Positions 1-64,000 of a DNA stretch of 64,000 bases are shown here, piece after piece. Below the pieces are notes generated by a model. That model saw nothing but the letters and a program-made list of their open reading frames with translations. It searched no databases and was not told the origin of the DNA. Position 1 is the first letter of the stretch, and the number at the start of each line of letters is the position of its first letter. The position numbers and the translations under genes are program-made. The stretch comes from a virus. Its lineage: Duplodnaviria > Caudoviricetes. The stretch is taken from positions 1 through 64,000 of IMG/VR virus record IMGVR_UViG_3300032312_002037; one strand, written 5' to 3'.

Positions 1-20
1 CGTTATAAAACATAAAAATA

Positions 21-209
21 TTATTTAATTCCTTTCCATATTATAGGTACTAAAAATATATTCAAAATACCCAAAAACGACATCATTAGCCAACATCTTA
101 ATCTATAACTTTTTACATTTGTATCTACTATAAATATATTAAAATTTGAATATATTTTTATAATAGAAATTCCCACTAACATCCAAATAAATAATCCTAA
201 TATTACCAT
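21..209 (-). CDS. Small membrane protein, cassette-like ORF
   Basis: 62-aa ORF with two hydrophobic segments. It lies between inverted-repeat site A (226-316) and a TATAACG half-site at bases 1-7. Confidence 0.55.
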   Translation of the reverse strand: MVILGLFIWMLVGISIIKIYSNFNIFIVDTNVKSYRLRCWLMMSFLGILNIFLVPIIWKGIK

Positions 210-225
210 AATATTTTTACGATTT

Positions 226-316
226 TATAACAAGGTATATGTGAAATACCTCATAAAGTTTATACTAAATTATTAAGTTCTGTGGTAAGGTACTTCACAT
301 ATACCCAACCGTTATA
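226..316 (-). repeat. attC-like imperfect inverted repeat, site A
   Basis: Minus strand reads TATAAC-GGTT-GGGTATATGTGAAGTACCTTA ... TGAGGTATTTCACATATACCT-T-GTTATA. All 21 arm positions pair (3 G-T wobbles). The upstream ORF's TAA stop lies inside TATAAC. Confidence 0.85.
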
Positions 317-596
317 CAAAATTATTTTTTCCTCTTTTGTAATCACTCCATAAAACTAACCACATACTTAACAATAACCATATTGCACTTCCAATGAATG
401 TCCATTGAACAAAAGAGGAAATCGCAAAACCAAAATTTGAATAAGCGTGTGCGAATGCAACAATAGCACCTATAACGCATAACGTTAGTGGTGGTAATAA
501 AACTATTGCTCTAAATTTTGGTTTTTCTAAATAACTATGTATAACAGCAAGTATAGGTAATTTGCTATTCTCCGATTTAACATTTTCTGTATTCAT
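312..596 (-). CDS. Two-TM membrane protein, cassette-like ORF
   Basis: 94 aa with two hydrophobic helices. It starts in the loop of site B and ends in the TATAAC core of site A. Confidence 0.7.
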   Translation of the reverse strand: MNTENVKSENSKLPILAVIHSYLEKPKFRAIVLLPPLTLCVIGAIVAFAHAYSNFGFAISSFVQWTFIGSAIWLLLSMWLVLWSDYKRGKNNFV

Positions 597-667
597 AATA
601 TTTGTATTTTAATTAAAGTTTATACTAATTTTGATGAGCAAACTACCCATACTTGCGAACCGTTATA
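540..667 (-). repeat. attC-like imperfect inverted repeat, site B
   Basis: Minus strand reads TATAAC-GGTTC-GCAAGTATGGGTAGTTTGCT ... AGCAAATTACCTATACTTGC-T-GTTATA. All 20 arm positions pair (2 G-T wobbles). The loop shares TTAGTATAAACTTTA with site A. Confidence 0.85.
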
Positions 668-678
668 GTGAATTAAAA

Positions 679-966
679 TTATTCAAAGGTCTCTGCATAA
701 TAATTTCCATAACTAACATTATCAGTAAGCACTTGTTTTGTAAATTTATCAAACAAAATTAATTCATTTATATCAGATTTACATAAACAAACTTCATCAT
801 TTTCAAAAACTATTTCAGTCATATAAAAATCATCGTATTTATGCTTACCTCTATCAGAGGTAAATCTTACTTTTTTATTTGTATTAATTTTGTCTGAATA
901 ATTTTCACTCACTATAACATCGTGTATAGCACATTGCTTTTCGTTTTTCAAATTATCTTTATTCAT
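679..966 (-). CDS. Hypothetical protein, cassette-like ORF
   Basis: 95-aa ORF whose N-terminus (CAIHDVIVS) is encoded by the GTTATA arm of site C. Confidence 0.7.
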   Translation of the reverse strand: MNKDNLKNEKQCAIHDVIVSENYSDKINTNKKVRFTSDRGKHKYDDFYMTEIVFENDEVCLCKSDINELILFDKFTKQVLTDNVSYGNYYAETFE

Positions 967-1016
967 ATTTTTAAAATTTATCGTTTCAAATTAAGTTCTG
1001 TGTAAGCAACCGTTGT
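913..1016 (-). repeat. Degenerate or hybrid attC-like site C
   Basis: Minus strand reads CACAAC-GGTT ... CACAGAACTTAAT (shared with the site A loop) ... GTTATAG. The two arms no longer complement each other. Confidence 0.55.
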
Positions 1017-1033
1017 GTGTAAGTGTGGTTCTA

Positions 1034-1507
1034 TTACAGGTTGAATCTTATACATTGGTCTAAGATATATTTAGAGTGTTCTAATTGTAAGTGAGTTGCC
1101 AAACCAACAGTGATGTGGAAACCAAAGTAAGGATTAGGATCCAATCCAATAACACTTCTGATGTTTCTAGCATCATCACTATCAGCATTAATCCACCAGT
1201 GACCTTTATCATTAGCACGAATTAAAGAAGGATCGTATTTTACAACAATTTCTTTACCGTGAAATAGTTGACGAGCTTGAGCATATAATTCATCAGATTC
1301 AAATCTATCGTTGATGATAGTTAAGTGAGTTCCTCTTAAAGGTTTGTTTAACTTCAAGTTGAATCTTTTTTCTAAGAACCAAGAGTAGTAAGCCCAAAGG
1401 TCACAATCAAATCTAACCATAGCAGTTTTCTTCCAAGAAGCTTGTTTATTATGCTTTTTAGTGACGTTAACTGGGTCAAATTCTAATATGCCTTTAATTT
1501 CTAACAT
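1034..1507 (-). CDS. 2H phosphoesterase family protein
   Basis: Two HxT motifs (GTHLTII, GFHITVG). Start moved to Met6 because a TATCTTTG promoter box overlaps the track's first codons. Confidence 0.7.
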   Translation of the reverse strand: MLEIKGILEFDPVNVTKKHNKQASWKKTAMVRFDCDLWAYYSWFLEKRFNLKLNKPLRGTHLTIINDRFESDELYAQARQLFHGKEIVVKYDPSLIRANDKGHWWINADSDDARNIRSVIGLDPNPYFGFHITVGLATHLQLEHSKYILDQCIRFNL

Positions 1508-1556
1508 GTCACAAAGATACAAATAAAATTTTATATATACAATAAATAATAAAAAT

Positions 1557-1985
1557 ATGGTATTAACTACACTTATATTAACAAATCTAGTCTGGGTTGG
1601 TTACGCACTAACCGAAGGATTAAGAGAAGGTTTCTATTGGCACTATGAAAATAACAGCAGAAGAGTATGTGATTTTGATATAAATCCTATCTTTAACCTA
1701 CAAAGAGTTTTAGTTATGATAATAACGGGTGGCTTTATGGTACATACACTTGGTTGGTTTTCACTACTTTGTTTGGCTTGTATGTTCTTAATGTTTAATT
1801 TTTTTCACAACGGAACTTATTACTATACAAGAAACAAACTAGACGGAAGATCTTATCCAAAAGGATGGAAAGATGAATCTAAAACATTTCCAAGATTTAC
1901 ACCATTAACTACATATAAAAAAAGAACATTAGGTATGGCTATTGGCTTTTTAGCTCAAATATTTATATACCTATTTTTATTATAA
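1557..1985 (+). CDS. Multi-pass membrane protein
   Basis: 142 aa with several hydrophobic segments. Confidence 0.7.
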   Translation: MVLTTLILTNLVWVGYALTEGLREGFYWHYENNSRRVCDFDINPIFNLQRVLVMIITGGFMVHTLGWFSLLCLACMFLMFNFFHNGTYYYTRNKLDGRSYPKGWKDESKTFPRFTPLTTYKKRTLGMAIGFLAQIFIYLFLL

Positions 1986-2000
1986 AAATTAAATAAAATT

Positions 2001-2186
2001 ATGAAAGATTCAGAATTAATTAAAAATTCAAGTTTATCTCAAAAAGAAATAAACATGCTAAGAGAAAAGTTTTTACACGAATACTCTAAAGACAAAGGTT
2101 GGAATCCAAAAGAGCTATCAACTAATCAAATGTTAGAGATTGTATCTCAAAAACAATATAAAACGCCTGGTTTGATATTAGGATAA
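2001..2186 (+). CDS. Small hypothetical protein
   Basis: 61-aa ORF followed directly by a terminator. Confidence 0.65.
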   Translation: MKDSELIKNSSLSQKEINMLREKFLHEYSKDKGWNPKELSTNQMLEIVSQKQYKTPGLILG

Positions 2187-2216
2187 AAAAAAGAGAACTT
2201 AAAGTTCTCTTTTTTT
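2185..2216. terminator. Bidirectional intrinsic terminator
   Basis: A-tract, AAGAGAACTT/AAGTTCTCTT hairpin and T-tract between convergent genes. Confidence 0.8.
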
Positions 2217-2217
2217 A

Positions 2218-3306
2218 TTAGAATACTAAATCATTTATAGTAGTCAACTTTTCTTTAAGTTTGTTCAAAGGTACTGAACATAAATCAGATATCATTTCCA
2301 TAAGGTCTGTTCTTGAGCCAACAAAGTCATAACAACCTGTTCCATTCTGAACATAACACTTGTGTCCGTTCCAAGTCATATCATAATACTCACTATAACC
2401 ATTGTATATCAACCAGTTTCTTATTATTTCAGATTCTTTTTTTATCAAATCAGTAGCAATATACATTTTCTTTGTTTTACCATCAATTGAGAAGTATGAG
2501 TAATATTCTTCAGAATAACCTTCAACATCTAACTCTATATCATCTTCAAAATCATCATCATCATTTGAAAGGTCATAAGGATTTCTTTCAACTGGAAGTG
2601 TTTCCCAATCAATTAAACAAACCGCTTTACAAAGTCTTTGCAAGAAGTCAATATTTTGATATTCACTTGTTGTGTGCTCATGCATATAACCAACAGAAAT
2701 ATTAGTACACTCTGGTACAATATCCATAAATTGAGCAGAGTCTGTTAAAACACCAGTATCATCTGGTTCTAATTTTAACCTTTGACCGGTTCCATTTAAT
2801 CTAAAAGATAATTCATCAGCAAATTCATCTGAGCAACAACGACCATACCACTGGTGTGTAATAACAGAACAATCACTTCTTCTATCAAATGAAACAACTT
2901 TTGAAATGGTATAACTGAATTCACTATTTACCCAATTTTGGGCTAATTTTCCAGAACCAATACAACCAACTTCTTCACCAATGAAAAAGTAATAAAGACC
3001 AGGAACTTTATTCTCAATCATATTAAGAACAACTACCATACCGGCTTTATCATCAGCTCCTAAAATAGAAGAGCCATCAGTTTTGATTATATTTTGAGTT
3101 TGAACATGATTTACTTTTACTTGTTTAGAACAAGCTGTGTCTAAGTGACAAGTAAACATAGTTGTTGGACTTTCACCTATTAGATAATAGTAGTTACCAT
3201 AGGCATCTTTTTTATATCCAACTGGTAAATAGGATTGTAAAAATCCTTCAGTGCCATATGGATATGTGTATCGTGTAAGTTGTAGAAACTTTCTTCTTAT
3301 TCTCAT
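2218..3306 (-). CDS. M28/M20-family zinc metallopeptidase, copy 1
   Basis: Motifs CHLDT, GADDKAG, GEEVG, SFDRR, TDSA and NISVGYxxEH. Confidence 0.85.
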   Translation of the reverse strand: MRIRRKFLQLTRYTYPYGTEGFLQSYLPVGYKKDAYGNYYYLIGESPTTMFTCHLDTACSKQVKVNHVQTQNIIKTDGSSILGADDKAGMVVVLNMIENKVPGLYYFFIGEEVGCIGSGKLAQNWVNSEFSYTISKVVSFDRRSDCSVITHQWYGRCCSDEFADELSFRLNGTGQRLKLEPDDTGVLTDSAQFMDIVPECTNISVGYMHEHTTSEYQNIDFLQRLCKAVCLIDWETLPVERNPYDLSNDDDDFEDDIELDVEGYSEEYYSYFSIDGKTKKMYIATDLIKKESEIIRNWLIYNGYSEYYDMTWNGHKCYVQNGTGCYDFVGSRTDLMEMISDLCSVPLNKLKEKLTTINDLVF

Positions 3307-3332
3307 TAATGTATAATTATATGTGTATTTGA

Positions 3333-3364
3333 CAAATATACATAACTTATCAACAATTTACAAA
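3333..3364 (-). promoter_or_regulatory. Bacteroidota-type primary-sigma promoter (-33/-7)
   Basis: Minus strand TTTG-N20-TATATTTG upstream of the peptidase; matches the TTTG / TAnnTTTG consensus. Confidence 0.75.
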
Positions 3365-3895
3365 TTATTCAGCATTTTTATTGAAAATGTCATCAATTTT
3401 TTTATTACGAATGTAAGACTTTGATAAATTTTCTAAGTTAGAAGACCATCCTGATATTTTATCAGTGATTAAATACTCATTATGATAAATATCTCTTGAT
3501 CCAATTTTAACGTGATAATCAGTTACATCTTCTGAAGATTTATAATGGTACTCTTTGGCTAGTATAATATAATCAATGTTTAATTTATCAATAACTTGTT
3601 TATATTCTATTATTGAAGAAACACTTAAATGCCAAAAATCAAATACTAATAAATCAACTCTAAATAAATTACCTTTGTTATTTAATAGCTCGGTAAAATC
3701 TTCAATATTATTAAAATTTATTTTAGGCTCCATTAAATATTTTAAAGTAGTAGCCGTTGAATTTGAATTTTTTGGTTTACAAAATAAGACAGGATTTCTA
3801 CCCTCCATATCTAAGAAGTCAACTATTTTCTTAACAGCGTAAGAAACATCTGAAGGGTTACCGGTGATATAATTACACCTTTTTATTTCTATCAT
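3365..3895 (-). CDS. Hypothetical protein, possibly a degenerate P-loop/RecA-like fold
   Basis: 176 aa with a Walker-B-like DLLVFD but no Walker A. The C-terminus carries the RNKKIDDIF motif. Confidence 0.55.
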   Translation of the reverse strand: MIEIKRCNYITGNPSDVSYAVKKIVDFLDMEGRNPVLFCKPKNSNSTATTLKYLMEPKINFNNIEDFTELLNNKGNLFRVDLLVFDFWHLSVSSIIEYKQVIDKLNIDYIILAKEYHYKSSEDVTDYHVKIGSRDIYHNEYLITDKISGWSSNLENLSKSYIRNKKIDDIFNKNAE

Positions 3896-4274
3896 TTATA
3901 TTATTTTTTGTCACATCAACTAAATAGTTGAATTTATAAAGAAATCTTCTACCTATTAAAACAGGATATTTCATATTTTTTCTATCTGCTAAAGATACAT
4001 AAAATTTATATATTGAATCACCTATTATTATTTTAGTCAAAATTGAAAATCTTTTTTGAACTTCACCAAATGAATTTTTAACACTAATCATCTTAAACTT
4101 ATCATAAGAAAACTCGTCAGTGTCTATTGTAAAATATAAAATGCCTTTTTCATGTCTAATACCATCAACATGCAATGCAACGCCATAAGCACCGGTATCA
4201 ACTTTAGCTTTTATATCTCCTATTTTTAGTTCAGGAAAAGAAATATTTTCACTTCTTCCTACTTTTTTCTTCAT
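3873..4274 (-). CDS. RimK-associated retropepsin-like protease (ATP-dependent Zn protease family)
   Basis: Motifs AKVDTGA, LADRKNMKYPVLIGRRFL. Start reassigned to MKKKVGRSE. Confidence 0.8.
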   Translation of the reverse strand: MKKKVGRSENISFPELKIGDIKAKVDTGAYGVALHVDGIRHEKGILYFTIDTDEFSYDKFKMISVKNSFGEVQKRFSILTKIIIGDSIYKFYVSLADRKNMKYPVLIGRRFLYKFNYLVDVTKNNINDRNKKV

Positions 4275-4310
4275 TTTACAAAAAGAACATTTTTTTATAT
4301 ATAATTTTAT

Positions 4311-6467
4311 ATGATTCTTATTAATAAAGTCACACCATTTGCAAATGAAACATTTCAAAAAGATTTAATTGAATGTATTAAACACAATATAGACATTAGT
4401 TTTATAACAAATATAATAGTTTTTTATAACAACTCAAATATTATATTACCCAAAAATAGTAAAGTTAAATTAATAATTAAAAATGGTTATACTGATAAAG
4501 ACATAATTGAATATTGCAAATTAATTACAAATGAGGATATTTTTATATTTTCAAATCCATTTATAAAATTTAATAACTCTTTAATTAACTTAGAAAGACC
4601 TATAAATTCAGTTAATAAAATTGGAAATGATTGTTTTATTTTCAATAGAAATGAAAAAATAATAGGAAATACTATTGAAGAAATATTCAAAATAACCACG
4701 AACAATAATAAAATATCCGTGAATAGAAAACAAATTTGGACAGAAGAAATCAAAAAAATAGATACTAAATTAAATAATATAGTTTCTATAAAAAAACTAT
4801 CAAAAAGTCAAATTAAAGTAAATGTTATAATAGTTTCAGTTGATTATAATGACGTTTTACCAATAACACTTGAAAGTATACCAAGTTTATTTAATGTAAC
4901 TGTTGTCACATCACCTAATGATACTATTTGTCAAGAAATATGCAAAGGTTTTGAAGTAAATTGTATAGTTACTGAAAGAATGTATGAAGATAATGCCTTT
5001 TTCAATAAAGGAAAAGCTATAAATGAAGGTCTTAAATCTATTCAGAATCCAGATTGGATATTGCTATTAGATGCTGATATTTATTTACAATCTGACTTCA
5101 AAGATTTACTAAACTCAAATATGGATATTAACACTCTTATAACCTGCAAAAGGCTAATAATTAAAAATGGAGAAGATTTTATAAAATGGAAAAATGGCGA
5201 AGATGTTGGTAAAATGGAAAGGTCGAAAGGATATGGCTATTTTCAATTATTTAACGCAAATTGTCAATCAAATAAAAAATTCTTTTACTCTGAAGATTAT
5301 ACAGATGCAAGCTATAGTGATTTAGAATTCAGAGATAGATTTAAAATTAAAAAAGAGCTAAACACATATGTAATTCATTTAGGCGAAACAAATCAAAACT
5401 GGTCAGGAAGAATAACAGAAAAATTTATTAATAAAGAACTAAAATTACCACATGTTCTATCAAATGATATTTGCAGATTTGAAGGAATGGTTAAAAAAAA
5501 TATCAGAATCGTTTCAACTAAAGAATTTAATTTAAAAAACGGAGGCATTTACAATCCTGGTTTATTTTATATAAAAGATAAAAAATACATTATAACTAGA
5601 TGTGAAAAAAACTTTGATTCATATCTTGGAATATATGAAAATTATTGGAATAATCTAGTAAATCCAATGTACTTTCAAATAGATGATAATTTTAATATTT
5701 TAGACTTTGGAGTTTTTAAAATGAATAAATTTCCAATACTAATGAGATATGAAGATTTTAGAGTTTTTGAATATCAAGGAAAAATAATATCAAATCACAG
5801 TTTAATTAATCCAAACTACAATTACAAAGGTGAAGACTCATGGCCCAACATGAATATATGTACAAAACCTGGAGTTTTTATATCAGTAAATTTATCAGAA
5901 ATTGATATTGAAAATGAATCTATTATAAATAAAGGTTCAATAAAACTAGAAAGTAGTTACAACATAGAAAAAAATTGGTCTTTCTTCTCTGAAGATAATC
6001 ATTTGTTTTTTATTTACTCATTAGATCCATTTTTGATATATAAAAAAGTTAATGATGATTTTGTAAAGGTTATAGATAAAAAGTTTGATTACAAGTGGAA
6101 TGTTAATACATGTGGAATGAAGTATTGTATAAGTACAAATTTAAAAAGATTAAATGATGATTATTATATTTTACTATTTCATACAAAAGTCAACGGATAT
6201 AAGTATGTACAAGGTTGTATGTTATTAGATAACGATTTTATACCAGTATTTATGACTAAAAATCCTATTCTAGAGTCTGAAAAAATGATGGGTAAATATC
6301 CTAATGTTTTATATGCCTTTTCAGTTGATGTCAAAGATGATGAACTACATGTTTATTATGGAGAAGCCGACACAAATTGCAGCGTGGTAATAATTGATAA
6401 AGAGATTTTACTAGATAATTTAATAAACTCTAATAATTCTCATAAAATAAAAGAAGTTACTATATGA
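4311..6467 (+). CDS. Multidomain glycosyltransferase (GT2-like) fused to a GH130/GH43-like beta-propeller
   Basis: Central FNKGKAINEG..WILLLDADI (DXD). C-terminal YNPGL, EDFRVF, EKNWSFF, VYYGEADT propeller motifs. Confidence 0.7.
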   Translation: MILINKVTPFANETFQKDLIECIKHNIDISFITNIIVFYNNSNIILPKNSKVKLIIKNGYTDKDIIEYCKLITNEDIFIFSNPFIKFNNSLINLERPINSVNKIGNDCFIFNRNEKIIGNTIEEIFKITTNNNKISVNRKQIWTEEIKKIDTKLNNIVSIKKLSKSQIKVNVIIVSVDYNDVLPITLESIPSLFNVTVVTSPNDTICQEICKGFEVNCIVTERMYEDNAFFNKGKAINEGLKSIQNPDWILLLDADIYLQSDFKDLLNSNMDINTLITCKRLIIKNGEDFIKWKNGEDVGKMERSKGYGYFQLFNANCQSNKKFFYSEDYTDASYSDLEFRDRFKIKKELNTYVIHLGETNQNWSGRITEKFINKELKLPHVLSNDICRFEGMVKKNIRIVSTKEFNLKNGGIYNPGLFYIKDKKYIITRCEKNFDSYLGIYENYWNNLVNPMYFQIDDNFNILDFGVFKMNKFPILMRYEDFRVFEYQGKIISNHSLINPNYNYKGEDSWPNMNICTKPGVFISVNLSEIDIENESIINKGSIKLESSYNIEKNWSFFSEDNHLFFIYSLDPFLIYKKVNDDFVKVIDKKFDYKWNVNTCGMKYCISTNLKRLNDDYYILLFHTKVNGYKYVQGCMLLDNDFIPVFMTKNPILESEKMMGKYPNVLYAFSVDVKDDELHVYYGEADTNCSVVIIDKEILLDNLINSNNSHKIKEVTI

Positions 6468-7438
6468 AAATAAATATTATCGGGTGGTATGATAAAAATA
6501 ATTGCGGAGATGAGTCATTTAAGTATGTATTTAATGATATTTTTAAGAATAATGAAATTTTTTATACAACTCAAGAAATAATACCAGATTGTGATCATTA
6601 TATCTTAGGTGGAGGAGATGTAGTAAAAAACTTTTATCTTGAATCCATACCAAATGATAAAAAACTTATGTGTCTAGGAGTTGGACTAGGTTATGAGGTT
6701 GAGTCTTTATTATTAAAAGAAAAAAATATATCTAAAGTATATACAAGAAATAAAGAAGATGTTGAAATTTTCAAAAGTATAGATATTGAATCAAAATATA
6801 CACCAGATATTGTTTTTTATTTAGAAAAGCCAAATGAAATTAAAGAAAAACTAGAATCAGATTTGCCAAAAATTGGAATATTATTAACAGACAATGTAAA
6901 CCCAAGTGTAGTAAATAGAAATTCTAAAGAATTTAATTATAATGAGTTTTTTAAATGGGAATTGGCAGAATCACTTGAAACTTTATCAAAAAATTATAAA
7001 ATTTATTTTATAGCTTTATCAGAACATTATTACTCATATGATGAAAAGATGAATTTAGATATTCAAACAAGAATGGAAAACGGACACAAAACCACATTAC
7101 TAAAAGAAACCAAATGTCCTTTAAGAACTATGGATTTAATTCAACAAATGGATATAATAATAACGATGAAATATCATGGTATAATATTTTCAACTATATG
7201 TAATATACCATTTATAAACATTGGTTTAAGTAGGAAAACAAATAAATTTTGTGAAGAAAGTAATTTGACCGAGTTATCATTCACACCGAATACATTTAAC
7301 AAAAACGACTTATTAAAAAAGATAAAATATATAGAAGATAATACTGATGAAATAAAAATAAAATTATCAACTATAGACAAATCAAATAAAGAAGATATAA
7401 AAAATAATATAAAAGAATGGATAGAAGAAATCAAATAG
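6464..7438 (+). CDS. Polysaccharide pyruvyl transferase family protein
   Basis: Motifs GWYDKNNCGD, ILGGGD, GVGLG, TPDIVF, MKYHGIIFS. Confidence 0.8.
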   Translation: MKINIIGWYDKNNCGDESFKYVFNDIFKNNEIFYTTQEIIPDCDHYILGGGDVVKNFYLESIPNDKKLMCLGVGLGYEVESLLLKEKNISKVYTRNKEDVEIFKSIDIESKYTPDIVFYLEKPNEIKEKLESDLPKIGILLTDNVNPSVVNRNSKEFNYNEFFKWELAESLETLSKNYKIYFIALSEHYYSYDEKMNLDIQTRMENGHKTTLLKETKCPLRTMDLIQQMDIIITMKYHGIIFSTICNIPFINIGLSRKTNKFCEESNLTELSFTPNTFNKNDLLKKIKYIEDNTDEIKIKLSTIDKSNKEDIKNNIKEWIEEIK

Positions 7439-8196
7439 AAGAAATTTTTGAAAATGAATTATCAAGCAATAGTTATCTAAAAGGTCATCTACCTAGACTA
7501 ATTGAATCATATAATTTTATAAAAAAGTATCTTCAAGATGACCAATCAATAATTGATATAGGTAGCTATGGTCACTTTACAAAAATAGTTTCTAAGTTAC
7601 ATTCAATAAAATTTGAACTTTCAAATTTTGAACTAAGAGAAAATTTTCCAAGTATATCTAACTCATATGATTTTGTATTCTGTATGGAAGTAATAGAGCA
7701 TTTAAAGGATAGAGATTCTAATAATCTAGAATATATATCAAGTTTTAGATATTTGGGAATATTTAATCTACTATGTGAAATGAATAGAATATTAAAAGAA
7801 GGCGGATTATTATTCTTAACAACACCTAATATAAATACTTATCTAAGTATATTAAGAGTTTTAAATTATGAAAATCCATATTTCTTTACTCCACATCCTA
7901 GAGAGTTATCAATAAATGAGTTAAAAAGATTTCTTAAATCTACAGGTTTTGAAATATTAGAAATTGATACTAAAAATGTTTGGAACGACTACTCAATAGA
8001 AACTGAAAGGCACGCAGACTTTGTAAATAAAATATCCGACTTTTGTAATAAAAATGGATTCTCAGATAAATTAAGAGGAGATGATATATTTATTATAGCT
8101 AAAAAAGTTAAAAGTCCAGAATTTAATTTATATAAAAATGAATATTTTGAAGTAACATTAGATGACATATACACTAAACAAATAAATTCTATTTAA
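7417..8196 (+). CDS. Class I SAM-dependent methyltransferase
   Basis: Motifs IIDIGSYG, YDFVFCMEVIEHL, LKEGGLLFLTTPN. Confidence 0.8.
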   Translation: MDRRNQIEEIFENELSSNSYLKGHLPRLIESYNFIKKYLQDDQSIIDIGSYGHFTKIVSKLHSIKFELSNFELRENFPSISNSYDFVFCMEVIEHLKDRDSNNLEYISSFRYLGIFNLLCEMNRILKEGGLLFLTTPNINTYLSILRVLNYENPYFFTPHPRELSINELKRFLKSTGFEILEIDTKNVWNDYSIETERHADFVNKISDFCNKNGFSDKLRGDDIFIIAKKVKSPEFNLYKNEYFEVTLDDIYTKQINSI

Positions 8197-8221
8197 TATA
8201 AATAAAAAATAATATTCATTA

Positions 8222-8983
8222 ATGTCAAATTATTCATTTACCTATATCATAGCATATAAACACAGTGCAGATAGATTACAAAATTTAAGAAGAGTTCTTG
8301 ATTGGATTAACGGTTTTGGAAATGTAGAAGTTATTATCGTAGAACAAGATAAACACTCTAAAATAAATCATCTAAATCTTAGAGCAAAGCATATCTTCAC
8401 AAGATGTGACTTACCTTTTAACAAGTCTCATGCTTTTAATGTTGGTATAAAAAACTCAAAATCTAATTTAATAGTATTTGGTGATTCTGACTTAATAATG
8501 GATCCTAATCAATTTATTACTGCTTTGAACTCTATGAGTCAGTATGAAATGGTCAATCCTTATAACACGGTAATTGACTTAAATCAACAAGAATCAACTT
8601 TACCATTTGAACAAATGATACAAATTAATAGACCTGGTAGAGGCGAAACAGATATTCAAAAAGTTCCTCTTTGTGGTGGTATATGTTTATTTAGAAAAGA
8701 AGCAATTATGAGAATTGCTGGTTGGAATGAAGATTTTATTGGATGGGGCGGTGAAGATGACTTTCAATCAATAAAAGTTAAACAACTATTAAACTATACT
8801 GAGTTACAAGCTAAGTGTTACCACCTTTATCACGAAAGAGTTCAACCTGATATGAAATGGTATCAAAGAAATCTACAAATTCTTAATAAGACAGCCAATA
8901 TGGATAAGTCTCAATTACAAAAGGTTATTCTTAACCAATTGCCAAAAATTGGAATGAAGAATAAGTATGACAATTTCGTCTAA
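8222..8983 (+). CDS. Glycosyltransferase (GT2/GT7 galactosyltransferase-like)
   Basis: Motifs FNKSHAFNVG, FGDSD, GWNEDFIGWGGEDDF, YHLYH. Confidence 0.85.
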   Translation: MSNYSFTYIIAYKHSADRLQNLRRVLDWINGFGNVEVIIVEQDKHSKINHLNLRAKHIFTRCDLPFNKSHAFNVGIKNSKSNLIVFGDSDLIMDPNQFITALNSMSQYEMVNPYNTVIDLNQQESTLPFEQMIQINRPGRGETDIQKVPLCGGICLFRKEAIMRIAGWNEDFIGWGGEDDFQSIKVKQLLNYTELQAKCYHLYHERVQPDMKWYQRNLQILNKTANMDKSQLQKVILNQLPKIGMKNKYDNFV

Positions 8984-9740
8984 AGATTTAGAAAAGATTT
9001 GTAACTATGTAGAATCCACAAAGCCTTCTTTACCACAAGCTCAAATGATTTTTATGGATTGGGATGAAGTACCCAATGAAGAATATCAAAGAGAATTAAA
9101 AAGAAAGAATCGTGAGCTTGTGATTGATGCTATTGTAGATGATAAGGTAGAAGAGTTCAAGAATAGAGAACCGTTTTCAAATCCATTAGATAACGAAAGT
9201 TATATGATGACTATAACCCCTAAACTTAATTCTATTAATGTTCAAGGTAAAACCTACTTAGATTTATTTGACATCTACAATGATGTTATGATGACATTAG
9301 AATCAATAACATCTAAGCCTATGATTGTTCCACAAAATTTGAATGTTTCTATTCAAAAGGATTCAAATCTAACAGATTATGAAAATGAGTCATCAACATC
9401 AAGAAGAGTTATTACAAGAATAATGATGGTTAGTAATTTAATATCATCAACTAGTAGAACAGGACCAGCCAATACTATTATAGTTGGCTTAGATGCTTAT
9501 AAATATCTTATGATTTCTAATGCAATGATGACTAATAATGATGGTGTTGTAACTGGGAATATTAACGGAATGAATGTTATACCATCACCTTATATTAAAT
9601 CTAATAAGATTATTATGATGAGAAATGTTCAGAAAACTGAGAATGGATTAAACGTAATAAACTGTCCAAATGATATGAGATACTTCTTAAAAGAAACAAC
9701 AAATTGGGATAAGATTATAAATTGGTTTGAAATTATCTAG
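8967..9740 (+). CDS. Degenerate major-capsid-protein paralog
   Basis: VITRIMMVSNLISSTSRTGPANTIIV..GNINGMNVIPSPYIKSNKIIM aligns by eye to this genome's MCP segment LITKIAHASNFIATEGRVGPAQYLIT..GSIGDISIYVDPYMRYNDNRIV. Confidence 0.7.
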   Translation: MTISSKDLEKICNYVESTKPSLPQAQMIFMDWDEVPNEEYQRELKRKNRELVIDAIVDDKVEEFKNREPFSNPLDNESYMMTITPKLNSINVQGKTYLDLFDIYNDVMMTLESITSKPMIVPQNLNVSIQKDSNLTDYENESSTSRRVITRIMMVSNLISSTSRTGPANTIIVGLDAYKYLMISNAMMTNNDGVVTGNINGMNVIPSPYIKSNKIIMMRNVQKTENGLNVINCPNDMRYFLKETTNWDKIINWFEII

Positions 9741-10272
9741 AGGCAACTCTAACTTTATCATACTTTATAAGTAATTTATAAAGTTTTTCATATTCATCAT
9801 TTGGGTTTTCAACAAGTTTTTCAAACCACTTATTATTATTGAAATATTCAACTAACATTCCGACTCTAAAATCTTCTTTCTTAGTTGGTTTCCAATATCT
9901 TTTAGATTCTACAAATGAGAATGACGTACCATTATGTAAATAAGACATATTATCAGAATCCGTGTTGTACATAACAATACCCAGAGGCTTCTCAGAACCG
10001 TCTCTAAATATCTTTTTAGCATTAGTCTCATTTGTGTATTTAATAATAGCACACTCTTCGTGAAAATGATTCAATAAGAAGATAACATCTTTTCTTAAAG
10101 TATCATTATCAACACGACCATAAGCCATAACTGAGTCTTCGTATTGACCCTTATAATAACCTTTAATAGGTAATACCTGATATTCTTTAGCGTATAAAAT
10201 AGATATCATATCCTCTAATCGTGGAGATGATAATAGAATAAATGAAGCATCTTTATGTTCTAATCCTGTCAT
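9733..10272 (-). CDS. Hypothetical protein
   Basis: 179-aa ORF preceded by the TAATATATA motif. Confidence 0.7.
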   Translation of the reverse strand: MTGLEHKDASFILLSSPRLEDMISILYAKEYQVLPIKGYYKGQYEDSVMAYGRVDNDTLRKDVIFLLNHFHEECAIIKYTNETNAKKIFRDGSEKPLGIVMYNTDSDNMSYLHNGTSFSFVESKRYWKPTKKEDFRVGMLVEYFNNNKWFEKLVENPNDEYEKLYKLLIKYDKVRVASR

Positions 10273-10297
10273 AAAGTATATATTAAAAATATAATAC

Positions 10298-10447
10298 TTA
10301 ATCTGTAACAGTGTAGATATTAAGTAGGTCTTTTTTAGATAATTTTTTTAATTTTGAAAAGTACTCAATGGCTTCTTCTAAAGATGATGCTAAAAATTTA
10401 GCAAATGATTCATTAGAAATTTTAGATTTTAAATGATATTGTTTCAT
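10298..10447 (-). CDS. Small hypothetical protein
   Basis: Likely start MKQYHLK; the track's extension overlaps the upstream gene. Confidence 0.5.
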   Translation of the reverse strand: MKQYHLKSKISNESFAKFLASSLEEAIEYFSKLKKLSKKDLLNIYTVTD

Positions 10448-10472
10448 ATAATTATATATTATATTAATTTTT

Positions 10473-11708
10473 CTAAATAAGTCCAAATTCTTCATAAAGT
10501 TTCGTTTGGAATATAGCCCAAACCGAATCTCTGTAAGACTTTTGCATAATAATGCTATCATGAACGGTGACTAAATTTATTTCAGGATAAAGTGTCATTA
10601 TTTGTCTAATTATCTTATTGAAGATAAGATTACTTTCAGACTTCTGTAATTCATAAGCCAACACTTTATAATCACCATGTTCTTTTTTATATAACTTAAT
10701 AAAAGTATGTATAGTTGGAAATAAACTACTAAATATTTTATCAGCTTTGCTATTAACGCCATTTCTACCAAAGAGAACTTTATATGTTAATTCTTTAACC
10801 ATGCCTCTATCTTTTGTGCTAATATGGTCCATTATATAATTATAGTAAGTACCGTTTATTGTAAGACTCTTAAACAGTTCAAATTCGTCTTGCATTACCC
10901 ATTTACTACCAGAGTCTTGTATTAATTTAGTTAAAAAAAGAGGCTGAGAATTCTTAATATCAATCTCAGCTGTTTCCTCGCCATTAATCAATAAACAGTT
11001 TTTTCTAATAAATGATTTTAGGATGGTGAAGTTAGTGTGCATACGACCATAACTATCAAAGTGATAGAATATGTGTTTATCATTAATACACTCTACTGAA
11101 TATTTATTTCTATTATAAATATCAACATCATCACTTTTTAATGTGTCTAAGTAAAATATTGATCTATCAAACTCAATTTGAATTTTAAATAAGTCATTAA
11201 CTAATTTAATCTTGATGTCATTATCAATTAAAGAGTTCTCTAATTTATCTTCTTCAATCTGAGCTACTTTTGCCTTATACTTTTTCAGTAAAACTTTATC
11301 ACTATTATTAAATCGAATGATAGCACCTCTTAAAATATATTCATTAATAGCATATACTCTAGCACTCTTACCCTTTTGATGTTTTGCTAGTAAAACTAAA
11401 ATGCCTTTCTCTATAAGAAAGTCCATATAATAGTTATAAAGATAGCCGTACTTTTCTTTAAGAATAGGAGACATTAGGTGAAATCTATTATCTTTCTTAA
11501 AATAATACTTTAGTATTAAATTGTGAATAATATCAATCAAATAAGATGATTTTAACTTTTGACCTTTATAAGTAAAATTCTTTTGTTTGGAGATTGGTTC
11601 TAGTGATGCTGGAAGAAATTGTAAACTACATTTTTTACCTTCTAAATTCTTCTTAATTGATGAGTATGATTCTATATCACTTAACTTAATTACACTGGAA
11701 ACCGTCAT
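10473..11708 (-). CDS. Compact family-A-like polymerase (palm/fingers) protein
   Basis: Motifs YGRMHT, motif A EIDIKNSQP, motif B KELTYKVLFG, LQKSES, motif C TVHDS. No exonuclease domain is recognisable. Confidence 0.65.
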   Translation of the reverse strand: MTVSSVIKLSDIESYSSIKKNLEGKKCSLQFLPASLEPISKQKNFTYKGQKLKSSYLIDIIHNLILKYYFKKDNRFHLMSPILKEKYGYLYNYYMDFLIEKGILVLLAKHQKGKSARVYAINEYILRGAIIRFNNSDKVLLKKYKAKVAQIEEDKLENSLIDNDIKIKLVNDLFKIQIEFDRSIFYLDTLKSDDVDIYNRNKYSVECINDKHIFYHFDSYGRMHTNFTILKSFIRKNCLLINGEETAEIDIKNSQPLFLTKLIQDSGSKWVMQDEFELFKSLTINGTYYNYIMDHISTKDRGMVKELTYKVLFGRNGVNSKADKIFSSLFPTIHTFIKLYKKEHGDYKVLAYELQKSESNLIFNKIIRQIMTLYPEINLVTVHDSIIMQKSYRDSVWAIFQTKLYEEFGLI

Positions 11709-11739
11709 ATAAATTATATGAAAATATAAGTGTATGTTT

Positions 11740-11931
11740 CTATTTTTGGAAGATTTTATTAATAGATTTTTTTCTCTTAGAAATTCGTTCTTTGTGCAGC
11801 TCTTCTTTCAAAAGTTTGACAAATTCACTTTCAATATCTAAGCCATGATAACTATTTAAATCATGAGCCAACTCACGAGTCCAATTGGCTATCAAAGCTC
11901 TCACTTCAGCTTTAACCTCAACACTTCTCAT
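11740..11931 (-). CDS. 63-aa gp23-like capsid fragment
   Basis: RALIANWTRELAHDLNSYHGLDIESEFVKLLKEEL resembles the conserved gp23 segment R.LKA.WT.ELAQDL.A.H..D.E.EL..IL..EI. Confidence 0.65.
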   Translation of the reverse strand: MRSVEVKAEVRALIANWTRELAHDLNSYHGLDIESEFVKLLKEELHKERISKRKKSINKIFQK

Positions 11932-13313
11932 TATTTAGTAGGATTTTTAGATGGTCCTTCTTCTGGCACTGGTAAGCCTTTACCACCTTTACCCCTTTTC
12001 TTCTTTTGCTCAGGTGTTCCTTTTTCAAACTCTGAATAAACATCAGGATAAACATCACCTTCACCATCCTGGTCATATTGAATCTCAAAGAAATCACCAA
12101 AGTCAAGTAAACCGGCTCTTGTTAATTCAACTTCATGTACTTTATTTAGATACTTCTCAATATAAACATTAATATCATTGACAAATGTGTTAAATAATAT
12201 AACTGTATTATCAGTAAATACACCAATAGCTTTTTTTCTTTTCTTATTAAATGAACCTAAAATAACTTTGAAGATATATTCTAGCTTGTCAGACTCTTTG
12301 ATATAATCTTTAGTTAATTTATTGGGAATTAATTCTGTATTGATTTTGAATTTTTCCTTATCAAAGAACTCAGGAACAACAAAGTCAAAGTCTAACAAAT
12401 CTTGTTTTACTTCAGCAACATAAACATTGAATAATTTAGACATTAAATAAATATAAGACTCATCTCTTTTATCACCTTTTAACCTGACCTCATCTAAATT
12501 AAATGACTGACAGAAGTTTAAAAAGTTAACTAATATAAGAGTATAAATTTCAACAAACTCTGTTGAATTACCATCACTTATTCTTCTATATAAAGGATTT
12601 AATATTTCAAATGAAATGTCACCTTTTTTAGTTCTTACAATAAGTTTTTCAAGATTTGCCTGATAATCTTCATCATTCATTAAGAATGAATTGACTAAAC
12701 TTGGATTTAATATTTTATAGAAAAAGAAAGCAAATGATTTTTCACCAAATACATATTCCAAATCATCTTCACTTGTGTTAATAAAGTATTTAATAGCTTC
12801 AATCATTCTTTCAGTTAATTTACCTTGAAAAACAATTGGTAACATATCAACATCAAACAATCTAGCATACTCATCTAACTCTTCTACGCTGAAATCATAT
12901 TTACCACCTTTATTAATAGCGGTTAAAACTAAATGATTTTTGGGAACTCTATCATATTCAATATTAGCTGGTTGTTCATCCGGAAAATATTCAAAACAAA
13001 ACCACCATTTTTTATTCAATAAAGATTTAATTCTAGTATCAAGTGATTCTAAATATTTAATACCTGGATTATAATAGTTTTGAATAGCCAAATCAACAAG
13101 ATTAAGTTTTTCACTACTCATTGACTTTGGTTTAATAGTAAATTCTTTACCATCCCAATTAACCCATATTTTTGACCCCTGTATATCTTCAAACACAACG
13201 ATTTCACTATCAAATATAGAACTAAGAAGTTCTTGGTCATTATTTCCGTTTAATGTTACTAATTTACTCATATCTTTATTATACACTCTTTTTGATTTTT
13301 GTTTTTTTATCAT
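11931..13313 (-). CDS. Hypothetical protein with a degenerate RNA-ligase-like (nucleotidyltransferase) N-terminus
   Basis: VVFEDIQGS occupies the KxDG motif position without the Lys; FCFEYF and LPIVFQG resemble later ligase motifs. Confidence 0.45.
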   Translation of the reverse strand: MIKKQKSKRVYNKDMSKLVTLNGNNDQELLSSIFDSEIVVFEDIQGSKIWVNWDGKEFTIKPKSMSSEKLNLVDLAIQNYYNPGIKYLESLDTRIKSLLNKKWWFCFEYFPDEQPANIEYDRVPKNHLVLTAINKGGKYDFSVEELDEYARLFDVDMLPIVFQGKLTERMIEAIKYFINTSEDDLEYVFGEKSFAFFFYKILNPSLVNSFLMNDEDYQANLEKLIVRTKKGDISFEILNPLYRRISDGNSTEFVEIYTLILVNFLNFCQSFNLDEVRLKGDKRDESYIYLMSKLFNVYVAEVKQDLLDFDFVVPEFFDKEKFKINTELIPNKLTKDYIKESDKLEYIFKVILGSFNKKRKKAIGVFTDNTVILFNTFVNDINVYIEKYLNKVHEVELTRAGLLDFGDFFEIQYDQDGEGDVYPDVYSEFEKGTPEQKKKRGKGGKGLPVPEEGPSKNPTK

Positions 13314-13395
13314 AAGTATATATAAAAAACCGGCTCTCTAAAATAGAAGAAATGAGATTTGATAATTAATATATACAAAAAAGTAGTTCTATAAA

Positions 13396-13854
13396 ATGAC
13401 TTATAAAGATAATCAACCCACATTCAATGTAAATAGAAAAGTAGTTAACTTCAAAGACTTCTTAGCTAATCCTAATGCTGAAAAAGAAGAATTGAAGAAA
13501 ATGGATAGACAAAACAAGCCTAATACTGATGACCAACAAAAAAATATGGCTAACTCAAGATATAAATTCAATAACACAACTCGTAAGATGGATGATTTAA
13601 GTCCAGATGAAATCGAAGATAATATTGAAGCTATTGAAGGATTAGAAGAGGGTATAAACAATGACTCTATGTATGCTATCAGTGAGTATTTCAACAAGAT
13701 AAAAAATGAAATGAATCTTTTAGAAAGTTGTCTTAAAAATGCTCGTTCAGAAGAACTACAAGAATACCTTAATGAATTTATGAATGTAAAAATAGGATTT
13801 GATTCACTTTATAAAAAGTTTGAAGATTTTGATAATAAACACTTTGGAAGATAA
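13396..13854 (+). CDS. Hypothetical acidic/coiled-coil protein
   Basis: 152-aa ORF with TAATATATA upstream and a terminator at 13857-13884. Confidence 0.7.
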   Translation: MTYKDNQPTFNVNRKVVNFKDFLANPNAEKEELKKMDRQNKPNTDDQQKNMANSRYKFNNTTRKMDDLSPDEIEDNIEAIEGLEEGINNDSMYAISEYFNKIKNEMNLLESCLKNARSEELQEYLNEFMNVKIGFDSLYKKFEDFDNKHFGR

Positions 13855-13883
13855 TTAAAAAACCTCAGATTTCTCTGAGGTTT

Positions 13884-14108
13884 TCATTTTAGTATTTTAT
13901 TTAGTTTATATTCTCTTTTATCTTCCAATTCTAATGGTTCAGTTATTAATTCACCATCTGATATTTTAATTTGCCATTTATTACCAGTTTTCTCATCTAA
14001 TAAGACTAACTTACTAACAATAGTAGCACCATCAGAATCAACATTAATAGCGGTTGAGTTTGAGGCGTTATTTATACTAAATACACTGGGATTACAAGCT
14101 ATTGCCAT
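13884..14108 (-). CDS. Small hypothetical protein
   Basis: 74 aa ending in KREYKLNKILK. Confidence 0.65.
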   Translation of the reverse strand: MAIACNPSVFSINNASNSTAINVDSDGATIVSKLVLLDEKTGNKWQIKISDGELITEPLELEDKREYKLNKILK

Positions 14109-14844
14109 CTAAAATATTATCAATTTTTATATCTCTTTGTAGCCATTTATATTGTTTAAATGCCTCAGAGTTTTCATTCTCAATAACAAAGATTAATTTT
14201 GAATCTCCTACATTATAATCAATATTATACTCTATAACAATTCTAGAACCCAATAAACTTGAAGGTGTAGATTCGTAAGCCTTCATTTCACCTATATTGA
14301 ATTCAACTCCATTGAATAAACATATTCTACCATCATCATATTTCATATATGGATCATTATAAACCTCAACACGACCACTCAATCGACCACAAAACTCGGA
14401 CAAACCAATGGTCTTTAAGTCATTTGTTGTCATATAAGACATAAAAGCCACACTATTTTGTAATTCAGAAGATATAAGTCCAGTGGTAATTAAATTCTTG
14501 TAGTCATTACTAAGTATCAAACTAACTAATTTTTCAAGATTTTTTCTACCAGTCATTAAAGAGTCGTCATGTCTTAAATCTAAATAGTCAAACTTATTAG
14601 TAGTAAATAATTTTCTATTAAATAACTTATTTACATCTTGACTAATTTCACTTTTAATGGCATTAATCAAATAAGCACTCATATCTATATTAAGATATTC
14701 ATTTTTCATTTCTGATGTTAAGATCGGAACTGAAAACTTCCTAGTCTCAAAATTAGTAAGATTTTTATTCTCAATCATCCAACTTTGAGTAATAATAAAC
14801 TCCTTTGAGTTACTATTAAATAAATCAACTATATTATTACTCAT
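14092..14844 (-). CDS. Degenerate major-capsid-protein paralog
   Basis: GRLSGRVEVYNDPYMKYDDGRICL matches MCP GSIGDISIYVDPYMRYNDNRIVL; SEISQDVNK matches NELSQTISK; RIVIEY matches RMLLRSRY. Confidence 0.75.
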   Translation of the reverse strand: MSNNIVDLFNSNSKEFIITQSWMIENKNLTNFETRKFSVPILTSEMKNEYLNIDMSAYLINAIKSEISQDVNKLFNRKLFTTNKFDYLDLRHDDSLMTGRKNLEKLVSLILSNDYKNLITTGLISSELQNSVAFMSYMTTNDLKTIGLSEFCGRLSGRVEVYNDPYMKYDDGRICLFNGVEFNIGEMKAYESTPSSLLGSRIVIEYNIDYNVGDSKLIFVIENENSEAFKQYKWLQRDIKIDNILDGNSL

Positions 14845-15041
14845 ATCAATTCAAATCTTTTTTGCCCATCTTCCGATGTTGAGTTCCAGATATCTAAAGG
14901 TCTAGCATAAATAGAGCCAAAATTTATAGACTTATAGACTACTAACTTTTCTCCTGTTTCTGTATGAGTGGTTAAAGTAATTACTTCATAAGTACCACCT
15001 TTATAATGCTTATATCTCTGTCTCGGTAAAGGGTATTCCAT
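14841..15041 (-). CDS. DUF1653-family protein
   Basis: YKHYKGGTYEVI..HTETGEKLVVY...YARPLDIW signature. Confidence 0.85.
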   Translation of the reverse strand: MEYPLPRQRYKHYKGGTYEVITLTTHTETGEKLVVYKSINFGSIYARPLDIWNSTSEDGQKRFELI

Positions 15042-15043
15042 AT

Positions 15044-15634
15044 TTATTTTTTTATTATAAACACGATATCATCATATCTATTTTTGAAATTTCTAGTATC
15101 AACAATCTCAATATTTTTTCTATATTCTAAAGGGACTTCATTTTGTAATATATCACACCAGTGAATATCTTGAACATCCTCAATTATAAGATATCCTTCT
15201 TTTTTAACAATTGGTAAATATCTTCTAATACATTCTATCATTGATCGTAAAGTATGTGGACCATCATCAATAATAACATCAAATCCATCAGGTCTAGCAC
15301 TTTTAATAGCATTAAATCCATAATCTGAATAAGCATCTCCTAAGTGAAAGATACATTTATCTCCAATCATATCAATTATCACTTGATTAAGTTGGTCAAT
15401 ATCAGAAAAAGATAATTTAGCATTTGGTAAATACTTACTCCAAAGTAAGGCAGACCCACCAGATTGTACACCTATTTCTAATAATGTACAATCTTTATTT
15501 TTATATTGTGATAATATTTCTTCATACATACCGGTATAAGTATGTGAGGATCCTTTATCAGTATGGGCTAGATTAGTATCTAATATACCTTTAATTATAC
15601 CTAGTATTTCTTCAGACTCGAATTTATATGACAT
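15044..15634 (-). CDS. Class I SAM-dependent methyltransferase (sugar O-methyltransferase-like)
   Basis: Motifs LLEIGVQSGGS, FDVIIDDGPH, GYLIIEDV. Confidence 0.8.
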   Translation of the reverse strand: MSYKFESEEILGIIKGILDTNLAHTDKGSSHTYTGMYEEILSQYKNKDCTLLEIGVQSGGSALLWSKYLPNAKLSFSDIDQLNQVIIDMIGDKCIFHLGDAYSDYGFNAIKSARPDGFDVIIDDGPHTLRSMIECIRRYLPIVKKEGYLIIEDVQDIHWCDILQNEVPLEYRKNIEIVDTRNFKNRYDDIVFIIKK

Positions 15635-16586
15635 CTTGAATGTTTAGTTTTTTACCAGTAACTGGATCGTAATTCAAAATCAATAACTCAACACCTTTGG
15701 CTTGTTCACCTTTACCTTCAGAGTTATTACCACCTTGTGCCGAACTTCTAAATACTTCTTTTTCAGTCCAGATGTATTGATCTCTTGGTAACAATTCTTC
15801 TAACAAAGGGAAATAGTAATATGATAATGACCAACGAGATTTAGATTTCTTAATTAAATCCAATAATCTTCTATGTGACGCAGGTCCAAACATACCTTCT
15901 TTATCAGCACCATACCAAGATAATCTCTTAGCATCATCATCACCATTCTCATCAGGTCTGTGATAAGGAGGATCTAAATATAAGTAAGTATCTTCAGCAT
16001 CATATTGATTGATTAATTCTTCAAAATCAATATTATAGAAGTCAGTAATAGTAGCCAATTTAGATGTATATTTGTTCTTTTTCAATTTATCAATAAGAAC
16101 TTCTAACTTCAAACGGTCTTTATCTTTTTTATAACCATTGAAACCAGCACCACGGGGATAAACTGAGTTATGTGCTGATGTAATTAAGAAAGCATAGATA
16201 GACGCTTTTTTGAAATCACCAATCTCAAAATCCATATTATCTAAGAAATCATTCTTAATATATCTTTTGTAAATCTCTTTATAGAAATCCCATTTCTTCA
16301 ATGGATCAGTTTCATCGGTATGAAGTAAAGTTCTTTTCAAAGCTTCTAAATACTTAACGAATTCTTCTGGTTGAGTACAACACTTGTATAGATTCGTCTG
16401 GTGACGATTTTTATCGTTATAGACAACTACATCAAACTTTAAGTTTGGGTCGTCCATATACGTTCCCATTGAACCAGAGAATGGTTCTATGTAGGTTTTA
16501 ATACTACCGTCTTTGGGGATTTTTGAATTTATGAATTCAATAAAAACATTGGAGCTCTTGCCGCCAAAGTATGAGATACATGCCAT
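15624..16586 (-). CDS. N6-adenine DNA methyltransferase (Dam/D12 class)
   Basis: Motifs SYFGGK, YIEPFSGS, YLDPPY. Confidence 0.85.
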   Translation of the reverse strand: MACISYFGGKSSNVFIEFINSKIPKDGSIKTYIEPFSGSMGTYMDDPNLKFDVVVYNDKNRHQTNLYKCCTQPEEFVKYLEALKRTLLHTDETDPLKKWDFYKEIYKRYIKNDFLDNMDFEIGDFKKASIYAFLITSAHNSVYPRGAGFNGYKKDKDRLKLEVLIDKLKKNKYTSKLATITDFYNIDFEELINQYDAEDTYLYLDPPYHRPDENGDDDAKRLSWYGADKEGMFGPASHRRLLDLIKKSKSRWSLSYYYFPLLEELLPRDQYIWTEKEVFRSSAQGGNNSEGKGEQAKGVELLILNYDPVTGKKLNIQDVI

Positions 16587-16587
16587 A

Positions 16588-17091
16588 TTAATTTAATTTA
16601 TTTTTGTCTTTTATTATATCTTCGATTGAAGGTTTTTGATTTGATAATTTTAATTCTTCTCTAACTTGCATAAGAATTTTACCTAAATGATTTTCACCTT
16701 TGCCATTACAAACACCCCAGTAAAAATCCCGCCACCAGTTACCCTCGATTAACTCTTGGTCTCCGGTAGATAGTAACATTTCTGATAAAGTTTCTTCTTT
16801 GAATTTTTGACGAACAGCCCAGTTCATAACTTCTAACTTCTTTTCATCCCAACCAGTTCTTAATTTCACTTTGGAACCAAGTCTTTTAACTTCAGCTGGA
16901 TTAATAACTTTAGCAATCATTTCACGAAAATCACCGGGTGTATAATATCTACCATTTATTAGTTGTTGATCATTGACCTTCATAGCCACATAAAAGTTTT
17001 CAACAGAGGGATATGTAATTCCTTGATGTTCTATCTTACACGGATAGAAATTGGATAAGAATCTATAACGACCTTCAAATTTATCAATCAT
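16588..17091 (-). CDS. NADAR (YbiA-like) family protein
   Basis: Motifs FLSNFYP, YPSVENFY, VRQKF, LIEGNWWRDFYWG..GENHLGKILMQVR. Start reassigned to MIDKF because the track start overlaps the tmRNA. Confidence 0.9.
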   Translation of the reverse strand: MIDKFEGRYRFLSNFYPCKIEHQGITYPSVENFYVAMKVNDQQLINGRYYTPGDFREMIAKVINPAEVKRLGSKVKLRTGWDEKKLEVMNWAVRQKFKEETLSEMLLSTGDQELIEGNWWRDFYWGVCNGKGENHLGKILMQVREELKLSNQKPSIEDIIKDKNKLN

Positions 17092-17137
17092 AGTTATTAT
17101 ATCAATCAAATTAATAAAGTTTAACTGTTTAAAATAA

Positions 17138-17159
17138 CAAAAGACCATCGCTGGTCTTT
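17138..17159 (-). terminator. Intrinsic terminator downstream of the tmRNA
   Basis: AAAGACCA-gcga-TGGTCTTT hairpin followed by a T-run on the minus strand. Confidence 0.75.
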
Positions 17160-17166
17160 GTTCTTG

Positions 17167-17548
17167 TGGAGATGACGTTGTACTGCCCAACGTGTCTTTT
17201 TCGGTTGTTAATAATTATTCATTCACAGGCGTAGTAAATTTTTATAAACTTACAAACTTTTTACTTTTTTTGAGAAACTCTAAAAAGTAACAAAAAACCA
17301 TTTCACTCTTTTATTCTTGTGTGAAACAAGTTGGAGAATTTTTTGATAATGAACTGTTGTTAGACAGTCATTAGATCTTCTACCAAGATCATGTTGTTTT
17401 GTAGTGCAAATACTAAATCTTCATTGCTAGCTACTTCGTTTGTTTTGCCATTTACGACTTTACCATCTAATTTATTAATCGGTCATACGACAACCCGATA
17501 CCCGCATAATCACCACCACTCCGCAAATCAATTCTAAAAAACATCCCC
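17167..17548 (-). ncRNA. ssrA: tmRNA (one-piece, about 382 nt)
   Basis: 5' GGGGATG pairs with 3' CATCTCC-A, giving a G3-U70 alanine determinant. The T-arm is ACGTTG-GGCAGTA-CAACGT. An internal UAAAU-GGC resume context opens a 29-codon tag at 17449-17360. It has its own promoter and terminator. Confidence 0.9.
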
Positions 17549-17567
17549 AAGTGTGTATATTATTCTA

Positions 17568-17598
17568 CAAATATATATATAATATTCGAAATATCAAA
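17568..17598 (-). promoter_or_regulatory. Bacteroidota-type promoter for the tmRNA
   Basis: Minus strand TTTG-N19-TATATTTG about 20 nt upstream of the mature 5' end. Confidence 0.7.
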
Positions 17599-17619
17599 AA
17601 AGTTTATAAATTTTAAAAA

Positions 17620-18072
17620 TTACCAAGGATAATCATCATCCTTATCATCTGTAACTACACCATCTTTATCATTATCATCTTCTAACATAAATTCAAATGT
17701 AATCATAGGTGAACCAGATTTAGTTTCCCACATTTCATAAGACGAAGAGTATTGAGCTAAAATATCTTTTTTAATTTTCTTAATAACTTCAAATACTTTA
17801 ACAATATCACTAAGTGATTCTCTTCTAGCAAACCGTGCTGTAATAGATAAATCTAATCCACTATTCTCAACATTAACATCTATATTACTATTATTGAACA
17901 TTGATCTTAAAAGATAACAAAGATGTGACATATCATCATCATCAGAATCATCTTCATCCTCACCTTTATATTCATCTTCTCTTGAATAATCATAATCGTC
18001 TTCGTAATCATATCCATCGATATCATCAAATCCCTCACGTTCAAATAATTGATTAAATTTTTTAAGTTTCAT
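17620..18072 (-). CDS. Acidic hypothetical protein with a CTS-like N-terminus
   Basis: Starts MKLKKFNQLFE and is D/E-rich. Confidence 0.7.
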   Translation of the reverse strand: MKLKKFNQLFEREGFDDIDGYDYEDDYDYSREDEYKGEDEDDSDDDDMSHLCYLLRSMFNNSNIDVNVENSGLDLSITARFARRESLSDIVKVFEVIKKIKKDILAQYSSSYEMWETKSGSPMITFEFMLEDDNDKDGVVTDDKDDDYPW

Positions 18073-19445
18073 TATAGTAAATCTATTTTTATGTATTCGG
18101 CGTCAAAATATACTTTCTGACTTACTTTGTGTTTGTTTAATAAGAATTGTAATGTTGTTAAAGCCTCATATGTTTCATCAATATAACCTTCTTCTAAATC
18201 ACATTGAATAAATGTGGTAGCTCTGTCAGACGCTATTTTAACATCAATACCAAACGGTGTTGCTTTTATATCGTTAATTAACTTACCATATTTTCTAATG
18301 ATTTCTTCATCAATTCCTACTTTTCTAACTGTTGGTAATGAATTCCAATCAACTTGAACACTAGCCTTAGCAAGTCTTTCAAGGAAATTAATATTTTGTC
18401 TTTCTTTACCCGTATGTTCACTATAATAACCAACAGATATGTTAGTACATTCAGCAATTTGTTCTAAAAATGAAGCAGAATCTGTGTATATACCTGTAGG
18501 ATCTAATGATAAATTAAGACCATTTGCGTTATATTGTTTAGCTAAAGCAGTTCCAAATTCATCAGAACAACAAGTTCTGCCTAATTGAGAAGTAATAACT
18601 GAACAAACATCTCTTCTATCAAAAGAAACACATCTCTTAATATTCTTAACATATTCAACTTGTTCATAAACAGAGGATAATAAACCCGAACCGATACCAC
18701 CTCTTTCTTCTCCCATAAAGAAATAATAAAGACCTGGTACATTATGAGCCATCATATATAACATAACAGCAACACCTGATTTATCATCTGCGCCTAATAT
18801 AGTAGAACCATCAGTATAAATAATTTCATCACCTTTATCATCTTTTTTAGAAAGAAGCTTAGTAATACCTTGTTTTCTATCAGCAGTATCTAAGTGAGAT
18901 GTAAACATAGTTGTTGGGTTCTCACCAATAATCTTATAATAGTTACCTACAATATCTTTATCTAATTTAGGCATAAAAGCCATTACTTCTTCTTCATGTC
19001 CATGAGGATATGTCTTAGTAACTAATGAAATAAAAGTACTTCTAACGTCTTTAGGATTATAATTAAAAGGCTCTGGTGTAATTCTATTAACAGCAATACT
19101 TTCAATTGAACCACCACCAGCTAATATATCATATTGTTCAATAAAATCTTTAATATCAGCCGTTTGAAAATAATTCCTAAAGTAGAATTTTAGAAAGTTT
19201 TCTATTTTCATAGGATGAACTTTACCATCAACAACACCATTAATTGTAGATGTAACATCTAAACAAGATTTTGTTTTAGATATATTAACATCACTAATTC
19301 CTAGACCATTATTATATTTAGAATTAGGTTCGTTTAACCAAAGCATTTCAAATGCGATGTAGCTATTCTCATCTTCTAAAACTTTTAATAAATCATGAAG
19401 TTCTTGAGAAAATTTAATTCTTATAGGTTCTTTAGTATCTGCCAT
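18072..19445 (-). CDS. M28/M20-family zinc metallopeptidase, copy 2, with an N-terminal extension
   Basis: Motifs SHLDT, GADDKSG, GEERG, SFDRR, TDSA, NISVGYYSEH; paralog of 2218-3306. Confidence 0.85.
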   Translation of the reverse strand: MADTKEPIRIKFSQELHDLLKVLEDENSYIAFEMLWLNEPNSKYNNGLGISDVNISKTKSCLDVTSTINGVVDGKVHPMKIENFLKFYFRNYFQTADIKDFIEQYDILAGGGSIESIAVNRITPEPFNYNPKDVRSTFISLVTKTYPHGHEEEVMAFMPKLDKDIVGNYYKIIGENPTTMFTSHLDTADRKQGITKLLSKKDDKGDEIIYTDGSTILGADDKSGVAVMLYMMAHNVPGLYYFFMGEERGGIGSGLLSSVYEQVEYVKNIKRCVSFDRRDVCSVITSQLGRTCCSDEFGTALAKQYNANGLNLSLDPTGIYTDSASFLEQIAECTNISVGYYSEHTGKERQNINFLERLAKASVQVDWNSLPTVRKVGIDEEIIRKYGKLINDIKATPFGIDVKIASDRATTFIQCDLEEGYIDETYEALTTLQFLLNKHKVSQKVYFDAEYIKIDLL

Positions 19446-19482
19446 TTTTTATTTTATTTTATATGTTATTATATATTAAATA

Positions 19483-19872
19483 TTAAACTACAATTTGATA
19501 TGAATTTGTATAATCTACTTTCACTTGACCATCATTCATACCTGATTCTTTCTTAACAAATCTACTTTGGCAATAAACAACAGTTGCTTTATCATCTTTA
19601 GAAGCTTTACTATTCTTTTTAGCCAATTGAGCGGCTAATTTAATAACTATTTCAGTAGGTAGATTCTCTCTAACACGAATAACAACATGACTACCTGGAA
19701 CACCTTTAACGTGCATCCAAATATCTTCTTTATCAGCAACATTAAAAGTTAGATGGTCATTAGATTTAGCATCTTTACCAACATAAACAACAAATCCTTC
19801 AATTTCTAATTTTTGAATATTAGGAAATTTATCTTTTTTAGATTCGTTAAATGAATTAAATTTCTTTATCAT
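19483..19872 (-). CDS. Stand-alone NFACT RNA-binding domain protein (NFACT-R/DUF814)
   Basis: VYVGKDAKSNDHLT..DIWMHVKGVPGSHVVI..AAQLAKKNSK. Start reassigned to MIKKFNSFNES. Confidence 0.9.
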   Translation of the reverse strand: MIKKFNSFNESKKDKFPNIQKLEIEGFVVYVGKDAKSNDHLTFNVADKEDIWMHVKGVPGSHVVIRVRENLPTEIVIKLAAQLAKKNSKASKDDKATVVYCQSRFVKKESGMNDGQVKVDYTNSYQIVV

Positions 19873-19956
19873 ACTGTATATATTAATTAGAAATTCTTTA
19901 AAAAGAAAAAAGACCCATAAAGGGTCTTTTTTCAATATTTCCAATATTACTATTGA

Positions 19957-21627
19957 TTAGTTTAATAACTGAGCAGCGTCAGTAACTACAATAGTCATGT
20001 ATTGTTTTTGTGGGTACCAACCAACTTCAGTTACAGCATATCTTGAACGTAACAACATTCTTGGAGCGAATGTAGCTTCAGAGATAACTGAGATAGACTG
20101 AGCCATTAAGTAAGGTACGAAAATGATACCTGGTTGGTCAGGGTTGTTCTTACGACCTAATACGATTCTGTTATCGTTATATCTCATATATGGATCTACA
20201 TAGATAGAGATGTCTCCGATTGAACCTACAGGGTATAATTGACCTTGTCCGTTTAATTTAGATTTAACTGGGTTAATTGTGTAACCAGCGATATCTTGTA
20301 AAGCAGCAGCAAGACCTCCGTTTGTGATAAGGTATTGAGCAGGACCAACACGACCTTCAGTAGCAATAAAGTTAGAAGCGTGAGCAATCTTAGTGATTAA
20401 CTTACGTTGTACAGCGTGAGTAGTCTCACCACCTACATTACCAGAAGTAGTAGCATAGTTAGTGTTTAAGTCAAAAATAGAAACACTTGAAGCATTTAAT
20501 GGAGCAGATGTTCTGTTAAGATCACCCATTTCGAAAATCTTAGCAACAATTTGTTTAGATATTGTTTGAGATAATTCGTTTACAAGGATAGATTCCATTT
20601 TTTGAACGATATCCATACCTGTGTTAGCTTTGATATCTTCGATTTCAGTTCTTCTAAGAGCTGAAGATACTTCGATAGTACCAACTGCAACAGTTTTAGA
20701 AGAAATTTTTGGTCCGATAACTCCAGAGTATGATTGATCATCAGCAAGACGACCCATTGGATATTGACCAGAAGATTGACCAGCAGCAGCAGATGTCCAG
20801 TTTGCAGAGAAACCTGGGATATGATCTTCTAAAGCAGATACTAAAGTAATAACTGGATTAGTAACGTTGATACCAGAAATTCTAACAATTGCTGAAACCA
20901 TTGTACCAGTTTGAGGGAATGTATTTAATGTAGCATCAAAAAAGTGAGGAGTAGCAAAGTTACCTGAAGTATTTGCTTGTCTGTAAGCTCTGAACATTGG
21001 TAAACCATCTATACGAGAGAATCCTAAGAATTCAACGATATTTGTTTTAGATGTAGGTTCAGTATTAGTTTTGTAAGCACCTGATGCAGTAAGACCGTAG
21101 AATAATCTACCACCAGATAAACCACCAGTAGTTTCTCTAAGTACTGCTAAACCATTAGCACCTGCAACGTCTAATACAATTTGTGCATCAATAGCTGCAA
21201 TATTATCAGCAGATAATTTGAATACTTGAGGTCTTTCGTTTGTTGTTGAATCGATATCATCATATTGAAAATCAATATAAAGTAAGTCGATTTTTGGACC
21301 TGGAGTTGGCTTTACAGCAACTAAATCCAAACCGATTGTTTGAGCAGCAATTTTCATTGCAACTGGAAGTAAGTTCTGACCTACGTCTCCTGAACCTGCT
21401 ACGTTACCGTTACCAGTTACGTTACCTGCTAATGAACCAATAACTGGATTCAATACAGATCCCATACCTGCTACGTTTGATGCGTTTACATACGCATTTT
21501 CATTGATTGAGTGATACTCAGCCATTTCTGACATCCATTCAACTCTATCTTCAGCTACGCCCATGTTCTCTAAAACTGGAGACCATTTCTTAACTGCTTT
21601 TGATTTGTCTATTCTAATGTGTGACAT
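19957..21627 (-). CDS. Major capsid protein (T4 gp23-like)
   Basis: 556 aa; KKWSPVLE, LDLVAVKPT, VYVDPY-type SIYVDPY, FVPYLM, PRMLLRSRYAV. Confidence 0.95.
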   Translation of the reverse strand: MSHIRIDKSKAVKKWSPVLENMGVAEDRVEWMSEMAEYHSINENAYVNASNVAGMGSVLNPVIGSLAGNVTGNGNVAGSGDVGQNLLPVAMKIAAQTIGLDLVAVKPTPGPKIDLLYIDFQYDDIDSTTNERPQVFKLSADNIAAIDAQIVLDVAGANGLAVLRETTGGLSGGRLFYGLTASGAYKTNTEPTSKTNIVEFLGFSRIDGLPMFRAYRQANTSGNFATPHFFDATLNTFPQTGTMVSAIVRISGINVTNPVITLVSALEDHIPGFSANWTSAAAGQSSGQYPMGRLADDQSYSGVIGPKISSKTVAVGTIEVSSALRRTEIEDIKANTGMDIVQKMESILVNELSQTISKQIVAKIFEMGDLNRTSAPLNASSVSIFDLNTNYATTSGNVGGETTHAVQRKLITKIAHASNFIATEGRVGPAQYLITNGGLAAALQDIAGYTINPVKSKLNGQGQLYPVGSIGDISIYVDPYMRYNDNRIVLGRKNNPDQPGIIFVPYLMAQSISVISEATFAPRMLLRSRYAVTEVGWYPQKQYMTIVVTDAAQLLN

Positions 21628-21708
21628 AATTTTGTTAATTTTTTTTTGTGTTTATCTATATATTATCCTTCGAAATTTCAATAATTTCAAGTGTGGATTT
21701 TTTATAGA

Positions 21709-23826
21709 TTAAATGTTTTTGAATCTTTCCATAATTGCAGTAACGTCATTATCAGAAAGTTTATCTTCTTGTATTAAACTTTCATGAGCTACTAACTTTT
21801 TAGTTACAGACCCGTTTGTTTTAAGCTTTCTAGTTAACCAGAAATGCTCAACTTGTGATTCAGTCATTAAAACTTCAGCAGGATAAAGTCTAGCTTGTGA
21901 TAAGATAGATTTTTTAGCTGATTCGTTCATTTGACTCCAGATAGCCTTAGTGTTTTCAGGCATTAATCTGATAACTCTTTCTTCAAGAGATTCATTCTTT
22001 GATGATAGCGCTTCTGCGATTAGGCTTAACACATCTTTAGATGTGAAGTAATTTCTTTCGCTTATGTGAAATTTAACAGCCTCTTGGTCTTCGTCAGACA
22101 ATGCGTAGTAACTATCTACTTGTGACTTGTTTAAGAATTTTAGGAAATTCAAGTCAGTTGATTCAGAAACTTTACGTTTTTTAGCTTCTTCTATTAATTT
22201 ATCGATAGACTCAGATAATTCAGAATCACTGTTACCAGTTACTTCATAATCATGAGCTTCTTCTTCTTTTTCTTCTTCATTTGAAGTGTTACCTTCTTCT
22301 TTATTATATGAGTTTTCCATGTTTCCTGAAGGAATACCATTGTACTCTTCTTCTTTTTCTTCTTCGTTGTTTGGACCACACTCTTCTTCTTTTTCTTCCA
22401 TGTTTTCAAACCCAGCTGATTGTAATGAAGGAAAAGCTTCCTCATTTTCATTCATTGATTCATTTAATTTACCAGAATTTAATTTTTCAACTATCATTCC
22501 TTGGTAATTAATTGATTTATCAAGATTCTCAGCAATATATTCAGAGTAAGCAATATTATCATCTAAATGTTCAGCGATGTATTCAGAGTAAGCAATGTTA
22601 CCTTCAACGTGTTCAGCTAAATATTCAGAGTAAGCAATTGAGTTATCAACGTGCTCAGCAATGTATTCAGAGTAAGCAATGTTTTTATCCAAGTTTTCAG
22701 CGATGTATTCTGAATAAGCAATATTCTTATCAAGATTTTCAGCTAAGTACTCAGAGTACTCAATGTTCTTGTCTAAGTTTTCTGCTAAATATTCAGAGTA
22801 AGAAATATTCTTATCTAAGTTTTCAGCGATATAATCAGAATAAGAAATATTCTTATCTAAGTTTTCAGCTAAGTACTCAGAGTACTCAATATTTTTGTCT
22901 AAGTTTTCAGCTAAATATTCAGAGTAGTTAACAGCTTTTTCTAAATTTTCAGCTAAGTAGTCATTGTGCTTAATAAGTTTGTCAGTAGTTTCCTTTAAAG
23001 ACTTGTTTTCATTAACCATAATTTGAACTTTTTCAGCCAAATAATCTAAATACTTAACAACTTGAGCATTAGTTGAATTTAACTCTTCATAGTACTCTAA
23101 AAGTTGCTCCATTTTCTTTGGAGACAAATTACCTTTAGTAAGAGCACCTTTAACTTCTTTCTGTGTAGAAGCTAATTCTTTAACTAAATACTGTGAATAT
23201 TCAGTTAACTGTTGCTTTGTAACAAATTCATTTTTGTTCATATCAAATAGTTGATTTATTTTGGACTCATCGGACATTTCATATATCCTAAAGTTAGAGT
23301 TTTCATTATATCCTAATGATTCGTTGATATTCTTAACCGACATTTTAGCAGAAGCAAAACCCGGATCAGCAACGATATCATATGTAAATAATTTTTTCAA
23401 TGAAACAGTACCATCTGATTCAGTGATACCAGCCGCTCTTGAAGAAACAAAAACAGGACATCCGTCATCAACTAATGCCTTTGCTTCTTTACCCCAATAA
23501 GTGTTAAGTAATCTAATTTCACCACTAACAAGATTTGACTCTTTTACATAGTTAGCTTTTGTGATGATGTGAGACGCTCTTGATAAAGATGTATCAAAAA
23601 CATCTGGATGGTCAAACTCACCATAAACAACACCTAAGCTGTTCATTCTTTCATTCAATTCGTCCAAAGCTGGAAGAAATTTATCAGCAGTGTAAATTCT
23701 CTCATTACGGTTTTTAACACCAAATTCTGTGAAAGTACCACCTAAAATATAATCCTTCTTCTGTGAACCATTATTCTCTCTAATAAGAGAGTTTTGTGAA
23801 TTTTCTATAATTAATACTGGTTTCAT
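21709..23826 (-). CDS. Prohead protease (gp21-like) fused to a scaffold/core-like coiled coil
   Basis: N-terminal NRNERIY, GEFDHP, VSSRAAG, YDIVADPGF; long repeat and acidic C-terminal region. Confidence 0.9.
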   Translation of the reverse strand: MKPVLIIENSQNSLIRENNGSQKKDYILGGTFTEFGVKNRNERIYTADKFLPALDELNERMNSLGVVYGEFDHPDVFDTSLSRASHIITKANYVKESNLVSGEIRLLNTYWGKEAKALVDDGCPVFVSSRAAGITESDGTVSLKKLFTYDIVADPGFASAKMSVKNINESLGYNENSNFRIYEMSDESKINQLFDMNKNEFVTKQQLTEYSQYLVKELASTQKEVKGALTKGNLSPKKMEQLLEYYEELNSTNAQVVKYLDYLAEKVQIMVNENKSLKETTDKLIKHNDYLAENLEKAVNYSEYLAENLDKNIEYSEYLAENLDKNISYSDYIAENLDKNISYSEYLAENLDKNIEYSEYLAENLDKNIAYSEYIAENLDKNIAYSEYIAEHVDNSIAYSEYLAEHVEGNIAYSEYIAEHLDDNIAYSEYIAENLDKSINYQGMIVEKLNSGKLNESMNENEEAFPSLQSAGFENMEEKEEECGPNNEEEKEEEYNGIPSGNMENSYNKEEGNTSNEEEKEEEAHDYEVTGNSDSELSESIDKLIEEAKKRKVSESTDLNFLKFLNKSQVDSYYALSDEDQEAVKFHISERNYFTSKDVLSLIAEALSSKNESLEERVIRLMPENTKAIWSQMNESAKKSILSQARLYPAEVLMTESQVEHFWLTRKLKTNGSVTKKLVAHESLIQEDKLSDNDVTAIMERFKNI
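22498..22959 (-). repeat. Coding tandem repeat, 11 x 42 nt (14-aa unit Y[LI]AE[NH]LDKNIxYSE)
   Basis: Eleven consecutive units counted in the translation. Confidence 0.95.
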
Positions 23827-23997
23827 TTAAGTTTATTATTTTTTAAAATATAGTGTATATATTACACCTCATTTATTCAAAAAAAACAAAGGTGGATTGT
23901 TTATAGTAATGTGGAGGTTCAGTCCGGCTTTAGGATGTATAAAACAATGGAGGAGAAGGTCATAAATTAATAAATAAAAGAAATTGAGTGGTTTTTT

Positions 23998-24393
23998 ATG
24001 ATCCTGACAAGAGAGATAGAGATAAAAATTAATGAGTCAAATTATCAGTACTATGATGATTTAGGATATGATGTGGCAATTGGGGAAACTATTCAAATAC
24101 CAATTGAATTAATGTCAAAAGGATCACATTATAAAATAAAATGCAAATGTGATGTATGCGGAATTGAAAAAGAGGTAATATTTAAAAACTATGTTAAATA
24201 TGATAACAATTTCGGTGAATATTATTGTAGAAAATGCTCCGAATCTAAAAGAAAAGAAACTTTAAGAAAAAACTTTGGAGTTGACTACCCAATACAGAAT
24301 AAGAAAGTTCTTAGTAAGATGAAAAAAACACTTATTGATAAGTATGGTGTGGATAATATATCAAAAAGAGATAAACAAAATGAGGTTTCTTAA
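23998..24393 (+). CDS. Zn-finger protein resembling a homing-endonuclease N-terminal part, no nuclease domain
   Basis: CKCDVCG..YYCRKC and FGVDYP/YGVDNI repeats. Confidence 0.6.
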   Translation: MILTREIEIKINESNYQYYDDLGYDVAIGETIQIPIELMSKGSHYKIKCKCDVCGIEKEVIFKNYVKYDNNFGEYYCRKCSESKRKETLRKNFGVDYPIQNKKVLSKMKKTLIDKYGVDNISKRDKQNEVS

Positions 24394-24408
24394 ATAGAAT
24401 ACTCATAT

Positions 24409-26289
24409 ATGATAGAATTAAAAGAAGGTGATGTTTACGAAGGACAAATTGAGTTCTCAACAAACGGTAACGCATCATTAGTAGTGGAAGACAAGGAAGT
24501 CTTTATCTACAAGAAAAACACAGCCAACTCTTTAAACTTAGATAAAGTAAAGATTCAAATATTTAAGGCTGAAAGAAAATTAGAAGGAAAAGTCATTGAA
24601 GTTGTTTCAAGATTTAAGACTGAGTATGTCGGTAGAGTACAAATAGGTAAAAAAACAATATTTGTTGTTCCTGATAGTAATAAAGTTCCGGTAGACTTCT
24701 ATATTAAAGGCGGATTAAAAGCCGAACACGACCAAAAGGTTGTAGTTGAGTTAATAAAGTGGGAAGATACTAAATCACCACAAGGAAAAATCACAAGAGT
24801 TTTAGGAGATTCTGGAGATAATAATACAGAAATGAACTCAATTATGATTGAGTATGGTTTACCTATTGAATTTCCACAAGATGTTATCAACGAATCTTTC
24901 TTAGTGCCTGAAGTTATTACTGAAAAAGAAATCAATTCTCGTAAAGATATGAGAGGTATAACAACTTTAACAATCGATCCAGTTGATGCTAAAGATTTTG
25001 ATGATGCCTTATCAGTTAATATTATCAACGATAATAAGATTGAAGTAGGAGTTCACATTGCTGACGTAGGTCACTATGTTAAACCAGGAACTAAATTAGA
25101 CGATGAGGCTTTCAAAAGAGCCACATCAGTATATTTAGTTGACAGATGTGTTCCAATGTTACCAGAACGTTTAAGTAATGGTATATGTTCACTTAAACCA
25201 AACGAAGATAGATTGGCATTCTCTGTTATCTTTACTTTAGATAATGAAGGTAATATATTAAATACTTGGCAAGGTAAAACCGTTATTCACTCTGATAGAA
25301 GATATGCTTATGAAGAAGCTCAAGAAATCATCGAAGGTAATGATGGTAATTATTCAACTGAGATTAGATTACTTGATACTTTAGCTAGAAAGATTAGAAA
25401 GAAAAGAATCAAAGAAGGGTCCATTGAAATGGGTGGTATTGAAGTAAGATTCAAATTAGCTGAAGATAATAAGAAACCAATTGGTGTTTATTTCAAAGAA
25501 CAAAAAGAAGCTAACAAGTTAATTGAAGAATTTATGTTATTAGCTAACAAGTCAGTTGCTAAAACTTTATCAGAGGCTAGTTGGGCAAATGTATATAGAG
25601 TTCACGATACGCCAAATATGGAAAAGTTAAATGCTTTAGTTGGTGTTTGTAAAACGTTTGGATACGATATAGAAATATATGATGATTCAACTGAAATCAA
25701 AAAGACTCTAAATGGATTATTAAAAGAGATTAAAGAAACTCCTGAAGAAAATATGATTGAGACTTTAGTTACTAGATGCATGTCTAAGGCAACTTATACA
25801 ATTAAGAACATTGGTCACTATGGTTTAGGATTTACTCACTACTCTCACTTTACTTCACCAATCAGAAGATATCCTGATTTAATCACACATAGAATTTTAT
25901 TAGACTTTTTAGATAAGAAATCTCAAGGCAATCCTAGTAAGATTGAAGAGCAAGCCAAATGGTGTTCTGCTAGAGAATTGGTTGCGGCTAAAGCTCAAAG
26001 AGATTCAATTAAATACAAACAAGCTGAATATCTTTTAGATAAGATTGGGAAAGTATTTGATGGTATTGTTTCAGGTGTAACCGATTGGGGTATGTATGTT
26101 GAATTAATTGAAAGTAAATGTGAAGGAATGGTTAGATATCAATCTCTTGAAGGTAAATGGTCAGCTGATACAACTAATTACACTATAACAAGTGAAATGG
26201 GTGAAAAAATCAGATTAGGAGATCCTCTTAAAGTTGTAGTTAAGTCTGTGGACTTAGAAAGAAAACAAATAGATTTTACTTTATTGTAA
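24409..26289 (+). CDS. rnr: Ribonuclease R (RNB family 3'-5' exoribonuclease)
   Basis: Motifs TIDPVDAKDFDDALS, VHIADV, ATSVYL, IEEFMLLAN, HFTSPIRRYPDL; cold-shock domains and C-terminal S1. Confidence 0.95.
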   Translation: MIELKEGDVYEGQIEFSTNGNASLVVEDKEVFIYKKNTANSLNLDKVKIQIFKAERKLEGKVIEVVSRFKTEYVGRVQIGKKTIFVVPDSNKVPVDFYIKGGLKAEHDQKVVVELIKWEDTKSPQGKITRVLGDSGDNNTEMNSIMIEYGLPIEFPQDVINESFLVPEVITEKEINSRKDMRGITTLTIDPVDAKDFDDALSVNIINDNKIEVGVHIADVGHYVKPGTKLDDEAFKRATSVYLVDRCVPMLPERLSNGICSLKPNEDRLAFSVIFTLDNEGNILNTWQGKTVIHSDRRYAYEEAQEIIEGNDGNYSTEIRLLDTLARKIRKKRIKEGSIEMGGIEVRFKLAEDNKKPIGVYFKEQKEANKLIEEFMLLANKSVAKTLSEASWANVYRVHDTPNMEKLNALVGVCKTFGYDIEIYDDSTEIKKTLNGLLKEIKETPEENMIETLVTRCMSKATYTIKNIGHYGLGFTHYSHFTSPIRRYPDLITHRILLDFLDKKSQGNPSKIEEQAKWCSARELVAAKAQRDSIKYKQAEYLLDKIGKVFDGIVSGVTDWGMYVELIESKCEGMVRYQSLEGKWSADTTNYTITSEMGEKIRLGDPLKVVVKSVDLERKQIDFTLL

Positions 26290-26739
26290 ATGGATGGACA
26301 GAGTATAACAAAATCTTTTAATATTGAATTAGATAATAATACCTTGGAACAATACGAGAAATTATTATCTAATTTTAATAACTGGTCTCAATATAAAAGA
26401 GAGATTAAACTAAACTCTGTTTTAGAAGATAAAAAGATTGAGTTTACTTTAGATATATCAGGTCATGCTCACGGTGTTATGTATGTAAATGTTTTTGTTG
26501 ATGACACAGACGACTTTGAAGTGCTTAAAAAAGCATCATCAGCCATAAAGTTTATGAAGTTTATACTCAAAGGTAATAATGTTTTAGAATTAGAAGTAAC
26601 AATTAAAACAATGACTACTGAATGGGGTAAGATTATCAGAGACTTGATTGAATCAGGAGTTGAACTAGAACTCAAACAAAACATAGTAGATAACCAAGTC
26701 AAATCCTTCTACTTTATTTATCCAAAAATGACAGCATAA
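26290..26739 (+). CDS. Degenerate prohead-protease-like protein
   Basis: KASSAIKFMKF..NNVLELEVTIKTMTTEWGKIIRDLIESG resembles this genome's protease RASHIITKANY..SNLVSGEIRLLNTYWGKEAKALVDDG. It lacks GExDHP and SSR. Confidence 0.55.
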   Translation: MDGQSITKSFNIELDNNTLEQYEKLLSNFNNWSQYKREIKLNSVLEDKKIEFTLDISGHAHGVMYVNVFVDDTDDFEVLKKASSAIKFMKFILKGNNVLELEVTIKTMTTEWGKIIRDLIESGVELELKQNIVDNQVKSFYFIYPKMTA

Positions 26740-26783
26740 AAAAACCTCTCAATATTGAGAGGCTTTCTTTTTTATAGTAAGTT

Positions 26784-28484
26784 TTAGAATTCAAATTCTC
26801 CACCACCTTCAGCACCACCTTCAGCAGGAGGAGTTTCAGGAGCGGCTTGTGCCTCAGGAGCGGCTTGTGCCTCAGGAGCGGCTTCACCACCTTCAGCAGG
26901 AGCGGCTTCACCACCTTCAGCAGGAGCGGCACCCTCAGCACCACCAGCGGCAACACCAGCAGCATCTTTAGCCCAATATTTTTGATTCTCAGCTTTTTCT
27001 TCAGGAGTCAATTTAAATACATTATCAATTAAGTATTCAATATGGAAGTAAGGCTTTTCACCATTCATAATACCAACTAATGTACCAAAGATTTCAGCTT
27101 TCTTAGCCAAGTTGTTTAATTTCTTCCACTCTTCAAACACTTGATTTGAATTAAAGTTAATATCGATTTGATTTACTAAAACCTCATCATCTTTTAACTC
27201 AGGGAATTCAATTAACATTTGTAGTTTCAAAGGCTTAACGATAAGTTCTTTGAAGTTGGCTCTTAATCTATTAATAAAATTATAAAATTTAATTTCATCT
27301 CTCGTCATATCAGCCGAGTCATTGATTAAGTTACCACCACCATTTTCTTTATCAAAACGCTGGAAAGGAATCTTAGAAGCTCTTTTCAGAGCATTGTAGA
27401 ACCAAGTCAACATATCTGACTCATTTAAGTTGTGTCCTTCAGGTGAAACTAATTCCATAGCTGGCGTACCAGCATCTCCTTCAGGAAACCAAATTTGTTT
27501 GTTATAAGGTAAGTGTTTAGCACCATTAATAGTTAATGTACCTAATGAATCATCCCATTCAACTTCTTCTGAATAATCATTGATTAATTGACCAATTTGT
27601 TCTTCAGCTCTTTGTCTTGATAAGCCTTTAATAGGAATAGTAAACTTTTGATAAACTGTAGCATTAATAATATTAAACATTACTCTTGTTTGCTCAAGAA
27701 TCTTTAATTGGTTATAAGGTTTAATTAAACCTTCAACATATGATGTTTCTGAATAATCATTTTGAGTAGAATAAGAAATATAAACCATCTGAGAGTCTAA
27801 GAAGATTCTTCTCAATTGAGGATCTTCTGGAAACTGAATCCATAAGTGACCAATAGTTGGCTCAAATGCCGGAACTAAAGTGTCTGGTCTTAATCTATTG
27901 AAACCAATAATATTTTTCTTTTTATCATCATATATAATCTCTAAAGCGATATATCCATCGATAAGAAAATCCTTCATCATATTCCAAGCCGTGATACTAT
28001 CAGAGAATCCAAACTTATTATAAATCTTTTCAAAATACTCTTGATACTTATCTTTAATTTCTTGCGAATAATCATTACCTAATGGTTTAGGTGAACAGAA
28101 ATCTCTTTCATCATTATAAACAATACTTTCATCAGCTAATGAACTAACAAAATCTCTAATCTCATCTTTGATTGAGTACTCTCTTAGAATCCTTCTTTTA
28201 TCAGCATATGCTTTATCTAAATAAGGAATTGATTTTCTATTTAATACAGAAGCTACAGCTCTTTGTGAGAAGAAGTCATACATTGAATTTCCTCTAGCTG
28301 CAAATGGGTCTTCGTTAATACCAATACCAACTTGGTTTCTAACAATCATATCATCATAGTTCATACCATATGATGATAAACCTCTTAAAATTCTATTAAA
28401 AAGTCCTTTATTTTCAACAGCACTGTTGGTATAAGTAAAATTTGATTGACCCGAGCCGGCGCTAAATTGATTATAAGATGCCAT
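26784..28484 (-). CDS. Portal protein (T4 gp20-like)
   Basis: Motifs FLIDGYI, KPYNQLKILE, ALKRASKIPFQRF, RDEIKFYNFINRLR; A/E/G/P-rich repetitive tail. Confidence 0.92.
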   Translation of the reverse strand: MASYNQFSAGSGQSNFTYTNSAVENKGLFNRILRGLSSYGMNYDDMIVRNQVGIGINEDPFAARGNSMYDFFSQRAVASVLNRKSIPYLDKAYADKRRILREYSIKDEIRDFVSSLADESIVYNDERDFCSPKPLGNDYSQEIKDKYQEYFEKIYNKFGFSDSITAWNMMKDFLIDGYIALEIIYDDKKKNIIGFNRLRPDTLVPAFEPTIGHLWIQFPEDPQLRRIFLDSQMVYISYSTQNDYSETSYVEGLIKPYNQLKILEQTRVMFNIINATVYQKFTIPIKGLSRQRAEEQIGQLINDYSEEVEWDDSLGTLTINGAKHLPYNKQIWFPEGDAGTPAMELVSPEGHNLNESDMLTWFYNALKRASKIPFQRFDKENGGGNLINDSADMTRDEIKFYNFINRLRANFKELIVKPLKLQMLIEFPELKDDEVLVNQIDINFNSNQVFEEWKKLNNLAKKAEIFGTLVGIMNGEKPYFHIEYLIDNVFKLTPEEKAENQKYWAKDAAGVAAGGAEGAAPAEGGEAAPAEGGEAAPEAQAAPEAQAAPETPPAEGGAEGGGEFEF

Positions 28485-28590
28485 TTATTTTAAAATAAGT
28501 ATTTCGTTTATATATTAAATTTTTAATCTTCCTCCAAGACACTATTAAAAAAGAAAAACCTACATTTTATTGTAGGTTTCACTTGAAGTA

Positions 28591-29064
28591 TTATACATAG
28601 AACGTTCTCAGGACAGGTTTTAAGTCTTCTGAACTTAATCCATTCTCTGATAAGAATGATTGTAAATCACCATTTGATTCACATAACTTAACTATCATTT
28701 TTTGAAAATTCAAAACAGATCTTCTATCTAAAAATTTATTACCTTCCAACCAAGTTATATCTCCTGTAGGAGAAACAGATGAAGTTATTTTATGTGTATT
28801 GTTACCTGATTGAAATACAGAATTCATAATCCAACCACTACCTGACCTAAATATATCCAAGCTTGTGAATTTAGCATCAGGAAATGGTCTAACATTACCA
28901 ACCAATATACCAAAAGTCATACTATCAATTGCCTTTCTAGACATATCAACTGCGTGATTTCTAATATCTTTAGCTCTATCAGCTTGTCCGTAAGCGGCTA
29001 GCTTATCAGCAGCACTCATATATGTAGAGTAGTCAAGTTCTTCAAATTTTCTTAAATGTTTCAT
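28591..29064 (-). CDS. Hypothetical protein with a CTS-like N-terminus
   Basis: Starts MKHLRKFEE. Confidence 0.7.
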   Translation of the reverse strand: MKHLRKFEELDYSTYMSAADKLAAYGQADRAKDIRNHAVDMSRKAIDSMTFGILVGNVRPFPDAKFTSLDIFRSGSGWIMNSVFQSGNNTHKITSSVSPTGDITWLEGNKFLDRRSVLNFQKMIVKLCESNGDLQSFLSENGLSSEDLKPVLRTFYV

Positions 29065-29097
29065 TTAGAATTATAATTTTTATAGTGTATATATTAT

Positions 29098-29793
29098 TTA
29101 TTTACCACCATATTTTTTCGCACTATTTTGTATTCTTTTAATATGGTCTTTAAGTAAAACATATTTTTCATTAATTTGACCTCTTACGTCATAAAAGTCA
29201 TCAATCATAGACTTCATTATCTCTTGATTTCGTTTACTCTTATCACCTATTTTAGCTTTCCATATATCAAATAACTTACCAGGATCATATTTATTCTTAG
29301 GATGAGCTGAAATTAAAAATCTCGGAACGGTTTCTACACTTATTTTATGAACAAATTTTATTTGTATAGCATTATACTCAACCAAAGCATATTCAAAGCC
29401 ATATTTAATTAATTCAGCATACATGCCTTCATAATTAACCTTTAATAATCTATCTTTTTCAAAATCTTCTTCTATCATAAAATTATCAAATAAGAAAGCT
29501 CTTACTTCTAAAGGAATAAAATTAAAATTAACACCAAAGATTATTATTTGATTTGATATCTTTTTAAAATTAGTAACAAATACAGGCGAATACATCATCC
29601 AATTAGAGTCGTCTAAGTAATGAAAGTGATAAAATCCACCAGGTAGAATACTACTAACATCAACTGAAGTAACGTTATCATCAGATGCTTGATATTTATT
29701 ATAGAAGTATAATGAGTTATTTTTGAAGTTATCAGCTAACCCATCACCATCAACTAACATTCTCAATCCTATTCTATCTACTAATTCTCCCAT
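29098..29793 (-). CDS. T4 gp2-like DNA end protector
   Basis: YSPVFV..FGVNFNFIPLEVR motif; divergent from a gp4-like gene, as in T4-like genomes. Confidence 0.6.
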   Translation of the reverse strand: MGELVDRIGLRMLVDGDGLADNFKNNSLYFYNKYQASDDNVTSVDVSSILPGGFYHFHYLDDSNWMMYSPVFVTNFKKISNQIIIFGVNFNFIPLEVRAFLFDNFMIEEDFEKDRLLKVNYEGMYAELIKYGFEYALVEYNAIQIKFVHKISVETVPRFLISAHPKNKYDPGKLFDIWKAKIGDKSKRNQEIMKSMIDDFYDVRGQINEKYVLLKDHIKRIQNSAKKYGGK

Positions 29794-29837
29794 GGAAATC
29801 TGTTTTCTTTTATATATAAAATAAACTAATCCAAGGT

Positions 29838-30365
29838 ATGTTAAATTCAAAACCAAATAACGCTAATTATAATCAAGGTAACTATATACCAAAATATAAA
29901 GACAAAGTAATTAAATTGAATACTCAGGGTGGAGTTTATTATAGAAGTTCTTGGGAAAAGAAAATAATGACTTGGTTAGATAATAATAAAACTATTACTA
30001 AGTGGGGCGCTGAATGTATGAGAATACCTTACCAAATGACACACTTTGATAATGGTGATACTAAAATAAAAGAACATTGTTATTATCCAGACTTCTATTA
30101 TGAAATGAGAAACTCTGAAGGAGTACTCAAACAAGTCGTTGTAGAGGTTAAACCGTTCAAAGAGTATAAGATGGTTCAAGACTTAAATGAAGGCAACCTA
30201 GTCGTTCCTGAGAATGGAATGAAGAAGTTGAAAAACTTTGAATATGACCTTAAAATGGCTTATAAGAATAAAAACAAATGGGAAACTATGATTAACTGGT
30301 GTGATAAGAAAGGTTATGAATTTATTATCATAACTGAACAACATCTAAAGAAGTTTAACCTTTAA
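29838..30365 (+). CDS. Head completion nuclease (T4 gp4-like, TnsA-N fold)
   Basis: YRSSWE..WGAE..IPY..YYPDF..VEVKP..KWE..FIIITE. Confidence 0.9.
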   Translation: MLNSKPNNANYNQGNYIPKYKDKVIKLNTQGGVYYRSSWEKKIMTWLDNNKTITKWGAECMRIPYQMTHFDNGDTKIKEHCYYPDFYYEMRNSEGVLKQVVVEVKPFKEYKMVQDLNEGNLVVPENGMKKLKNFEYDLKMAYKNKNKWETMINWCDKKGYEFIIITEQHLKKFNL

Positions 30366-30699
30366 TTTTATAAATCAATATTATAAGTACAAAGATAAAA
30401 GATATACTTGGTAAAATATTAGTCCAAATTATATAGAGCCTTCTACTTAAATGATAGAAAGGAAATCTAATTAAGTGTAAGGTAGTTAAAAATATGAATA
30501 GTTCTGATTGAGAAGACCAAATACCTACAATCATCCAAATCCAAAACATAATTCTTAATAAGTAATGAGCTATATCTAATTTAGTTGAGGACTTAACATT
30601 TAAGTTTTTAAAGTTAGTATCTAGTTTTGATTTATTAAAAACATAATAAATCTCATTAAGAGCAAATAAAATTGATATTAAATAAAATAGAGTTATCAT
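30355..30699 (-). CDS. Membrane protein
   Basis: 114 aa with 3-4 hydrophobic helices. Confidence 0.7.
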   Translation of the reverse strand: MITLFYLISILFALNEIYYVFNKSKLDTNFKNLNVKSSTKLDIAHYLLRIMFWIWMIVGIWSSQSELFIFLTTLHLIRFPFYHLSRRLYIIWTNILPSISFIFVLIILIYKIKG

Positions 30700-31001
30700 A
30701 TAGTAGCTTCATTAAAGATTATTTCTTCAAATTTTAATAGATTTTGAAAAGAGGCTTCATCAATTTTAACAGACTTTTCTCTTTCTATCATATTAAATAG
30801 TTTATCTTCTACAAAAACCTCTATCCAATCACCAACAATTCTATCATATTCATTAGGAATAATCGAATTATCTCTATTATTATAGACAACTGATAGATAA
30901 ATATCTCTTTCATCAACATTAAAATGCAATGAACATCCATCACTAAGAAATCCTTCTTTAGTATTAGACTCTTCCCAAAGTTGTAAAACTACTTTATTCA
31001 T
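30696..31001 (-). CDS. Hypothetical protein
   Basis: 101 aa; LQLWEESN..SDGCSLH. Confidence 0.7.
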   Translation of the reverse strand: MNKVVLQLWEESNTKEGFLSDGCSLHFNVDERDIYLSVVYNNRDNSIIPNEYDRIVGDWIEVFVEDKLFNMIEREKSVKIDEASFQNLLKFEEIIFNEATI

Positions 31002-31082
31002 CTATAAAATTTTAATAAGTATTTTATAATTAGTATTAAACAAAGTTTAGTAAAAAACATAAAATAAAAAAACAAATCATTT

Positions 31083-32168
31083 ATGAATATAAAATTAGAG
31101 TACATTTGGCTTGATGGTTCTAACCCTCAACAACTTAGAAGTAAAACTAAAATCACCGAAGCAATTGATTCAATGAACGCGTCAGACTATCCAGTATGGT
31201 CTTTTGATGGAAGTTCAACATTACAAGCTAAGTCAGGTAAGGATAAAAATACTGACTGTCTATTAAAACCTGTTTTTGTAACAAATGATCCATTTAGAGG
31301 CAAAGGCAGCAAATTAGTTTTATGTGAAGTTCTTAATCCAGACAGCACACCACACGAAACAAACAACAGAAGAAAATTAGAAGAAAGAGTTGAAGAATTG
31401 AACATCAATGGCGGTGAGAAATCAGAACTTCCTTGGTTCGGTTGGGAACAAGAATATACTCTTACACACAAACCAATGACTCCATTTGGCATTGGTGAAG
31501 GTATTCCTTTAGGATTTACTTTAGATCCAAGTAAAGAACCTAGACCTCAAGGTGACTATTACTGTGGTATCGGATCAGATAATGTGGTTGGTAGAGAAAT
31601 TGTTGAAGAACATATGGATATTTGTATGGAAATTGGTTTAGATATCTCTGGTATCAATGCTGAGGTTCTCTTAGGACAATGGGAATATCAAATTGGACCA
31701 GTTACTGCTTTAGAAGGATCTGATCAATTATGGGTTTCTAGATACTTGTTACAAAGAGTTGCTGAAAAACATAATGTTAAAGTTTCTCTACACCCTAAAC
31801 CATTAAAAGGTGATTGGAACGGAACAGGATGTCACGTTAACTTTTCTACTAAAGAAATGAGAGAAGAAGGTGGTTTAGAAATAATTAAAGACACTATGGA
31901 GAAATTGGACAGAAACCAAAAAGAGCATATTGCTGTTTATGGATTGCACAATAGCGAAAGACTTACCGGTGCTCACGAAACTTCAAGTATCAATGAGTTT
32001 AGTTATGGATTCTCTACAAGAGATACTTCTATTAGAATTCCAGCTCAGGCGATCATTGAAGGAAAAGGATATTTCGAAGATAGAAGACCAGCATCAAACT
32101 GTGATCCTTATTTAGTATCTGATAGAATGTTAGAAACTGTTTATTCTGAAGTTGAAACCGAAGCATAA
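31083..32168 (+). CDS. glnII: Glutamine synthetase (type II-like)
   Basis: Motifs LEYIWLDG, WSFDGSST, FGWEQEY, GINAEV..QWEYQIGP, HPKP..DWNGTGCHVNFST, YFEDRRPASNCDPY. Confidence 0.92.
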   Translation: MNIKLEYIWLDGSNPQQLRSKTKITEAIDSMNASDYPVWSFDGSSTLQAKSGKDKNTDCLLKPVFVTNDPFRGKGSKLVLCEVLNPDSTPHETNNRRKLEERVEELNINGGEKSELPWFGWEQEYTLTHKPMTPFGIGEGIPLGFTLDPSKEPRPQGDYYCGIGSDNVVGREIVEEHMDICMEIGLDISGINAEVLLGQWEYQIGPVTALEGSDQLWVSRYLLQRVAEKHNVKVSLHPKPLKGDWNGTGCHVNFSTKEMREEGGLEIIKDTMEKLDRNQKEHIAVYGLHNSERLTGAHETSSINEFSYGFSTRDTSIRIPAQAIIEGKGYFEDRRPASNCDPYLVSDRMLETVYSEVETEA

Positions 32169-32329
32169 CATAAATGACAAAAAAGAAAACCTCTCAATTG
32201 AGAGGTTTTTTTATTTTAAAGATGTTTTGAATTTTTTCCTTCCTTCTTTTCTGTCGAGAAGGAAATATAGTTATAGGTATAGAACTCACACCAAATGCAG
32301 GCTCCATTACTATATCAAATGTTTTTAGA

Positions 32330-32695
32330 TTAAAGTGAATGTAATCCTTGTCCATCGTTTGAACCTTCGATTGATATTAACTTGATTAAGTGTTCATTAT
32401 CACCTTTCTTCTTATAAAGTTCATTATAACCTTTGGCTATTCCTCTTTTGAATACCTCTGTGAAATATGCGAACGCATTAACAGATTTATCCTCATTAAA
32501 ATTATACCAGTTTTGGAACATATCTAATAGTCCTGATTGGTAGCAGTCTAATTTATCATCATTAGACCAATATCTCATTTTCTTGATTGTTTTTTTCGCA
32601 AGTAATTCTAACATTTTCTCTGCGTTTCTTGTAAGTTTACCTCGTGCTTTTGATACGATAACCTCGATGTATAAGTCTTTGTTGTTTAGATACAT
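32330..32695 (-). CDS. Late-transcription sigma factor (T4 gp55-like)
   Basis: YLNNKDLY..NAFAYFTE motif; 121 aa. Confidence 0.75.
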   Translation of the reverse strand: MYLNNKDLYIEVIVSKARGKLTRNAEKMLELLAKKTIKKMRYWSNDDKLDCYQSGLLDMFQNWYNFNEDKSVNAFAYFTEVFKRGIAKGYNELYKKKGDNEHLIKLISIEGSNDGQGLHSL

Positions 32696-32827
32696 TCATA
32701 ATACTTATTTTTTTAAGACTCTAGGAGTTAGAGACTTTGTTTCATGTTATACACATGCAACATGAAAAAGTTTCATAATAAAAAAAAATCCTCAAATTTC
32801 TTTGAGGATTTTTATTAATATTAAGTA

Positions 32828-34111
32828 TTAAAGTTTAATTCTTTCGTTGTATTGAAGTTCTTTAGTAGCTTGTAACTCAGTATCTAAGTTTTGTTTTCTT
32901 TTCTCTAAGTTTTTAAGAGCTGTAGTTAAAACTTCTGATTCGCCAATCATTTTGATAGAACCTTTAACTTTAGAGATGTTAAAATTAACGTCTTCAAGTT
33001 TCAAAGTGATTTCTCTTTCTTTGTCTTCTAATTTTCTCTTAACGATTAATTCTTTATCTAATTTATTTTCAAAGAAATAAGTTAAATCATAGTTTAATTC
33101 ATTTCTTACTTCGTTTACTAATTCTAAAGCAGATTCGTATTTGAAGAATGAGTTACCATATCTTTCATCACATCTGTAAACAAAAGTATTGTTTTTGTAA
33201 TTAAAAGCAAATAATTCTAAGTAGGGATTGATTAAGTTGTTAACTCTTTTAACAACATCTAATTCTACAAATTTATCTAAGTTTTTAGAAACTTCTAATA
33301 AAATAGGGTAGAAATTTTTGTTAACGATTGGAACGATTGGAGAAGAGAATAAAGACTCTAATGTTGTTTCTTCGTTCATTTCGTCATCATTGATAAATAG
33401 ACCAGATTTTTTACCAACTGCAAGACCAACTGTTAAGTATTCAGAAATTCTGAAGTTAACTCTGTCTTCTGTGACTTGAGCATATTTCATTGCTGTTTCT
33501 AACATTCTTAAAGACTTTAAAGATTCTTCATCTTTAACGTGATTTTCTAATAATGTTTTTTCAATTGTATTTTCAGATAATAAGAACCATGAATCTCTAA
33601 CTAAAGCAACGTGACCATCTTCTACTTGTTCAACAATAGTGAATGTAGATTCTGCTTTACCACCACTTAAAAGATTAGTTCTTTTTTCTGGTGATTTAGT
33701 CAAATTATGAACGAATAACTTAACTTCCGGAACCCAATCATAAATAGCTAACTCATTAAGAATTTTTGACATTCTATCTTGGTCAGTCTCTAAGTTAATA
33801 GTTTGAAGAACAACGTTTAATGGTTGTCTGTAAAGTTCTCCTTGATTCTTAGAGTTAAGAACATTATATAAATTTTTCAATTCATATAATAATTCATAAC
33901 TTTTCATATCATCATTAAGATTCTCTAAAAGAGATTTAACGCTCTTATCATAAGTGTATGGTTTAAGTCTATCGTTAAGAGAAACTATGATTTGCTTTTC
34001 AGATAACTGATTACAAGCATTCATATGTCCCTCAACTATCACAGAAACTTCCTCCTGGTCAAGAGTAAGGTCCTTTTTGAAGTTAAATAACTCAAGTTTA
34101 AGATTCTTCAT
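32828..34111 (-). CDS. Conserved hypothetical, probably a virion or assembly protein
   Basis: 427 aa with a C-terminal coiled coil, located within the structural cluster. Confidence 0.6.
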   Translation of the reverse strand: MKNLKLELFNFKKDLTLDQEEVSVIVEGHMNACNQLSEKQIIVSLNDRLKPYTYDKSVKSLLENLNDDMKSYELLYELKNLYNVLNSKNQGELYRQPLNVVLQTINLETDQDRMSKILNELAIYDWVPEVKLFVHNLTKSPEKRTNLLSGGKAESTFTIVEQVEDGHVALVRDSWFLLSENTIEKTLLENHVKDEESLKSLRMLETAMKYAQVTEDRVNFRISEYLTVGLAVGKKSGLFINDDEMNEETTLESLFSSPIVPIVNKNFYPILLEVSKNLDKFVELDVVKRVNNLINPYLELFAFNYKNNTFVYRCDERYGNSFFKYESALELVNEVRNELNYDLTYFFENKLDKELIVKRKLEDKEREITLKLEDVNFNISKVKGSIKMIGESEVLTTALKNLEKRKQNLDTELQATKELQYNERIKL

Positions 34112-34191
34112 ATTTTAAAATATTTTTTTTTATATACTCTATATATTATAGATAAAAAGTCATTTTTTACCATTTTTTAATTTTATGGATA

Positions 34192-35142
34192 TTAAGGATT
34201 AGAAGCATCTGCTGGACCCTGCGATCCGTTTGGATTTATTATATTTCCTGATGCTTTTTCTCTAGCTTTAAGAATGTTATTAAACCATCTAGTTCTCTTA
34301 GGAGATATTATCATATAATCAGAGTTAGTAAAAGTACCATAAGCATCATTTGGTGAAGCTGTCTGTGTGTTATAGAAACTACCTGTTTGCCCATAAGCAG
34401 GAGGCTGACCTGGTTGATTGAAAAATTCAGAATAACCACCAGAAAAAGCAAATCCATTAGAATCACTCATACCAGAACCATATGATTGAGGATAACCTTT
34501 GCCGTTAATTCTATCACTTCTAAACGCAGGATAGTAAGTTTCAACTGTAAAAGAAACTTTCATTTTAATATTATTATCAGATGTTAGATTCTTCTCTCTA
34601 GCCATTTCAATTTGATTTGAATCTGGCATTAAAATAACAGCATCTATATTCATAAAATTATACTCAAAATACATAAACTTATATAACCAAAGAGTATCCA
34701 TAATAGCCTGAGAACACTTGAACGTATCAATCTCGGAACTTAATAATATTTCTAAATCATAGTTTACTGTAATTGGAACTGCTCTAACTTTAGCAATTAC
34801 TTTTCTAATCTCTACTTCATTCTCAACAACCATTCTTAACCAAACGTTAGGATTGGCAAATTCGTCAGATTTAATATTAAAACCAGTCATAGTTAAATGA
34901 CCTCTTGGTATCATATCAGTATTCAATTCAACAAATCTATTTTCAGAAACTATATCATCAGTAAATGAGTCTAAAAGGAATCTTTCATCTCCGGTTAAAG
35001 AGTAGTAAAAAGGCACTTGCACGAAGACATCACCAGATGAAAATCTGTTAATCCATTTAATTTGACCTTCTAGAGTGTCTAGAACACAAACAGTTAAGTC
35101 TCTAAAAAATACGTCTTCAAAATTAAATCTTTCACCAATCAT
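34192..35142 (-). CDS. Tail sheath stabiliser/terminator (T4 gp15-like)
   Basis: VQVPFYY, PRGHLTMTG, AVPITVNYDLEI, FTVETYYP. Confidence 0.7.
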   Translation of the reverse strand: MIGERFNFEDVFFRDLTVCVLDTLEGQIKWINRFSSGDVFVQVPFYYSLTGDERFLLDSFTDDIVSENRFVELNTDMIPRGHLTMTGFNIKSDEFANPNVWLRMVVENEVEIRKVIAKVRAVPITVNYDLEILLSSEIDTFKCSQAIMDTLWLYKFMYFEYNFMNIDAVILMPDSNQIEMAREKNLTSDNNIKMKVSFTVETYYPAFRSDRINGKGYPQSYGSGMSDSNGFAFSGGYSEFFNQPGQPPAYGQTGSFYNTQTASPNDAYGTFTNSDYMIISPKRTRWFNNILKAREKASGNIINPNGSQGPADASNP

Positions 35143-35198
35143 AGTTGTATATATTAAATATAAACTTTCTCTTCATGAATTTATATACCTATTACTAA

Positions 35199-36170
35199 TT
35201 GAATATTATGTCTGTTAAATCTTTACTTTTATGGGAAAAATGGCGTCCAAAAAATATGGAGGATGTTATTCTTTTACCTAGAATCAGGAAACACTTTGAG
35301 TTTGGTATAAACCAAAACTTTATATTCTATGGTCACTTTGGTACCGGAAAAACCAGTTTGGCTAGAATTCTTATTGGTAAATACACAAAGGATAAGCCAT
35401 ATCTTGAATTAAACTCGTCTTTATATACATCTATTGATGTGTTAAGAAGTGAGATTGAAGATTTCTGTAAATTTACTCCAATGATGGAGACAGACTCTGA
35501 TATTAAATACATCTTTTTAGATGAATTTGAAAGAGTATCGGCTCAATTTCAAGATGCCTTCAAAGCATTTATTGAAAAATATAATAAGAATGTTAGATTC
35601 ATTATTACAACCAACCACTTAAATAAAATTTCTGATGGAATTAAATCTAGAATTCCTCAGATTAACTTTGACTGTCAAAGTCTTGAAGAAGAAAAGTATC
35701 TTAAACAAGAGGTTTATAAGAGAATTAATAATGTAATTCTACCAAAAGAAGGCAAAGAGATTCCTAAAGAAGACTTAGCTTCTATTATCACTAAGAAGTT
35801 TCCAGACTTTAGATCTATAATGGTTGAAGTTCAAAACTATTTAGAAACTGGTAGTTTAGGCGAGAACACATCTAATGTATCCAACAAAGTAAAATTAGAT
35901 TTATACTCTTGTATTTATGATAAATCATTAGACTATGAGAAAATATATCACTTCTTAATGACTAATTTTGGTGCAGAAAAAATTGATGTGATGGTTCGGC
36001 TTTTAGGAAAACCATTTATCGACTGGTCTATATCGGAAAGTAAGAATATAGACAAACTATTCGAATGTAATTTCATAATATCAGACTACTCATCAAAGTT
36101 AGAGACCAATACAGATCCTATAGTTTTAGGCTTAACAATAATTGGTAAGTTTAGAGATATTTTACTATAA
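35199..36170 (+). CDS. Clamp loader ATPase subunit (T4 gp44/RFC-like)
   Basis: WEKWRP, GHFGTGKT (Walker A), FLDEFE (Walker B), RFIITTN. Confidence 0.92.
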   Translation: MNIMSVKSLLLWEKWRPKNMEDVILLPRIRKHFEFGINQNFIFYGHFGTGKTSLARILIGKYTKDKPYLELNSSLYTSIDVLRSEIEDFCKFTPMMETDSDIKYIFLDEFERVSAQFQDAFKAFIEKYNKNVRFIITTNHLNKISDGIKSRIPQINFDCQSLEEEKYLKQEVYKRINNVILPKEGKEIPKEDLASIITKKFPDFRSIMVEVQNYLETGSLGENTSNVSNKVKLDLYSCIYDKSLDYEKIYHFLMTNFGAEKIDVMVRLLGKPFIDWSISESKNIDKLFECNFIISDYSSKLETNTDPIVLGLTIIGKFRDILL

Positions 36171-36202
36171 CAAAAGAGCCATAATATATTAATATATATG
36201 TT

Positions 36203-36577
36203 ATGGCTTTTGACTTTACAGATTTTTATATTGAGTATCCTGGGCACCCAAGATTTAATGATACTCAAATTATCGAGGATGACCTTGTTAGAGTTGTTCT
36301 ACAAAAATGGGAAATGATGATATTCACTAATAGAGGTGAAGTATTATGTGAGCCTGGTTTTGGAGGAGACTTACCAAAATATTTGCACGAAACAAGACTT
36401 TCCGCGGAAACAATATCCGCCGAATTAAGACAACAAGTAAATAAATATATTCCAGAACTAGATTCAATAACATACGACTTACAAGTTACCTTTTATGATG
36501 ATCCAGAAAGATACCAAGAATACATGGAGATACTATTTCAAATAGCTGACTATAATGTATATGCTGTTATAACTTAA
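36203..36577 (+). CDS. Baseplate wedge protein (gp25-like)
   Basis: TNRGEVLCEPGFGGDL..YIPE motif. Confidence 0.8.
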   Translation: MAFDFTDFYIEYPGHPRFNDTQIIEDDLVRVVLQKWEMMIFTNRGEVLCEPGFGGDLPKYLHETRLSAETISAELRQQVNKYIPELDSITYDLQVTFYDDPERYQEYMEILFQIADYNVYAVIT

Positions 36578-36771
36578 AGAGTTTGTTTGAACTGCTCAAA
36601 AGTCATTATAGATTCGTTTTCAACAAACTTTGGAAGTGATTTCATCTTAACACCATCTGTCCAGTCTTTATTAAAAACCCACTTCATATTTTTGGGAGAT
36701 TTTTTCTTACCACCATATTTATGTCTCATTGCATAAATGTATTTCAATTGTTGTTGGCTTTTAGCTGGCAT
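36574..36771 (-). CDS. Small basic protein
   Basis: Starts MPAKSQQQ; 65 aa. Confidence 0.65.
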   Translation of the reverse strand: MPAKSQQQLKYIYAMRHKYGGKKKSPKNMKWVFNKDWTDGVKMKSLPKFVENESIMTFEQFKQTL

Positions 36772-36817
36772 AAAATAATTAAAGTTTAAATATATATTAA
36801 TTTTTATATATAGATGT

Positions 36818-37216
36818 ATGAGGTATTTAAAAACATTTGAGTCTTATATTGATAATGAACTAATATCTAACATTGAGTTTTATAAAGTTCCTGCCGGTGA
36901 TAAAACTATTTTCAAGCCATCATTCGGTGCTGAGAGAGGTGAAACCAATTTTTATCAATTAAGATTGGATGGAAAACCTGTAGTAGAAATAGAAGTTAAT
37001 CCAAATTCAAACTATGGTAAACCCGAAATAATGTCAGCATTCCCTGATATTAAAGGTAGAGGTTTAGGTGAATATCTAGCTAAGAAGATTTTAGATATTT
37101 ATTTAGAAGATGAAGTCTTTGTAAGATGTACAAAAGATAGTAAGAAATTCTGGCAAAGATGTGGTGCTACAGTTGTTGATCCAAAAGACCCTTACTTATT
37201 ACACTTTATTAAATAA
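36818..37216 (+). CDS. GNAT-like acetyltransferase with a CTS-like N-terminus
   Basis: Acetyl-CoA motif KGRGLGEYL and KFWQRCG; starts MRYLKTFESY. Confidence 0.65.
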   Translation: MRYLKTFESYIDNELISNIEFYKVPAGDKTIFKPSFGAERGETNFYQLRLDGKPVVEIEVNPNSNYGKPEIMSAFPDIKGRGLGEYLAKKILDIYLEDEVFVRCTKDSKKFWQRCGATVVDPKDPYLLHFIK

Positions 37217-37254
37217 TCGGCAAAAGGAACTTTTCGTGTTTTAATATATAAGAT

Positions 37255-37953
37255 ATGAAAACATGTAGTAAATGTAAAGAAATTAAAAATCTTTCAGAAT
37301 TTTCAAAAAGATCTGACTCTAAAGATGGTTATAGATCACAGTGTAGAAAATGTAGAAACACTCAAGAAGCTAAAGATAGAGTGAATAGATACTACAAAAA
37401 CAATCGTGATGTATTATTAGATAAAAGCAAAGAAAGAAAATTAAAAAAATCTGATCCAAATTCAAAAATCAGAACAATTAGAAAGATGTTTGAGTCTTGT
37501 GATGAAAATCAGAGTGTTTGTACAAAATGTATGAATATAAAAAACAAGAAAAATTTCATAAAGGATAAAAGTAGGAAAAACGGTTTATCGGCTCAATGTA
37601 ATGATTGTAAAAATAAATACTACAAAAATAAGAAAAAAGATGATATTATATTCAAATTATCAACAACCATAAGAAGTATGATATCATCTTACATAAAATC
37701 AAATGGTATTAAAAAGTCAAAAAAATCTGAAGAAATAATTGGTTGTAAATTTACAGATTTAAAAATTCATTTAGAATTAAAATTTAGAGATGGCATGAAT
37801 TGGGAAAACTATGGATTATGGCACATAGACCATATAATACCTATAAGCTATGCTAAATCTGAAGAGGAAATATACAAACTAAATCATTATTCAAACTTTC
37901 AACCATTATGGGCAAAAGATAATTTATCCAAAGGAAATAGATTTATTGGATAG
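37255..37953 (+). CDS. HNH-type homing endonuclease (endonuclease VII-like)
   Basis: Two CxxC..CxxC fingers; WHIDHIIP..NHYSNFQPLW..N.SKG. Confidence 0.85.
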   Translation: MKTCSKCKEIKNLSEFSKRSDSKDGYRSQCRKCRNTQEAKDRVNRYYKNNRDVLLDKSKERKLKKSDPNSKIRTIRKMFESCDENQSVCTKCMNIKNKKNFIKDKSRKNGLSAQCNDCKNKYYKNKKKDDIIFKLSTTIRSMISSYIKSNGIKKSKKSEEIIGCKFTDLKIHLELKFRDGMNWENYGLWHIDHIIPISYAKSEEEIYKLNHYSNFQPLWAKDNLSKGNRFIG

Positions 37954-38557
37954 GACAACTTGTTGAAGTGTATATAAATTTCCAATCTCTTTTTATTTTA
38001 ACACCTAAAGATAAGGCGGCAGTATAAATATCCTCTAAACATTCACCATCAGCACCACCTACTATAGTAACCGCCTCATTTCTTAAACTTAAAAGTAAAT
38101 TATATAACTTTTTACTAAGATGGTGCCATTTATGATTATTACCAACATAAACAATATATGTTCCTTCTTTAGTTGGAAATATATCACCTTTCTTTAATAA
38201 ACTATTATCTTCTTTATCAGAAATTTCGTTATAAACTTCTTTATCTAGTATCTTCTTATAAAAGTCAGCATCTACTTTATAGTTATATCTTTTTTCAATA
38301 AGTTCTTTTTGATTAGGAAAGTGATAAAGATCTTTATGAATAGGAATTACTGGAGTTTCATCATATAAATAATCCTTATCTACATTCTTACCATCTATAT
38401 GATTATCCCACACTTGGTAAACACTTTGAAAATTATTACAATACTTCTTTAATTCATTAAGATACATTTCTGAAAAGAACTTTCTAAATGATTTCTGAAC
38501 ATCAACTATAATTAATGTTCCATTACTATGACTCTCAAATGTTTTAAGGAATTTCAT
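37943..38557 (-). CDS. Cysteine-hydrolase (isochorismatase-like) fold protein with a CTS-like N-terminus
   Basis: LIIVDVQ and VTIVGGADGECL; likely start MKFLKTFESH. Confidence 0.65.
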   Translation of the reverse strand: MKFLKTFESHSNGTLIIVDVQKSFRKFFSEMYLNELKKYCNNFQSVYQVWDNHIDGKNVDKDYLYDETPVIPIHKDLYHFPNQKELIEKRYNYKVDADFYKKILDKEVYNEISDKEDNSLLKKGDIFPTKEGTYIVYVGNNHKWHHLSKKLYNLLLSLRNEAVTIVGGADGECLEDIYTAALSLGVKIKRDWKFIYTSTSCPIQ

Positions 38558-38626
38558 AAAGTATATATTAAATAAAAAACCCATCAAAATATTTGATGGG
38601 TTTTAATTCTTTGAATATTTTATAGA

Positions 38627-39214
38627 TTAAAGAGGTAATTCTTCTTCACCTTCTTTATTTTCTTCTTCACCTTGTGTTTCTTGCTCTTCTTCACCTTGTG
38701 CTGGAGCTTGAGCTTCTCCTTGAGCAGGTGCTTGAGCTTGTCCTTGTGCTGGTTCTTCAAATTCGCCTTGTGCTGGAGCTTCTTGAGCTTGAGCAGGTGC
38801 TTCTTCAGTTTGAGCTGGTTGAGCCTGAGCTTGAGGAGCTTCTTGTGTTTGTGCTTGAGGATGTGCTTGAGGTTGAGCCTCTACTTGAACTTGAGGTTGA
38901 GTCTGAGGCTGTGTTTGAGTTTGTGATTGACCACCACCCATTAAAGCTCCACCAGGAATTTTCTCAACATCTAAGTTATCCATGTTAATAAACTTTACAA
39001 TTTCTTCAGCAATATCGACATCACCAAAGAACGTGCGTAGGTTTTTACCTGTAGTGTCTTTTACTTTTTTCACATAAGCATTGATTAAAGATTGAGGAAT
39101 ATCAATCATTGTCTTCACTTTGTAAATATCGTTTACTTGAAGAACCGATTCTTTAATGATTTCTTCTCTGTTCTTTTTAATACGATAGTTTTCATATGTT
39201 CTAATATGCTTCAT
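38627..39214 (-). CDS. Hypothetical protein with a Q/A/P/E low-complexity tail and CTS-like N-terminus
   Basis: Starts MKHIRTYENY; QAQEAPAQ repeats. Confidence 0.75.
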   Translation of the reverse strand: MKHIRTYENYRIKKNREEIIKESVLQVNDIYKVKTMIDIPQSLINAYVKKVKDTTGKNLRTFFGDVDIAEEIVKFINMDNLDVEKIPGGALMGGGQSQTQTQPQTQPQVQVEAQPQAHPQAQTQEAPQAQAQPAQTEEAPAQAQEAPAQGEFEEPAQGQAQAPAQGEAQAPAQGEEEQETQGEEENKEGEEELPL

Positions 39215-39273
39215 TTGTATTTGAATATTTTTTATAGATTATATATTAAGTATTAAAACTCATTTTTTATCAT

Positions 39274-39789
39274 TTAATTAATCAATAATAATCCTAGTAC
39301 CAATCCTATGATAGCAACTCCTCCACCGAGACCACCAACAACCATTTTGGTTTTCATTTTTCTTAATTGTAAACTTTTTTCGTCAATAACTTGTTGTCTA
39401 TTAGCAACTTCACTTTCAAGAATAAGAATCTTTTTAAGATAAGAAGCAACCTCTCCTTGTAATGCTTTAATCTGTAAATCTTTATTATTAATAGATTCTT
39501 TCAATTTAGCAATTTCCATTTTCTGTGAAGCAATTACTTGTTCTTTATCATTGATAACTTTAACACAAACTGAATCATATTGACCAATCTGAGTACTTTG
39601 CTTTTCTAAAAGATTCAATAAATCAGTACTATTGTCAAGTGACTGTGCTTGTTCAATAGTCATTACAATAACTTGCTGACCATTTGAATCTGTTTCAAAT
39701 TTTGGATAATCTATTTTAGCTTGTGAGTATTGTGAGTAAGCACTTAAACTCAACACTAAACCAACTATAAGTGATAAAAACTTTTTCAT
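39274..39789 (-). CDS. Exported coiled-coil protein with a C-terminal TM (spanin-like candidate)
   Basis: Signal peptide, coiled coil and C-terminal hydrophobic helix. Confidence 0.55.
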   Translation of the reverse strand: MKKFLSLIVGLVLSLSAYSQYSQAKIDYPKFETDSNGQQVIVMTIEQAQSLDNSTDLLNLLEKQSTQIGQYDSVCVKVINDKEQVIASQKMEIAKLKESINNKDLQIKALQGEVASYLKKILILESEVANRQQVIDEKSLQLRKMKTKMVVGGLGGGVAIIGLVLGLLLIN

Positions 39790-39790
39790 A

Positions 39791-40207
39791 TTAATTTTTT
39801 GTTTTATTTTTTAATGATTCTAAAAGAGCATCTCCTGTTCTATTAGGAGGATTATTCTTAATCTCTTTAATCTTACGTTGAGTTTCCGCTAAATTACCTC
39901 TTAACTTATCTAAATTGGCTTTAGATTTACTAGCTTCAATTTCAGCTTTCTTAGTCTGAGCTTCTTGTTTAGCTAATTCAGCTTGTAATTTAATATCTAA
40001 CTGTCTAAGACTATCAGACTTTGCTCTCCAAGATGTTATTTCTAAATCAACTGCTTTCTTTTGGTTTTCTAAATCTTTGAATTCTTGTTTCAATTGTTTA
40101 ACTCTTTCTTTTGATGCTTTATCATCAGAAAAAAACCACTTAAAACCAAATAAAAGTGTTAATCCAAGTAATACTAATATCAAAATTGACTTAATGTCTA
40201 ATTTCAT
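39791..40207 (-). CDS. N-anchored coiled-coil membrane protein (i-spanin/Rz-like candidate)
   Basis: N-terminal TM followed by a long coiled coil. Confidence 0.55.
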   Translation of the reverse strand: MKLDIKSILILVLLGLTLLFGFKWFFSDDKASKERVKQLKQEFKDLENQKKAVDLEITSWRAKSDSLRQLDIKLQAELAKQEAQTKKAEIEASKSKANLDKLRGNLAETQRKIKEIKNNPPNRTGDALLESLKNKTKN

Positions 40208-40313
40208 AAAAACTTCTTATTTTTGAAATATATATTATTTTACTAAACCGACCTTTTATTTTTGAGAAATTTTATATATATTTGTAAATAATTTAAAAGC
40301 AAGAAACTAAAAT

Positions 40314-40832
40314 ATGAGCTACAAAAGATTAATATCATTCGACTTCGACGATACATTATGTCACACACCAAAGCCTGAAGAAGGTGAGAAAGTCTGGCTA
40401 GAAAAAACAGGAACTGTTTGGCCCTATAACGGATGGTGGGGTCGTCCTGAGAGCATCGATCCTGAAATCTTTTACGTTCCACTAAATCAATGGGTATATG
40501 CTAAATATTTAGAAGCAGTAGCTGATACCGATAACTATGTTATATTAGCAACAGGTCGTCTTAAAAAGAAAGAAGGCATGCTTGATAATGTTATGAAGAT
40601 TCTAAATCAACACAATTTATCATTTGATGAGGTTCACTTAAACTGGGGTGGTGATACATACAACTTCAAAACTAAATTGTTTGAAGAGAAAATCGAAGAA
40701 CTTGGTGTAAAAGAATTTATACTTTTTGACGATAGACACGAGCATCTAATTAAGTTTGAAGAATGGGCTGAGGAACAACATGTGAATGTAACAGTAATAG
40801 ATGTTATAAATAAAACCACTAAGAATTTTTAA
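40314..40832 (+). CDS. HAD-family phosphatase (Swiss-Army-Knife RNA-repair-like HAD)
   Basis: SFDFDDTL, ATGR, FDDRHEH motifs; TATATTTG box at 40277-40284. Confidence 0.75.
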   Translation: MSYKRLISFDFDDTLCHTPKPEEGEKVWLEKTGTVWPYNGWWGRPESIDPEIFYVPLNQWVYAKYLEAVADTDNYVILATGRLKKKEGMLDNVMKILNQHNLSFDEVHLNWGGDTYNFKTKLFEEKIEELGVKEFILFDDRHEHLIKFEEWAEEQHVNVTVIDVINKTTKNF

Positions 40833-40872
40833 GATGATAGAAAGGAGCACTTTTTAATATATAAATAAAAAA

Positions 40873-41529
40873 GTGCTCATGAATTTAGACGAAAGAAAAG
40901 AAAAGAAAAGATTATATGATAAGGAATATCGAAGAAAGAATAGAGAAAGATTAAATAAACAAAAAAAAGAGTGGTCTAAAAAAAATCCCGATAAAATGGA
41001 GGAAATTAGACAAAAAAATAAAGAATCTAAGAAAATAAAAGATAAAGAATATGCTATAAAAAATAAAGAAAAATTAAATAAAATAAAAAAAGAGTGGTCA
41101 AAAAATAACCAAGACAAAGTAAAAAAAGCTAATTCAAAGTATCATAAAGATAAAATGAAGACTGATAGCTTATATAAGTTAAGGCATGTTATTTCTAGTA
41201 TAATCAGAGACTCTTTAAAAAGAAGTGGTTATTCTAAAAAATATAAAAGTGTAGAAATATTAGGATGTCAGATAGAGGAATTTAAAATACACATAGAATC
41301 TAAATTCGAACCTTGGATGAAATGGGAAAATTACGGCAATCCAATTGACGGAATATATGAAAAGAATAAAACCTGGGACATTGACCACATTAAACCACTA
41401 AGATGCGCATCAACAGAAGAAGATATAATATCATTAAATCACTATACAAATCTTCAACCTTTGTGTAGCTACTTTAATAGATTTATAAAAAGAGATAAAA
41501 CAACAAAAGAAACAAACTTCTCAAAATAA
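40873..41529 (+). CDS. HNH-type homing endonuclease (endonuclease VII-like)
   Basis: Basic repeats, then WDIDHIKP..NHYTNLQPL..N..K. Confidence 0.85.
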   Translation: MLMNLDERKEKKRLYDKEYRRKNRERLNKQKKEWSKKNPDKMEEIRQKNKESKKIKDKEYAIKNKEKLNKIKKEWSKNNQDKVKKANSKYHKDKMKTDSLYKLRHVISSIIRDSLKRSGYSKKYKSVEILGCQIEEFKIHIESKFEPWMKWENYGNPIDGIYEKNKTWDIDHIKPLRCASTEEDIISLNHYTNLQPLCSYFNRFIKRDKTTKETNFSK

Positions 41530-41559
41530 TATATAATACTCAGAAAAATAAAATAATTT

Positions 41560-41844
41560 ATGGCAACAATTACTAAAAAGAAGACCGAATCAAAGGTAGA
41601 AGAAATTTTATCAAAACCATATAAGTTGATTCTACACAATGATGATTACAATACATTTGATTGGGTTATTACATGTTTAATGAAAATTTGTAAACATGAA
41701 AATGAACAAGCTAATCAATGTGCTCACATCATACACTATAACGGAAAATGTGATGTTAAATACGGAGACATTGAAACTATCTCAAATATGAAAGACAAGT
41801 TAAGGAATGCTGGTTTAAGTGCTACAATGGAATCTAACGATTAA
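41560..41844 (+). CDS. clpS: ATP-dependent Clp protease adaptor ClpS
   Basis: YKLILHNDDYNTFDWV..AHIIHYNGKCDVKYG. Confidence 0.92.
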   Translation: MATITKKKTESKVEEILSKPYKLILHNDDYNTFDWVITCLMKICKHENEQANQCAHIIHYNGKCDVKYGDIETISNMKDKLRNAGLSATMESND

Positions 41845-41871
41845 TCAAAAAGACACAGAAATGTGTCTTTT

Positions 41872-44019
41872 TTATTTACCAAACCAATTAGTACCATTTC
41901 CACCAAAGCCATTGTTATTGGCTTTGAATCTATTCAATTGTTGTTTTCTTATCTTTAGAACTTGACCATAGTCAACTCCTTCAACATAGTCCATATTTTT
42001 TAAGGACTCATTAACATAAGACATAAATTCTTTATCAACAAACTTACTAGACCACTCTTCTACCATTTCAGTAAAGTCGTGTCTACCAAAAACTGTAGTA
42101 GCATTAACAATGGTCATTACTGTATCATCATGTCCCACATCTGCCGCATATCTTGTATTACCAGCTGATGTAGTATGTTTGACAAATGTTGTGATTTCCC
42201 TAATATTATCTTCATTGGTAATAACAAATCCCTTACTTTGCATCAATTCTTGATAATCTTTAACCATCATATTCTTATTCTCACCCACTTTTAAACCCAC
42301 TTTTTCTTCAGTAGCATCGGCTCTGTGTTTATATCTAACAAATACGGACGAACCATAGTTATTATTACCATCAAAGACGTGAGGTAATTCAGCAAATAAA
42401 GTATTACCGTAGTTATTTAACTCGACAACCACTTTGCAGTTATCAGGATTCAAATATTCAAACACAATCATATAAAGCAACTCAGCTAATTGCTTAACAG
42501 ATATGTAATTATTTCTATAAATACCAACTTGTTCTAATCTAAAGAAATCAACAACAGACTTATAATTATTTTTTTGCATCTCTATTAAATCTTTTGATTT
42601 CTCAGAAACTCTAAATATGTTTATAATAGAGTAATCTTGACCAAGACCTTCAGAAATATCAACAGATATAACCATTTTATAATCTTTTCTCATAAGAGGT
42701 AAAAAACTATCATCATCATCAACCCACTTTAAGTCTGTATAACTAAATTTTAATTTTTTATCAAATTCAAATATAGGCTCATGTAGATAGTTCTTTTTAT
42801 TCTTCAACAAATCATCAATGATTGCCTCATTTAATAATGACTTAGAAGCATTGATAAATCTTAAACCATACTCTTGGTTGAAAGCATCTTCACCACCAAT
42901 ATCCTTAATAGCTTCTTCTTTCCAAGTTGTTACTTCAGCAATAGCCATAATAGGAACTTCAAATCCATTCTTATCAATAAAAGTAAGTTTTTTAACATCT
43001 TCATCTGTACATTTATCATCATTAAAGATGTTGATAACATCTTTTAGTAAATCCATGTTATATTCCATAAAGACTTTTGTTTGGTTACCCCACTTCTGAT
43101 TAACTAAATCAAATATCTCTTCTTTAGTTACACCATATTCATACATCTTATGAGGATTAAGTCTTATATAAGTAACAAAACGACCAGGCACTTGATACCA
43201 GTAAACTCTCATTGGTTTATAGTTATTCTTCATTGGATCACCCTCAGGTCTTTCAGCATCAGTTAATAATCTATGGAATAGATTCATACCATTTGGAGTA
43301 GAGGTGATAATAATTTTTGAGTTTTGAACAGCAGCAGTCGTTGGAAAAGCGGCAGTGTAGTAAGGCTCAATGATATTTGAAGGAATGTGAGCAAACTCAT
43401 CTAAGTAAAGTACGTCAATAGTAAAACCAATAGCTGGAGTCTTTGTTCTAGCTGATGTTTTAATTCTACACCCGTTCTCAAATGTTAGTGACTTTTGATT
43501 CCAAGTTTTAATACCTGGCTTTAAAAAGAAAGGTAATAATGAATAGATTGATTTAATCTTATCAACAATCTCAACAGCTGTATCACCTTTGTTGGCTACA
43601 ATCATTATATTCTTATCATTATCAAATAGAATTTTATGCAACATGAAAATAGAAGATGAGATTGTTTTACCAACCTGACGAGATGCCATTAAAATACTAA
43701 ATCTATTATTAACAAAACTATCAAGCATCTCTTTTTGATAATCTCTCAGTTTAATAGAACCAATAGAACCATCTTCTCTTTTTACTTTACAATATTTTTC
43801 TACAAAGTAATGAACATCTAAGGCACATCTAACGTATTCTTGTTGTTCATCAGCGGTCATCCTAAATGAAACACCAGCTCTTCTCAAGCCAACTTCACTC
43901 TTTAACCAAGGATTCTGATATCTTTTAATGACTATACCATCGTTAATCTTATCAGTAGCCTCGCCTACTAATTTGGTCGTAAAAACCATTTGTCTTTCTT
44001 GTTGTGGAGCAAATGCCAT
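41872..44019 (-). CDS. Terminase large subunit (T4 gp17-like)
   Basis: SRQVGKT, LYLDEFA, ITSTPNG, nuclease VDISEG...HDDTVM. Confidence 0.95.
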   Translation of the reverse strand: MAFAPQQERQMVFTTKLVGEATDKINDGIVIKRYQNPWLKSEVGLRRAGVSFRMTADEQQEYVRCALDVHYFVEKYCKVKREDGSIGSIKLRDYQKEMLDSFVNNRFSILMASRQVGKTISSSIFMLHKILFDNDKNIMIVANKGDTAVEIVDKIKSIYSLLPFFLKPGIKTWNQKSLTFENGCRIKTSARTKTPAIGFTIDVLYLDEFAHIPSNIIEPYYTAAFPTTAAVQNSKIIITSTPNGMNLFHRLLTDAERPEGDPMKNNYKPMRVYWYQVPGRFVTYIRLNPHKMYEYGVTKEEIFDLVNQKWGNQTKVFMEYNMDLLKDVINIFNDDKCTDEDVKKLTFIDKNGFEVPIMAIAEVTTWKEEAIKDIGGEDAFNQEYGLRFINASKSLLNEAIIDDLLKNKKNYLHEPIFEFDKKLKFSYTDLKWVDDDDSFLPLMRKDYKMVISVDISEGLGQDYSIINIFRVSEKSKDLIEMQKNNYKSVVDFFRLEQVGIYRNNYISVKQLAELLYMIVFEYLNPDNCKVVVELNNYGNTLFAELPHVFDGNNNYGSSVFVRYKHRADATEEKVGLKVGENKNMMVKDYQELMQSKGFVITNEDNIREITTFVKHTTSAGNTRYAADVGHDDTVMTIVNATTVFGRHDFTEMVEEWSSKFVDKEFMSYVNESLKNMDYVEGVDYGQVLKIRKQQLNRFKANNNGFGGNGTNWFGK

Positions 44020-44068
44020 ATTTTAGGAAAAGATATTTTTTAATATATATTGTAAAAAACCACCTTCT

Positions 44069-44707
44069 ATGTCAAAAACAGAGAATGAAAGAAATAGAAT
44101 CAAAGATGAATTCGATGAAATCCAGTCGGAGAGTGGCGAATTCGATATAAGTAAACACCTCGCTAGACCTGAAGATTTACCAGATTTAGGTGAAATTGAA
44201 ATCTACGATTATGACTCAGATATGACAGTTGCTAGCCAACAGTCTATGGAAGTATTAGAATCGCTTATTGATTTATATCTAAGTGATGTACCTCAATTAA
44301 AAGAACATCCTTATATTAGAAATAAAATGAAAGAAGATGCTAAAGTTTATGCTGAAACAATCTTCTTATCAAAAATGACTAGAAAGAACTTCTTATCACA
44401 ATTAAGACAAGTTGACAATGGTGATAACTCCGCTAGAATGCATGAAGTTGTCAATCAAACAATTGGTCAAATTAGAGAAAACTCTAAATTTTCATCCACA
44501 CAAAGAACTGAACTTGAAAAATTCTATAAAGGATTAAGAAAAGATTTAGGTCTTAATGAAATTGAAAACCCTGAAGTCATAAAAGCTCAAAATATAGCGG
44601 CTGAAGAATCAGCAGGTCAGTCAGTAGGCGGTGGAGAAATAATGGATAATAGAAAGCTTAATGATTTAATTAAGAACGCTATGATTAGTAAAGAAAAAGA
44701 TAAGTAA
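44069..44707 (+). CDS. Helical hypothetical protein (possible terminase small subunit)
   Basis: 212 aa, divergent from terL; the assignment is positional only. Confidence 0.4.
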   Translation: MSKTENERNRIKDEFDEIQSESGEFDISKHLARPEDLPDLGEIEIYDYDSDMTVASQQSMEVLESLIDLYLSDVPQLKEHPYIRNKMKEDAKVYAETIFLSKMTRKNFLSQLRQVDNGDNSARMHEVVNQTIGQIRENSKFSSTQRTELEKFYKGLRKDLGLNEIENPEVIKAQNIAAEESAGQSVGGGEIMDNRKLNDLIKNAMISKEKDK

Positions 44708-44708
44708 G

Positions 44709-45554
44709 TTATCTCCATTTGAAACTTTCAAAAACTGTTATTAAATTACTAAATTGAATATCCACTTTTGTAGTTACAAATCTATTTACTTTATTATTAG
44801 TAATATAGTTAACATACAATGTATGTTTCTTAGACTTTAACTCTTCTTTGATATTCTCTTTGATATTAGCATCACTGTTTGATGATAGAACTGTTAAAAC
44901 TCTATTGGATTCTTTTGCTAGTTTTATAACATTTTCCTCATCATCATAGAAGAATAGCTCTTCATATTTGTTCAATACTTCATCAGTGAATTTATCACCT
45001 TCAGTTTTTAGACCAACAATATGTTGTAGCAACAATCTAACTTTCTTATGAGAAATGTCATCAGAACTTCTATTATAGAAAGTCTCAGAGATATAGTAAA
45101 ACTTCTTTATAAACAAACCATTCTCTTTTAACTTATCTTCTATTTTAGAAATCATTAACTCATAGTTTGTTTTATTATTCTTTGAGCATATTACATAGAT
45201 ATCATCATCTGTGTTTTTTAGATGTAAAACATTTTCTAAATTAATAGTATATTCTAAATTTTCTATTAATTCTTTATTCATAAACTCCTGCATAGAAAAA
45301 GCAAGATCAGAGATATCAGCTCTATAATTTTTTGCTTTGATTTTTAACTTCTCAAACATCTCTGTTGGAATCCAATAAGTATGACCACCAAAGTCAATAG
45401 AATTACCATGACTCTTGTAAATGCCTCTTTTAATCAAATTAAAATCTGATTCTGATATTTTCATAATAGGTAGATTTGGTTTAGTTTTATCAACTATCCA
45501 AACCTGACTATTAGTATTCAATATTGTGTCTAAGTCAAAAAAATGTGCTTTCAT
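44709..45554 (-). CDS. HAD-like protein (degenerate motif I)
   Basis: HFFDLDTI and FFYDDEEN motifs. Confidence 0.6.
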   Translation of the reverse strand: MKAHFFDLDTILNTNSQVWIVDKTKPNLPIMKISESDFNLIKRGIYKSHGNSIDFGGHTYWIPTEMFEKLKIKAKNYRADISDLAFSMQEFMNKELIENLEYTINLENVLHLKNTDDDIYVICSKNNKTNYELMISKIEDKLKENGLFIKKFYYISETFYNRSSDDISHKKVRLLLQHIVGLKTEGDKFTDEVLNKYEELFFYDDEENVIKLAKESNRVLTVLSSNSDANIKENIKEELKSKKHTLYVNYITNNKVNRFVTTKVDIQFSNLITVFESFKWR

Positions 45555-45835
45555 TATAATTTATAATTTGTTACTTTGTATTTCATTTCATGAGGCATAC
45601 CATCAAATCTAGAACCCTCATATTCTTTAGTCTTCCACTCTATACCACCACTTAACTCAGTGGCAAAACTTCTACATTTTGGACACTCTTTTGGTGCTAT
45701 CTTTTGAACTTGACCTAGAACATTATCAATCTTAGATGATCTAATATCATTTTTTACTTCAACCATATCAGCCTCTGTATAATAGAAATGTCCTTTACAC
45801 CAAGGATTACCGCAAATTTTTTTTATCTTTTCCAT
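45554..45835 (-). CDS. Small Zn-finger protein
   Basis: CGNPWC..CPKC. Confidence 0.7.
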   Translation of the reverse strand: MEKIKKICGNPWCKGHFYYTEADMVEVKNDIRSSKIDNVLGQVQKIAPKECPKCRSFATELSGGIEWKTKEYEGSRFDGMPHEMKYKVTNYKL

Positions 45836-45897
45836 AAAGTATATATTAAATAAAAAATCTCGTCATTTCTAACGAGATTTTTTATCTTTTATATTTC

Positions 45898-46365
45898 TTA
45901 GTATTTTATCATACTCCTACTTATTGCAAAATTATAAAGTATTGGTAAGTTTAGATATTTCATAAATCCATTTCTTATATCTAATAACGTTTTTGATTTT
46001 TTAACTATATTAATTATTAAAAATCCAAATTCTTCTTGGAATTCTAAGTAACAATCACACCAAGGTTGATTATAATGGTCTAGTGAGTTCCATTCTTTGT
46101 ATCCACCAGATAGCCAGTATAAAGCTTTTTCAGGGGTTATATTTTCATAAATCATTTTTTTGTCTATTGTCGTATTCCAAATTGGATCATTCCAGTCAGA
46201 TTTTCTCATTAATATTGATACTGCTTCCGCCAAATCTGATGTCATTTCTGGTCCAATCTCAAAGAAGTACTCGTTTCCTTCTTTTGTCACTCTCAACTCC
46301 TTCTGATTCAAAATTTCATTAGCTTCTTGTTTTTTAACTCCAAAAGCAACTCTTTTTCTCTTCAT
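45898..46365 (-). CDS. Hypothetical protein
   Basis: 155-aa ORF followed by a terminator hairpin at about 45852-45882. Confidence 0.7.
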   Translation of the reverse strand: MKRKRVAFGVKKQEANEILNQKELRVTKEGNEYFFEIGPEMTSDLAEAVSILMRKSDWNDPIWNTTIDKKMIYENITPEKALYWLSGGYKEWNSLDHYNQPWCDCYLEFQEEFGFLIINIVKKSKTLLDIRNGFMKYLNLPILYNFAISRSMIKY

Positions 46366-46383
46366 AATAATTTGTGTTAATTT

Positions 46384-46677
46384 TTATATCTGTGTAAGAT
46401 TAATACCGCTTAGCCATTTCCCTCTGAAATTGCCGCTTTCCCATATACCATTTTCAAAGTTTCCATAAAAGTTTCCTTTTTTAAATATACCGTAGTACCA
46501 GTCGCCTGTATAGAAACTACCATTGTTCCATATAAGTGTGTTATTTTTTATTTCTAATTGAGCATTCTCAATCTCTGAGTCAATAAGCCAATAGAATTTC
46601 TCTTTAAGAAGGATATCGTGTATCTCATTAGCATTTGTGTATGTCTTACCACGATAGTTTAGTTCTGAATATCTCAT
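46384..46677 (-). CDS. GxW/GxF pentapeptide-repeat protein
   Basis: WNNGSFYTGDWYYGIFKKGNFYGNFENGIWESGNFRGKW. Confidence 0.7.
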   Translation of the reverse strand: MRYSELNYRGKTYTNANEIHDILLKEKFYWLIDSEIENAQLEIKNNTLIWNNGSFYTGDWYYGIFKKGNFYGNFENGIWESGNFRGKWLSGINLTQI

Positions 46678-46843
46678 AATAAAATATGAATTTGTATGAC
46701 TTATATATTCTATTTTTTTATTATCAAATAGACAATCGTGGATTTTGTTAAAATTTTTAAGGTGGGTAAAAAAAATATATTTAAAATAAAAAAACCGAAC
46801 AATATGTTCGGTTTTTTAAGAATATGCAAAAAAGTGATTTTTT

Positions 46844-47320
46844 TTATTTACTATGGGTGTTCAAAAATTCTAATTCTCTCTTAGTCAAAGAGGCCATACC
46901 AGTAGCAGAAATCTTATCAAGGATATCATCTACATATAAATCAACACTACCAATTAAGTCTTCGATAAAGACATTACTAACTTCGTTAGTTTTAGCCACT
47001 TTTCTTTTAGTTTGAGCTGGAGTTTTTGGAACTTCTACAGCTTTGATATCTCTAACATCACTATACTCAACATTAAAAGATTGAAAAGAATATACAAACT
47101 CACAAACATCAGCAGTAATAGCATATACTAAGTAAGTCTTTTGGTCTAAATTAACAAACCAGATTTTTTTATACTTCTCGCTTAATTCAGATAAGTAGTC
47201 ACTGCTAATAGAAAGATAGTCAGCGATAAATACAAGTCTTGTGTTAGAAAACTTTTTACCATGTTTGTTTCTCAATTCTAAGTGAACTATTTTGTTGATG
47301 TCAATATTCATAGCTTTCAT
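46844..47320 (-). CDS. Hypothetical early protein
   Basis: Ends DDILDKISATGMASLTKRELEFL; start reassigned to MKAM downstream of the promoter. Confidence 0.7.
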   Translation of the reverse strand: MKAMNIDINKIVHLELRNKHGKKFSNTRLVFIADYLSISSDYLSELSEKYKKIWFVNLDQKTYLVYAITADVCEFVYSFQSFNVEYSDVRDIKAVEVPKTPAQTKRKVAKTNEVSNVFIEDLIGSVDLYVDDILDKISATGMASLTKRELEFLNTHSK

Positions 47321-47344
47321 TTTATAGTGGTTTATTTTGTTATA

Positions 47345-47376
47345 CAAATATAAGAATAATTTAGTTAACTTACAAA
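47345..47376 (-). promoter_or_regulatory. Bacteroidota-type primary-sigma promoter
   Basis: Minus strand TTTG-N20-TATATTTG. Confidence 0.75.
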
Positions 47377-47506
47377 TTTTATTTATTTTATTTGTTTTTG
47401 TTCTATCTAAACTCTTATCTTATACAAAGATAAGGATAATTATTCATTTTAAGTATTTTTCAGTAAAAGTTTTTTAATATATAAGTTCAAAAAATTACAT
47501 AAATTT

Positions 47507-50218
47507 ATGAAGTATCTTAGTAATAGAGATGAATTCCTTAAAAGAAGTATAATCAAAATAGATGAATACAGAACAACAGAAGATGACTCTTCAATAAATG
47601 AAGAGGCTGACTCAGGTCCATTTGCAAATGATATACCTTGGAATGACTCATTACTTGGTAGATTAATCAATTCTACTATTAGAAAAGCTAAAGTAGGTGC
47701 AAACTTGGTTAGAATTAAACAAGTTGCTAAAAGATTAAATGGTGCTTTTGAAGACTTATTAGCAAGATCTGCTGAAGGAAAACTTACAAAAGAAGAACTA
47801 GCTCAAAAGAATAAGATAACTATTTACAAATTTTTAGAAGCTTTACAAAAGTCTGTTGAATCTGGTGAAAAAGTGTATCTTATTAAGAATCTAACGGACT
47901 TAGCTATCAGAGACTTTAAACAATTTATTGAGGTCACACCAGCTGATGAACTTGCTGTTGATAAAACTGATTTAGAAAAATTGGTTAAACAATTGGAAGA
48001 TTTTAGAAAATTCTTAGATGATTTCAATGATGATGAAGGTGTTGACTATGAAGAGGAAGAAGAGATAAAAAGTGAGGTAGATGATAGTCCAGGTGAAGAT
48101 GATGAACCATCTAAAGAAGAGGAAGATGCTGAAAAGGTTCGTGAACTATTTTATACAACGACAATTACACTATTAAAATCAATAATGTCTTTATCTGGAA
48201 TAATAAATGATAAAAAAATTACAATTAAGGATAATAATACACCACCCCCACCAGCAGTACCAGCAAAAGTTGAAGCAGGTGAAAAAACTGAAGTAAACAA
48301 AGTAAAGGATAAAGCTGTAGTAACAACTGAAAGATTTTTTTACGAGAATGAGTCACTTCCAATATTTGAAACTGAATTAAATTCAACAACAGATATAAAA
48401 GCTATAAACGCTTGGACCAAAGTTGAAAAGGCATATAAAACAACATCAGGACTTGTTAAAATGATGCCAAGAATACAAGAACTTGTTAAAAAATCTGAAG
48501 AAGGTGAAAAAGTTGAAAAAGGTTGGATAATCTCAATAGGTGAACAAGTTATTAAGAATGAAATAACTATTGGTAAAAATTTAATTCCGCTTGACAAATT
48601 AATCAAAGAGGAAGTAGAACCAGTACCTTCATCATATAGTGATATACCAAAAGCCATATCACTATATGGTAATGTTATTCTAGCATTTAGAGATGATATG
48701 ACTATTGCTGCTAAATTAGCAGAAGCCAATCAATCTATTAAAGACTTTATAACATCTTATGATAAGTTGAAAGAACTTCTACCTAAATTAAAAGCTAAAA
48801 AGGTTGAAAAAACCGTTAAACCAGAAGGTTCGAAAATTAAATCAGAAGATGATAGTAAACTTAAAAAAGAGTCTAGACTATTTAGATACTATGACTTTAT
48901 AAATGAAGCCGAAGAAGGTCAATCAGTTGAAGATGTTCAAAGAGAAGAAACAGTAACAACAGATAAAGGAGAAGAAGTTTCAGATCCTGTTAAGAAAAAT
49001 GCTGCTCAAGAAATAAAAGATTATTGGGAAAAAAACATAAATATTAAAGGTTATGTAATGACAAGAACTGAAGTAGAAAGAACTCAAATAGCTCTTGAAA
49101 AAGCAAGTAAAAATAATATTGTTATTCAAGGCTTAGATCCTATAATTGAGATTGTTAAAGTATTTAACAGAGCTTATAAGTTACATACTACTCAAGTTAT
49201 TCCAACTGGAAGAAGTGGTGGTAAAGTATCTAATAAAACATTTAGAGAATACACATGTTTTGGTAATGGCTCTCCAAATAATGCAGGTGCTGAAGGTGGA
49301 CCATATAGAAATAATGCTATTTTTGATCAATGGGAAAATGCTGTTCAAGAAATTAAAAAGCAAACTAGATTTCAAAAAGTATTTAGACAAGAAACTACTC
49401 TTAAAACTGAGGAAGGCAACATTATTAAAGATGCTGGTAGAAATCTTTTAAAATTCATGAATGATATGCTTGATGGTGATACTCTTTATAAAACAAGAGA
49501 TAGTAAAGGAAAACAAGCTGAATTTATTGAAAAATACTTTGGCGCAGCAGATGCTGAGAAACTACCTCTTTACCTAAGTGAAAAAGATAAAGAAGAAGTA
49601 CCTAATACTGCAAATAGTATGCCTAAGGCTAAAACTCTTTCTTTCAAAAAAGAATCTTTAAAATTTGAAAACTTTAGTGAGCTATCACAAACATTCTTTT
49701 CTATACAAAGTAAAGGAGAAAAATTCTTTTTCTACATACAAGAAGTAGATAGTGAGTACGCTTATGTTACTTATTGTAGAAGTTGGTATTTCTTCAAAAG
49801 TTATATTTCTAAATCAGGCATCTCATTAACCGGTAGCGTACCTGTTACTGACGCCGAGAAAACTGAGAATAAACAATACATTATTAAGGCAACTCGTATT
49901 AAATTAGCAGAACTTATTGGTAATGATGGTCAAATTAAGCTAGAAGGTGATTATAAAGTTAAATATCTAACAAAATATAGGGAAGATAAAAATAAATCAA
50001 GTGCAACTCCTTCTTTATCAGGGGACGATAAAGATGATAATTTTATTATTGGTTCTGAGAAATCAACTTTATGTGAGGTTGGTAAAGATGAAAATGGAAA
50101 AGACTTTACTAAGAGATTTAAATTGTCAAATAGAAATATAGGCGAAGTTATAAGAACTGTTGGTGGTTTTCCTACTGTAAGAGTAGATGATATCAACAAA
50201 ACATATTTTAAAAAATAA
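47507..50218 (+). CDS. Large acidic hypothetical protein, probably virion-internal
   Basis: 903 aa with TAATATATA upstream; upstream of the sheath gene. Confidence 0.7.
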   Translation: MKYLSNRDEFLKRSIIKIDEYRTTEDDSSINEEADSGPFANDIPWNDSLLGRLINSTIRKAKVGANLVRIKQVAKRLNGAFEDLLARSAEGKLTKEELAQKNKITIYKFLEALQKSVESGEKVYLIKNLTDLAIRDFKQFIEVTPADELAVDKTDLEKLVKQLEDFRKFLDDFNDDEGVDYEEEEEIKSEVDDSPGEDDEPSKEEEDAEKVRELFYTTTITLLKSIMSLSGIINDKKITIKDNNTPPPPAVPAKVEAGEKTEVNKVKDKAVVTTERFFYENESLPIFETELNSTTDIKAINAWTKVEKAYKTTSGLVKMMPRIQELVKKSEEGEKVEKGWIISIGEQVIKNEITIGKNLIPLDKLIKEEVEPVPSSYSDIPKAISLYGNVILAFRDDMTIAAKLAEANQSIKDFITSYDKLKELLPKLKAKKVEKTVKPEGSKIKSEDDSKLKKESRLFRYYDFINEAEEGQSVEDVQREETVTTDKGEEVSDPVKKNAAQEIKDYWEKNINIKGYVMTRTEVERTQIALEKASKNNIVIQGLDPIIEIVKVFNRAYKLHTTQVIPTGRSGGKVSNKTFREYTCFGNGSPNNAGAEGGPYRNNAIFDQWENAVQEIKKQTRFQKVFRQETTLKTEEGNIIKDAGRNLLKFMNDMLDGDTLYKTRDSKGKQAEFIEKYFGAADAEKLPLYLSEKDKEEVPNTANSMPKAKTLSFKKESLKFENFSELSQTFFSIQSKGEKFFFYIQEVDSEYAYVTYCRSWYFFKSYISKSGISLTGSVPVTDAEKTENKQYIIKATRIKLAELIGNDGQIKLEGDYKVKYLTKYREDKNKSSATPSLSGDDKDDNFIIGSEKSTLCEVGKDENGKDFTKRFKLSNRNIGEVIRTVGGFPTVRVDDINKTYFKK

Positions 50219-50778
50219 TGAAAAATCTTAAAACATATAAACTTTTTGTAGAAGAGTCTGAATTTGATTTGAATGTAACAGATGAGCCCGATATTAAAAT
50301 GGCTAAAGATGAGTTATCAGTAACTCAAAAACAACTATCTGATTATAAAACAAAGAAGAATTTAATAGATACGGCTTTTCTTAAAATAAAAGTAGATGCT
50401 GACTTACAAACAAAAGTAGATGAGATTGTCGGCAAAGCCGATCTAAAAACACCTAAAAATCCATTTTTAGTTAGCTATTTACATGTGGCTAAATTGAAAA
50501 GAAGACTAGACAAACTTCAAACCGATATTGCTAATGACAAAGTTAAAAAAGATGATTTTACTGAAGAATTAAAACTATCTACGGATGATATAACAAAAAA
50601 GTCTGTTGTTACAAAAATAACTGATATCACTAACAGAATATCAACAAATACGACAAATATAGCATCATTAGTTAAAGATATAGCTGATGCGCAAAAGTCA
50701 TTAGACGATAAAATGAAAAGTATAGAAAAAAATATGATGGATAATATTAAAAAGTTGTCAAATCAAACATCAAAATAG
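50218..50778 (+). CDS. Coiled-coil protein with a CTS-like N-terminus
   Basis: Starts MKNLKTYKLFVEE. Confidence 0.7.
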   Translation: MKNLKTYKLFVEESEFDLNVTDEPDIKMAKDELSVTQKQLSDYKTKKNLIDTAFLKIKVDADLQTKVDEIVGKADLKTPKNPFLVSYLHVAKLKRRLDKLQTDIANDKVKKDDFTEELKLSTDDITKKSVVTKITDITNRISTNTTNIASLVKDIADAQKSLDDKMKSIEKNMMDNIKKLSNQTSK

Positions 50779-50839
50779 AAAAAATATCATTTTTTACATT
50801 TTATATATACTCTATAACATAAAAAAAAATATTAAAAAT

Positions 50840-53800
50840 ATGGCAATTCAAATTGGAAAATACAAAAGACCAGGAATCTTCATAGAAGAATTTGATAATT
50901 CAATTATTACAACTCCTGTGGTTGAGGGTATTACTAATATGGTTATTGGCGTTTCTAAAAAAGGACCAGTAAACACACCTATTAGACTTACAACTCTTAA
51001 CGACTTAGAGTCGATATTTGGTCAACTTGACAGAGGCTTGGAAAGAAAAGGTTCGTTTTTCCACAGAACTATCCAAAAAATGTTGGAATCAACTCCAGTA
51101 TTCGCTATCAACTTATTAAGCACAGATGATACACTTGATACTATTGAGTATAAATCATTATCAGCATCTGCGGGTTATAATAATGATATACAAAGATTAG
51201 GAGCTTATAGAAGATTTTTTGATACAACAGGTTTCTGGAAAAGAGATACTGAATCTTTCATTAACTTAACTAAAGGTAATACTGGTTATACTGAAAGAGC
51301 ATTCAATATCACAAATCTTTCCGATAAGTTCATCACTGTATTTATCATTAAGAGTGCTAGAACTGGTTTTGACAGAACTTTAATCGAATGGTATGGTTCT
51401 CAAGAAAAACTTCCACCATATGTTAGTGCTAATGATTACGCATCTGACTACATGGTTGATGTTGTAGTTGTAGGAGGTGATTGGACTGACTATCAAACTT
51501 TAGCTGTTGATAGTAGATGGAGTGCCTACTTTAATACATCTGGTCTTATCAAAGGACAGATTAGAAACTTTGCTAATGACAGAAATGTTACTTCATTAGC
51601 TTATTATGAAGGATTATCTTTGATTCCATATTTTAGAGATGCCAACGGTACTAATATTTTTATTGAAACAACAATTAACAGAGATACAGACAGAACAGGT
51701 TTATTTTGCTCATTCAACGCAGATTTAGTTGAAACAGATTACTATAATGGTTTATTAGACTTAGTAGGTCAAACAACTGCTGGTGTTTTAGAAACAGAAA
51801 TTGATTTTTTATCATATAAAGAAAAAATATCTGAATCAGTTGAGATAGTATCAACTCCTCTTGACTTACCAGGTAACGTTACCGCTTTATTAGGCGGTAC
51901 TTGGTCAGGAAATGGTTATATAAACCAACCAAATCACGCATTTGGTTCAGTTCCAACTGAAACAGGTGTTATTACCAATGGTGATAATAGAACTGCTTGG
52001 TTTGCTGAAGGCTCTACTTATGATGTTACTATAGGTTCTATAGTTTCTACAATATCTGATATAACAGTTACTTATTTAGCACCTGATGGCTTTGCAGTTA
52101 TAGGTGATGAATATATTCCGGTTTCTGGTACTTTCTCTCTAGCACTTAATGCAAGTGATTACACAGCAACATACGGAACATTATCATATGTTTCTGCATT
52201 TGTGTTGGATAACACAGGTACAATTAGTACTCGTTCTAACACAACTGGTTCACCTGCATCTGTAAATACAACAAATCCTTCAGTATCAACATCTGATATA
52301 GTTTTAGGATATGTTAATTTTCAAATATTTAACGGTGATATCGCAACTAGTTCAGTTGCACTTACTCCGGTTAATGTGAATGGTAGTGGATTTGTTGATT
52401 ATCAACACGGATCAACAGCGGACTATAGTATTACATTAGAAGGATCGGGTTCTATTAAAGTAGAATTCTTAGATACTAATACTGTAGCTTCTGTTAAAAA
52501 TTATGAACAATATAGAAAAATTAAATTATTCAACAAACTTGTTGATTTAATTGACGGTGCTAACAAAGATAAAATGACACTATGTCTTGGTCCGGTAAAT
52601 AACTTTGATAAAGTTAGTTTATCAGGAATGACAATTACAAATATTGTTACTTCAACTACTTCTAATAAGTCATTTATCTTAAATACTGGCTTGTCTAATG
52701 CTAAATTGGTTGATATACTACATGGTTACTTTGTAATTTATACAGTAGATAATGAAACAATCTTAGGTCAAGATTCAATTACTTCTAAGTCGGAAGTTTC
52801 AACACCATCAGATGGTGTTGTAGGTAAGTATTCTAAATTCTACACAAGATATTATGATGGTCTTATAAATACAGGTGACTACTTCTATACTAATAGAATG
52901 CCTCAATCAATGGTAGTATCTGGTGATACTTATACAGTCATCTTCATCGATGGTGAGACTGTAAGTGCTACATATTCCGGTAAAAACTATGTTATCTTTG
53001 ATGGTGTTGCTGATCCAACATTTGATGTTTATGAGCAATTTATTGTTCCTACAACACCAACTCAGACTGTAAGTCTCAATACTGGATCATTTACAATATT
53101 TTCAAACCTAAATCCTTCTACATTAGCAACCGCCTTAGGTTACTCTGGTTCATTTGCTTATGAAGTTACAGAAGAAGTGGCTTATGAAGAAGTAATGCTT
53201 GTTTCTAACATATATGATTATATTAATAAGAAATATATTAAAATGTATTTAGATAGTGACAATATTCTTTATACTACATTCTGGGATGATTTATCATTTA
53301 CTGGAAATACTAATCTTGATGTAATTACAAACAACACATTCTACATTCAGTCAGAAAAATCAAATTTCACACAAACTGTTGAAATTGAAGTTCCTAATGG
53401 ATACGTTCAAATTCCTAACAAGATTCTTGTTAAAGCCGATAGATATACTGAAGTAAGAGTTGGTGACTTCTTATTAGCTTACTATGATGTAAATTTACTT
53501 CAAGTTGGTGAATCACCAAGAAAACTTACAAGAATTCTTTCTAAGAAAGCTTATAGTGGTGACTCAACATTATCAGAAATCACTTGTGATTCTAGAATTT
53601 TAACTAGCAACACAGGTTCAGCATTACAAACAACTAGATATTCTTCTATTGATAACTACGCAACTACTTACAAAGGTATTGCTATGAAAGGATTTAGAGT
53701 TAGATTAGCTTCTTTACCTGATGGTACAGAATCTAGACAAAATTCAATATTAAATATTGCTGCTAAAGGCACTCCTTTATTTAAGGCAATAACTAATAAA

Positions 53801-54715
53801 GAGGCAATTGACTTCAGATATTTAATTGACTCGTTTGGTCTTGGTTTAACTGAGAGATCTAAACAACAATTAGTAGATATCTGTGGTGAAAGACTAGACG
53901 CTCTTGGAATTATCAACATGCCTTCTATGAAATCATTTAAGAACTCATCTTCTCCATCATTCGTAAATAATGAAGGTGTTTTACAACTTGAGTTTGTTGC
54001 TAAAGGCGGCAATCCAGAAAGCTCTCCAGCATTTCTTTACTCATTTGGTGATGGATTAGGATCTACTTCAGTAGGTTACTTCATGCCTTATATAACAGTA
54101 AATGACAATGGCAGACCAGTAGATGTTCCACCAGCAGCTTGGGTTGCTACAACTTATATGAGAAAACATATCTCTAATATAAGTGGAATAACTCCTTGGA
54201 CAATTGCAGCAGGTGTTACTAATGGTAGAATTACTAATATTACAGCAACTGAAATGGACTTCACATCAACCGATATTGAGTTTATTAACGAAGCTCAAAT
54301 GAATCCAATCGTGTTCAAAAGAAATAGAGGAAATGTAATTGAAACTGAAAATACAGCTCAAACACTTTACTCATCAGCTCTTTCTTACTTACATGTTAGA
54401 GAAGTTCTTATCGAACTTGAAAGAGAATTATCAAGAATGTTATTAGACTTCCAATGGAAATTTAATACACCTGATATTAGAGCAGAAATTAAACTTAGAG
54501 CAGACGTTATCTGCGAAACTTATGTAAGTAAGAATGGTTTATTTAACTACTTTAACAAGATGGATGAAGAAAACAACACAAATGAAATCATCGATAATCA
54601 AATTGGTGTACTTGACACTTATGTTGAACCAATCAAGGGTATGGGTATTATTGTCAACAATATTACTATCTTGAGAACAGGTGCTATCTCTGCGGGTGGA
54701 TTCATCAACGGATAA
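50840..54715 (+). CDS. Tail sheath protein (gp18-like), 1291 aa
   Basis: RPGIFIEEFD, GVSKKGPVN; C-terminal PWTIAAG, MNPI, SYLHVRE, YVEPIKG. Confidence 0.93.
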   Translation: MAIQIGKYKRPGIFIEEFDNSIITTPVVEGITNMVIGVSKKGPVNTPIRLTTLNDLESIFGQLDRGLERKGSFFHRTIQKMLESTPVFAINLLSTDDTLDTIEYKSLSASAGYNNDIQRLGAYRRFFDTTGFWKRDTESFINLTKGNTGYTERAFNITNLSDKFITVFIIKSARTGFDRTLIEWYGSQEKLPPYVSANDYASDYMVDVVVVGGDWTDYQTLAVDSRWSAYFNTSGLIKGQIRNFANDRNVTSLAYYEGLSLIPYFRDANGTNIFIETTINRDTDRTGLFCSFNADLVETDYYNGLLDLVGQTTAGVLETEIDFLSYKEKISESVEIVSTPLDLPGNVTALLGGTWSGNGYINQPNHAFGSVPTETGVITNGDNRTAWFAEGSTYDVTIGSIVSTISDITVTYLAPDGFAVIGDEYIPVSGTFSLALNASDYTATYGTLSYVSAFVLDNTGTISTRSNTTGSPASVNTTNPSVSTSDIVLGYVNFQIFNGDIATSSVALTPVNVNGSGFVDYQHGSTADYSITLEGSGSIKVEFLDTNTVASVKNYEQYRKIKLFNKLVDLIDGANKDKMTLCLGPVNNFDKVSLSGMTITNIVTSTTSNKSFILNTGLSNAKLVDILHGYFVIYTVDNETILGQDSITSKSEVSTPSDGVVGKYSKFYTRYYDGLINTGDYFYTNRMPQSMVVSGDTYTVIFIDGETVSATYSGKNYVIFDGVADPTFDVYEQFIVPTTPTQTVSLNTGSFTIFSNLNPSTLATALGYSGSFAYEVTEEVAYEEVMLVSNIYDYINKKYIKMYLDSDNILYTTFWDDLSFTGNTNLDVITNNTFYIQSEKSNFTQTVEIEVPNGYVQIPNKILVKADRYTEVRVGDFLLAYYDVNLLQVGESPRKLTRILSKKAYSGDSTLSEITCDSRILTSNTGSALQTTRYSSIDNYATTYKGIAMKGFRVRLASLPDGTESRQNSILNIAAKGTPLFKAITNKEAIDFRYLIDSFGLGLTERSKQQLVDICGERLDALGIINMPSMKSFKNSSSPSFVNNEGVLQLEFVAKGGNPESSPAFLYSFGDGLGSTSVGYFMPYITVNDNGRPVDVPPAAWVATTYMRKHISNISGITPWTIAAGVTNGRITNITATEMDFTSTDIEFINEAQMNPIVFKRNRGNVIETENTAQTLYSSALSYLHVREVLIELERELSRMLLDFQWKFNTPDIRAEIKLRADVICETYVSKNGLFNYFNKMDEENNTNEIIDNQIGVLDTYVEPIKGMGIIVNNITILRTGAISAGGFING

Positions 54716-54841
54716 TAATTAATAAATTTTATAATAAAAAGAGGAAAGTGAAAACTTTCCTCTTTTTTTTTGTTATAACAATAAGGTATTTTATAGGGAT
54801 AACATTTCCATGAATATATAAATAAAAAATAACAACATTAT

Positions 54842-55780
54842 ATGTCTGAACAAAATAATATGAGCGAAGAAGATTACTTAAAGAAACATTTAGGTCAATT
54901 AGAAAATTCAAAATCTCCGGTAAATTCCGATATTCCATTTGTAGAACAACCAAAAAATGACAGTTCAAGAACTACAGATCTTCAATTCTTTAACTTTGAT
55001 ATTAAAGAATTACCTTGTGGTGATTTTTATCCAGCAGGTACTATCTTTATGGTAAGACCAGCTCAAGTAAAAGAAATTCAAGCATATTCAATGGTAGATG
55101 ATAATAACTTCTATGATATTGTTGAAAAAATGAATGATATCTTACAAGCTTGTGTTAGAATCAAATACTCTGATGGCAAAATGGGTTCTTACCTTGAGAT
55201 AAAAGACCAGGATAGATTATTTTTAATATTCTTAGTCAGAGAATTAACGTTTCAACAGGGTAACTCATTAACCGTTCCAACAAGATGTGGCTGTGGCACT
55301 GATTTACAAATAGAATTAAAAAGAAATAACTTCTCATTTCATGAAATCGATGAAAAACTTGATAGATACTTTAGTAATTCTACAAAATCTTATCACTTCA
55401 CAACAGTAAATGGTAAAGAGTTTGAATTAACTCCACCAAATATAGGATTACAAAAAGCATTTACTGATTATATCTTAAAAGAAAATAACGAGAAGAGAAC
55501 TCCAAATTTATCTTTCTTGAAAATTATTCCTTTTATGTTATCAGGTAGACACTCAATAACTTATGAAGGTGTTAAAGTTAAATTAAAAGAATTTGAAGAA
55601 ATAGATGATATTTCTTTTCAATTCTTAAATGCAGCAGTTAGTAAAATGACATTTGGTATCAAAGAATTGAAGAAAACCTGTTCGTGTGGTGAGGAGGTCC
55701 ACACTGATATGCAATTTCCCAACGGAGCGTCAGGTATTTTCGTTATTCACGATGCCTTTGAAGCATATATTAAAGAATAA
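54842..55780 (+). CDS. Baseplate hub assembly protein (gp26-like)
   Basis: ELPCG..YP, RPAQVKE, DRLFLIFLVRELT, terminal CSCGEE..F. Confidence 0.65.
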   Translation: MSEQNNMSEEDYLKKHLGQLENSKSPVNSDIPFVEQPKNDSSRTTDLQFFNFDIKELPCGDFYPAGTIFMVRPAQVKEIQAYSMVDDNNFYDIVEKMNDILQACVRIKYSDGKMGSYLEIKDQDRLFLIFLVRELTFQQGNSLTVPTRCGCGTDLQIELKRNNFSFHEIDEKLDRYFSNSTKSYHFTTVNGKEFELTPPNIGLQKAFTDYILKENNEKRTPNLSFLKIIPFMLSGRHSITYEGVKVKLKEFEEIDDISFQFLNAAVSKMTFGIKELKKTCSCGEEVHTDMQFPNGASGIFVIHDAFEAYIKE

Positions 55781-56003
55781 ACTTCTATTACAAAAACATT
55801 TTCACACTCAAGAAGTGGCTATGGATGAATGGCCCTTCTGGATGTTTGAAGAGAATATAAAAATGGTTAACGAGATTGTTGAAGAGGAAGAAACAAATAG
55901 AAAGAAACAAGAAGGTGAACAACAAAAAGGAATGCCAAACTTTGATGCTAATTCAATGATGAGAAATGCCTCAAATATGACAAATAACTTACCAAAATTC
56001 TAA
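55752..56003 (+). CDS. Baseplate hub chaperone (gp51-like)
   Basis: LLLQKHF..EVAMDEWPFWMFE; probable start MPLKH overlapping the upstream stop. Confidence 0.55.
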   Translation: MPLKHILKNKLLLQKHFHTQEVAMDEWPFWMFEENIKMVNEIVEEEETNRKKQEGEQQKGMPNFDANSMMRNASNMTNNLPKF

Positions 56004-56035
56004 AATACTAAATAAAGGCGCAGATTTATAAATTA

Positions 56036-56096
56036 AAAACCCACCAATCGGTGGGTTTTTTTATTTAACAAAAAACCCACCGATTGGTGGGTTTTT
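56036..56096. terminator. Paired mirror-image terminators
   Basis: ACCCACCAATCGGTGGGT followed by its exact reverse complement ACCCACCGATTGGTGGGT, each flanked by A/T tracts. Confidence 0.85.
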
Positions 56097-56112
56097 AATT
56101 TTAATATTATTC

Positions 56113-56733
56113 TTAGTATCCAGATATAATCGGAGGATTGATAGTAAAGTTGTTATCGATATACTCATCAATGAAGTAGTCATAGATAAAGTCAGCTTGA
56201 ACTGATTCAATAATGTTATTTGAAGCCCAGTCTAAAGTATAACCTTGTAATTTACTGATTTGACAGTTTTGAAAAGTTACACGTCTTAGTACAACACCCT
56301 TTTTATCATGTTGATTAACGATGATGGTACCAATGATATCACTCTTATAATGAAGTGAACCATTTTGTGAGTTAAATACTAAATCATACCAAGCCTTCAT
56401 AGCATTCCAAGTCTCCATAGAACCTTGCTGATTCACGTTAACATTGAACTTAATGTTAAATGCACCAGAAGTTTTTGTAGGAGTCGTTAAAAACGCTCTA
56501 GTTGAATACTTGAATCTTTGTTCTTTAACTGTAACGTCAAATTCTGTTAAGTTAAAATCAATATTCAAAGCATTTTGAAGAAGTAAGATAGGATTTCTAC
56601 CTTGTGCCTGTAAAATAACAGGTAATACGAATGTTGTTTCAAACAAATTTGTATATACTACTTCATCAGGTAATGTACCTGGTCCACCCGGTGACCCTGT
56701 GTTTAATAGCTGCGTGAAATGTGGTAACGGCAT
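56113..56733 (-). CDS. Tail tube protein (gp19-like)
   Basis: EVVYTNLFE, AWYDLVFN, YDYF; lies in a structural context. Confidence 0.8.
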   Translation of the reverse strand: MPLPHFTQLLNTGSPGGPGTLPDEVVYTNLFETTFVLPVILQAQGRNPILLLQNALNIDFNLTEFDVTVKEQRFKYSTRAFLTTPTKTSGAFNIKFNVNVNQQGSMETWNAMKAWYDLVFNSQNGSLHYKSDIIGTIIVNQHDKKGVVLRRVTFQNCQISKLQGYTLDWASNNIIESVQADFIYDYFIDEYIDNNFTINPPIISGY

Positions 56734-56846
56734 ATTTTTTTAAATTATTTTTTTATAAATTATATATTTTAGTTCTTTGTCTCTTTAGCTCTATTTTTAA
56801 AATTATGTTGTAAAAAATGCCATTTCCACCATTTAATAAATAGTAT

Positions 56847-57194
56847 ATGAACTGTAACTATAGATATTGCAATAAAGAGATTATATGGGGTAGACCTGAT
56901 AGAAAATTTTGCAACAAAAACTGCAAGTCTAAAGAAAACGCCATCACAAAAGAAGTAAAGGCTCTTAATCGAAGAAGTAAAAAAAGTAAAGATTTTGTTG
57001 AAAAGTCAAATATTAAACATAACTATAAGTATAACTATGATTTAGTACTTTATGAAAATTGTAGAAGTAAAGTCAAAATAATATGTCCAGTTCACGGAGA
57101 ATTTGAACAAACACCAAACGGGCACCTATATGCTGGCAGTGGTTGTGAAAAATGTGCCAGAGAAGCCAGAAGAAAAGAAACAATACCTGAATAA
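56847..57194 (+). CDS. Zn-ribbon protein (DUF723-like homing-endonuclease DNA-binding part), no nuclease domain
   Basis: CNYRYC..FCNKNC; KVKIICPVHGEFEQTPNGHL..GCEKC. Confidence 0.7.
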   Translation: MNCNYRYCNKEIIWGRPDRKFCNKNCKSKENAITKEVKALNRRSKKSKDFVEKSNIKHNYKYNYDLVLYENCRSKVKIICPVHGEFEQTPNGHLYAGSGCEKCAREARRKETIPE

Positions 57195-57221
57195 TTTCAT
57201 ATAAAAAGAAAACAATTTTTA

Positions 57222-58346
57222 ATGAAAGTTTTTATTACAACAGACTGGCACTTCGGAGTATATCTTAATAACTTAGACAAATGGTTAGATATGATGGAAG
57301 ATTACTTCTACAACTCTTTTATTCCTTATATAAGAGAAAATGCTAAACCCGGTGATATTCTTATTCACTGTGGTGACTTATATGACAACAGAACATCTAT
57401 TCCTATTATTGCTTCATATAAAGCTGAGAAGATTATTTTAGAACTATCTCAGATACTACCGTTACACATTATTGTTGGTAATCACGACCTATGGAACAAA
57501 GGATCGAATGATATTAACTCTGTTAGATTATTCAATCATGTTAATAATGTAAATGTTTACACAGAAACAACTACAATTGAAGTGGATGGTCAGAAATTAG
57601 TTTTAATGCCTTGGGTTGAAAAAAGATTAGATATGATTAAAGAAATCACTAACAATCAAGGTGACTATTTATTCTGTCACTCTGACTTAAATGGTTGTAG
57701 AATGCACTTAAACTCGGTAGCTCATAGAAATGCGGATAAGATTGATGTTGATGAATTTAGAAAATATAAACACGTTTTTAGTGGACATATTCATATTCGT
57801 CAAACAAATGAAAATTTCTCGTTTATAGGCTCTCCATATCAAATGGATAGAAATGATATGGGAGACCAAAAAGGTATCACCATACTCGACCTAAATAGTG
57901 ATAAAATCGATTTTGCACCTAACACATACTCTCCAATTTTTAGAAAGTTTAGAGTTGCTAATGAAGAAGATATTGATAAGTTAGATGAGTTAAGAGGAAC
58001 TAAAGATTATATCGATTTAGCTATTTCAAATAATCTTTTAATTAACAATAGAAAGCTTCGTAGAAAGTTAGAAGTTATGTTAGAGAAAGGCAACTTTGCT
58101 TCTGTGGAGTATATTGATGATATTACTAAAGACTTAGTAGATGGTGAAGAAGTAAATGAATCCAATGAGGTTGAATTTGATGAGAACGGAATAGAAATAT
58201 CAGTTCAATTGGAATATGAAGATTATATCAAAGAGTACATCTTAAAACAATCTTATGATAATGATAAATTCAAATCAGGTATTGTAAATGAGTTTGATGA
58301 AGTTATTAAGATATACAATGAAAATTATAAAGTCAAAGCTGACTAA
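57222..58346 (+). CDS. Recombination nuclease subunit (T4 gp47/SbcD/Mre11-like)
   Basis: TDWHFG, HCGDLYD, VGNHD, FSGHIH, GSPYQ. Confidence 0.92.
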   Translation: MKVFITTDWHFGVYLNNLDKWLDMMEDYFYNSFIPYIRENAKPGDILIHCGDLYDNRTSIPIIASYKAEKIILELSQILPLHIIVGNHDLWNKGSNDINSVRLFNHVNNVNVYTETTTIEVDGQKLVLMPWVEKRLDMIKEITNNQGDYLFCHSDLNGCRMHLNSVAHRNADKIDVDEFRKYKHVFSGHIHIRQTNENFSFIGSPYQMDRNDMGDQKGITILDLNSDKIDFAPNTYSPIFRKFRVANEEDIDKLDELRGTKDYIDLAISNNLLINNRKLRRKLEVMLEKGNFASVEYIDDITKDLVDGEEVNESNEVEFDENGIEISVQLEYEDYIKEYILKQSYDNDKFKSGIVNEFDEVIKIYNENYKVKAD

Positions 58347-58361
58347 AACAAAAATCCATCT

Positions 58362-58640
58362 TTAAGATGGATTTTTTATTAACTTTATTTTCAAATCATT
58401 TGTTCCTTTTATCAATCGATGATAAACACCCATTGGTATAAATACTTTTTCATTTATTTCTTTAGGTAATTCATTATCAATTTGAATTAACCAATCTGTT
58501 TCACAGATAGATTCAATTATTCTATCTTCTCTATCACGATGCCAAATAAATTCACCAGAATCAGTATCTTGACTGAATACTCTGATAAATTCATTATCAC
58601 TTAATTTAGTTTCTTGAAACGGAAGTATCATATTAGTCAA
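58362..58640 (-). CDS. Small cupin-like phage protein
   Basis: WHRDREDR..FIPMGVYHRLIKG. Confidence 0.7.
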   Translation of the reverse strand: MTNMILPFQETKLSDNEFIRVFSQDTDSGEFIWHRDREDRIIESICETDWLIQIDNELPKEINEKVFIPMGVYHRLIKGTNDLKIKLIKNPS

Positions 58641-59439
58641 TTTTGAATTTTGTTTTATTCAACATATCTATGATATAATCTACATATTGTTCAGCTGTAA
58701 ACTTTTTACCATATTGAGATTTTAATTTCTGAAACTGGTCATTTACTTTATTTGCAACCATTAAACCAAAACTATTTTTGTCACTACCTTTTGCAGTATC
58801 TATTCCAAAATCATAAGCTCTTTTTTTAGTTTGGATACCTGTTTTCTTCAACCAATTATTATATACTTCTAATACTTTACTTTTATCCTCATCTTTATAC
58901 CAATAAAACTTTAAATGGTCATTATCTTCTATAAAATGTTTAGCATCATATCCACACTTGAAAGAAATTGCGGAGTTTTTTAATTCACCTTCTGTACAAG
59001 CCTTATAAAAATCACTTATAAGAGTTGCAAGTCCATTGAACCATTTCTTCAAATTGTCTTCACTTTTCTCAAACGTTATATAAAGGTTTTTTGTTATCTC
59101 TTTATCACCTTTTACTTCTTTTTGTTTAAGACTTGAATTATAATTTACACCAAACCACTCATTTTGTACATCCTGTCCAATTTTCATTACACCACTTTTG
59201 TACTTAAATAAGTATTCGTCCAGTATTTTTTTCCAATTAGGAGATAACTTTTGAATAAAATTATTAAGTTCTGTATGTTCTTCTTTTCCTCGAATTATAT
59301 TTTGATATATCCAAGAAGAAAAATCCATATCATTGCCATCTAAACTACTATTTATATAATCAATTAGTTTTTTTCTTCTCTCATCACTGATTGTAAAGAA
59401 TGTGTTTTCAAAAATTTTATATGATTTTAAATGTTTCAT
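58633..59439 (-). CDS. Hypothetical protein with a CTS-like N-terminus
   Basis: Starts MKHLKSYKIFEN. Confidence 0.7.
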   Translation of the reverse strand: MKHLKSYKIFENTFFTISDERRKKLIDYINSSLDGNDMDFSSWIYQNIIRGKEEHTELNNFIQKLSPNWKKILDEYLFKYKSGVMKIGQDVQNEWFGVNYNSSLKQKEVKGDKEITKNLYITFEKSEDNLKKWFNGLATLISDFYKACTEGELKNSAISFKCGYDAKHFIEDNDHLKFYWYKDEDKSKVLEVYNNWLKKTGIQTKKRAYDFGIDTAKGSDKNSFGLMVANKVNDQFQKLKSQYGKKFTAEQYVDYIIDMLNKTKFKID

Positions 59440-59487
59440 TATATTATGTTATTTTTATATGTCTTTAGATATCTCATATTCTATATA

Positions 59488-60249
59488 TTACCAGAATCCC
59501 GGATAAGTTTTCCCACCCCAAAGGTGTCCATATTTATTAATTCTACAAGCCCAATATCCAGCTTTAGTTTTATCTTTCTTCATATCACAGTTATGTCTAG
59601 CAGCAAATGACTTTCTTGCTTTAGGATTACTAACTTTAGCTGTTAACCCACCATGAACATCACCAAATGCTATCTTTTTAACCTTACCTGTTTTAGGATT
59701 CTTAACATAAACTTGATACTTTTTAGAACCACCACGCATTGGATAGTTTAATTTAACTTCTTTATTATGGTATTTGGCTTCAAATACATAAGCATCTTGA
59801 CCATCATCATATTTACACTTACAAGGTTGACCATCAAACTCACCTTCGAATGTGGTACAAGAAGCCTCTTTGTTTTTAGTCCAAGCCAATGGTTTGATAT
59901 TTGTAACTTTTTTACCCATAACCTCATAATTAAAATCAGGAGTTACATCATGTATAGAAAATGCGGGTTGATTTGTCTCAACAACAAATTCCATTGGTAA
60001 ATCTAAAGGAACCAATTCACCATTGTAGATTCCAAACTTACCAATATCAGTTGATTCGTATAGTTCTTTATCAACATCACATAAATTAACTCTACCTAAG
60101 TCAAATAGTTCTCTAGCTTCTTTGATTACTTCATAGAAAGCCTCTGAACCCGGTCTGAATATATTTTCAGTAATAGGTTTATTATTCTCTAAGTGATATT
60201 TAAGAGATTCTGAAACATTTACAGATTCTGTGAATTTAATAATTTTCAT
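59488..60249 (-). CDS. Conserved T4-like phage hypothetical protein
   Basis: C-terminal KKYQVYVKNPKTGKVKKIAFGD..ARKSFAARHNC..AGYWACR; starts MKIIKFTES. Confidence 0.75.
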   Translation of the reverse strand: MKIIKFTESVNVSESLKYHLENNKPITENIFRPGSEAFYEVIKEARELFDLGRVNLCDVDKELYESTDIGKFGIYNGELVPLDLPMEFVVETNQPAFSIHDVTPDFNYEVMGKKVTNIKPLAWTKNKEASCTTFEGEFDGQPCKCKYDDGQDAYVFEAKYHNKEVKLNYPMRGGSKKYQVYVKNPKTGKVKKIAFGDVHGGLTAKVSNPKARKSFAARHNCDMKKDKTKAGYWACRINKYGHLWGGKTYPGFW

Positions 60250-60262
60250 AAATTATATTTTT

Positions 60263-60685
60263 TTATTGTCCAAGAGAGTTGATAAAGTCAGCCATATTCA
60301 TAACTTTAACATCAGTCTCTGGATTTGTTTCTTCAACTTCTTCACCACAAGTGCAGTCTTGACAACCGCAACCGCAACCTTGTTCTTGTTCAACTTGATT
60401 TCTCATATGATTTGCTGTATGAGATGCTTCAGGACCACCTAAAAGTGTTTGTTCTTTATCTTCTGGTCTAACTTCAACCTCAACCTCGATTGTAAAGTTT
60501 TCAAATTTTTTAACTTTTATTAGTTTATCAAATTCTTTTTTAACCTTTTCTTGGTCTTCCTGTACATCAGTTGTAAATGATGGTCTCTCATCTTTATCTA
60601 CTAAAACTTCAGCATTAAAAAGAACTTCTTGGTCTTCAACCTTTTCATCCTTTTTTGTTTCATTGAATTTTTTAATGTGTTTCAT
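60263..60685 (-). CDS. Acidic protein with a CTS-like N-terminus and Cys cluster
   Basis: Starts MKHIKKFNE; GCGCGCQDCTCG. Confidence 0.7.
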   Translation of the reverse strand: MKHIKKFNETKKDEKVEDQEVLFNAEVLVDKDERPSFTTDVQEDQEKVKKEFDKLIKVKKFENFTIEVEVEVRPEDKEQTLLGGPEASHTANHMRNQVEQEQGCGCGCQDCTCGEEVEETNPETDVKVMNMADFINSLGQ

Positions 60686-60774
60686 AATTTGTTAGTTATT
60701 TTAATACTGTATATATTAAAATCACTTACTAAGAAAAGATAAATTAATATATATGTAAAAGTTTATAATAATAG

Positions 60775-63700
60775 ATGTCAAATCATAAGAACTTATTATT
60801 TTTCAATAAAGAAGGAGATAATTTAAATTTTAGTTATAGTGAAGCAAACGATAGATTTGAGGGTAATATTCTTTTCCATGAAAATTCAAACGATACATTT
60901 AAGACAGCTGGTCTATACACATTAGAGAAAATTCCTTCTTTTGAGTTTGAATATCCAGGCGAAATGACTTTGAATAAGTTTCAACTATTCAATGAGTTTG
61001 GATTTGACTTTTATGCAGGTAACTATACAACACAATCTATAACCAAAGTAGAACCTATAAATAATGACCCTGGCTTTTATTCAAAATGGATATACGGAAC
61101 TCTTTTAGATAGGTCTTTTCCAATAGGAACAATTATAAGATTTGATTCACCTCTTTTGGAGTTTACCAATCCTTTACAAACATATACTGTTGTTAGTACA
61201 AAGAAAGGTGCTATTATGATTATATCATCGGTTGATAATGCTACATTTGAAACTAACTTTCTTAATCAATACATATATGATAATACATATGTAGGCAAGT
61301 CTATATCAGGAGTAAATGCTATTGGTGTTTATAACTATATTGATGATTTATATAAGAACAAACTATCAGTTTGGAACGAGCCAAACTTTTATGATAAACT
61401 TTACAAGAAAAAGAAATTAAATGTTGTTAATAGTAATAACAATAATAGTATTTTTACAGTTAAAGAAAATGAGATAACCGATACTAAATTTTTCGAATAC
61501 TATACTTCAACATCAGATATATCAAACGGGGAATTAATAATTGAGGTTTTAACAAAAACAGATTTGCCAAAAATATATGATGGTTCATTAACATTAAAAT
61601 ATACTGCGGCATCATTTTCAGCTCCAGAGTTAAATAGAATATCATTTGGTAGTATAGTACCAGTTATTTTGAAACCAGGTAGAGAGTTTAAGATAATTGG
61701 CTCTAATAATAATCAAAACTTTTTTACAGTTGCTAATATTCCATCATTTATTGGAAATACACAACAAACTTTTTATGCTACTCAATCTCAAGTAATGTAT
61801 GAGAATGTAATATACGAATGTATTCAAGCTTATACACAAAGTTTTGCTAATACATCTACGCAGTTTGTAACACCAAATACAAATACAAATTACTGGACAA
61901 ATATTATTTCTTATATTCCTGTTGACCAACAAATAACAACAGAGTCTTTATTAAGTTGTCAAGTATATTTAACAACTGATAAACTGTATTTTCAATATGG
62001 CTGGACTCAAAGTAATGAAGTAACATTAGCATCAGCTGCACAGAAATATGCAAATGACTTAAAAGTTTTTAACGTAGAATTATATTATGAAGAAAGTAAA
62101 TTAAAAGCAGACTTAATGTATCCATCTAAATATGTGGAAGTTAATTTTTATCAAACATCTATTGGTCCTACATACTCAGTTACTAAAACCAATGAAACAT
62201 ATGAAAGACTTATTCAAGTAGTAGAACCGATAACAAAAGAATTAAATTATAATTTTTCCGAAAACTTCTCATTAAATATAGTCTTTACTGACTTAGATGA
62301 ATATGGATTCAAAATTAAATTAAACAAACAAGTATTTGAAGAAGAAATTGCTTGGATATATAGCGGTGCTTCTCCAGATATGCAAAGAACCATTGATAGA
62401 ACTTTAAGAGCTTGGCTAACAAGAAATTATGTAAGTCTTCAAAAGTTAGGTATTATAGCGGAACTACAATATGTTGGATCTTTTGCTTCTCCTTTTTATA
62501 ATTCTATTAAATTAAGAACGGATTATCCAAACGTTGAATTCAACTTAAACGAAGTTCTAGTTGGAACAACTGCTGATTATTATATTGAACACTCAAGAGT
62601 TTTATTTAATGATATGGGTAATTATTTATCATTAACAATAAATAATGATACATATGACCAAGAAACAATTTATTTAACAGGTACTTACTCACAATATCCT
62701 GACATACCAGCTACATTACAAGCTTGGGTAGATGAACATGGTGATTACTTGAATAGTTTTGGAATTTTAGTATCAAATATTAATAACTTGCTAAAATTCA
62801 ATGTTAAAAGAGTTGATAGAAGATTAGACTATTCAATAAGCACCGGTAAAAGTACTTTACCTGGTATTAATGATTATATCATAACTGAAAAGATTAAAGG
62901 AAACTTAGGTGTTTTAATAGCATCAAATGAAGTTAATTTATCTTCCACTGCTACCGACAACTATTCATTTGAAGATGCTGGTTTTGCAACTGGAATGGCA
63001 TTTTCAGTAAATAATACTTTTCATACTTGGAACAATCAAGAATATAACATAACAAATCTTGATGGAGGTTTAATGAATTTAAGTTATCAAGGACCATTCT
63101 GGGCTACTAATAACGCAATTTGTAACACTTCACCATTTATCACTTTAGCATTTGAAGTTGGATTTGGTCAAACTGGATGTGGACCAATAGTTGGACCAAC
63201 TGGTGGTAGTGCATCCGGTGGACCGTTCAATGTTGAACAATTTAGTTCAGCATTTAGTTTAACATATAATTTAAATAGTTACAATGTAAATAATTACACA
63301 TTATCATCATCAACTTCTAATAATTTAGTAGACATACTTTATGTTCAATTATCAAACTCATTATATACACTTGGTGATGGATTGACTGTTTTAGATTCTT
63401 ATTTGGGTAACGAAATAGCTACTATAACTTTACCAGGAAATACTCAAAGTATAGCTATGAGATTTAATGGTGTAAATAATTACTTATATTGCTTATCAAG
63501 AAATAAAGTATATGTAGTTGATCCGCTTCTAAATACAGTTGTTACTCATTGGACACTAGCAAATAATGCAGTGGATATGCAAATAAACACAGCTAATGGT
63601 GATATTTATATTTCGTTTAGTAATATAGCTAGAATTGAAATATACAATACAAGTAATATTTTAGCAACAACCCCACTAACAATATCATCTACTAACTTTC

Positions 63701-64000
63701 CGGTCGATGCTACATCAACAGGAACAATGATTTTTAATGAATTTGAAAGCAGGATGTATGTTATAACTAACTCAAATATAGGGTCTGTTTTAAGAATTCT
63801 TGGTTCAACAAGAACTATACAAACAACATTTGGCGTTCCAGGTGCGACTGGTACAATTTTTTACGAACCGGTTAATGAATCTGTTTATGTATATGGTTCA
63901 GCCTCATTGTGGAAAATAGATAATAGTGTTACCGTTGCTATACCAAATGTATTAGCGGCTGGATTTCAAGATATTATTTATAATAACTTATCAGGTAATG
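60775..64000 (+). CDS. Large virion structural protein, truncated by the window edge and absent from the ORF track
   Basis: ATG at 60775 (MSNHKNLLFFNKEGD...) after TAATATATA at 60745. No stop was seen in the lines I checked up to 64000 (>1070 aa). The distal part is beta-propeller-like. Confidence 0.8.
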   Translation, partial: MSNHKNLLFFNKEGDNLNFSYSEANDRFEGNILFHENSNDTFKTAGLYTLEKIPSFEFEYPGEMTLNKFQLFNEFGFDFYAGNYTTQSITKVEPINNDPGFYSKWIYGTLLDRSFPIGTIIRFDSPLLEFTNPLQTYTVVSTKKGAIMIISSVDNATFETNFLNQYIYDNTYVGKSISGVNAIGVYNYIDDLYKNKLSVWNEPNFYDKLYKKKKLNVVNSNNNNSIFTVKENEITDTKFFEYYTSTSDISNGELIIEVLTKTDLPKIYDGSLTLKYTAASFSAPELNRISFGSIVPVILKPGREFKIIGSNNNQNFFTVANIPSFIGNTQQTFYATQSQVMYENVIYECIQAYTQSFANTSTQFVTPNTNTNYWTNIISYIPVDQQITTESLLSCQVYLTTDKLYFQYGWTQSNEVTLASAAQKYANDLKVFNVELYYEESKLKADLMYPSKYVEVNFYQTSIGPTYSVTKTNETYERLIQVVEPITKELNYNFSENFSLNIVFTDLDEYGFKIKLNKQVFEEEIAWIYSGASPDMQRTIDRTLRAWLTRNYVSLQKLGIIAELQYVGSFASPFYNSIKLRTDYPNVEFNLNEVLVGTTADYYIEHSRVLFNDMGNYLSLTINNDTYDQETIYLTGTYSQYPDIPATLQAWVDEHGDYLNSFGILVSNINNLLKFNVKRVDRRLDYSISTGKSTLPGINDYIITEKIKGNLGVLIASNEVNLSSTATDNYSFEDAGFATGMAFSVNNTFHTWNNQEYNITNLDGGLMNLSYQGPFWATNNAICNTSPFITLAFEVGFGQTGCGPIVGPTGGSASGGPFNVEQFSSAFSLTYNLNSYNVNNYTLSSSTSNNLVDILYVQLSNSLYTLGDGLTVLDSYLGNEIATITLPGNTQSIAMRFNGVNNYLYCLSRNKVYVVDPLLNTVVTHWTLANNAVDMQINTANGDIYISFSNIARIEIYNTSNILATTPLTISSTNFPVDATSTGTMIFNEFESRMYVITNSNIGSVLRILGSTRTIQTTFGVPGATGTIFYEPVNESVYVYGSASLWKIDNSVTVAIPNVLAAGFQDIIYNNLSGN

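Follow-up and report, generated by a model that had tools for sequence, protein, structure and literature searches.

Integrons have been regarded as a bacterial, and lately also an archaeal, device defined by the integrase IntI and its special domain. In class 1 integrons and in the chromosomal integron of Vibrio cholerae, IntI, a tyrosine recombinase, is encoded at the end of the cassette array and transcribed away from it, and a simple site (attI) lies beside its gene. The cassettes, most of which contain a single ORF, are separated by imperfect palindromes (attC), in which AAC...GTT cores are combined with an unpaired spacer and with a loop that varies in length. The AAC/GTT core is also the place of the cassette borders; the two strands differ in how well they fold, and cassette diversity is very high. 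All of these features recur in the phage arrays described below, the counterpart of attI being a TAAC|TAT... site found in relatives of the phage analysed here. A precedent for the recombination of hairpins without an IntI-type insertion is provided by phage CTXphi, which integrates at dif via XerCD, i.e. by the action of an Xer-type recombinase on a hairpin folded from one strand. CTXphi differs, however, in that it has a single attP hairpin and no cassette arrays, and the whole phage is integrated into the chromosome by host enzymes.

Integron-type sites in phages have been reported by Qi et al. (2023, PMC9892861), who applied IntegronFinder and HattCI to 10,705 GenBank phage genomes and identified 17 small clusters (CALINs), in addition to 3 bacterial integrons captured by phages; among the phages with such sites is a virulent Polaribacter phage with cassettes encoding DNA methyltransferases, and such sites can recombine. 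These clusters resemble the arrays described here in having integron-type sites and in the DNA methyltransferase cargo but, as described, are set apart by having no phage-native recombinase beside the arrays and by not involving very large phages (PMC9892861). A second comparable element is the PeSL (promoter-early stem-loop) of T4-type phages, in which a short stem-loop precedes a sigma-70-type promoter, a Shine-Dalgarno sequence, and an ATG (PMC4122927). Like the sites described here, PeSLs are repeated regulatory motifs that separate small variable ORFs where the genomes of large phages are plastic, and they are tied to insertions, deletions, and swaps (Arbiol 2010, PMC2839356; Comeau 2014, PMC4122927), but neither a simple site nor a dedicated recombinase is known to accompany them (PMC4122927). 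Our literature searches for integron-like systems of megaphages or jumbo phages gave nothing specific, and no published description was found.

The window analysed in this study is a stretch of 64,000 nt from an 81.9-kb phage contig (IMG/VR record IMGVR_UViG_3300032312_002037, positions 1 to 64,000). We regard it as likely that bases 1–1016 represent the far end of a cassette array that resembles an integron, and that the folded sites of this array would be exchanged by a recombinase related to Xer and IntI. The phage is probably very large and its host probably belongs to the Bacteroidota. The term jumbo phage used in the preliminary description of this DNA is in line with the 65–77% DNA identity of core genes to a 276-kb contig (G002) and with the CheckV completeness of 14% estimated for the 82-kb contig.

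The genes between positions 1 and 1522 are all encoded by the minus strand, and synteny was observed between this region and array 1 of G002. The array is bounded on its far side by a conserved gene, ORF162 (1034..1522), which exhibits a weak match to 2H phosphoesterases (PF22547, E 8e-5, below the cut-off) and whose homology with record G000 ends at the stop codon. Towards base 1, three cassettes follow on the same strand: cassette I (662..1011, 350 nt; site C body and ORF95, 966..679), cassette II (311..661, 351 nt; site B body and ORF94, 596..312), and cassette III (2..310, 309 nt; site A body and ORF62, 209..21), the borders of the last being placed by the AAC|G rule obtained from relatives. 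On the minus strand, the sequence TATAACG at bases 7..1 represents the core of a fourth site, in agreement with the half-site noticed previously; the contig stops inside this core, with the AAC|G border between bases 2 and 1. The assembly thus breaks at a repeated, variable site, which would explain its end at base 1. ORF94 is predicted to encode a membrane protein and ORF62 a small membrane-like protein, and none of the three cassette ORFs, including ORF95, belongs to a known family: searches of PHROGs and Pfam with the cassette proteins of the window were empty, and tblastn detected no relatives of ORF62, ORF94, or ORF95 across all fetched loci. The N-terminus of ORF95 resembles that of ORF94 and those of cassette proteins in G002 and in Polaribacter phage Freya_10. 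In the GenBank phage collection, no match was found to bases 1–6000 (megablast) or to site A (blastn).

Sites A (226..316) and B (540..667), both on the minus strand, fold into long hairpins. Both have a base of 7 bp. In site A, this base is followed by GTT as the bulge and by a stem of 21 bp with a loop of 32 nt; in site B, the bulge is GTTC, the stem has 20 bp, and the loop has 70 nt. The preliminary description gave pairings of 21/21 and 20/20, respectively. In both bases, TATAACG pairs with TGTTATA, one G.U pair included. The asymmetric bulge was also recovered, but what had been read as GGTT opposite one T is better represented by a G.T pair and a 3–4-nt bulge. Minus-strand fold energies are -32.1 kcal/mol for A (z = -5.6) and -34.2 kcal/mol for B (z = -5.55), and 0 of 200 shuffles folded as well, which bears out the hairpins noticed at the left edge, whereas the plus-strand folds are weaker (-26.0 and -29.8 kcal/mol, respectively). 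Site C (913..1016, minus strand) is degenerate, as previously described: it contains a core, ACAACGG (1016..1010), preceded by CCACACTTACAC, a word that recurs at cassette ends in relatives, but has only ~10 pairable bases and folds no better than shuffles (z = -0.4). A covariance model built from short-loop sites, with site A in its training set, yielded 85 bits for A, 22 bits for B (a partial match), and a non-significant 13.6 bits for C (E 3.4); the model certifies neither B, which is identified by its own fold statistics, nor C, which is identified by its core and context only.

The loop words that had been said to be shared were located at 256 and 616 (AAGTTTATACTAA) and at 272 and 990 (ATTAAGTTCTGT), and TTAGTATAAAC occurs in sites A and B. 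The stop codon recognized earlier within TATAAC is that of ORF94 (314..312), located in the core of site A. Site A exhibits 88% identity over 113 nt to partial contig G001 and 94% over 64 nt to G002, and no other DNA is as well conserved between these phages. The site family is confined to the left edge of the 81.9-kb contig; a model match at 56032–56105 turned out to be an unrelated, true terminator pair. Searching Rfam with positions 1–3000 at permissive E-values gave chance-level matches only. Sites A and B were rejected as intrinsic (rho-independent) terminators, which need a G+C-rich hairpin and a T-run, since their stems (27–28 bp) are AT-rich and no T-run/U-tract follows either site.

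In other phage contigs, 177 distinct sites of this family were identified. Like A and B, and like C in degenerate form, these sites are imperfect palindromes that combine AAC/GTT cores with an unpaired spacer and a loop of variable size, and structure is conserved over sequence. Among 49 sites, 95% of the cells were paired, compared with 73% for shuffled sequences and no more than 54% with the partners slid, although these percentages are partly built in by the scanner, which demanded a stem. Double changes were found in 252 cells compared with 76, i.e. the arms of related sites covary, in accordance with the compensatory arms that had been described for A and B. A miniature-transposon reading was rejected, because the arms differ among sites yet covary. 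In G002, model matches were confined to two arrays. Bacterial genomes with relatives of the recombinase described below contained no arrays of this site type. Chance palindromes, or decayed miniature transposons, could be suspected in AT-rich DNA (29% G+C) in which only two of the four sites are well formed. This possibility is extremely unlikely, given the fold statistics of site A, the number of related sites with covarying arms, their strong strand and position bias, and the single match in a control of 880 kb surrounding more distant recombinases in bacterial genomes.

G.U pairs are present at two fixed positions in 49/49 and 48/49 sites. In a scan tolerating both types of mismatch, G.T was found 427 times and A.C 61 times, and the sites were divided between the strands at 165 versus 1. 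The earlier statement that the wobble pairs favour the gene-sense strand is thus correct and of general validity, but the wobbles indicate the best-folding strand and not an RNA substrate; no evidence pointed to the RNA- or reverse transcriptase-mediated route that had also been considered. The hairpins might still act as RNA elements if the 27–28-bp helix of read-through transcripts were cut by a double-strand-specific RNase or blocked translation, with transcripts started in the loop escaping. For gene e of phage T4, only late transcripts starting inside a hairpin are translated, and such a role, which could coexist with one at the DNA level, would fit the gene-sense strand always being the better folder, the fixed G.U pairs, the promoter-like words between the arms, and the start codons in loops. 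As an account of the locus it is nevertheless unlikely. It leaves the borders at cores, the simple site, and the link to a recombinase unexplained, the start codons are in the loop and not in the stem, and the U-tract is missing behind A and B; G.T pairs stabilize folded DNA too, and no RNase III gene is present in the four phage records, although a host enzyme could serve.

Loop length ranges from 7 to ~170 nt. Start codons are present in 65 of the 90 long loops, whereas loops of 7–23 nt contain neither a promoter nor a start codon. In the loop of site B, the ATG of ORF94 is accompanied by the promoter-like word TTAGTATAAAC, and the 3' arm of this site is coding; both ORF94 and ORF95 start inside the loops of their sites (B and C, respectively) and continue through the 3' arm, where GTT is in frame, as previously stated. 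The commonest upstream word of the phage, TAATATATA(C), which is located upstream of 40 of 85 ORFs, is also present in G002, inside the loops of the sites at 193885 and 195438; reading of the sites by eye revealed neither a -35/-10 pair nor a Shine-Dalgarno sequence.

The occurrence of this word, or a variant, in loops and the frequency of start codons there suggest an alternative in which the hairpins are regulatory terminator/promoter modules like the PeSLs of T4-type phages, shuffled by homologous or illegitimate recombination at the motifs, the nearby recombinase being unrelated (e.g. an integrase or dimer resolvase). The phage has a T4-like capsid gene set, and PeSLs flank variable ORFs and yield mini-circles (PMC4122927). 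We consider this explanation improbable, for several reasons. PeSL stem-loops are short and precede the promoter, whereas the sites described here enclose the promoter-like word and ATG in a helix of ~28 bp, and the shortest loops contain neither element. Furthermore, cassette borders are limited to a fixed core of 3–6 nt adjoining the recombinase gene, which is too short for homologous recombination, and the TAAC site precedes the recombinase start by 60–90 nt in dozens of loci with otherwise unrelated flanks.

The association with a recombinase was observed in relatives of the phage. In 80 loci, each with one small Xer/IntI-like tyrosine recombinase gene, sites are on the recombinase strand in 121 cases and on the other in 3, and upstream of the gene in 116 cases compared with 8, with a density that climbs towards the gene. 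In dozens of loci, the arrays finish at a hairpin-less simple site, TAAC|TAT..., ahead of the recombinase start at the distance given above. Identity between loci rises from 0.35 to 0.87 precisely at the TAAC of this site, homology ceases at the recombinase stop codon, and neither flank can be aligned between loci; an interpretation of the array-recombinase link as mere conserved synteny is weakened, since the flanks of the loci do not align. In G002, the single PF00589 gene is located ~360 nt beyond the last site of array 1. Arrays or single sites with no recombinase detected in the record were found in array 2 of G002, in G001, and in G003 (complete according to CheckV).

No integrase had been noticed in the window, and the whole 81.9-kb contig proved to contain no recombinase gene, so the array-recombinase link for the window rests on its relatives. 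Locus L103 carries a relative of ORF162 (80% identical), followed by a site, one cassette, the TAAC simple site, and the recombinase gene. Because the ORF162 relative precedes these elements in that order, the recombinase gene of the phage in the window is probably located just past the contig end at base 1, and the array reading predicts what adjoins this base.

The recombinase of the relatives is 266 aa in length and contains 42 aa where VchIntIA has 90. Its best NCBIfam match was the XerA model (184 bits, cut-off 220), and it scored below every NCBIfam cut-off; the match to the integron-integrase profile was split in two and also below the cut-off. The closest solved structure is Pyrococcus XerA (4a8e, E 3e-40), followed by VchIntIA (2a3v, E 2.8e-26). 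As judged from sequence comparison, the enzyme is related to Xer but appears to form a clade of its own, and it is devoid of the IntI-specific insertion (alpha-I2 region).

Cassettes in relatives are highly diverse (166 cassettes in 147 clusters) and have a median length of 526 nt, compared with 309–351 nt in the window. Loci L071 and L088 share an identical 309-nt cassette between different neighbours, its limits being two TAACG cores, and homology between phages breaks exactly at TAAC/AAC cores. The cultured Polaribacter phages Freya_1, Freya_6, and Freya_10, which are otherwise 99.9% identical, are distinguished from each other by cassette insertions at xxAAC|, next to the integrase. In the relatives and in these cultured phages, cassette borders are thus inside the conserved core. 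Together with the presence of a TAAC site and an adjoining tyrosine recombinase gene at the array ends, these differences at cores support the earlier proposal of a gene-capture array with a recombinase off the left end. The hairpin travels with the downstream ORF, as 11 pairs share the downstream flank only and none the upstream flank only. The additional suggestion of an exchange of N-termini in frame did not hold up: homology begins at the 5' core, which precedes both the loop and the start codon, and for this reason the coding GTT is not the observed border.

When the longest ORFs of the two strands were compared, the one on the recombinase strand was longer than its antisense counterpart in 144 of 147 cassettes, and the genes are thus read towards the recombinase gene. 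This uniform orientation bears on a further alternative, an invertible switch in which the recombinase would flip the loop between the inverted arms and turn the gene on or off. Invertible switches are common in Bacteroidota, and the sites do combine inverted repeats around a promoter-like word and start codon with a tyrosine recombinase nearby. Inversion, however, turns G.T into A.C on the gene strand, where A.C is rare, and the polarity of G.T is kept (G on the 5' arm 364 times versus 63); as the arm sequences also vary from site to site, we consider a switch of this kind very unlikely.

Returning to the cassette array, the following mechanism is proposed. Each cassette would begin just after the AAC core with a folded site, in which the 7-bp base is followed by a 3–4-nt bulge, by ~20 bp of variable stem, and by a loop often with promoter-like words and a start codon; one small gene would follow, and the cassette would end with ...ATTGnnnATAAC. 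Recombination between two folded sites would excise a cassette, and recombination between a folded site and the simple TAAC|TAT... site beside the recombinase gene would insert it, with the exchange point inside the AAC core. We infer that the recombinase identified in relatives catalyses the exchange and that its substrate is folded single-stranded DNA. The folding strand would be the gene-sense strand, the counterpart of the attC bottom strand, with the border at the 5' base as in attC, and the recombinase gene would be located immediately beyond the near end of the array, with transcription directed away from the cassettes.

Such a system would not be an integron proper. The cassette genes occupy the counterpart of the attC bottom strand and are co-directional with the recombinase gene, i.e. 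opposite to the classical orientation; integron cassettes are promoterless, with a common promoter near attI, whereas the phage cassettes carry their own start codon, and probably a promoter, in the site loop. The sites have a 3–4-nt bulge and fixed G.T pairs instead of single extrahelical bases, the recombinase is short, XerA-like, and without the insertion specific to IntI, and the host of the arrays is a phage. The logic of the integron, i.e. a recombinase gene by a simple site and folded hairpins bounding single-gene cassettes, would thus be native to phage genomes, distinguished by a short Xer-like enzyme, by reversed and self-expressed cassette genes, and by recognizable cargo evading host defences.

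We lean slightly towards the broader view that phages of Bacteroidota, from ~45 kb to several hundred kb in size, possess their own integron analogue, in which an insertion-less Xer-type enzyme acts on folded single-stranded sites, with promoter and start codon in the loops, and a bank of counter-defence genes is kept and exchanged. If so, this bank would parallel the anti-phage defence cassettes of bacterial integrons, and hairpin-site cassette capture would need no IntI-specific domain. If the mechanism holds, it would account for the turnover of accessory genes in large phages, the reading of cassettes would be a route to new anti-defence genes, and the question of which IntI features are needed for folded-DNA recombination would become bench-testable, because cultured Polaribacter phages carry the system. 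The bank, so interpreted, comprises orphan DNA methyltransferases, Tad6, Lar, and probably injected proteins. The recognizable cargo of the relatives consists of five DNA methyltransferases, in addition to Tad6 and Lar.

The contig G000 (81,935 bases, 29% G+C), whose first base is also that of the window, is of phage origin, carrying genes for a major head protein, a portal, a prohead protease and a large terminase. Every gene between 1522 and 21 is located on the minus strand. Along this strand, ORF162 (1522..1034) bounds the array and is followed by site C (913-1016), the cassette gene ORF95 (966..679), site B (540-667), the cassette gene ORF94 (596..312), site A (226-316), the last cassette gene ORF62 (209..21), and a TATAACG core (7..1) at which the contig stops. 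When delimited by the AAC|G rule, the cassettes span 1011..662, 661..311, and 310..2 on the same strand. On the minus strand, sites A and B fold with a 7-bp base that pairs TATAACG with TGTTATA, the last pair being G.U, followed by a bulge (GTT in A and GTTC in B) and 21 and 20 more pairs, respectively; the plus-strand folds of both are weaker. The preliminary description of A and B as long hairpins and of C as degenerate is borne out by the fold z-scores (-5.6 for A and -5.55 for B, with no shuffle as stable) and by the lack of significant structure in C relative to shuffles. Also verified in the sequence were the loop words, a stop codon within a core, and two ORFs whose start lies in a loop and whose frame continues across the 3' arm. 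The ORF62, ORF94, and ORF95 proteins had no match to anything searched. ORF162 matches phrog_12204, a family without known function, and shows a weak likeness to 2H phosphoesterase (PF22547, E 8e-5, below the cut-off).

A search with a pattern of loop word plus core identified three further phage contigs, which were fetched whole, namely G001 (47 kb), G002 (276 kb), and G003 (45 kb). Their sites share the same architecture but have very different arms, with loops of 7 to 168 nt. G002 and G000 are related (core genes with 65-77% DNA identity), and the best-conserved stretch between them is site A (94% over 64 nt), which is also the sole DNA similarity of G000 to G001 (88% over 113 nt). A second array in G002 (244466-246890; locus L046) contains at least 6 sites, one with a complete 51-aa ORF between its arms, and lies 47 kb from the only recombinase gene of this phage. 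No tyrosine recombinase was found in the 45-kb G003. One G+C-rich site of G003 (L051:468-561) is nearly the same as a site (L118:4906-4999) in an array of a 172-kb phage contig, which suggests that sites or cassettes pass between unrelated phages.

A site scan of all fetched DNA, in which G.T and A.C were tolerated equally, yielded 177 distinct sites with 3138 Watson-Crick, 427 G.T, and 61 A.C pairs. G.T pairs outnumbered A.C pairs in 165 sites and the reverse held in 1, and the G of the G.T pairs lay in the 5' arm in 364 cases versus 63. An inverton, i.e. an invertible promoter switch, is contradicted by this G.T polarity, which is kept among the sites. When 49 short-loop sites were aligned, site A among them, 95.1% of cells were paired, compared with 73.1% in shuffles and at most 54% with slid partners; this pairing level is partly built in, as the scanner demanded a stem, whereas the slid controls and the variety of the arms (111 distinct 16-mers) are not. 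Compensatory covariation among homologous sites, the lack of which would have spoken against the preliminary description, is present (both-sided changes in 252 cells versus 76), and two G.U pairs are nearly invariant (49/49 and 48/49 sites). A covariance model built from this alignment gave matches in the 276-kb G002 that were confined to its two arrays, and the same search of G001 and G003 matched the known sites. In the window, this short-loop model matched A strongly, B partially, and C not at all. It also hit both strands (27.6 and 26.4 bits) at 56032-56105, a locus rejected as an unrelated, terminator-like hairpin pair; two inverted hairpin copies, AAAAACCCACC(A/G)ATCGGTGGGTTTTT, lie there back to back between convergent genes and look like a two-way terminator.

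Only one tyrosine recombinase gene (PF00589, E 1.5e-37) occurs in G002. It lies on the strand of the first array, begins ~360 nt beyond the final site there, and encodes a protein of 266 aa. This protein matches XerA-type enzymes best and scores below all curated cut-offs. Among solved structures, VchIntIA, the integron integrase of Vibrio cholerae, is its second-best relative, but the phage protein lacks the IntI-specific segment (42 aa versus 90 in VchIntIA). In the alignment with VchIntIA, inspected by eye, the usual catalytic motifs look intact (an arginine within GLRVSE, HxxR within HQLRHS, and the tyrosine within IYTHV). The survey covered 80 relatives of this enzyme, each with 10-kb flanks, from viral contigs that reach 464 kb in length. 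Among the 124 sites with stems of at least 16 bp, 121 were on the recombinase strand and 116 were upstream; the upstream density was 0.235 per kb versus 0.012 per kb and climbed toward the recombinase gene, with the nearest site 277-3906 nt off. In 880 kb of control DNA from bacterial genomes, surrounding more distant recombinases, one site match was obtained. Between loci with DNA-alignable recombinase genes, alignment extended over 4.6% of the 6 kb upstream and 0.1% of the 6 kb downstream, and homology ended at the recombinase stop codon, which weakens a mere conserved neighbourhood as the basis of the array-recombinase link. In four loci (L123, L105, L122, and L127), the recombinase genes, read in frame from the tblastn match start, stop after 351-525 nt (~800 is usual), and the L122 and L127 matches cover only part of the protein; these genes may be broken or interrupted, or may reflect a partial-match artefact.

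At nearly every locus, (A/C)TAAC followed by TATnATATAT... is found 60-90 nt before the recombinase ATG. For locus pairs that match at 80% or more over the 60 nt to the right of TAAC, identity averages 0.87 on that side and 0.35 to the left of it; column by column, the jump in identity falls exactly at the core of this hairpin-less simple site. To its left, each phage carries a different cassette, usually with the end ...ATTGnnnATAAC. The word TAATATATA(C), which in relatives also occurs after the simple site and before the recombinase gene, is, among 7-9-mers, the one most enriched within the 70 nt that precede ORFs in the whole of G000 and G002 and is probably the phage's main promoter element; ATATATA is present upstream of 40 of the 85 G000 ORFs. 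The 144-kb contig NZ_WVEM01000012.1, from Sunxiuqinia indica, a Bacteroidota isolate in culture, opens (bases 1-974) with GGTAAC|TAGTATATAT... and a recombinase with 53% identity to the phage enzyme; it may stem from a phage or prophage of this group that resides in a culturable host.

Cutting of the arrays at sites gave 166 cassettes in 147 sequence clusters, with a median length of 526 nt and a median longest ORF of 92 aa; the sense ORF was longer than the antisense ORF in 144 of the 147. Where two sites had the same hairpin, the pair had no flank in common in 237 cases, both flanks in 18, only the downstream flank in 11, and only the upstream flank in none; therefore, the unit consists of a hairpin and the gene after it. 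A 309-nt cassette is identical in loci L071 and L088 between different neighbours, with homology spanning one TAACG core to the next. The cultured Polaribacter phages Freya_1 to Freya_10 have an annotated integrase that shares 38% identity with the recombinase. Freya_1 and Freya_10 are 99.9-100% identical on either side of a 4.9-kb insertion located directly before the integrase (junctions ...ACAAC|GG... and ...CTAAC|ACCCC...), and Freya_6 carries yet other content joined at ...CCAAC|. Isolate genomes, and not metagenome assemblies alone, thus display these borders. In Freya_10, the first site folds and has an ATG in its loop, and the encoded N-terminus resembles that of ORF95. A regulatory module like the promoter-early stem-loop (PeSL) of T4-type phages, shuffled by homologous recombination, would account for the promoter-like words and the start codons inside loops, but neither the restriction of borders to a 3-6 nt core nor the simple site beside the recombinase fits it. 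A role of the helix as RNA would agree with the wobble bias and might go along with the role in DNA, but it accounts for none of the DNA-level facts.

The region of the window that holds the cassette array is syntenic with array 1 of G002. In locus L103, a relative of ORF162 (80% identical) precedes, in this order, a site, a single cassette, the TAAC simple site, and the recombinase; homology to G000 ends at the ORF162 stop codon. No recombinase gene is present anywhere in the G000 contig, in line with the reported absence of an integrase from the window; one would be expected beyond base 1 on the minus strand. If the strand opposite the genes is taken as top, the layout is integron-like, with the recombinase on the attI side and transcribed away from the array. 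On this top strand, the sites run ...AAC...GTT... and their border falls at the final G|TT, as in a classical integron, and the gene-sense strand resembles the attC bottom strand in folding best and in having the border at the 5' base. The system departs from integrons in having cassette genes that lie on the bottom-strand equivalent and carry a start of their own, a short enzyme of Xer-like type, and sites marked structurally by a bulge and by fixed G.T pairs. Either the strand that folds better or its mismatched complement may be the true substrate. No description of this system was found in the literature searched; the nearest paper reports that GenBank phages contain bacterial integrons that were captured, as well as small clusters of attC sites (PMC9892861).

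Cargo was examined in the 19 longest cassette ORFs of the relatives and in the cassette that closes array 1 of G002 (78 aa). Seven ORFs match families with known roles, namely five DNA methyltransferases (three of N6/N4 type, one C5, and one D12), Tad6 (E 4.6e-41), which inhibits type I Thoeris, and a Lar restriction-alleviation protein, which that closing G002 cassette encodes; an eighth matches only DUF6576, a domain of unknown function. Many unrelated cassette proteins (in L095, L103, L081, L105, L069, and L088) open with the leader MSKEMREQIDRIKNFKQF... and its variants (MSKEMRE..I.K.KNFKQF-type). T4 internal proteins bear capsid-targeting leaders, which this shared leader recalls.

What the first reader, a model, noticed from the sequence alone, without database searches (positions are those of the whole stretch)
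16588..41844. Dispersed phage-encoded translation quality-control kit: tmRNA, RNase R, NFACT-R, ClpS, NADAR
Seen in the window: tmRNA, a stand-alone NFACT-R domain about 2 kb away, RNase R, ClpS and NADAR. Established: RNase R degrades non-stop mRNA in the tmRNA-SmpB pathway; NFACT-R is a domain of RqcH/Rqc2 ribosome-quality-control factors; ClpS is the N-degron adaptor; NADARs act on ADP-ribosylated or damaged nucleotides. Inference: the phage counters host defences that cleave mRNA or tRNA or stall ribosomes by supplying its own rescue, decay and degradation routing. No smpB is seen here.
Basis: inference. Interest (0 to 1): 0.7.

Follow-up and report, generated by a model that had tools for sequence, protein, structure and literature searches.

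The report
Megaphage tmRNA plus scattered rescue-type genes
This piece of a giant (>600 kb) Bacteroidota-type phage carries a genuine but unusual ribosome-rescue RNA (tmRNA) that standard finders miss, plus real RNase R-type, stand-alone NFACT-R, ClpS and NADAR genes, but these are separately transcribed and separately inherited, so nothing shows they act as one kit.

Summary
Observation confirmed. NADAR, solo NFACT-R (true length 129 aa), an RNase R-type exoribonuclease and ClpS all pass Pfam cut-offs. ARAGORN and Rfam find no tmRNA. A 382-nt tmRNA (17167-17548, minus strand) is nevertheless shown by 34 distinct homologues: G3:U70 acceptor stem, covarying T-arm and long-range helix 2 (96% of cells paired against 33-47% in slid controls), and a start-less 27-30-codon tag frame open in 34 of 34. 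No smpB lies on this 82-kb fragment. Complete relatives encode SmpB, a CCA-adding enzyme, ClpP and a ClpC-like ATPase, and no canonical tmRNA.

Interpretation partly supported. A phage trans-translation core is real, but it was already reported for huge phages (Al-Shayeb 2020). The "kit" is not supported:
- The genes are separate units inside the head-gene module.
- SmpB and NADAR occur in all eight complete or near-complete Mahaphage-type genomes checked, and tmRNA in at least seven. RNase R and ClpS occur in one subclade only, and NFACT-R in a smaller one.
- Gene positions are not conserved outside this lineage.
- The RNase R lacks the K-rich tail that E. coli needs for tmRNA coupling.
- Phage NADARs are proven anti-DarT1 enzymes.

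The solo NFACT-R keeps the 50S-binding/catalytic D-x-W-x-H motif and is the most interesting part. This scan met the same gene set in at least eight related genomes, with the same verdict.

The parts
16588..17091 (-). NADAR-domain protein (167 aa from the ATG at 17091; the ORF list extends it to 17190 from a TTG)
   Evidence: PF08719 at 92.1 bits. TIGR02464 at 88.6 bits, above the 73.7 cut-off, and phrog_1017. Lies directly downstream of the tmRNA in nearly all relatives.
17140..17159 (-). Intrinsic terminator-like hairpin just after the tmRNA 3' end
   Evidence: 8-bp stem AAAGACCA/TGGTCTTT followed by a T-rich tail.
17167..17548 (-). Divergent one-piece tmRNA (382 nt). The acceptor stem is GGGGAUG/CAUCUCC with G3:U70 and discriminator A. 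The T-arm is ACGUUG-GGCAGUA-CAACGU. The tag frame follows UAAAU and reads GKTNEVASNEDLVFALQNNMILVEDLMTV, then UAA.
   Evidence: There are 34 distinct homologues. 26 of 47 pairs show compensatory changes. 96.3% of cells are paired against 33-47% in slid controls. 0 of 500 shuffles reach the observed values. The tag frame is open for 27-30 codons in 34 of 34, while the other frames close within 2-22 codons.
17568..17598 (-). Bacteroidota-type promoter motif TTTG-N19-TAtaTTTG, 20 nt upstream of the tmRNA 5' end
   Evidence: Pattern search (14 matches in the window against 5.5 expected; 0 of 100 shuffles reach 14). Conserved in LR745206 and LR756502. That this is the Bacteroidota sigma-A consensus is from my own knowledge.
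17620..18072 (-). Acidic 150-aa protein with the N-terminal leader MKLKKFNQLFE; no family hit
   Evidence: Syntenic with NFACT-R and the peptidase in relatives.
18072..19445 (-). 457-aa protein with an M20/PepT-like metallopeptidase domain (residues about 141-377)
   Evidence: phrog_4191 'peptidase' at 2.2e-62 and a weak PepT-like NCBIfam hit. Moves together with NFACT-R in rearranged relatives L153 and L126.
19483..19872 (-). Stand-alone NFACT-R domain protein (129 aa) with an N-terminal leader MIKKFNSFNE and an invariant D50-x-W52-x-H54 and PGSH62VV
   Evidence: PF05670. PDB sequence hits: RqcH 8e-17, CCDC25 1e-7. AlphaFold model pTM 0.72 with Foldseek top hits RqcH, FBPS and CCDC25, TM 0.68-0.75. 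Orthologue alignment A3. 619 homologues, those listed mostly 129 aa.
19905..19933 (-). Strong terminator-like hairpin (12-bp stem) between the major head gene and NFACT-R
24409..26289 (+). RNase R-type 3'-5' exoribonuclease (626 aa; CSD1-CSD2-RNB-S1) without the N-terminal HTH or the C-terminal K-rich tail
   Evidence: Pfam RNB 369.8 bits with CSD2, OB_RNB and S1. TIGR02063 at 647 bits (cut-off 598), aligned to model positions 63-709 of 711. E. coli-type model PRK11642 aligned only to positions 95-725 of 813.
40314..40832 (+).
   Evidence: PF10307 HAD_SAK_1 at 31.5 bits (cut-off 25.6). phrog_415 'polynucleotide kinase' region.
41560..41844 (+). ClpS-like adaptor (94 aa)
   Evidence: PF02617 at 69.1 bits. 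The alignment to E. coli ClpS keeps N-D-D and the HY-x-GK histidine. Scores fall below all NCBIfam ClpS equivalog cut-offs.

Best explanation
The window is a fragment of a >600-kb Mahaphage-type megaphage of Bacteroidota.

**Trans-translation core.** The tmRNA at 17167-17548 is transcribed from its own host-type promoter and trimmed. It is given CCA, because the gene encodes ACAA rather than ACCA, and is charged with alanine through G3:U70. Together with a phage SmpB it would enter stalled ribosomes and add a 29-residue tag ending in a hydrophobic V or A. This keeps ribosomes available during a long infection in which much mRNA is cut. The SmpB is encoded about 130-150 kb away in complete relatives.

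**The other genes.** These are independent accessory genes that happen to sit in the head-gene module of this lineage.
- The RNase R-type exonuclease works as a general degrader of structured RNA.
- ClpS re-routes Clp proteolysis. The relatives also carry ClpP paralogues and a ClpC-like ATPase.
- NADAR reverses guanine ADP-ribosylation, a counter-defence.
- The solo NFACT-R binds the large ribosomal subunit through its DWH motif and perhaps hydrolyses stranded peptidyl-tRNA.

**What is shown and what is inferred.** Shown: gene identities, tmRNA structure and covariation, the tag frame, and presence or absence and synteny in relatives. Inferred: aminoacylation, tagging, the fate of tagged proteins, and every biochemical activity.
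For: **tmRNA**
- Acceptor-stem variants GGGGAUG/CAUCUCC, GGGGGUG/CACCUCC, GGGGCUG/CAGCUCC and GGGGAAG/CUUCUCC always keep G3:U70.
- T stem and long-range helix 2 covary.
- The tag frame is open in 34 of 34 sequences, with indels in multiples of three.
- It has its own promoter and terminator.

**Partners in relatives**
- SmpB is in LR745206, LR756502 and a 476-kb IMG/VR genome. None of these has an Rfam-level canonical tmRNA.
- A CCA-adding enzyme is present, as are ClpP in 1-3 copies and a two-ring ClpC-like ATPase.

**Independence of the other genes**
- Nested distribution and non-conserved positions.
- In LR756502 the RNase R gene sits about 160 kb from the tmRNA.
- In L153, L126 and L177 the NFACT-R block is separated from tmRNA-NADAR.

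**Literature**
- tmRNA and SmpB in huge phages: PMC7162821.
- The DWH motif of RqcH NFACT-R is needed for 50S binding: 10.1101/2020.09.03.281279.
- Solo NFACT-R Jlp2 is a His-dependent release factor: 10.1101/2025.09.04.673968.
- Phage NADARs counter DarT1: PMC11825919.
- Phage ClpS as proteolysis hijack: PMC7824862.
Against: - No expression, aminoacylation or tagging data exist for this tmRNA.
- The T-loop (GGCAGUA) and the missing encoded CCA are atypical, and the pseudoknots were not established.
- SmpB is not on this contig.
- The clade sample for the presence/absence matrix is small and phylogenetically non-independent: three Lak genomes count as one lineage. RNB and ClpS co-occur perfectly in it (4 present, 4 absent), which a functional link would also produce.
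- NFACT-R, the peptidase, tmRNA and NADAR are adjacent in almost every close relative. This is compatible with a local functional module as well as with plain synteny.
Confidence: 0.68

Rival explanations
1. One reading: the five genes are one functional counter-defence kit. It rescues ribosomes, destroys cut mRNA and routes products to proteases when host defences cleave mRNA or tRNA.
For: - All parts exist.
- Complete relatives add SmpB, a CCA-adding enzyme, 3-5 RNA-ligase-family genes, ClpP and a ClpC-like ATPase.
- The window also has a HAD_SAK_1 RNA-repair-type phosphatase.
- RNB and ClpS co-occur in the eight genomes checked.
- rnr-smpB adjacency is common in Firmicutes genomes, seen here as host flanks in 'phage' records.
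Against: - There is no shared operon or strand.
- Distribution is nested rather than joint, and positions are not conserved in LR756504 or the Lak phages.
- The RNase R lacks the K-rich domain needed for tmRNA coupling in E. coli (PMC3949413).
- NADAR has a proven DNA-directed anti-DarT1 role in phages (PMC11825919).
- No RtcB is present.
- No experiment links any of these genes to a defence system.
Confidence: 0.12
2. The solo NFACT-R is a virion-packaged internal head protein. It would be cleaved after its N-terminal leader and injected with the DNA. It would act as a nucleic-acid or ribosome binder at the start of infection, not as part of a late quality-control pathway.
For: - It lies immediately after the major head gene.
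- Its N-terminus MIKKFNSFNE matches a leader shared by six other family-less proteins of the window (MKLKKFNQLFE, MKHLRKFEE, MRYLKTFES, MKFLKTFES, MKHIRTYEN, MKHIKKFNE).
- The leader is conserved in orthologues and is disordered in the model (residues 1-13, pLDDT below 50).
- The NFACT-R fold of CCDC25 binds dsDNA (PDB 7eof and 8woh among the top fold hits).
- The leader resembles the T4 internal-protein targeting sequence (my own knowledge).
Against: - The leader pattern was defined after looking at the sequences.
- No virion proteomics exist.
- The invariant DWH motif points to the ribosome rather than to DNA (10.1101/2020.09.03.281279).
- The 12-bp terminator between the capsid gene and NFACT-R suggests separate regulation.
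Confidence: 0.25
3. The phage tmRNA is not mainly a rescue device. It would be a competitor of the host tmRNA that replaces the host degron with a long phage-specific tag. That tag would either spare tagged proteins or send them to the phage's own ClpC-like/ClpP machine, with ClpS tuning the choice.
For: - The tag is 27-30 residues with a conserved internal block (EDLV-x-ALQNN) in 34 sequences. A C-terminal degron alone would not need that much conserved sequence.
- The related LR756504 tmRNA also has a long tag (24 residues, read).
- The phage encodes ClpP paralogues, a ClpC-like ATPase and ClpS.
- ClpS is known to inhibit ClpAP degradation of ssrA-tagged proteins in E. coli (my own knowledge).
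Against: - The tag still ends in hydrophobic A or V like ordinary degrons.
- Part of the conserved tag sequence is also constrained by RNA helices that covary within it (helices at columns 129-158 and 171-187).
- There are no data on the fate of tagged proteins.
Confidence: 0.2

Closest known systems
One-piece bacterial tmRNA (SsrA, Rfam RF00023) with SmpB, and the tmRNA/SmpB genes reported in huge phages (Al-Shayeb et al. 2020, PMC7162821; older phage examples in PMC4131195)
   Same: - About 380 nt, with a tRNA-like domain and a G3:U70 acceptor stem.
- T-arm and long helix 2 joining the two ends.
- Internal start-less tag frame ending in a hydrophobic residue and UAA.
- An ACUAAGCCUGUAAA block that resembles, from my memory of the E. 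coli sequence, a conserved tmRNA block.
- An SmpB gene in complete relatives.
- The Lak phages and LR756504 of the same clade have Rfam-detectable tmRNAs (48-65 bits). The LR756504 tag starts alike (DNVN... against GNVN...).
   Different: - Scores below every Rfam tmRNA model and is missed by ARAGORN.
- The T-loop is GGCAGUA, not the usual UUCRANY type.
- The T stem has 6 bp.
- The 3' end is encoded as ACAA or ACUA. ACCA occurs in only 1 of 34.
- The tag has 27-30 residues rather than about 10.
RNase R (TIGR02063; E. coli Rnr)
   Same: CSD1-CSD2-RNB-S1 core. It passes the NCBIfam RNase_R equivalog cut-off and scores far above the RNase II models.
   Different: [quoted passage not shown] Its domain architecture is therefore that of RNase II.
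NFACT-R domain of bacterial RqcH, and the solo NFACT-R proteins Jlp2/CCDC25
   Same: - Same fold (TM 0.68-0.75; rmsd 1.9 A to FBPS over 114 columns).
- D-x-W-x-H and PGSHV motifs are kept.
- It stands alone like Jlp2/CCDC25.
   Different: - No NFACT-N, HhH or coiled-coil parts, so it cannot be an RqcH-type tailing factor.
- It is closer in sequence to bacterial RqcH (8e-17) than to CCDC25 (1e-7).
- It lacks the C-terminal coiled coil of CCDC25/Jlp2.
- It carries a phage-specific N-terminal leader.
- No PHROG family matches it.
ClpS N-degron adaptor; phage-encoded ClpS noted in jumbo phages (PMC7824862)
   Same: Passes the Pfam ClpS cut-off. The N-D-D and H residues of the alpha-amino pocket align with E. 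coli ClpS.
   Different: - Scores fall below all NCBIfam ClpS equivalog cut-offs.
- Positions equivalent to T38 and M40 are N and F.
- No Clp_N (ClpA/ClpC N-domain) docking partner is encoded by the relatives.
- The control Bacteroides genome has no ClpS of its own.
Phage NADAR anti-DarT factor AdfN (PMC11825919) and YbiA-type NADAR
   Same: Single-domain NADAR in a phage. Present in every Mahaphage genome checked.
   Different: It scores over the cut-off of the YbiA-like 'ribofla_fusion' model, a branch in which that paper found almost no phage members. No DarT link was tested.

Membership tests
tmRNA (SsrA) | 7-bp acceptor stem with the G3:U70 alanine identity pair and discriminator A | tested here: met
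   Four covarying stem variants, all with G3:U70, across 34 sequences.
tmRNA (SsrA) | T-arm next to the acceptor 3' strand | tested here: met
   The 6-bp stem has 5 of 6 pairs with compensatory changes, and 97.9% of cells are paired. The loop GGCAGUA is not the canonical T-loop sequence.
tmRNA (SsrA) | Long-range helix 2 joining the 5' and 3' parts | tested here: met
   Helices at columns 23-29/373-379, 37-46/359-368 and 47-53/347-352. Eleven pairs show double changes.
tmRNA (SsrA) | Internal tag reading frame without a start codon, ending in a hydrophobic residue and a stop | tested here: met
   27-30 codons open in 34 of 34 sequences, indels in threes, ending in V or A then UAA/UAG. The other frames close in 2-22 codons. 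The exact resume codon (GGC after UAAAU/C) is inferred.
tmRNA (SsrA) | Pseudoknots PK1-PK4 | tested here: inconclusive
   RNAalifold cannot predict pseudoknots. Only a hairpin at columns 54-78 in the PK1 region and two helices in the tag region were recovered.
tmRNA (SsrA) | Encoded or added 3' CCA | tested here: not met
   The gene reads A-CAA. ACCA occurs in only 1 of 34 sequences. CCA must be added after transcription. Relatives encode a PolyA_pol/CCA-adding family enzyme.
tmRNA (SsrA) | Score over the Rfam gathering threshold, or ARAGORN detection | tested here: not met
tmRNA (SsrA) | Cognate SmpB | tested here: met
   Not on this 82-kb fragment. Present at 167-177 bits in LR745206, LR756502 and the 476-kb relative, which lack any other tmRNA.
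tmRNA (SsrA) | Alanylation and trans-translation activity | not testable with these tools
   Needs biochemistry.
RNase R | CSD-RNB-S1 core scoring over the RNase_R equivalog cut-off | tested here: met
   TIGR02063 at 647.2 bits against a 597.85 cut-off.
RNase R | N-terminal HTH and C-terminal K-rich domain (the features that set RNase R apart from RNase II and couple it to tmRNA-SmpB) | tested here: not met
   The alignment covers model positions 63-709 of 711 and 95-725 of 813. The protein ends at the S1 domain (PMC3949413).
RqcH/NEMF (NFACT) tailing factor | NFACT-N, HhH and coiled-coil-M domains in front of NFACT-R | tested here: not met
   The 129-aa protein matches only RqcH residues 447-552.
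Solo NFACT-R (Jlp2/CCDC25-like) | Stand-alone NFACT-R fold | tested here: met
   PF05670 over cut-off. Foldseek probability 1.00 to CCDC25, RqcH and FBPS.
Solo NFACT-R (Jlp2/CCDC25-like) | Conserved histidine of the D-x-W-x-H motif (Jlp2 H44, CCDC25 H41) | tested here: met
   DIWMH aligns with RqcH DIWLH and is invariant in 10 orthologues. Equivalence with Jlp2 H44 is inferred from the motif, not from a displayed alignment.
Solo NFACT-R (Jlp2/CCDC25-like) | Peptidyl-tRNA release activity on large subunits | not testable with these tools
   Needs biochemistry.
ClpS | ClpS fold/profile with the N-degron pocket residues | tested here: met
   PF02617 at 69 bits. NDD and H align with E. coli ClpS. 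That these are the pocket residues is from my own knowledge.
ClpS | A ClpA/ClpC N-domain partner | tested here: not met
   No Clp_N in five relatives. Their ClpC-like ATPase shows no Clp_N, but only 649 of its about 709 residues were scanned and the first 60 or so were not. A host partner remains possible.
NADAR | NADAR domain over cut-off | tested here: met
One 'translation quality-control kit' (a system) | Co-transcription or a shared regulatory unit | tested here: not met
   Different strands, own promoter and terminators, and head genes in between.
One 'translation quality-control kit' (a system) | Joint presence or absence and conserved linkage across relatives | tested here: not met
   Nested distribution, with positions dispersed in LR756504 and the Lak phages. 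Linkage holds only inside the close clade.

The most novel reading that the evidence does not exclude
The 129-aa solo NFACT-R would be the first prokaryotic or viral counterpart of yeast Jlp2: a histidine-dependent factor that binds split 50S subunits at the A-site finger and releases stranded peptidyl-tRNA. Bacteroidota hosts seem to lack RqcH. There it would give the phage a second rescue tier, for 50S subunits, beside its own tmRNA-SmpB for 70S ribosomes. It may be delivered in the virion through its leader peptide.
Probability: 0.15. Interest if true: 0.75.

Novelty: new variant of a known kind. Interest (0 to 1): 0.4.

Why it matters
Huge phages were already known to carry tmRNA and SmpB. 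This lineage shows that the standard detectors (ARAGORN, Rfam) miss a whole family of phage tmRNAs, with a long conserved tag, an odd T-loop and no encoded CCA. Surveys of phage translation genes therefore undercount them, and SmpB genes in such genomes look orphaned.

The stand-alone NFACT-R with an intact DWH motif is a cheap, testable candidate for a bacterial-world Jlp2-type release factor. The negative result also matters. Reading neighbouring translation-flavoured genes as one system is not justified here.

Tried and rejected
- **ARAGORN and Rfam.** ARAGORN on the window and on 21 related loci, and Rfam at gathering score and at E<=10, found no tmRNA here. The only hint was an 8.6-bit local hit at the 3' end in LR756502.
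- **Covariance model.** I did not build one. The RNA (about 380 positions; alignment of 413 columns) exceeds the 400-column limit and the calibration time limit. blastn and RNAalifold served instead.
- **NFACT-R outside the clade.** The search for related loci and the search for homologous proteins returned only close relatives, at 66% identity or more among those listed. Linkage of NFACT-R to tmRNA in unrelated phages could therefore not be tested.
- **GenBank 'phage' hits.** Most tblastn hits for NFACT-R, RNase R and SmpB were host contigs or prophage flanks from Listeria, Staphylococcus, Enterococcus and Klebsiella. I discounted them.
- **attP remnant.** Rejected. The gene is full length and conserved, has its own promoter and tag frame, and is accompanied by a phage SmpB.
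- **Small protein gene.** Rejected. The tag region has no in-frame start, and a 1-nt indel upstream in LR745206 breaks the frame.
- **Other partners.** RtcB, ClpX and Clp_N searches in relatives were negative.
- **Host RqcH and ClpS.** Their absence rests only on the Bacteroides thetaiotaomicron control rows.
- **Leader pattern.** My first regular expression for the leader found nothing. The second was written after seeing the sequences.

Full report
**What the window is.** The 64-kb window belongs to an 81.9-kb IMG/VR record rated 14% complete. Its nearest GenBank relatives, at about 70-80% nucleotide identity, are the 634.8-kb and 642.4-kb uncultured phages LR745206 and LR756502. According to Al-Shayeb et al. 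2020 (PMC7162821), genomes above 634 kb belong to the Mahaphage clade and are predicted to infect Bacteroidetes. The motif TTTG-N17-23-TAnnTTTG occurs 14 times against 5.5 expected. From my own knowledge this is the Bacteroidota promoter consensus, and it fits that host. The finding's range lies in the head-morphogenesis module: major head protein 19957-21627, head maturation protease 21709-23826, portal 26784-28484, large terminase 41872-44019, a clamp loader and DNA methyltransferases.

**The protein genes.** All four are real.
- NADAR scores 92 bits on Pfam and also passes the TIGR02464 cut-off.
- NFACT-R scores 59.5 bits on PF05670.
- The RNB protein scores 370 bits for RNB with CSD2, OB_RNB and S1. 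It passes the NCBIfam RNase_R equivalog at 647 bits (cut-off 598) and scores far above the RNase II models.
- ClpS scores 69 bits on Pfam but falls under all NCBIfam ClpS equivalog cut-offs.

Two start codons need correcting. NADAR probably starts at the ATG at 17091. NFACT-R starts at 19872 and gives 129 aa. Its homologues listed in the 5.8-billion-protein set are mostly 129 aa. A 12-bp terminator hairpin after the capsid gene also lies inside the longer ORF.

**The tmRNA.** ARAGORN and Rfam find nothing, even at E<=10 on the 600-bp gap. Read on the minus strand, 17548->17167 begins GGGGAUG and ends CAUCUCC-A, giving a 7-bp acceptor stem with G3:U70. The arm ACGUUG-GGCAGUA-CAACGU lies directly before the 3' strand.

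blastn against loci fetched with two conserved 15-mers found about 50 homologous places in IMG/VR. Of these, 34 are distinct and full length, at 68-93% identity. Across them the acceptor stem occurs as GGGGAUG/CAUCUCC, GGGGGUG/CACCUCC, GGGGCUG/CAGCUCC and GGGGAAG/CUUCUCC, always with G3:U70.

RNAalifold recovers the acceptor stem, the T-arm, a three-part long-range helix joining the two ends (the tmRNA helix 2 layout) and several hairpins. 26 of 47 pairs show compensatory changes. Counted on the alignment, 96.3% of cells pair against 33-47% when partners are slid by 1-3 columns. 135 cells show double changes against 13-32 in the slid controls, and 0 of 500 shuffles reach any observed measure. 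The structure was derived from the same alignment, which inflates the contrast somewhat. The margin is large all the same.

After a conserved UAAAU/C, a frame with no start codon stays open for 27-30 codons in 34 of 34 sequences. Its indels come in threes, and it ends in V or A followed by UAA or UAG. The other two frames close after 2-22 codons. In the window the tag reads GKTNEVASNEDLVFALQNNMILVEDLMTV.

A host-type promoter motif lies 20 nt upstream (17598-17568) and a terminator hairpin just downstream (17159-17140). The gene encodes A-CAA after the stem. ACCA occurs in only one of 34, so CCA must be added.

**Partners elsewhere in the genome.** SmpB is absent from this fragment. It is present, full length, in LR745206, LR756502 and a 476-kb IMG/VR genome, about 130-150 kb from the tmRNA. 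None of these genomes holds a canonical tmRNA at Rfam's threshold. The hits were tRNAs plus one 8.6-bit match at the 3' end of the divergent gene. The divergent tmRNA is therefore the only candidate partner of the phage SmpB.

The same genomes also encode:
- a CCA-adding-family enzyme;
- one to three ClpP paralogues;
- a two-ring ClpC-like ATPase in which no Clp_N domain was detected;
- three to five RNA-ligase-family genes.

They encode no RtcB and no ClpX. The last 18 kb of the window's own record holds no tRNA.

**Is it a kit?** Three tests speak against it.

*Organisation.* The tmRNA is its own transcription unit. NFACT-R, an M20/PepT-like peptidase and an acidic 150-aa protein form a block after the capsid-gene terminator. 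RNase R lies on the opposite strand between protease and portal. ClpS lies 22 kb away beside the terminase.

*Synteny.* In close relatives the order capsid, NFACT-R, peptidase, p150, tmRNA, NADAR, methyltransferase is kept. In L153 and L126, however, the NFACT-R block is inverted away from tmRNA-NADAR. In L177 it is absent from 9.9 kb upstream, and L108 lacks NFACT-R. In LR756502 the RNase R gene sits about 160 kb from the tmRNA.

*Distribution over complete or near-complete Mahaphage-type genomes at Pfam sensitivity*:

| Gene | Genomes holding it |
|---|---|
| SmpB | all eight (LR745206, LR756502, the 476-kb genome, LR756504, LR756501, Lak-A1, Lak-B5, Lak-C1) |
| NADAR | all eight |
| RNB | first four only |
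| ClpS | first four only |
| NFACT-R | first three only |

- LR756504 and the Lak phages have Rfam-detectable tmRNAs (48-65 bits). ARAGORN still misses them.
- In those genomes tmRNA, SmpB, NADAR, RNB and ClpS lie hundreds of kilobases apart, in no shared order.
- This is a nested pattern that single gains on a tree explain.
Nor is it joint inheritance, and the sample amounts to only four or five independent lineages.

**Gene-by-gene mechanism.**

*RNase R.* Sequence places it with RNase R, but the protein starts at model position 63 and ends with the S1 domain. It thus lacks the HTH and the K-rich tail. E. coli RNase R truncated at residue 723, without that tail, fails to be recruited to tmRNA-rescued ribosomes and fails to degrade non-stop mRNA (PMC3949413). 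A general RNA-decay role is as likely as a coupled one.

*ClpS.* The alignment with E. coli ClpS keeps N-D-D and the histidine of HY-x-GK. Iyer et al. read phage ClpS as an adaptor that feeds targets to host ClpAP (PMC7824862).

*NADAR.* Phage NADARs remove DarT1 ADP-ribose from guanine in DNA and protect infection (PMC11825919). NADARs also reverse guanosine ADP-ribosylation in RNA (PMC11833690). A counter-defence role is plausible, but it is not a translation-quality-control role.

*NFACT-R.* It matches RqcH residues 447-552 (8e-17) and CCDC25 (1e-7). The AlphaFold model (pTM 0.72) finds RqcH, FBPS and CCDC25 as its only significant folds. D50-x-W52-x-H54 and PGSH62VV are invariant in ten orthologues. 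In B. subtilis RqcH the NFACT-R domain touches the A-site finger, and mutation of its DWH motif abolishes 50S binding (10.1101/2020.09.03.281279). In yeast the solo NFACT-R protein Jlp2 releases peptides from ribosome-bound peptidyl-tRNA, and this needs H44 (10.1101/2025.09.04.673968). I infer from the H-x-D context that H44 is the same histidine. The phage protein is therefore a candidate 50S binder and possibly a release factor.

Two cautions apply:
- CCDC25 uses the same fold to bind dsDNA (PDB 7eof, 8woh).
- The phage protein carries an N-terminal leader (MIKKFNSFNE) shared with six other family-less proteins of the window. The leader is disordered in the model and resembles T4 capsid-targeting sequences (my own knowledge). 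The protein may be packed in the head.

**Novelty and context.** tmRNA and SmpB in huge phages are published (PMC7162821). Older phage tmRNAs are listed in PMC4131195. What is new:
- this tmRNA family escapes both standard detectors;
- it has a long, conserved tag and an atypical T-loop;
- a stand-alone NFACT-R occurs in phages. It has no PHROG family, and the 13 papers that mention NFACT-R include no phage study.

After I had formed this reading, the scan's notebook showed the same gene set noted in at least eight related genomes. Each follow-up concluded that the tmRNA is real and the kit is not shown. A separate note on this very tmRNA gave the same coordinates.

**Verdict.** Interest is moderate.

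Noticed in passing
window 17620-18072(-), 19483-19872(-), 28591-29064(-), 36818-37216(+), 37943-38557(-), 38627-39214(-), 60263-60685(-): Seven proteins begin with a similar leader, M-[KRI]-x-[LIK]-[KR]-[KT]-[FY]-[ENS], for example MKHLRKFEE, MRYLKTFES and MIKKFNSFNE. Six have no Pfam family, and the seventh is the NFACT-R protein. The leader looks like a T4-type capsid-targeting or propeptide signal ending at a Glu. The pattern was written after seeing the sequences.
   Followed up: partly
window 31083-32168(+): A 361-aa glutamine synthetase-like protein (Gln-synt_N and Gln-synt_C over Pfam cut-offs) sits among late genes. Just downstream are weak leader-peptide-like Rfam hits (32126-32290, far below threshold), probably a terminator region.
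   Followed up: no
window 40314-40832(+): A stand-alone HAD phosphatase of the 'Swiss Army Knife RNA repair' family (PF10307), matching the phosphatase part of phage polynucleotide kinases. Complete relatives carry 3-5 RNA-ligase-family genes. RNA repair may be a better-founded theme than the proposed kit.
   Followed up: partly
window 18072-19445(-): A 457-aa protein with an M20/PepT-like peptidase core (phrog_4191) always travels with NFACT-R, including in relatives where the block is inverted. A functional pair, release factor plus peptidase, is conceivable but untested.
   Followed up: partly
window 21709-23826(-): The head maturation protease homologue carries a long run of about 13-residue repeats (YSEYLAENLDKNI and variants) after the protease domain. 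It looks like a fused scaffold.
   Followed up: no
window 29838-30365(+); 37255-37953(+); 40873-41529(+): One ORF has a TnsA-like endonuclease N-terminal domain. Two lysine-rich ORFs end, by eye, in H-N-H-like motifs and look like homing-endonuclease inserts in the late region.
   Followed up: no
window 56024-56107, both strands: The Rfam mir-181 model just passes its threshold on both strands (46 bits against 45.5). A near-perfect palindromic hairpin in a phage is surely not a microRNA. It may be one of the recombination-site hairpins noted elsewhere in this genome.
   Followed up: no
L304 (LR756504 280507-280863), L305-L307 (Lak-A1, Lak-C1, Lak-B5): The tmRNAs of LR756504 and the Lak megaphages pass Rfam's threshold (48-65 bits) but are missed by ARAGORN. 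The LR756504 gene encodes ACCA and a 24-residue tag, DNVNSFEQSILNELFAPVEMAVAA, read by eye. Long tags seem to be a trait of the whole clade.
   Followed up: partly
control rows: The Bacteroides thetaiotaomicron control genome has neither ClpS nor any NFACT-R domain. The phage may therefore bring functions its host phylum lacks. This rests on one genome only.
   Followed up: no

Follow-up and report, generated by a model that had tools for sequence, protein, structure and literature searches.

The window, i.e., the whole stretch of DNA that was analysed, is 64,000 nt in length and has 29% G+C. Its source record is an 82-kb IMG/VR virus with an estimated completeness of 14%. The window is read well with the standard genetic code, and stop-codon recoding was rejected. 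A 527-nt intergenic gap is present between a NADAR-domain gene on one side and an ORF of 150 codons on the other. The gap contains a putative tmRNA gene that is flanked by a promoter and a terminator. The features of the locus are as follows.

16588–17091, minus strand: NADAR-domain gene (PF08719, E 3.7e-26)
17130–17159, minus strand: intrinsic terminator, with an 8-bp stem at 17140–17159 followed by a T run
17164–17548, minus strand: putative tmRNA gene, 385 nt, with 40 distinct homologues of 366–386 nt
17568–17598, minus strand: Bacteroidota-type promoter, TTTG-N19-TAnnTTTG, found by pattern match
17620–18072, minus strand: ORF of 150 codons

The conservation between copies has sharp edges, starting abruptly at GGGG and ending at CCACAA. 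We infer that the mature RNA has its 5' end at 17548 and its 3' end at 17167, with CCA added later. There are 19 nt between the end of the promoter's -7 box and the mature 5' end, which implies a short leader. The promoter pattern is found 14 times in the window where 5.5 matches are expected, and both boxes of this promoter are conserved in the related genomes LR745206 and LR756502. At the site of the terminator the relatives show a hairpin and a T run with differing sequences; promoter and terminator are conserved in kind among relatives. The NADAR gene is situated directly downstream of the terminator. In the list of open reading frames it starts at a TTG at 17190, which is inside the putative tmRNA gene, and the ATG at 17091 is the likelier start.

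Homologues were collected by two pattern scans of viral contigs, one with pseudoknot 1 plus the tag and one with the 3' half of the tRNA-like domain. These gave 60 loci on megaphage contigs and 40 distinct full-length copies, which are 69–99% identical to the window sequence. The gap has an identity of 79.5% with LR745206 (634,780 bp) and 69.9% with LR756502 (642,428 bp), both of which are public genomes of "uncultured phage" without annotation. The four largest complete genomes in PMC7162821 are placed in the Mahaphage clade, which also includes the Lak phages, and their predicted hosts are Bacteroidetes; tmRNAs were annotated with ARAGORN in that work.

Standard tools do not detect this sequence. 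ARAGORN with default settings leaves both the window and two related loci without a call, and with thresholds lowered to 40% it yields either nothing or junk "permuted" calls. An Rfam scan of the window shows no tmRNA family at the gathering score or at E ≤ 10. When the models RF00023, RF04321 and RF01849 are run on whole related genomes, the matches are merely tRNA-sized and below threshold, and RF01849 and RF04321 have no match at E ≤ 0.01 in five records. The sole trace from curated tmRNA models is an 8.6-bit match in LR756502 that covers the T arm and the 3' strand of the acceptor stem. A profile of the family run with nhmmer finds no match among 137 loci, some of which are tmRNA genes of Bacteroidales and Caulobacter, and a forced alignment with Bacteroidales tmRNA displays blocks of loose similarity that are suggestive only. 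No profile or model ties the family to accepted tmRNAs by sequence, and its assignment is therefore based on architecture, covariation and SmpB context.

Secondary structure and base compensatory changes

The elements of the structural model are given below in 5' to 3' order. All are on the minus strand, and numbers in parentheses are positions in the RNA.

17542–17548, minus strand: acceptor stem, 5' strand (positions 1–7), GGGGAUG
17530–17541, minus strand: D-loop analogue without a stem, core AGAAU
17500–17529, minus strand: helix 2, 5' strand (positions 20–49), a G-A/A-G junction and then P2a to P2d
17462–17499, minus strand: pseudoknot 1, with P3 (50–54/67–71), P4 (58–61/84–87) and an invariant A-rich linker
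17450–17454, minus strand: UAA-R-Y box, U at -5 and A at -4, just upstream of the resume codon
17360–17449, minus strand: tag reading frame, resume codon GGC, 29 codons, stop TAA
17374–17390, minus strand: hairpin within the tag frame (159–164/170–175)
17352–17369, minus strand: helix 5, with the stop codon in its loop
17301–17330, minus strand: pseudoknot 2 (219–222/230–233 and 223–228/243–248)
17261–17290, minus strand: hairpin 3, at the place of PK3
17234–17253, minus strand: hairpin 4, at the place of PK4
17195–17230, minus strand: helix 2, 3' strand (positions 319–354), ending in an invariant AGAC before the T arm
17175–17193, minus strand: T arm, 6-bp stem and 7-nt loop, GGCAGUA at 17181–17187
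17168–17174, minus strand: acceptor stem, 3' strand (positions 375–381), CAUCUCC
17164–17167, minus strand: discriminator A at 17167, then CAA at 17164–17166 in place of CCA

Unguided folding with RNAalifold predicts the acceptor stem, a long interrupted helix that reaches the base of the T arm, P3, the hairpin with the stop codon (helix 5) and the T arm. A hand-written structure of 89 base pairs in 14 helices, two pseudoknotted, was counted on an alignment of 22 sequences (A3). In this alignment 95.0% of the cells of the structure are paired, compared with 37–50% when the partners are slid and a mean of 89.1% in shuffles. Base changes on both sides are found in 31 of the 89 pairs (6–13 with slid partners, a mean of 16 in shuffles), and none of 500 shuffles reached 31. 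The covariation score is 0.239, versus 0.03–0.07 for slid partners and a shuffle mean of 0.128.

The acceptor stem consists of 7 bp that are 100% paired in the 40 sequences. Its G3.U70 pair and the discriminator A73 are both invariant. Pair 5:68 is A-U in 31 sequences, G-C in four, G-U in four and C-G in one, and pair 6:67 is U-A in 37 and A-U in three. The D-loop analogue that follows is 12 nt in the window copy and 10 nt in most copies. Helix 2 has at its foot an invariant G-A opposite another invariant G-A; its segments P2a to P2d are 95–100% paired, and every segment has two-sided changes. There is no anticodon arm, and the T arm is directly 5' of the 3' strand of the acceptor stem.

In pseudoknot 1, P3 is invariant in the first set of 22 sequences. 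In the 40 sequences all of its cells are paired (100%), and two-sided changes are present at two pairs. For P4 the paired fraction is 89% and a CG/UA exchange is seen, but the stem is short and rich in G-U, so its support is moderate. At two pairs of the hairpin within the tag frame AU is exchanged for CG, and the encoded residues are altered as well. Two-sided changes are present at four of the six pairs of helix 5 (22 sequences), in both stems of pseudoknot 2 and at five of the eight pairs of hairpin 4 (40 sequences). Hairpin 3 covaries as well. Pseudoknot partners were sought for hairpins 3 and 4 and for a conserved UUCUCC stretch, and no consistent pairing was found. Active tmRNAs with reduced numbers of pseudoknots are known (PMC3968760).

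The T stem has two-sided changes at five of its six pairs in the 40 sequences. The sixth pair is an invariant A-U and hence is unproven. The T stem appears to be 6 bp in length, which would give an acceptor/T stack of 13 bp, unusual for EF-Tu binding. The T loop is GGCAGUA in 28 copies, GGCGGUA in four and a close variant in the other eight. Thus 32 of the 40 copies have GGCRGUA, which does not match the standard tmRNA consensus UUCRANY. The T-loop consensus of RF01849, as aligned by the Rfam model on the Caulobacter locus, is GGCgGUA, the same as the phage loop, and the D-loop cores are likewise close (AGGAU in RF01849, AGAAU in the phage RNA). Since the alphaproteobacterial consensus has GGCRGUA, UUCRANY is not universal for tmRNA. 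The alphaproteobacterial gene is permuted and gives two RNAs, whereas the phage gene is unpermuted, with the 5' GGGG first, the T arm and the acceptor 3' strand last, and a single transcription unit. The alphaproteobacterial loop motif AACAGAA is found in just five of the 40 phage copies. A text search of the literature for the T-loop signature motif gave no match. Convergence or domain transfer are possible origins of the alpha-like loops.

An initial annotation of this DNA had proposed a full tmRNA in the gap that is hidden from detection. It described an acceptor stem GGGGAUG/CAUCUCC-A with G3-U70, a Bacteroidota promoter and a terminator, and a T loop of the alpha type in a one-piece gene. 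The layout is borne out on the minus strand by the homologues and the paired and two-sided positions given above. The proposed acceptor stem is present and paired throughout the family, and the two signals are located at 17568–17598 and 17140–17159. The description as hidden agrees with the ARAGORN and Rfam results, and the T loop is of the RF01849 consensus type in a gene with unpermuted order.

Tag reading frame and 3' end

The tag frame is open in all 40 copies and is 27–29 codons in length. Insertions and deletions in the frame are of whole codons only, while adjoining non-coding stretches carry single-base indels. The other two frames have 125 and 42 stops over 22 copies. The UAA of the box upstream of the frame is invariant in all copies, and the codon after the box always begins with G (GGC, GGA or GAC). 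The box aligns with the CAAAU that precedes GGC in Bacteroidales tmRNA. Neither a ribosome-binding site nor an in-frame ATG, GTG or TTG is seen where the frame begins.

The predicted tag has 30 residues, including the charged alanine, and its middle is strongly conserved. It is long but falls within the range of 8–35 residues of known tags (PMC3968760). The C-termini in the family are MTV, ATV, ATA, VVA, VIA or LV; they are hydrophobic, the last residue is A or V, and none is ALAA. In E. coli, degradation still takes place with weakened ssrA variants whose ends are AAV or ASV. Loss of the degron was not accepted, because the family tags have hydrophobic A/V ends and such variants are degraded. 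A hydrophobic C-terminus ending in A or V would be compatible with degradation of the Clp type. The tag may also have an additional reader, as suggested by its long conserved middle.

The 3' end of the gene is ACAA in 39 of 40 copies. The tRNA genes of related phages mostly end in N73-C-A-A, and two Bacteroidales tmRNA genes end in ACUU and ACUA with no encoded CCA. The four near-complete relatives with the RNA (LR745206, LR756502 and two IMG/VR records, 476 kb and 385 kb in length) all encode a nucleotidyltransferase of the CCA-adding type. Post-transcriptional addition of CCA is proposed because the gene has no encoded CCA, similar to the phage tRNA genes and the Bacteroidales tmRNA genes. 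The related megaphages (LR745206, LR756502, G001 and G002) have dense arrays of tRNA genes, and several of these tRNAs have long variable loops or odd anticodon loops and are not named by ARAGORN.

The earlier proposals for this part of the gene fared unevenly. A frame for a 29-residue tag is well supported: its translation gives the tag of the annotation, its GGC start fits the AAAU|GGC context of Bacteroidales tmRNAs, and the frame is conserved. The tag was said to be far longer than usual; it is long in relation to the 10 residues of Bacteroidales tags and falls within the known range. The ALAA ending is absent, but the description of the tag as lacking a degron was overstated in view of the hydrophobic A/V endings. 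Addition of CCA after transcription to an encoded ACAA agrees with the phage tRNA genes, the Bacteroidales tmRNA genes and the CCA-adding-type enzyme. Avoidance of ClpXP and competition with the tmRNA of the host, which the annotation also raised, would be speculative.

Candidate partner genes in the window and in related phages

Three other genes of note are located elsewhere in the window.

19483–19944, minus strand: stand-alone NFACT-R protein of 153 residues (PF05670, E 5.5e-16)
24409–26289, plus strand: RNase R/RNase II-type exoribonuclease (RNB, E 1.7e-110), with cold-shock and S1 domains
41614–41814, plus strand: ClpS adaptor gene (PF02617, E 2.6e-20)

All four near-complete relatives encode an intact SmpB (PF01668, E 1e-50 to 1e-53). 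The 82-kb source record, with its estimated completeness of 14%, has no SmpB gene. The same four relatives show no tmRNA above the cut-off for RF00023, RF04321 (permuted) or RF01849. As there is no other recognisable tmRNA in these genomes, the hidden RNA is left as the sole candidate to pair with the SmpB of the phages. The 80 best matches of the phage SmpB in bacterial genomes are 42–50% identical, and they come from many phyla but not from alphaproteobacteria. They point to no single donor of the gene.

A Clp-type AAA+ ATPase of approximately 710 residues is present in the four relatives and ClpP in three of them. ClpS is encoded in all four and on the window's own record. With ClpS, a Clp-type ATPase and ClpP encoded, this group of phages has its own parts for Clp proteolysis. 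Bacterial RNase R acts with tmRNA-SmpB on non-stop mRNAs. The NFACT-R gene is 2 kb from the putative tmRNA gene and is immediately after a gp23-like capsid gene. NFACT-R is a domain of the ribosome quality-control factors RqcH and NEMF.

Proposed function and alternative explanations

The sequence at 17164–17548 is very probably the ssrA gene of a Bacteroidota-infecting megaphage of the Mahaphage clade, and it would encode a divergent one-piece tmRNA. This reading is drawn from comparative analysis of the copies and their genomes. It is consistent with the resemblance to Bacteroidales tmRNA of the RF00023 type, which is likewise unpermuted and has a 7-bp acceptor stem with G3.U70 and A73. Muribaculaceae tmRNA and the Rfam consensus share with the phage RNA a D-loop analogue of 10 nt, the G-A junction, a long helix 2, one unpaired C and the T arm. 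Bacteroidales tmRNA and the phage RNA both have PK1 before the tag, the stop codon in helix 5 and no encoded CCA. In Muribaculaceae and Bacteroides tmRNAs translation resumes at a GGC after AAAU, which opens the tag GENNYALAA, and the phage RNA has the same AAAU|GGC context.

There are also differences. The T loop is GUUCAAA in Bacteroidales tmRNA but GGCRGUA in the phage RNA, and the T stem has five pairs as opposed to six. Bacteroidales tags are 10 residues in length and end in ALAA, whereas the phage tag has 30 residues and ends in ATV, MTV, VVA or similar. In comparison with standard tmRNA, the phage RNA has one clear downstream pseudoknot only and is set in DNA of 29% G+C.

In the proposed mechanism, host RNA polymerase would transcribe the gene from the Bacteroidota-type promoter and RNase P would remove the 5' leader. 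The 3' trailer would be removed and CCA added, possibly by the phage nucleotidyltransferase. G3.U70 and A73 would then allow host AlaRS to attach alanine to the RNA. Together with the phage SmpB, the charged RNA would enter ribosomes stalled on broken mRNAs or on mRNAs that have no stop codon. Translation would resume at GGC, add the tag of alanine plus 29 encoded residues and end at UAA, whereby the ribosome is freed.

Several other explanations for the conserved RNA were weighed. It could be a tRNA-like decoy that does not tag but binds SmpB, AlaRS or ribosomes and thereby blocks trans-translation in the host, with the frame remaining untranslated. Such a role would resemble that of the domain-only RNA of mycobacteriophage DS6A; a phage RNA with only a tRNA-like domain is on record and inhibits tmRNA (PMC4131195, PMC11915505), and an RNA with so unusual a T loop and a T stem of 6 bp might not function normally. 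However, a decoy would not account for a frame that is kept open in 40 copies with whole-codon indels only, or for the conserved context of the resume codon and the conserved location of the stop in helix 5. An intact SmpB encoded by the phage also makes little sense for a pure inhibitor, and a decoy is considered improbable. Even less probable is a non-coding, structured RNA whose end is tRNA-like and whose role is other than rescue, e.g., in regulation or priming, where the likeness to tmRNA is convergent. That no tmRNA model or profile recognises the family would fit this explanation, but all of the architectural elements of tmRNA are present in canonical order and spacing, G3.U70 and A73 do not vary, and SmpB co-occurs in four of four genomes that have no other tmRNA.

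The peptide-level conservation in the middle of the 29-codon frame could also be explained by an ordinary mRNA for a small protein, with its own start codon and structured untranslated flanks. The frame has neither a candidate start codon nor a ribosome-binding site where it begins, it starts right after an indel-prone stretch and the UAA box, and its flanks form a covarying tRNA-like domain, all of which make a small-protein mRNA highly improbable. The least probable explanation, which the covariation contradicts, is a decaying, non-functional remnant of a tmRNA gene captured from a host. The loose blocks of similarity to Bacteroidales tmRNA in the forced alignment are in its favour, but compensatory changes have been maintained across the helices at 69–99% identity, promoter and terminator are conserved, and the frame is intact in every copy.

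Given a functional tmRNA, it is conceivable, if rather doubtful, that these phages have a private trans-translation system. The core of alpha-like D and T loops and the 13-bp stack would then function with the phage SmpB only, and the long tag with its conserved middle would be read by the phage Clp ATPase, ClpP or ClpS and not by host ClpXP. In such a case the phage itself would decide the fate of proteins from stalled ribosomes during infection.

Known phage tmRNAs, i.e., those of Bacillus phage G, Bxz1-type mycobacteriophages and Melnitz-type marine phages, are also products of phage-borne ssrA genes in large phages that have tRNAs and translation factors, as in the megaphages described here (PMC4131195, PMC9004378, PMC12484599). 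For huge phages, ssrA has been reported in general terms (PMC7162821). All of the known phage tmRNAs were detected by ARAGORN or by tmRNA models, both of which miss the megaphage family. Their tags are shorter than the megaphage tag; that of phage G has 13 residues. In the literature searched, an unpermuted gene with an alpha T loop, an apparent extra T-stem base pair and a 30-residue tag without ALAA is not reported in this combination.

Pairing with the hidden RNA would explain the "orphan" SmpB of these phages. Although tmRNA is thought to be easy to find, the clade with the largest known phages would carry one that is missed by ARAGORN, a tool on which phage surveys rely. The family would provide a natural test of which parts of the tRNA-like domain are needed by SmpB, EF-Tu and AlaRS, of the purpose of a long tag and of the reasons for which a giant phage would maintain ribosome rescue of its own. 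The alignment of 40 sequences could seed a covariance model for the annotation of phage genomes.

The Rfam family mir-181 is matched in the window on both strands at positions 56024–56107, with a score of 46.2 bits versus a gathering score of 45.5 bits. The site is a long, A+U-rich perfect palindrome around GGUGGGUUU; its bidirectional hairpin is almost certainly a chance match and not a microRNA.
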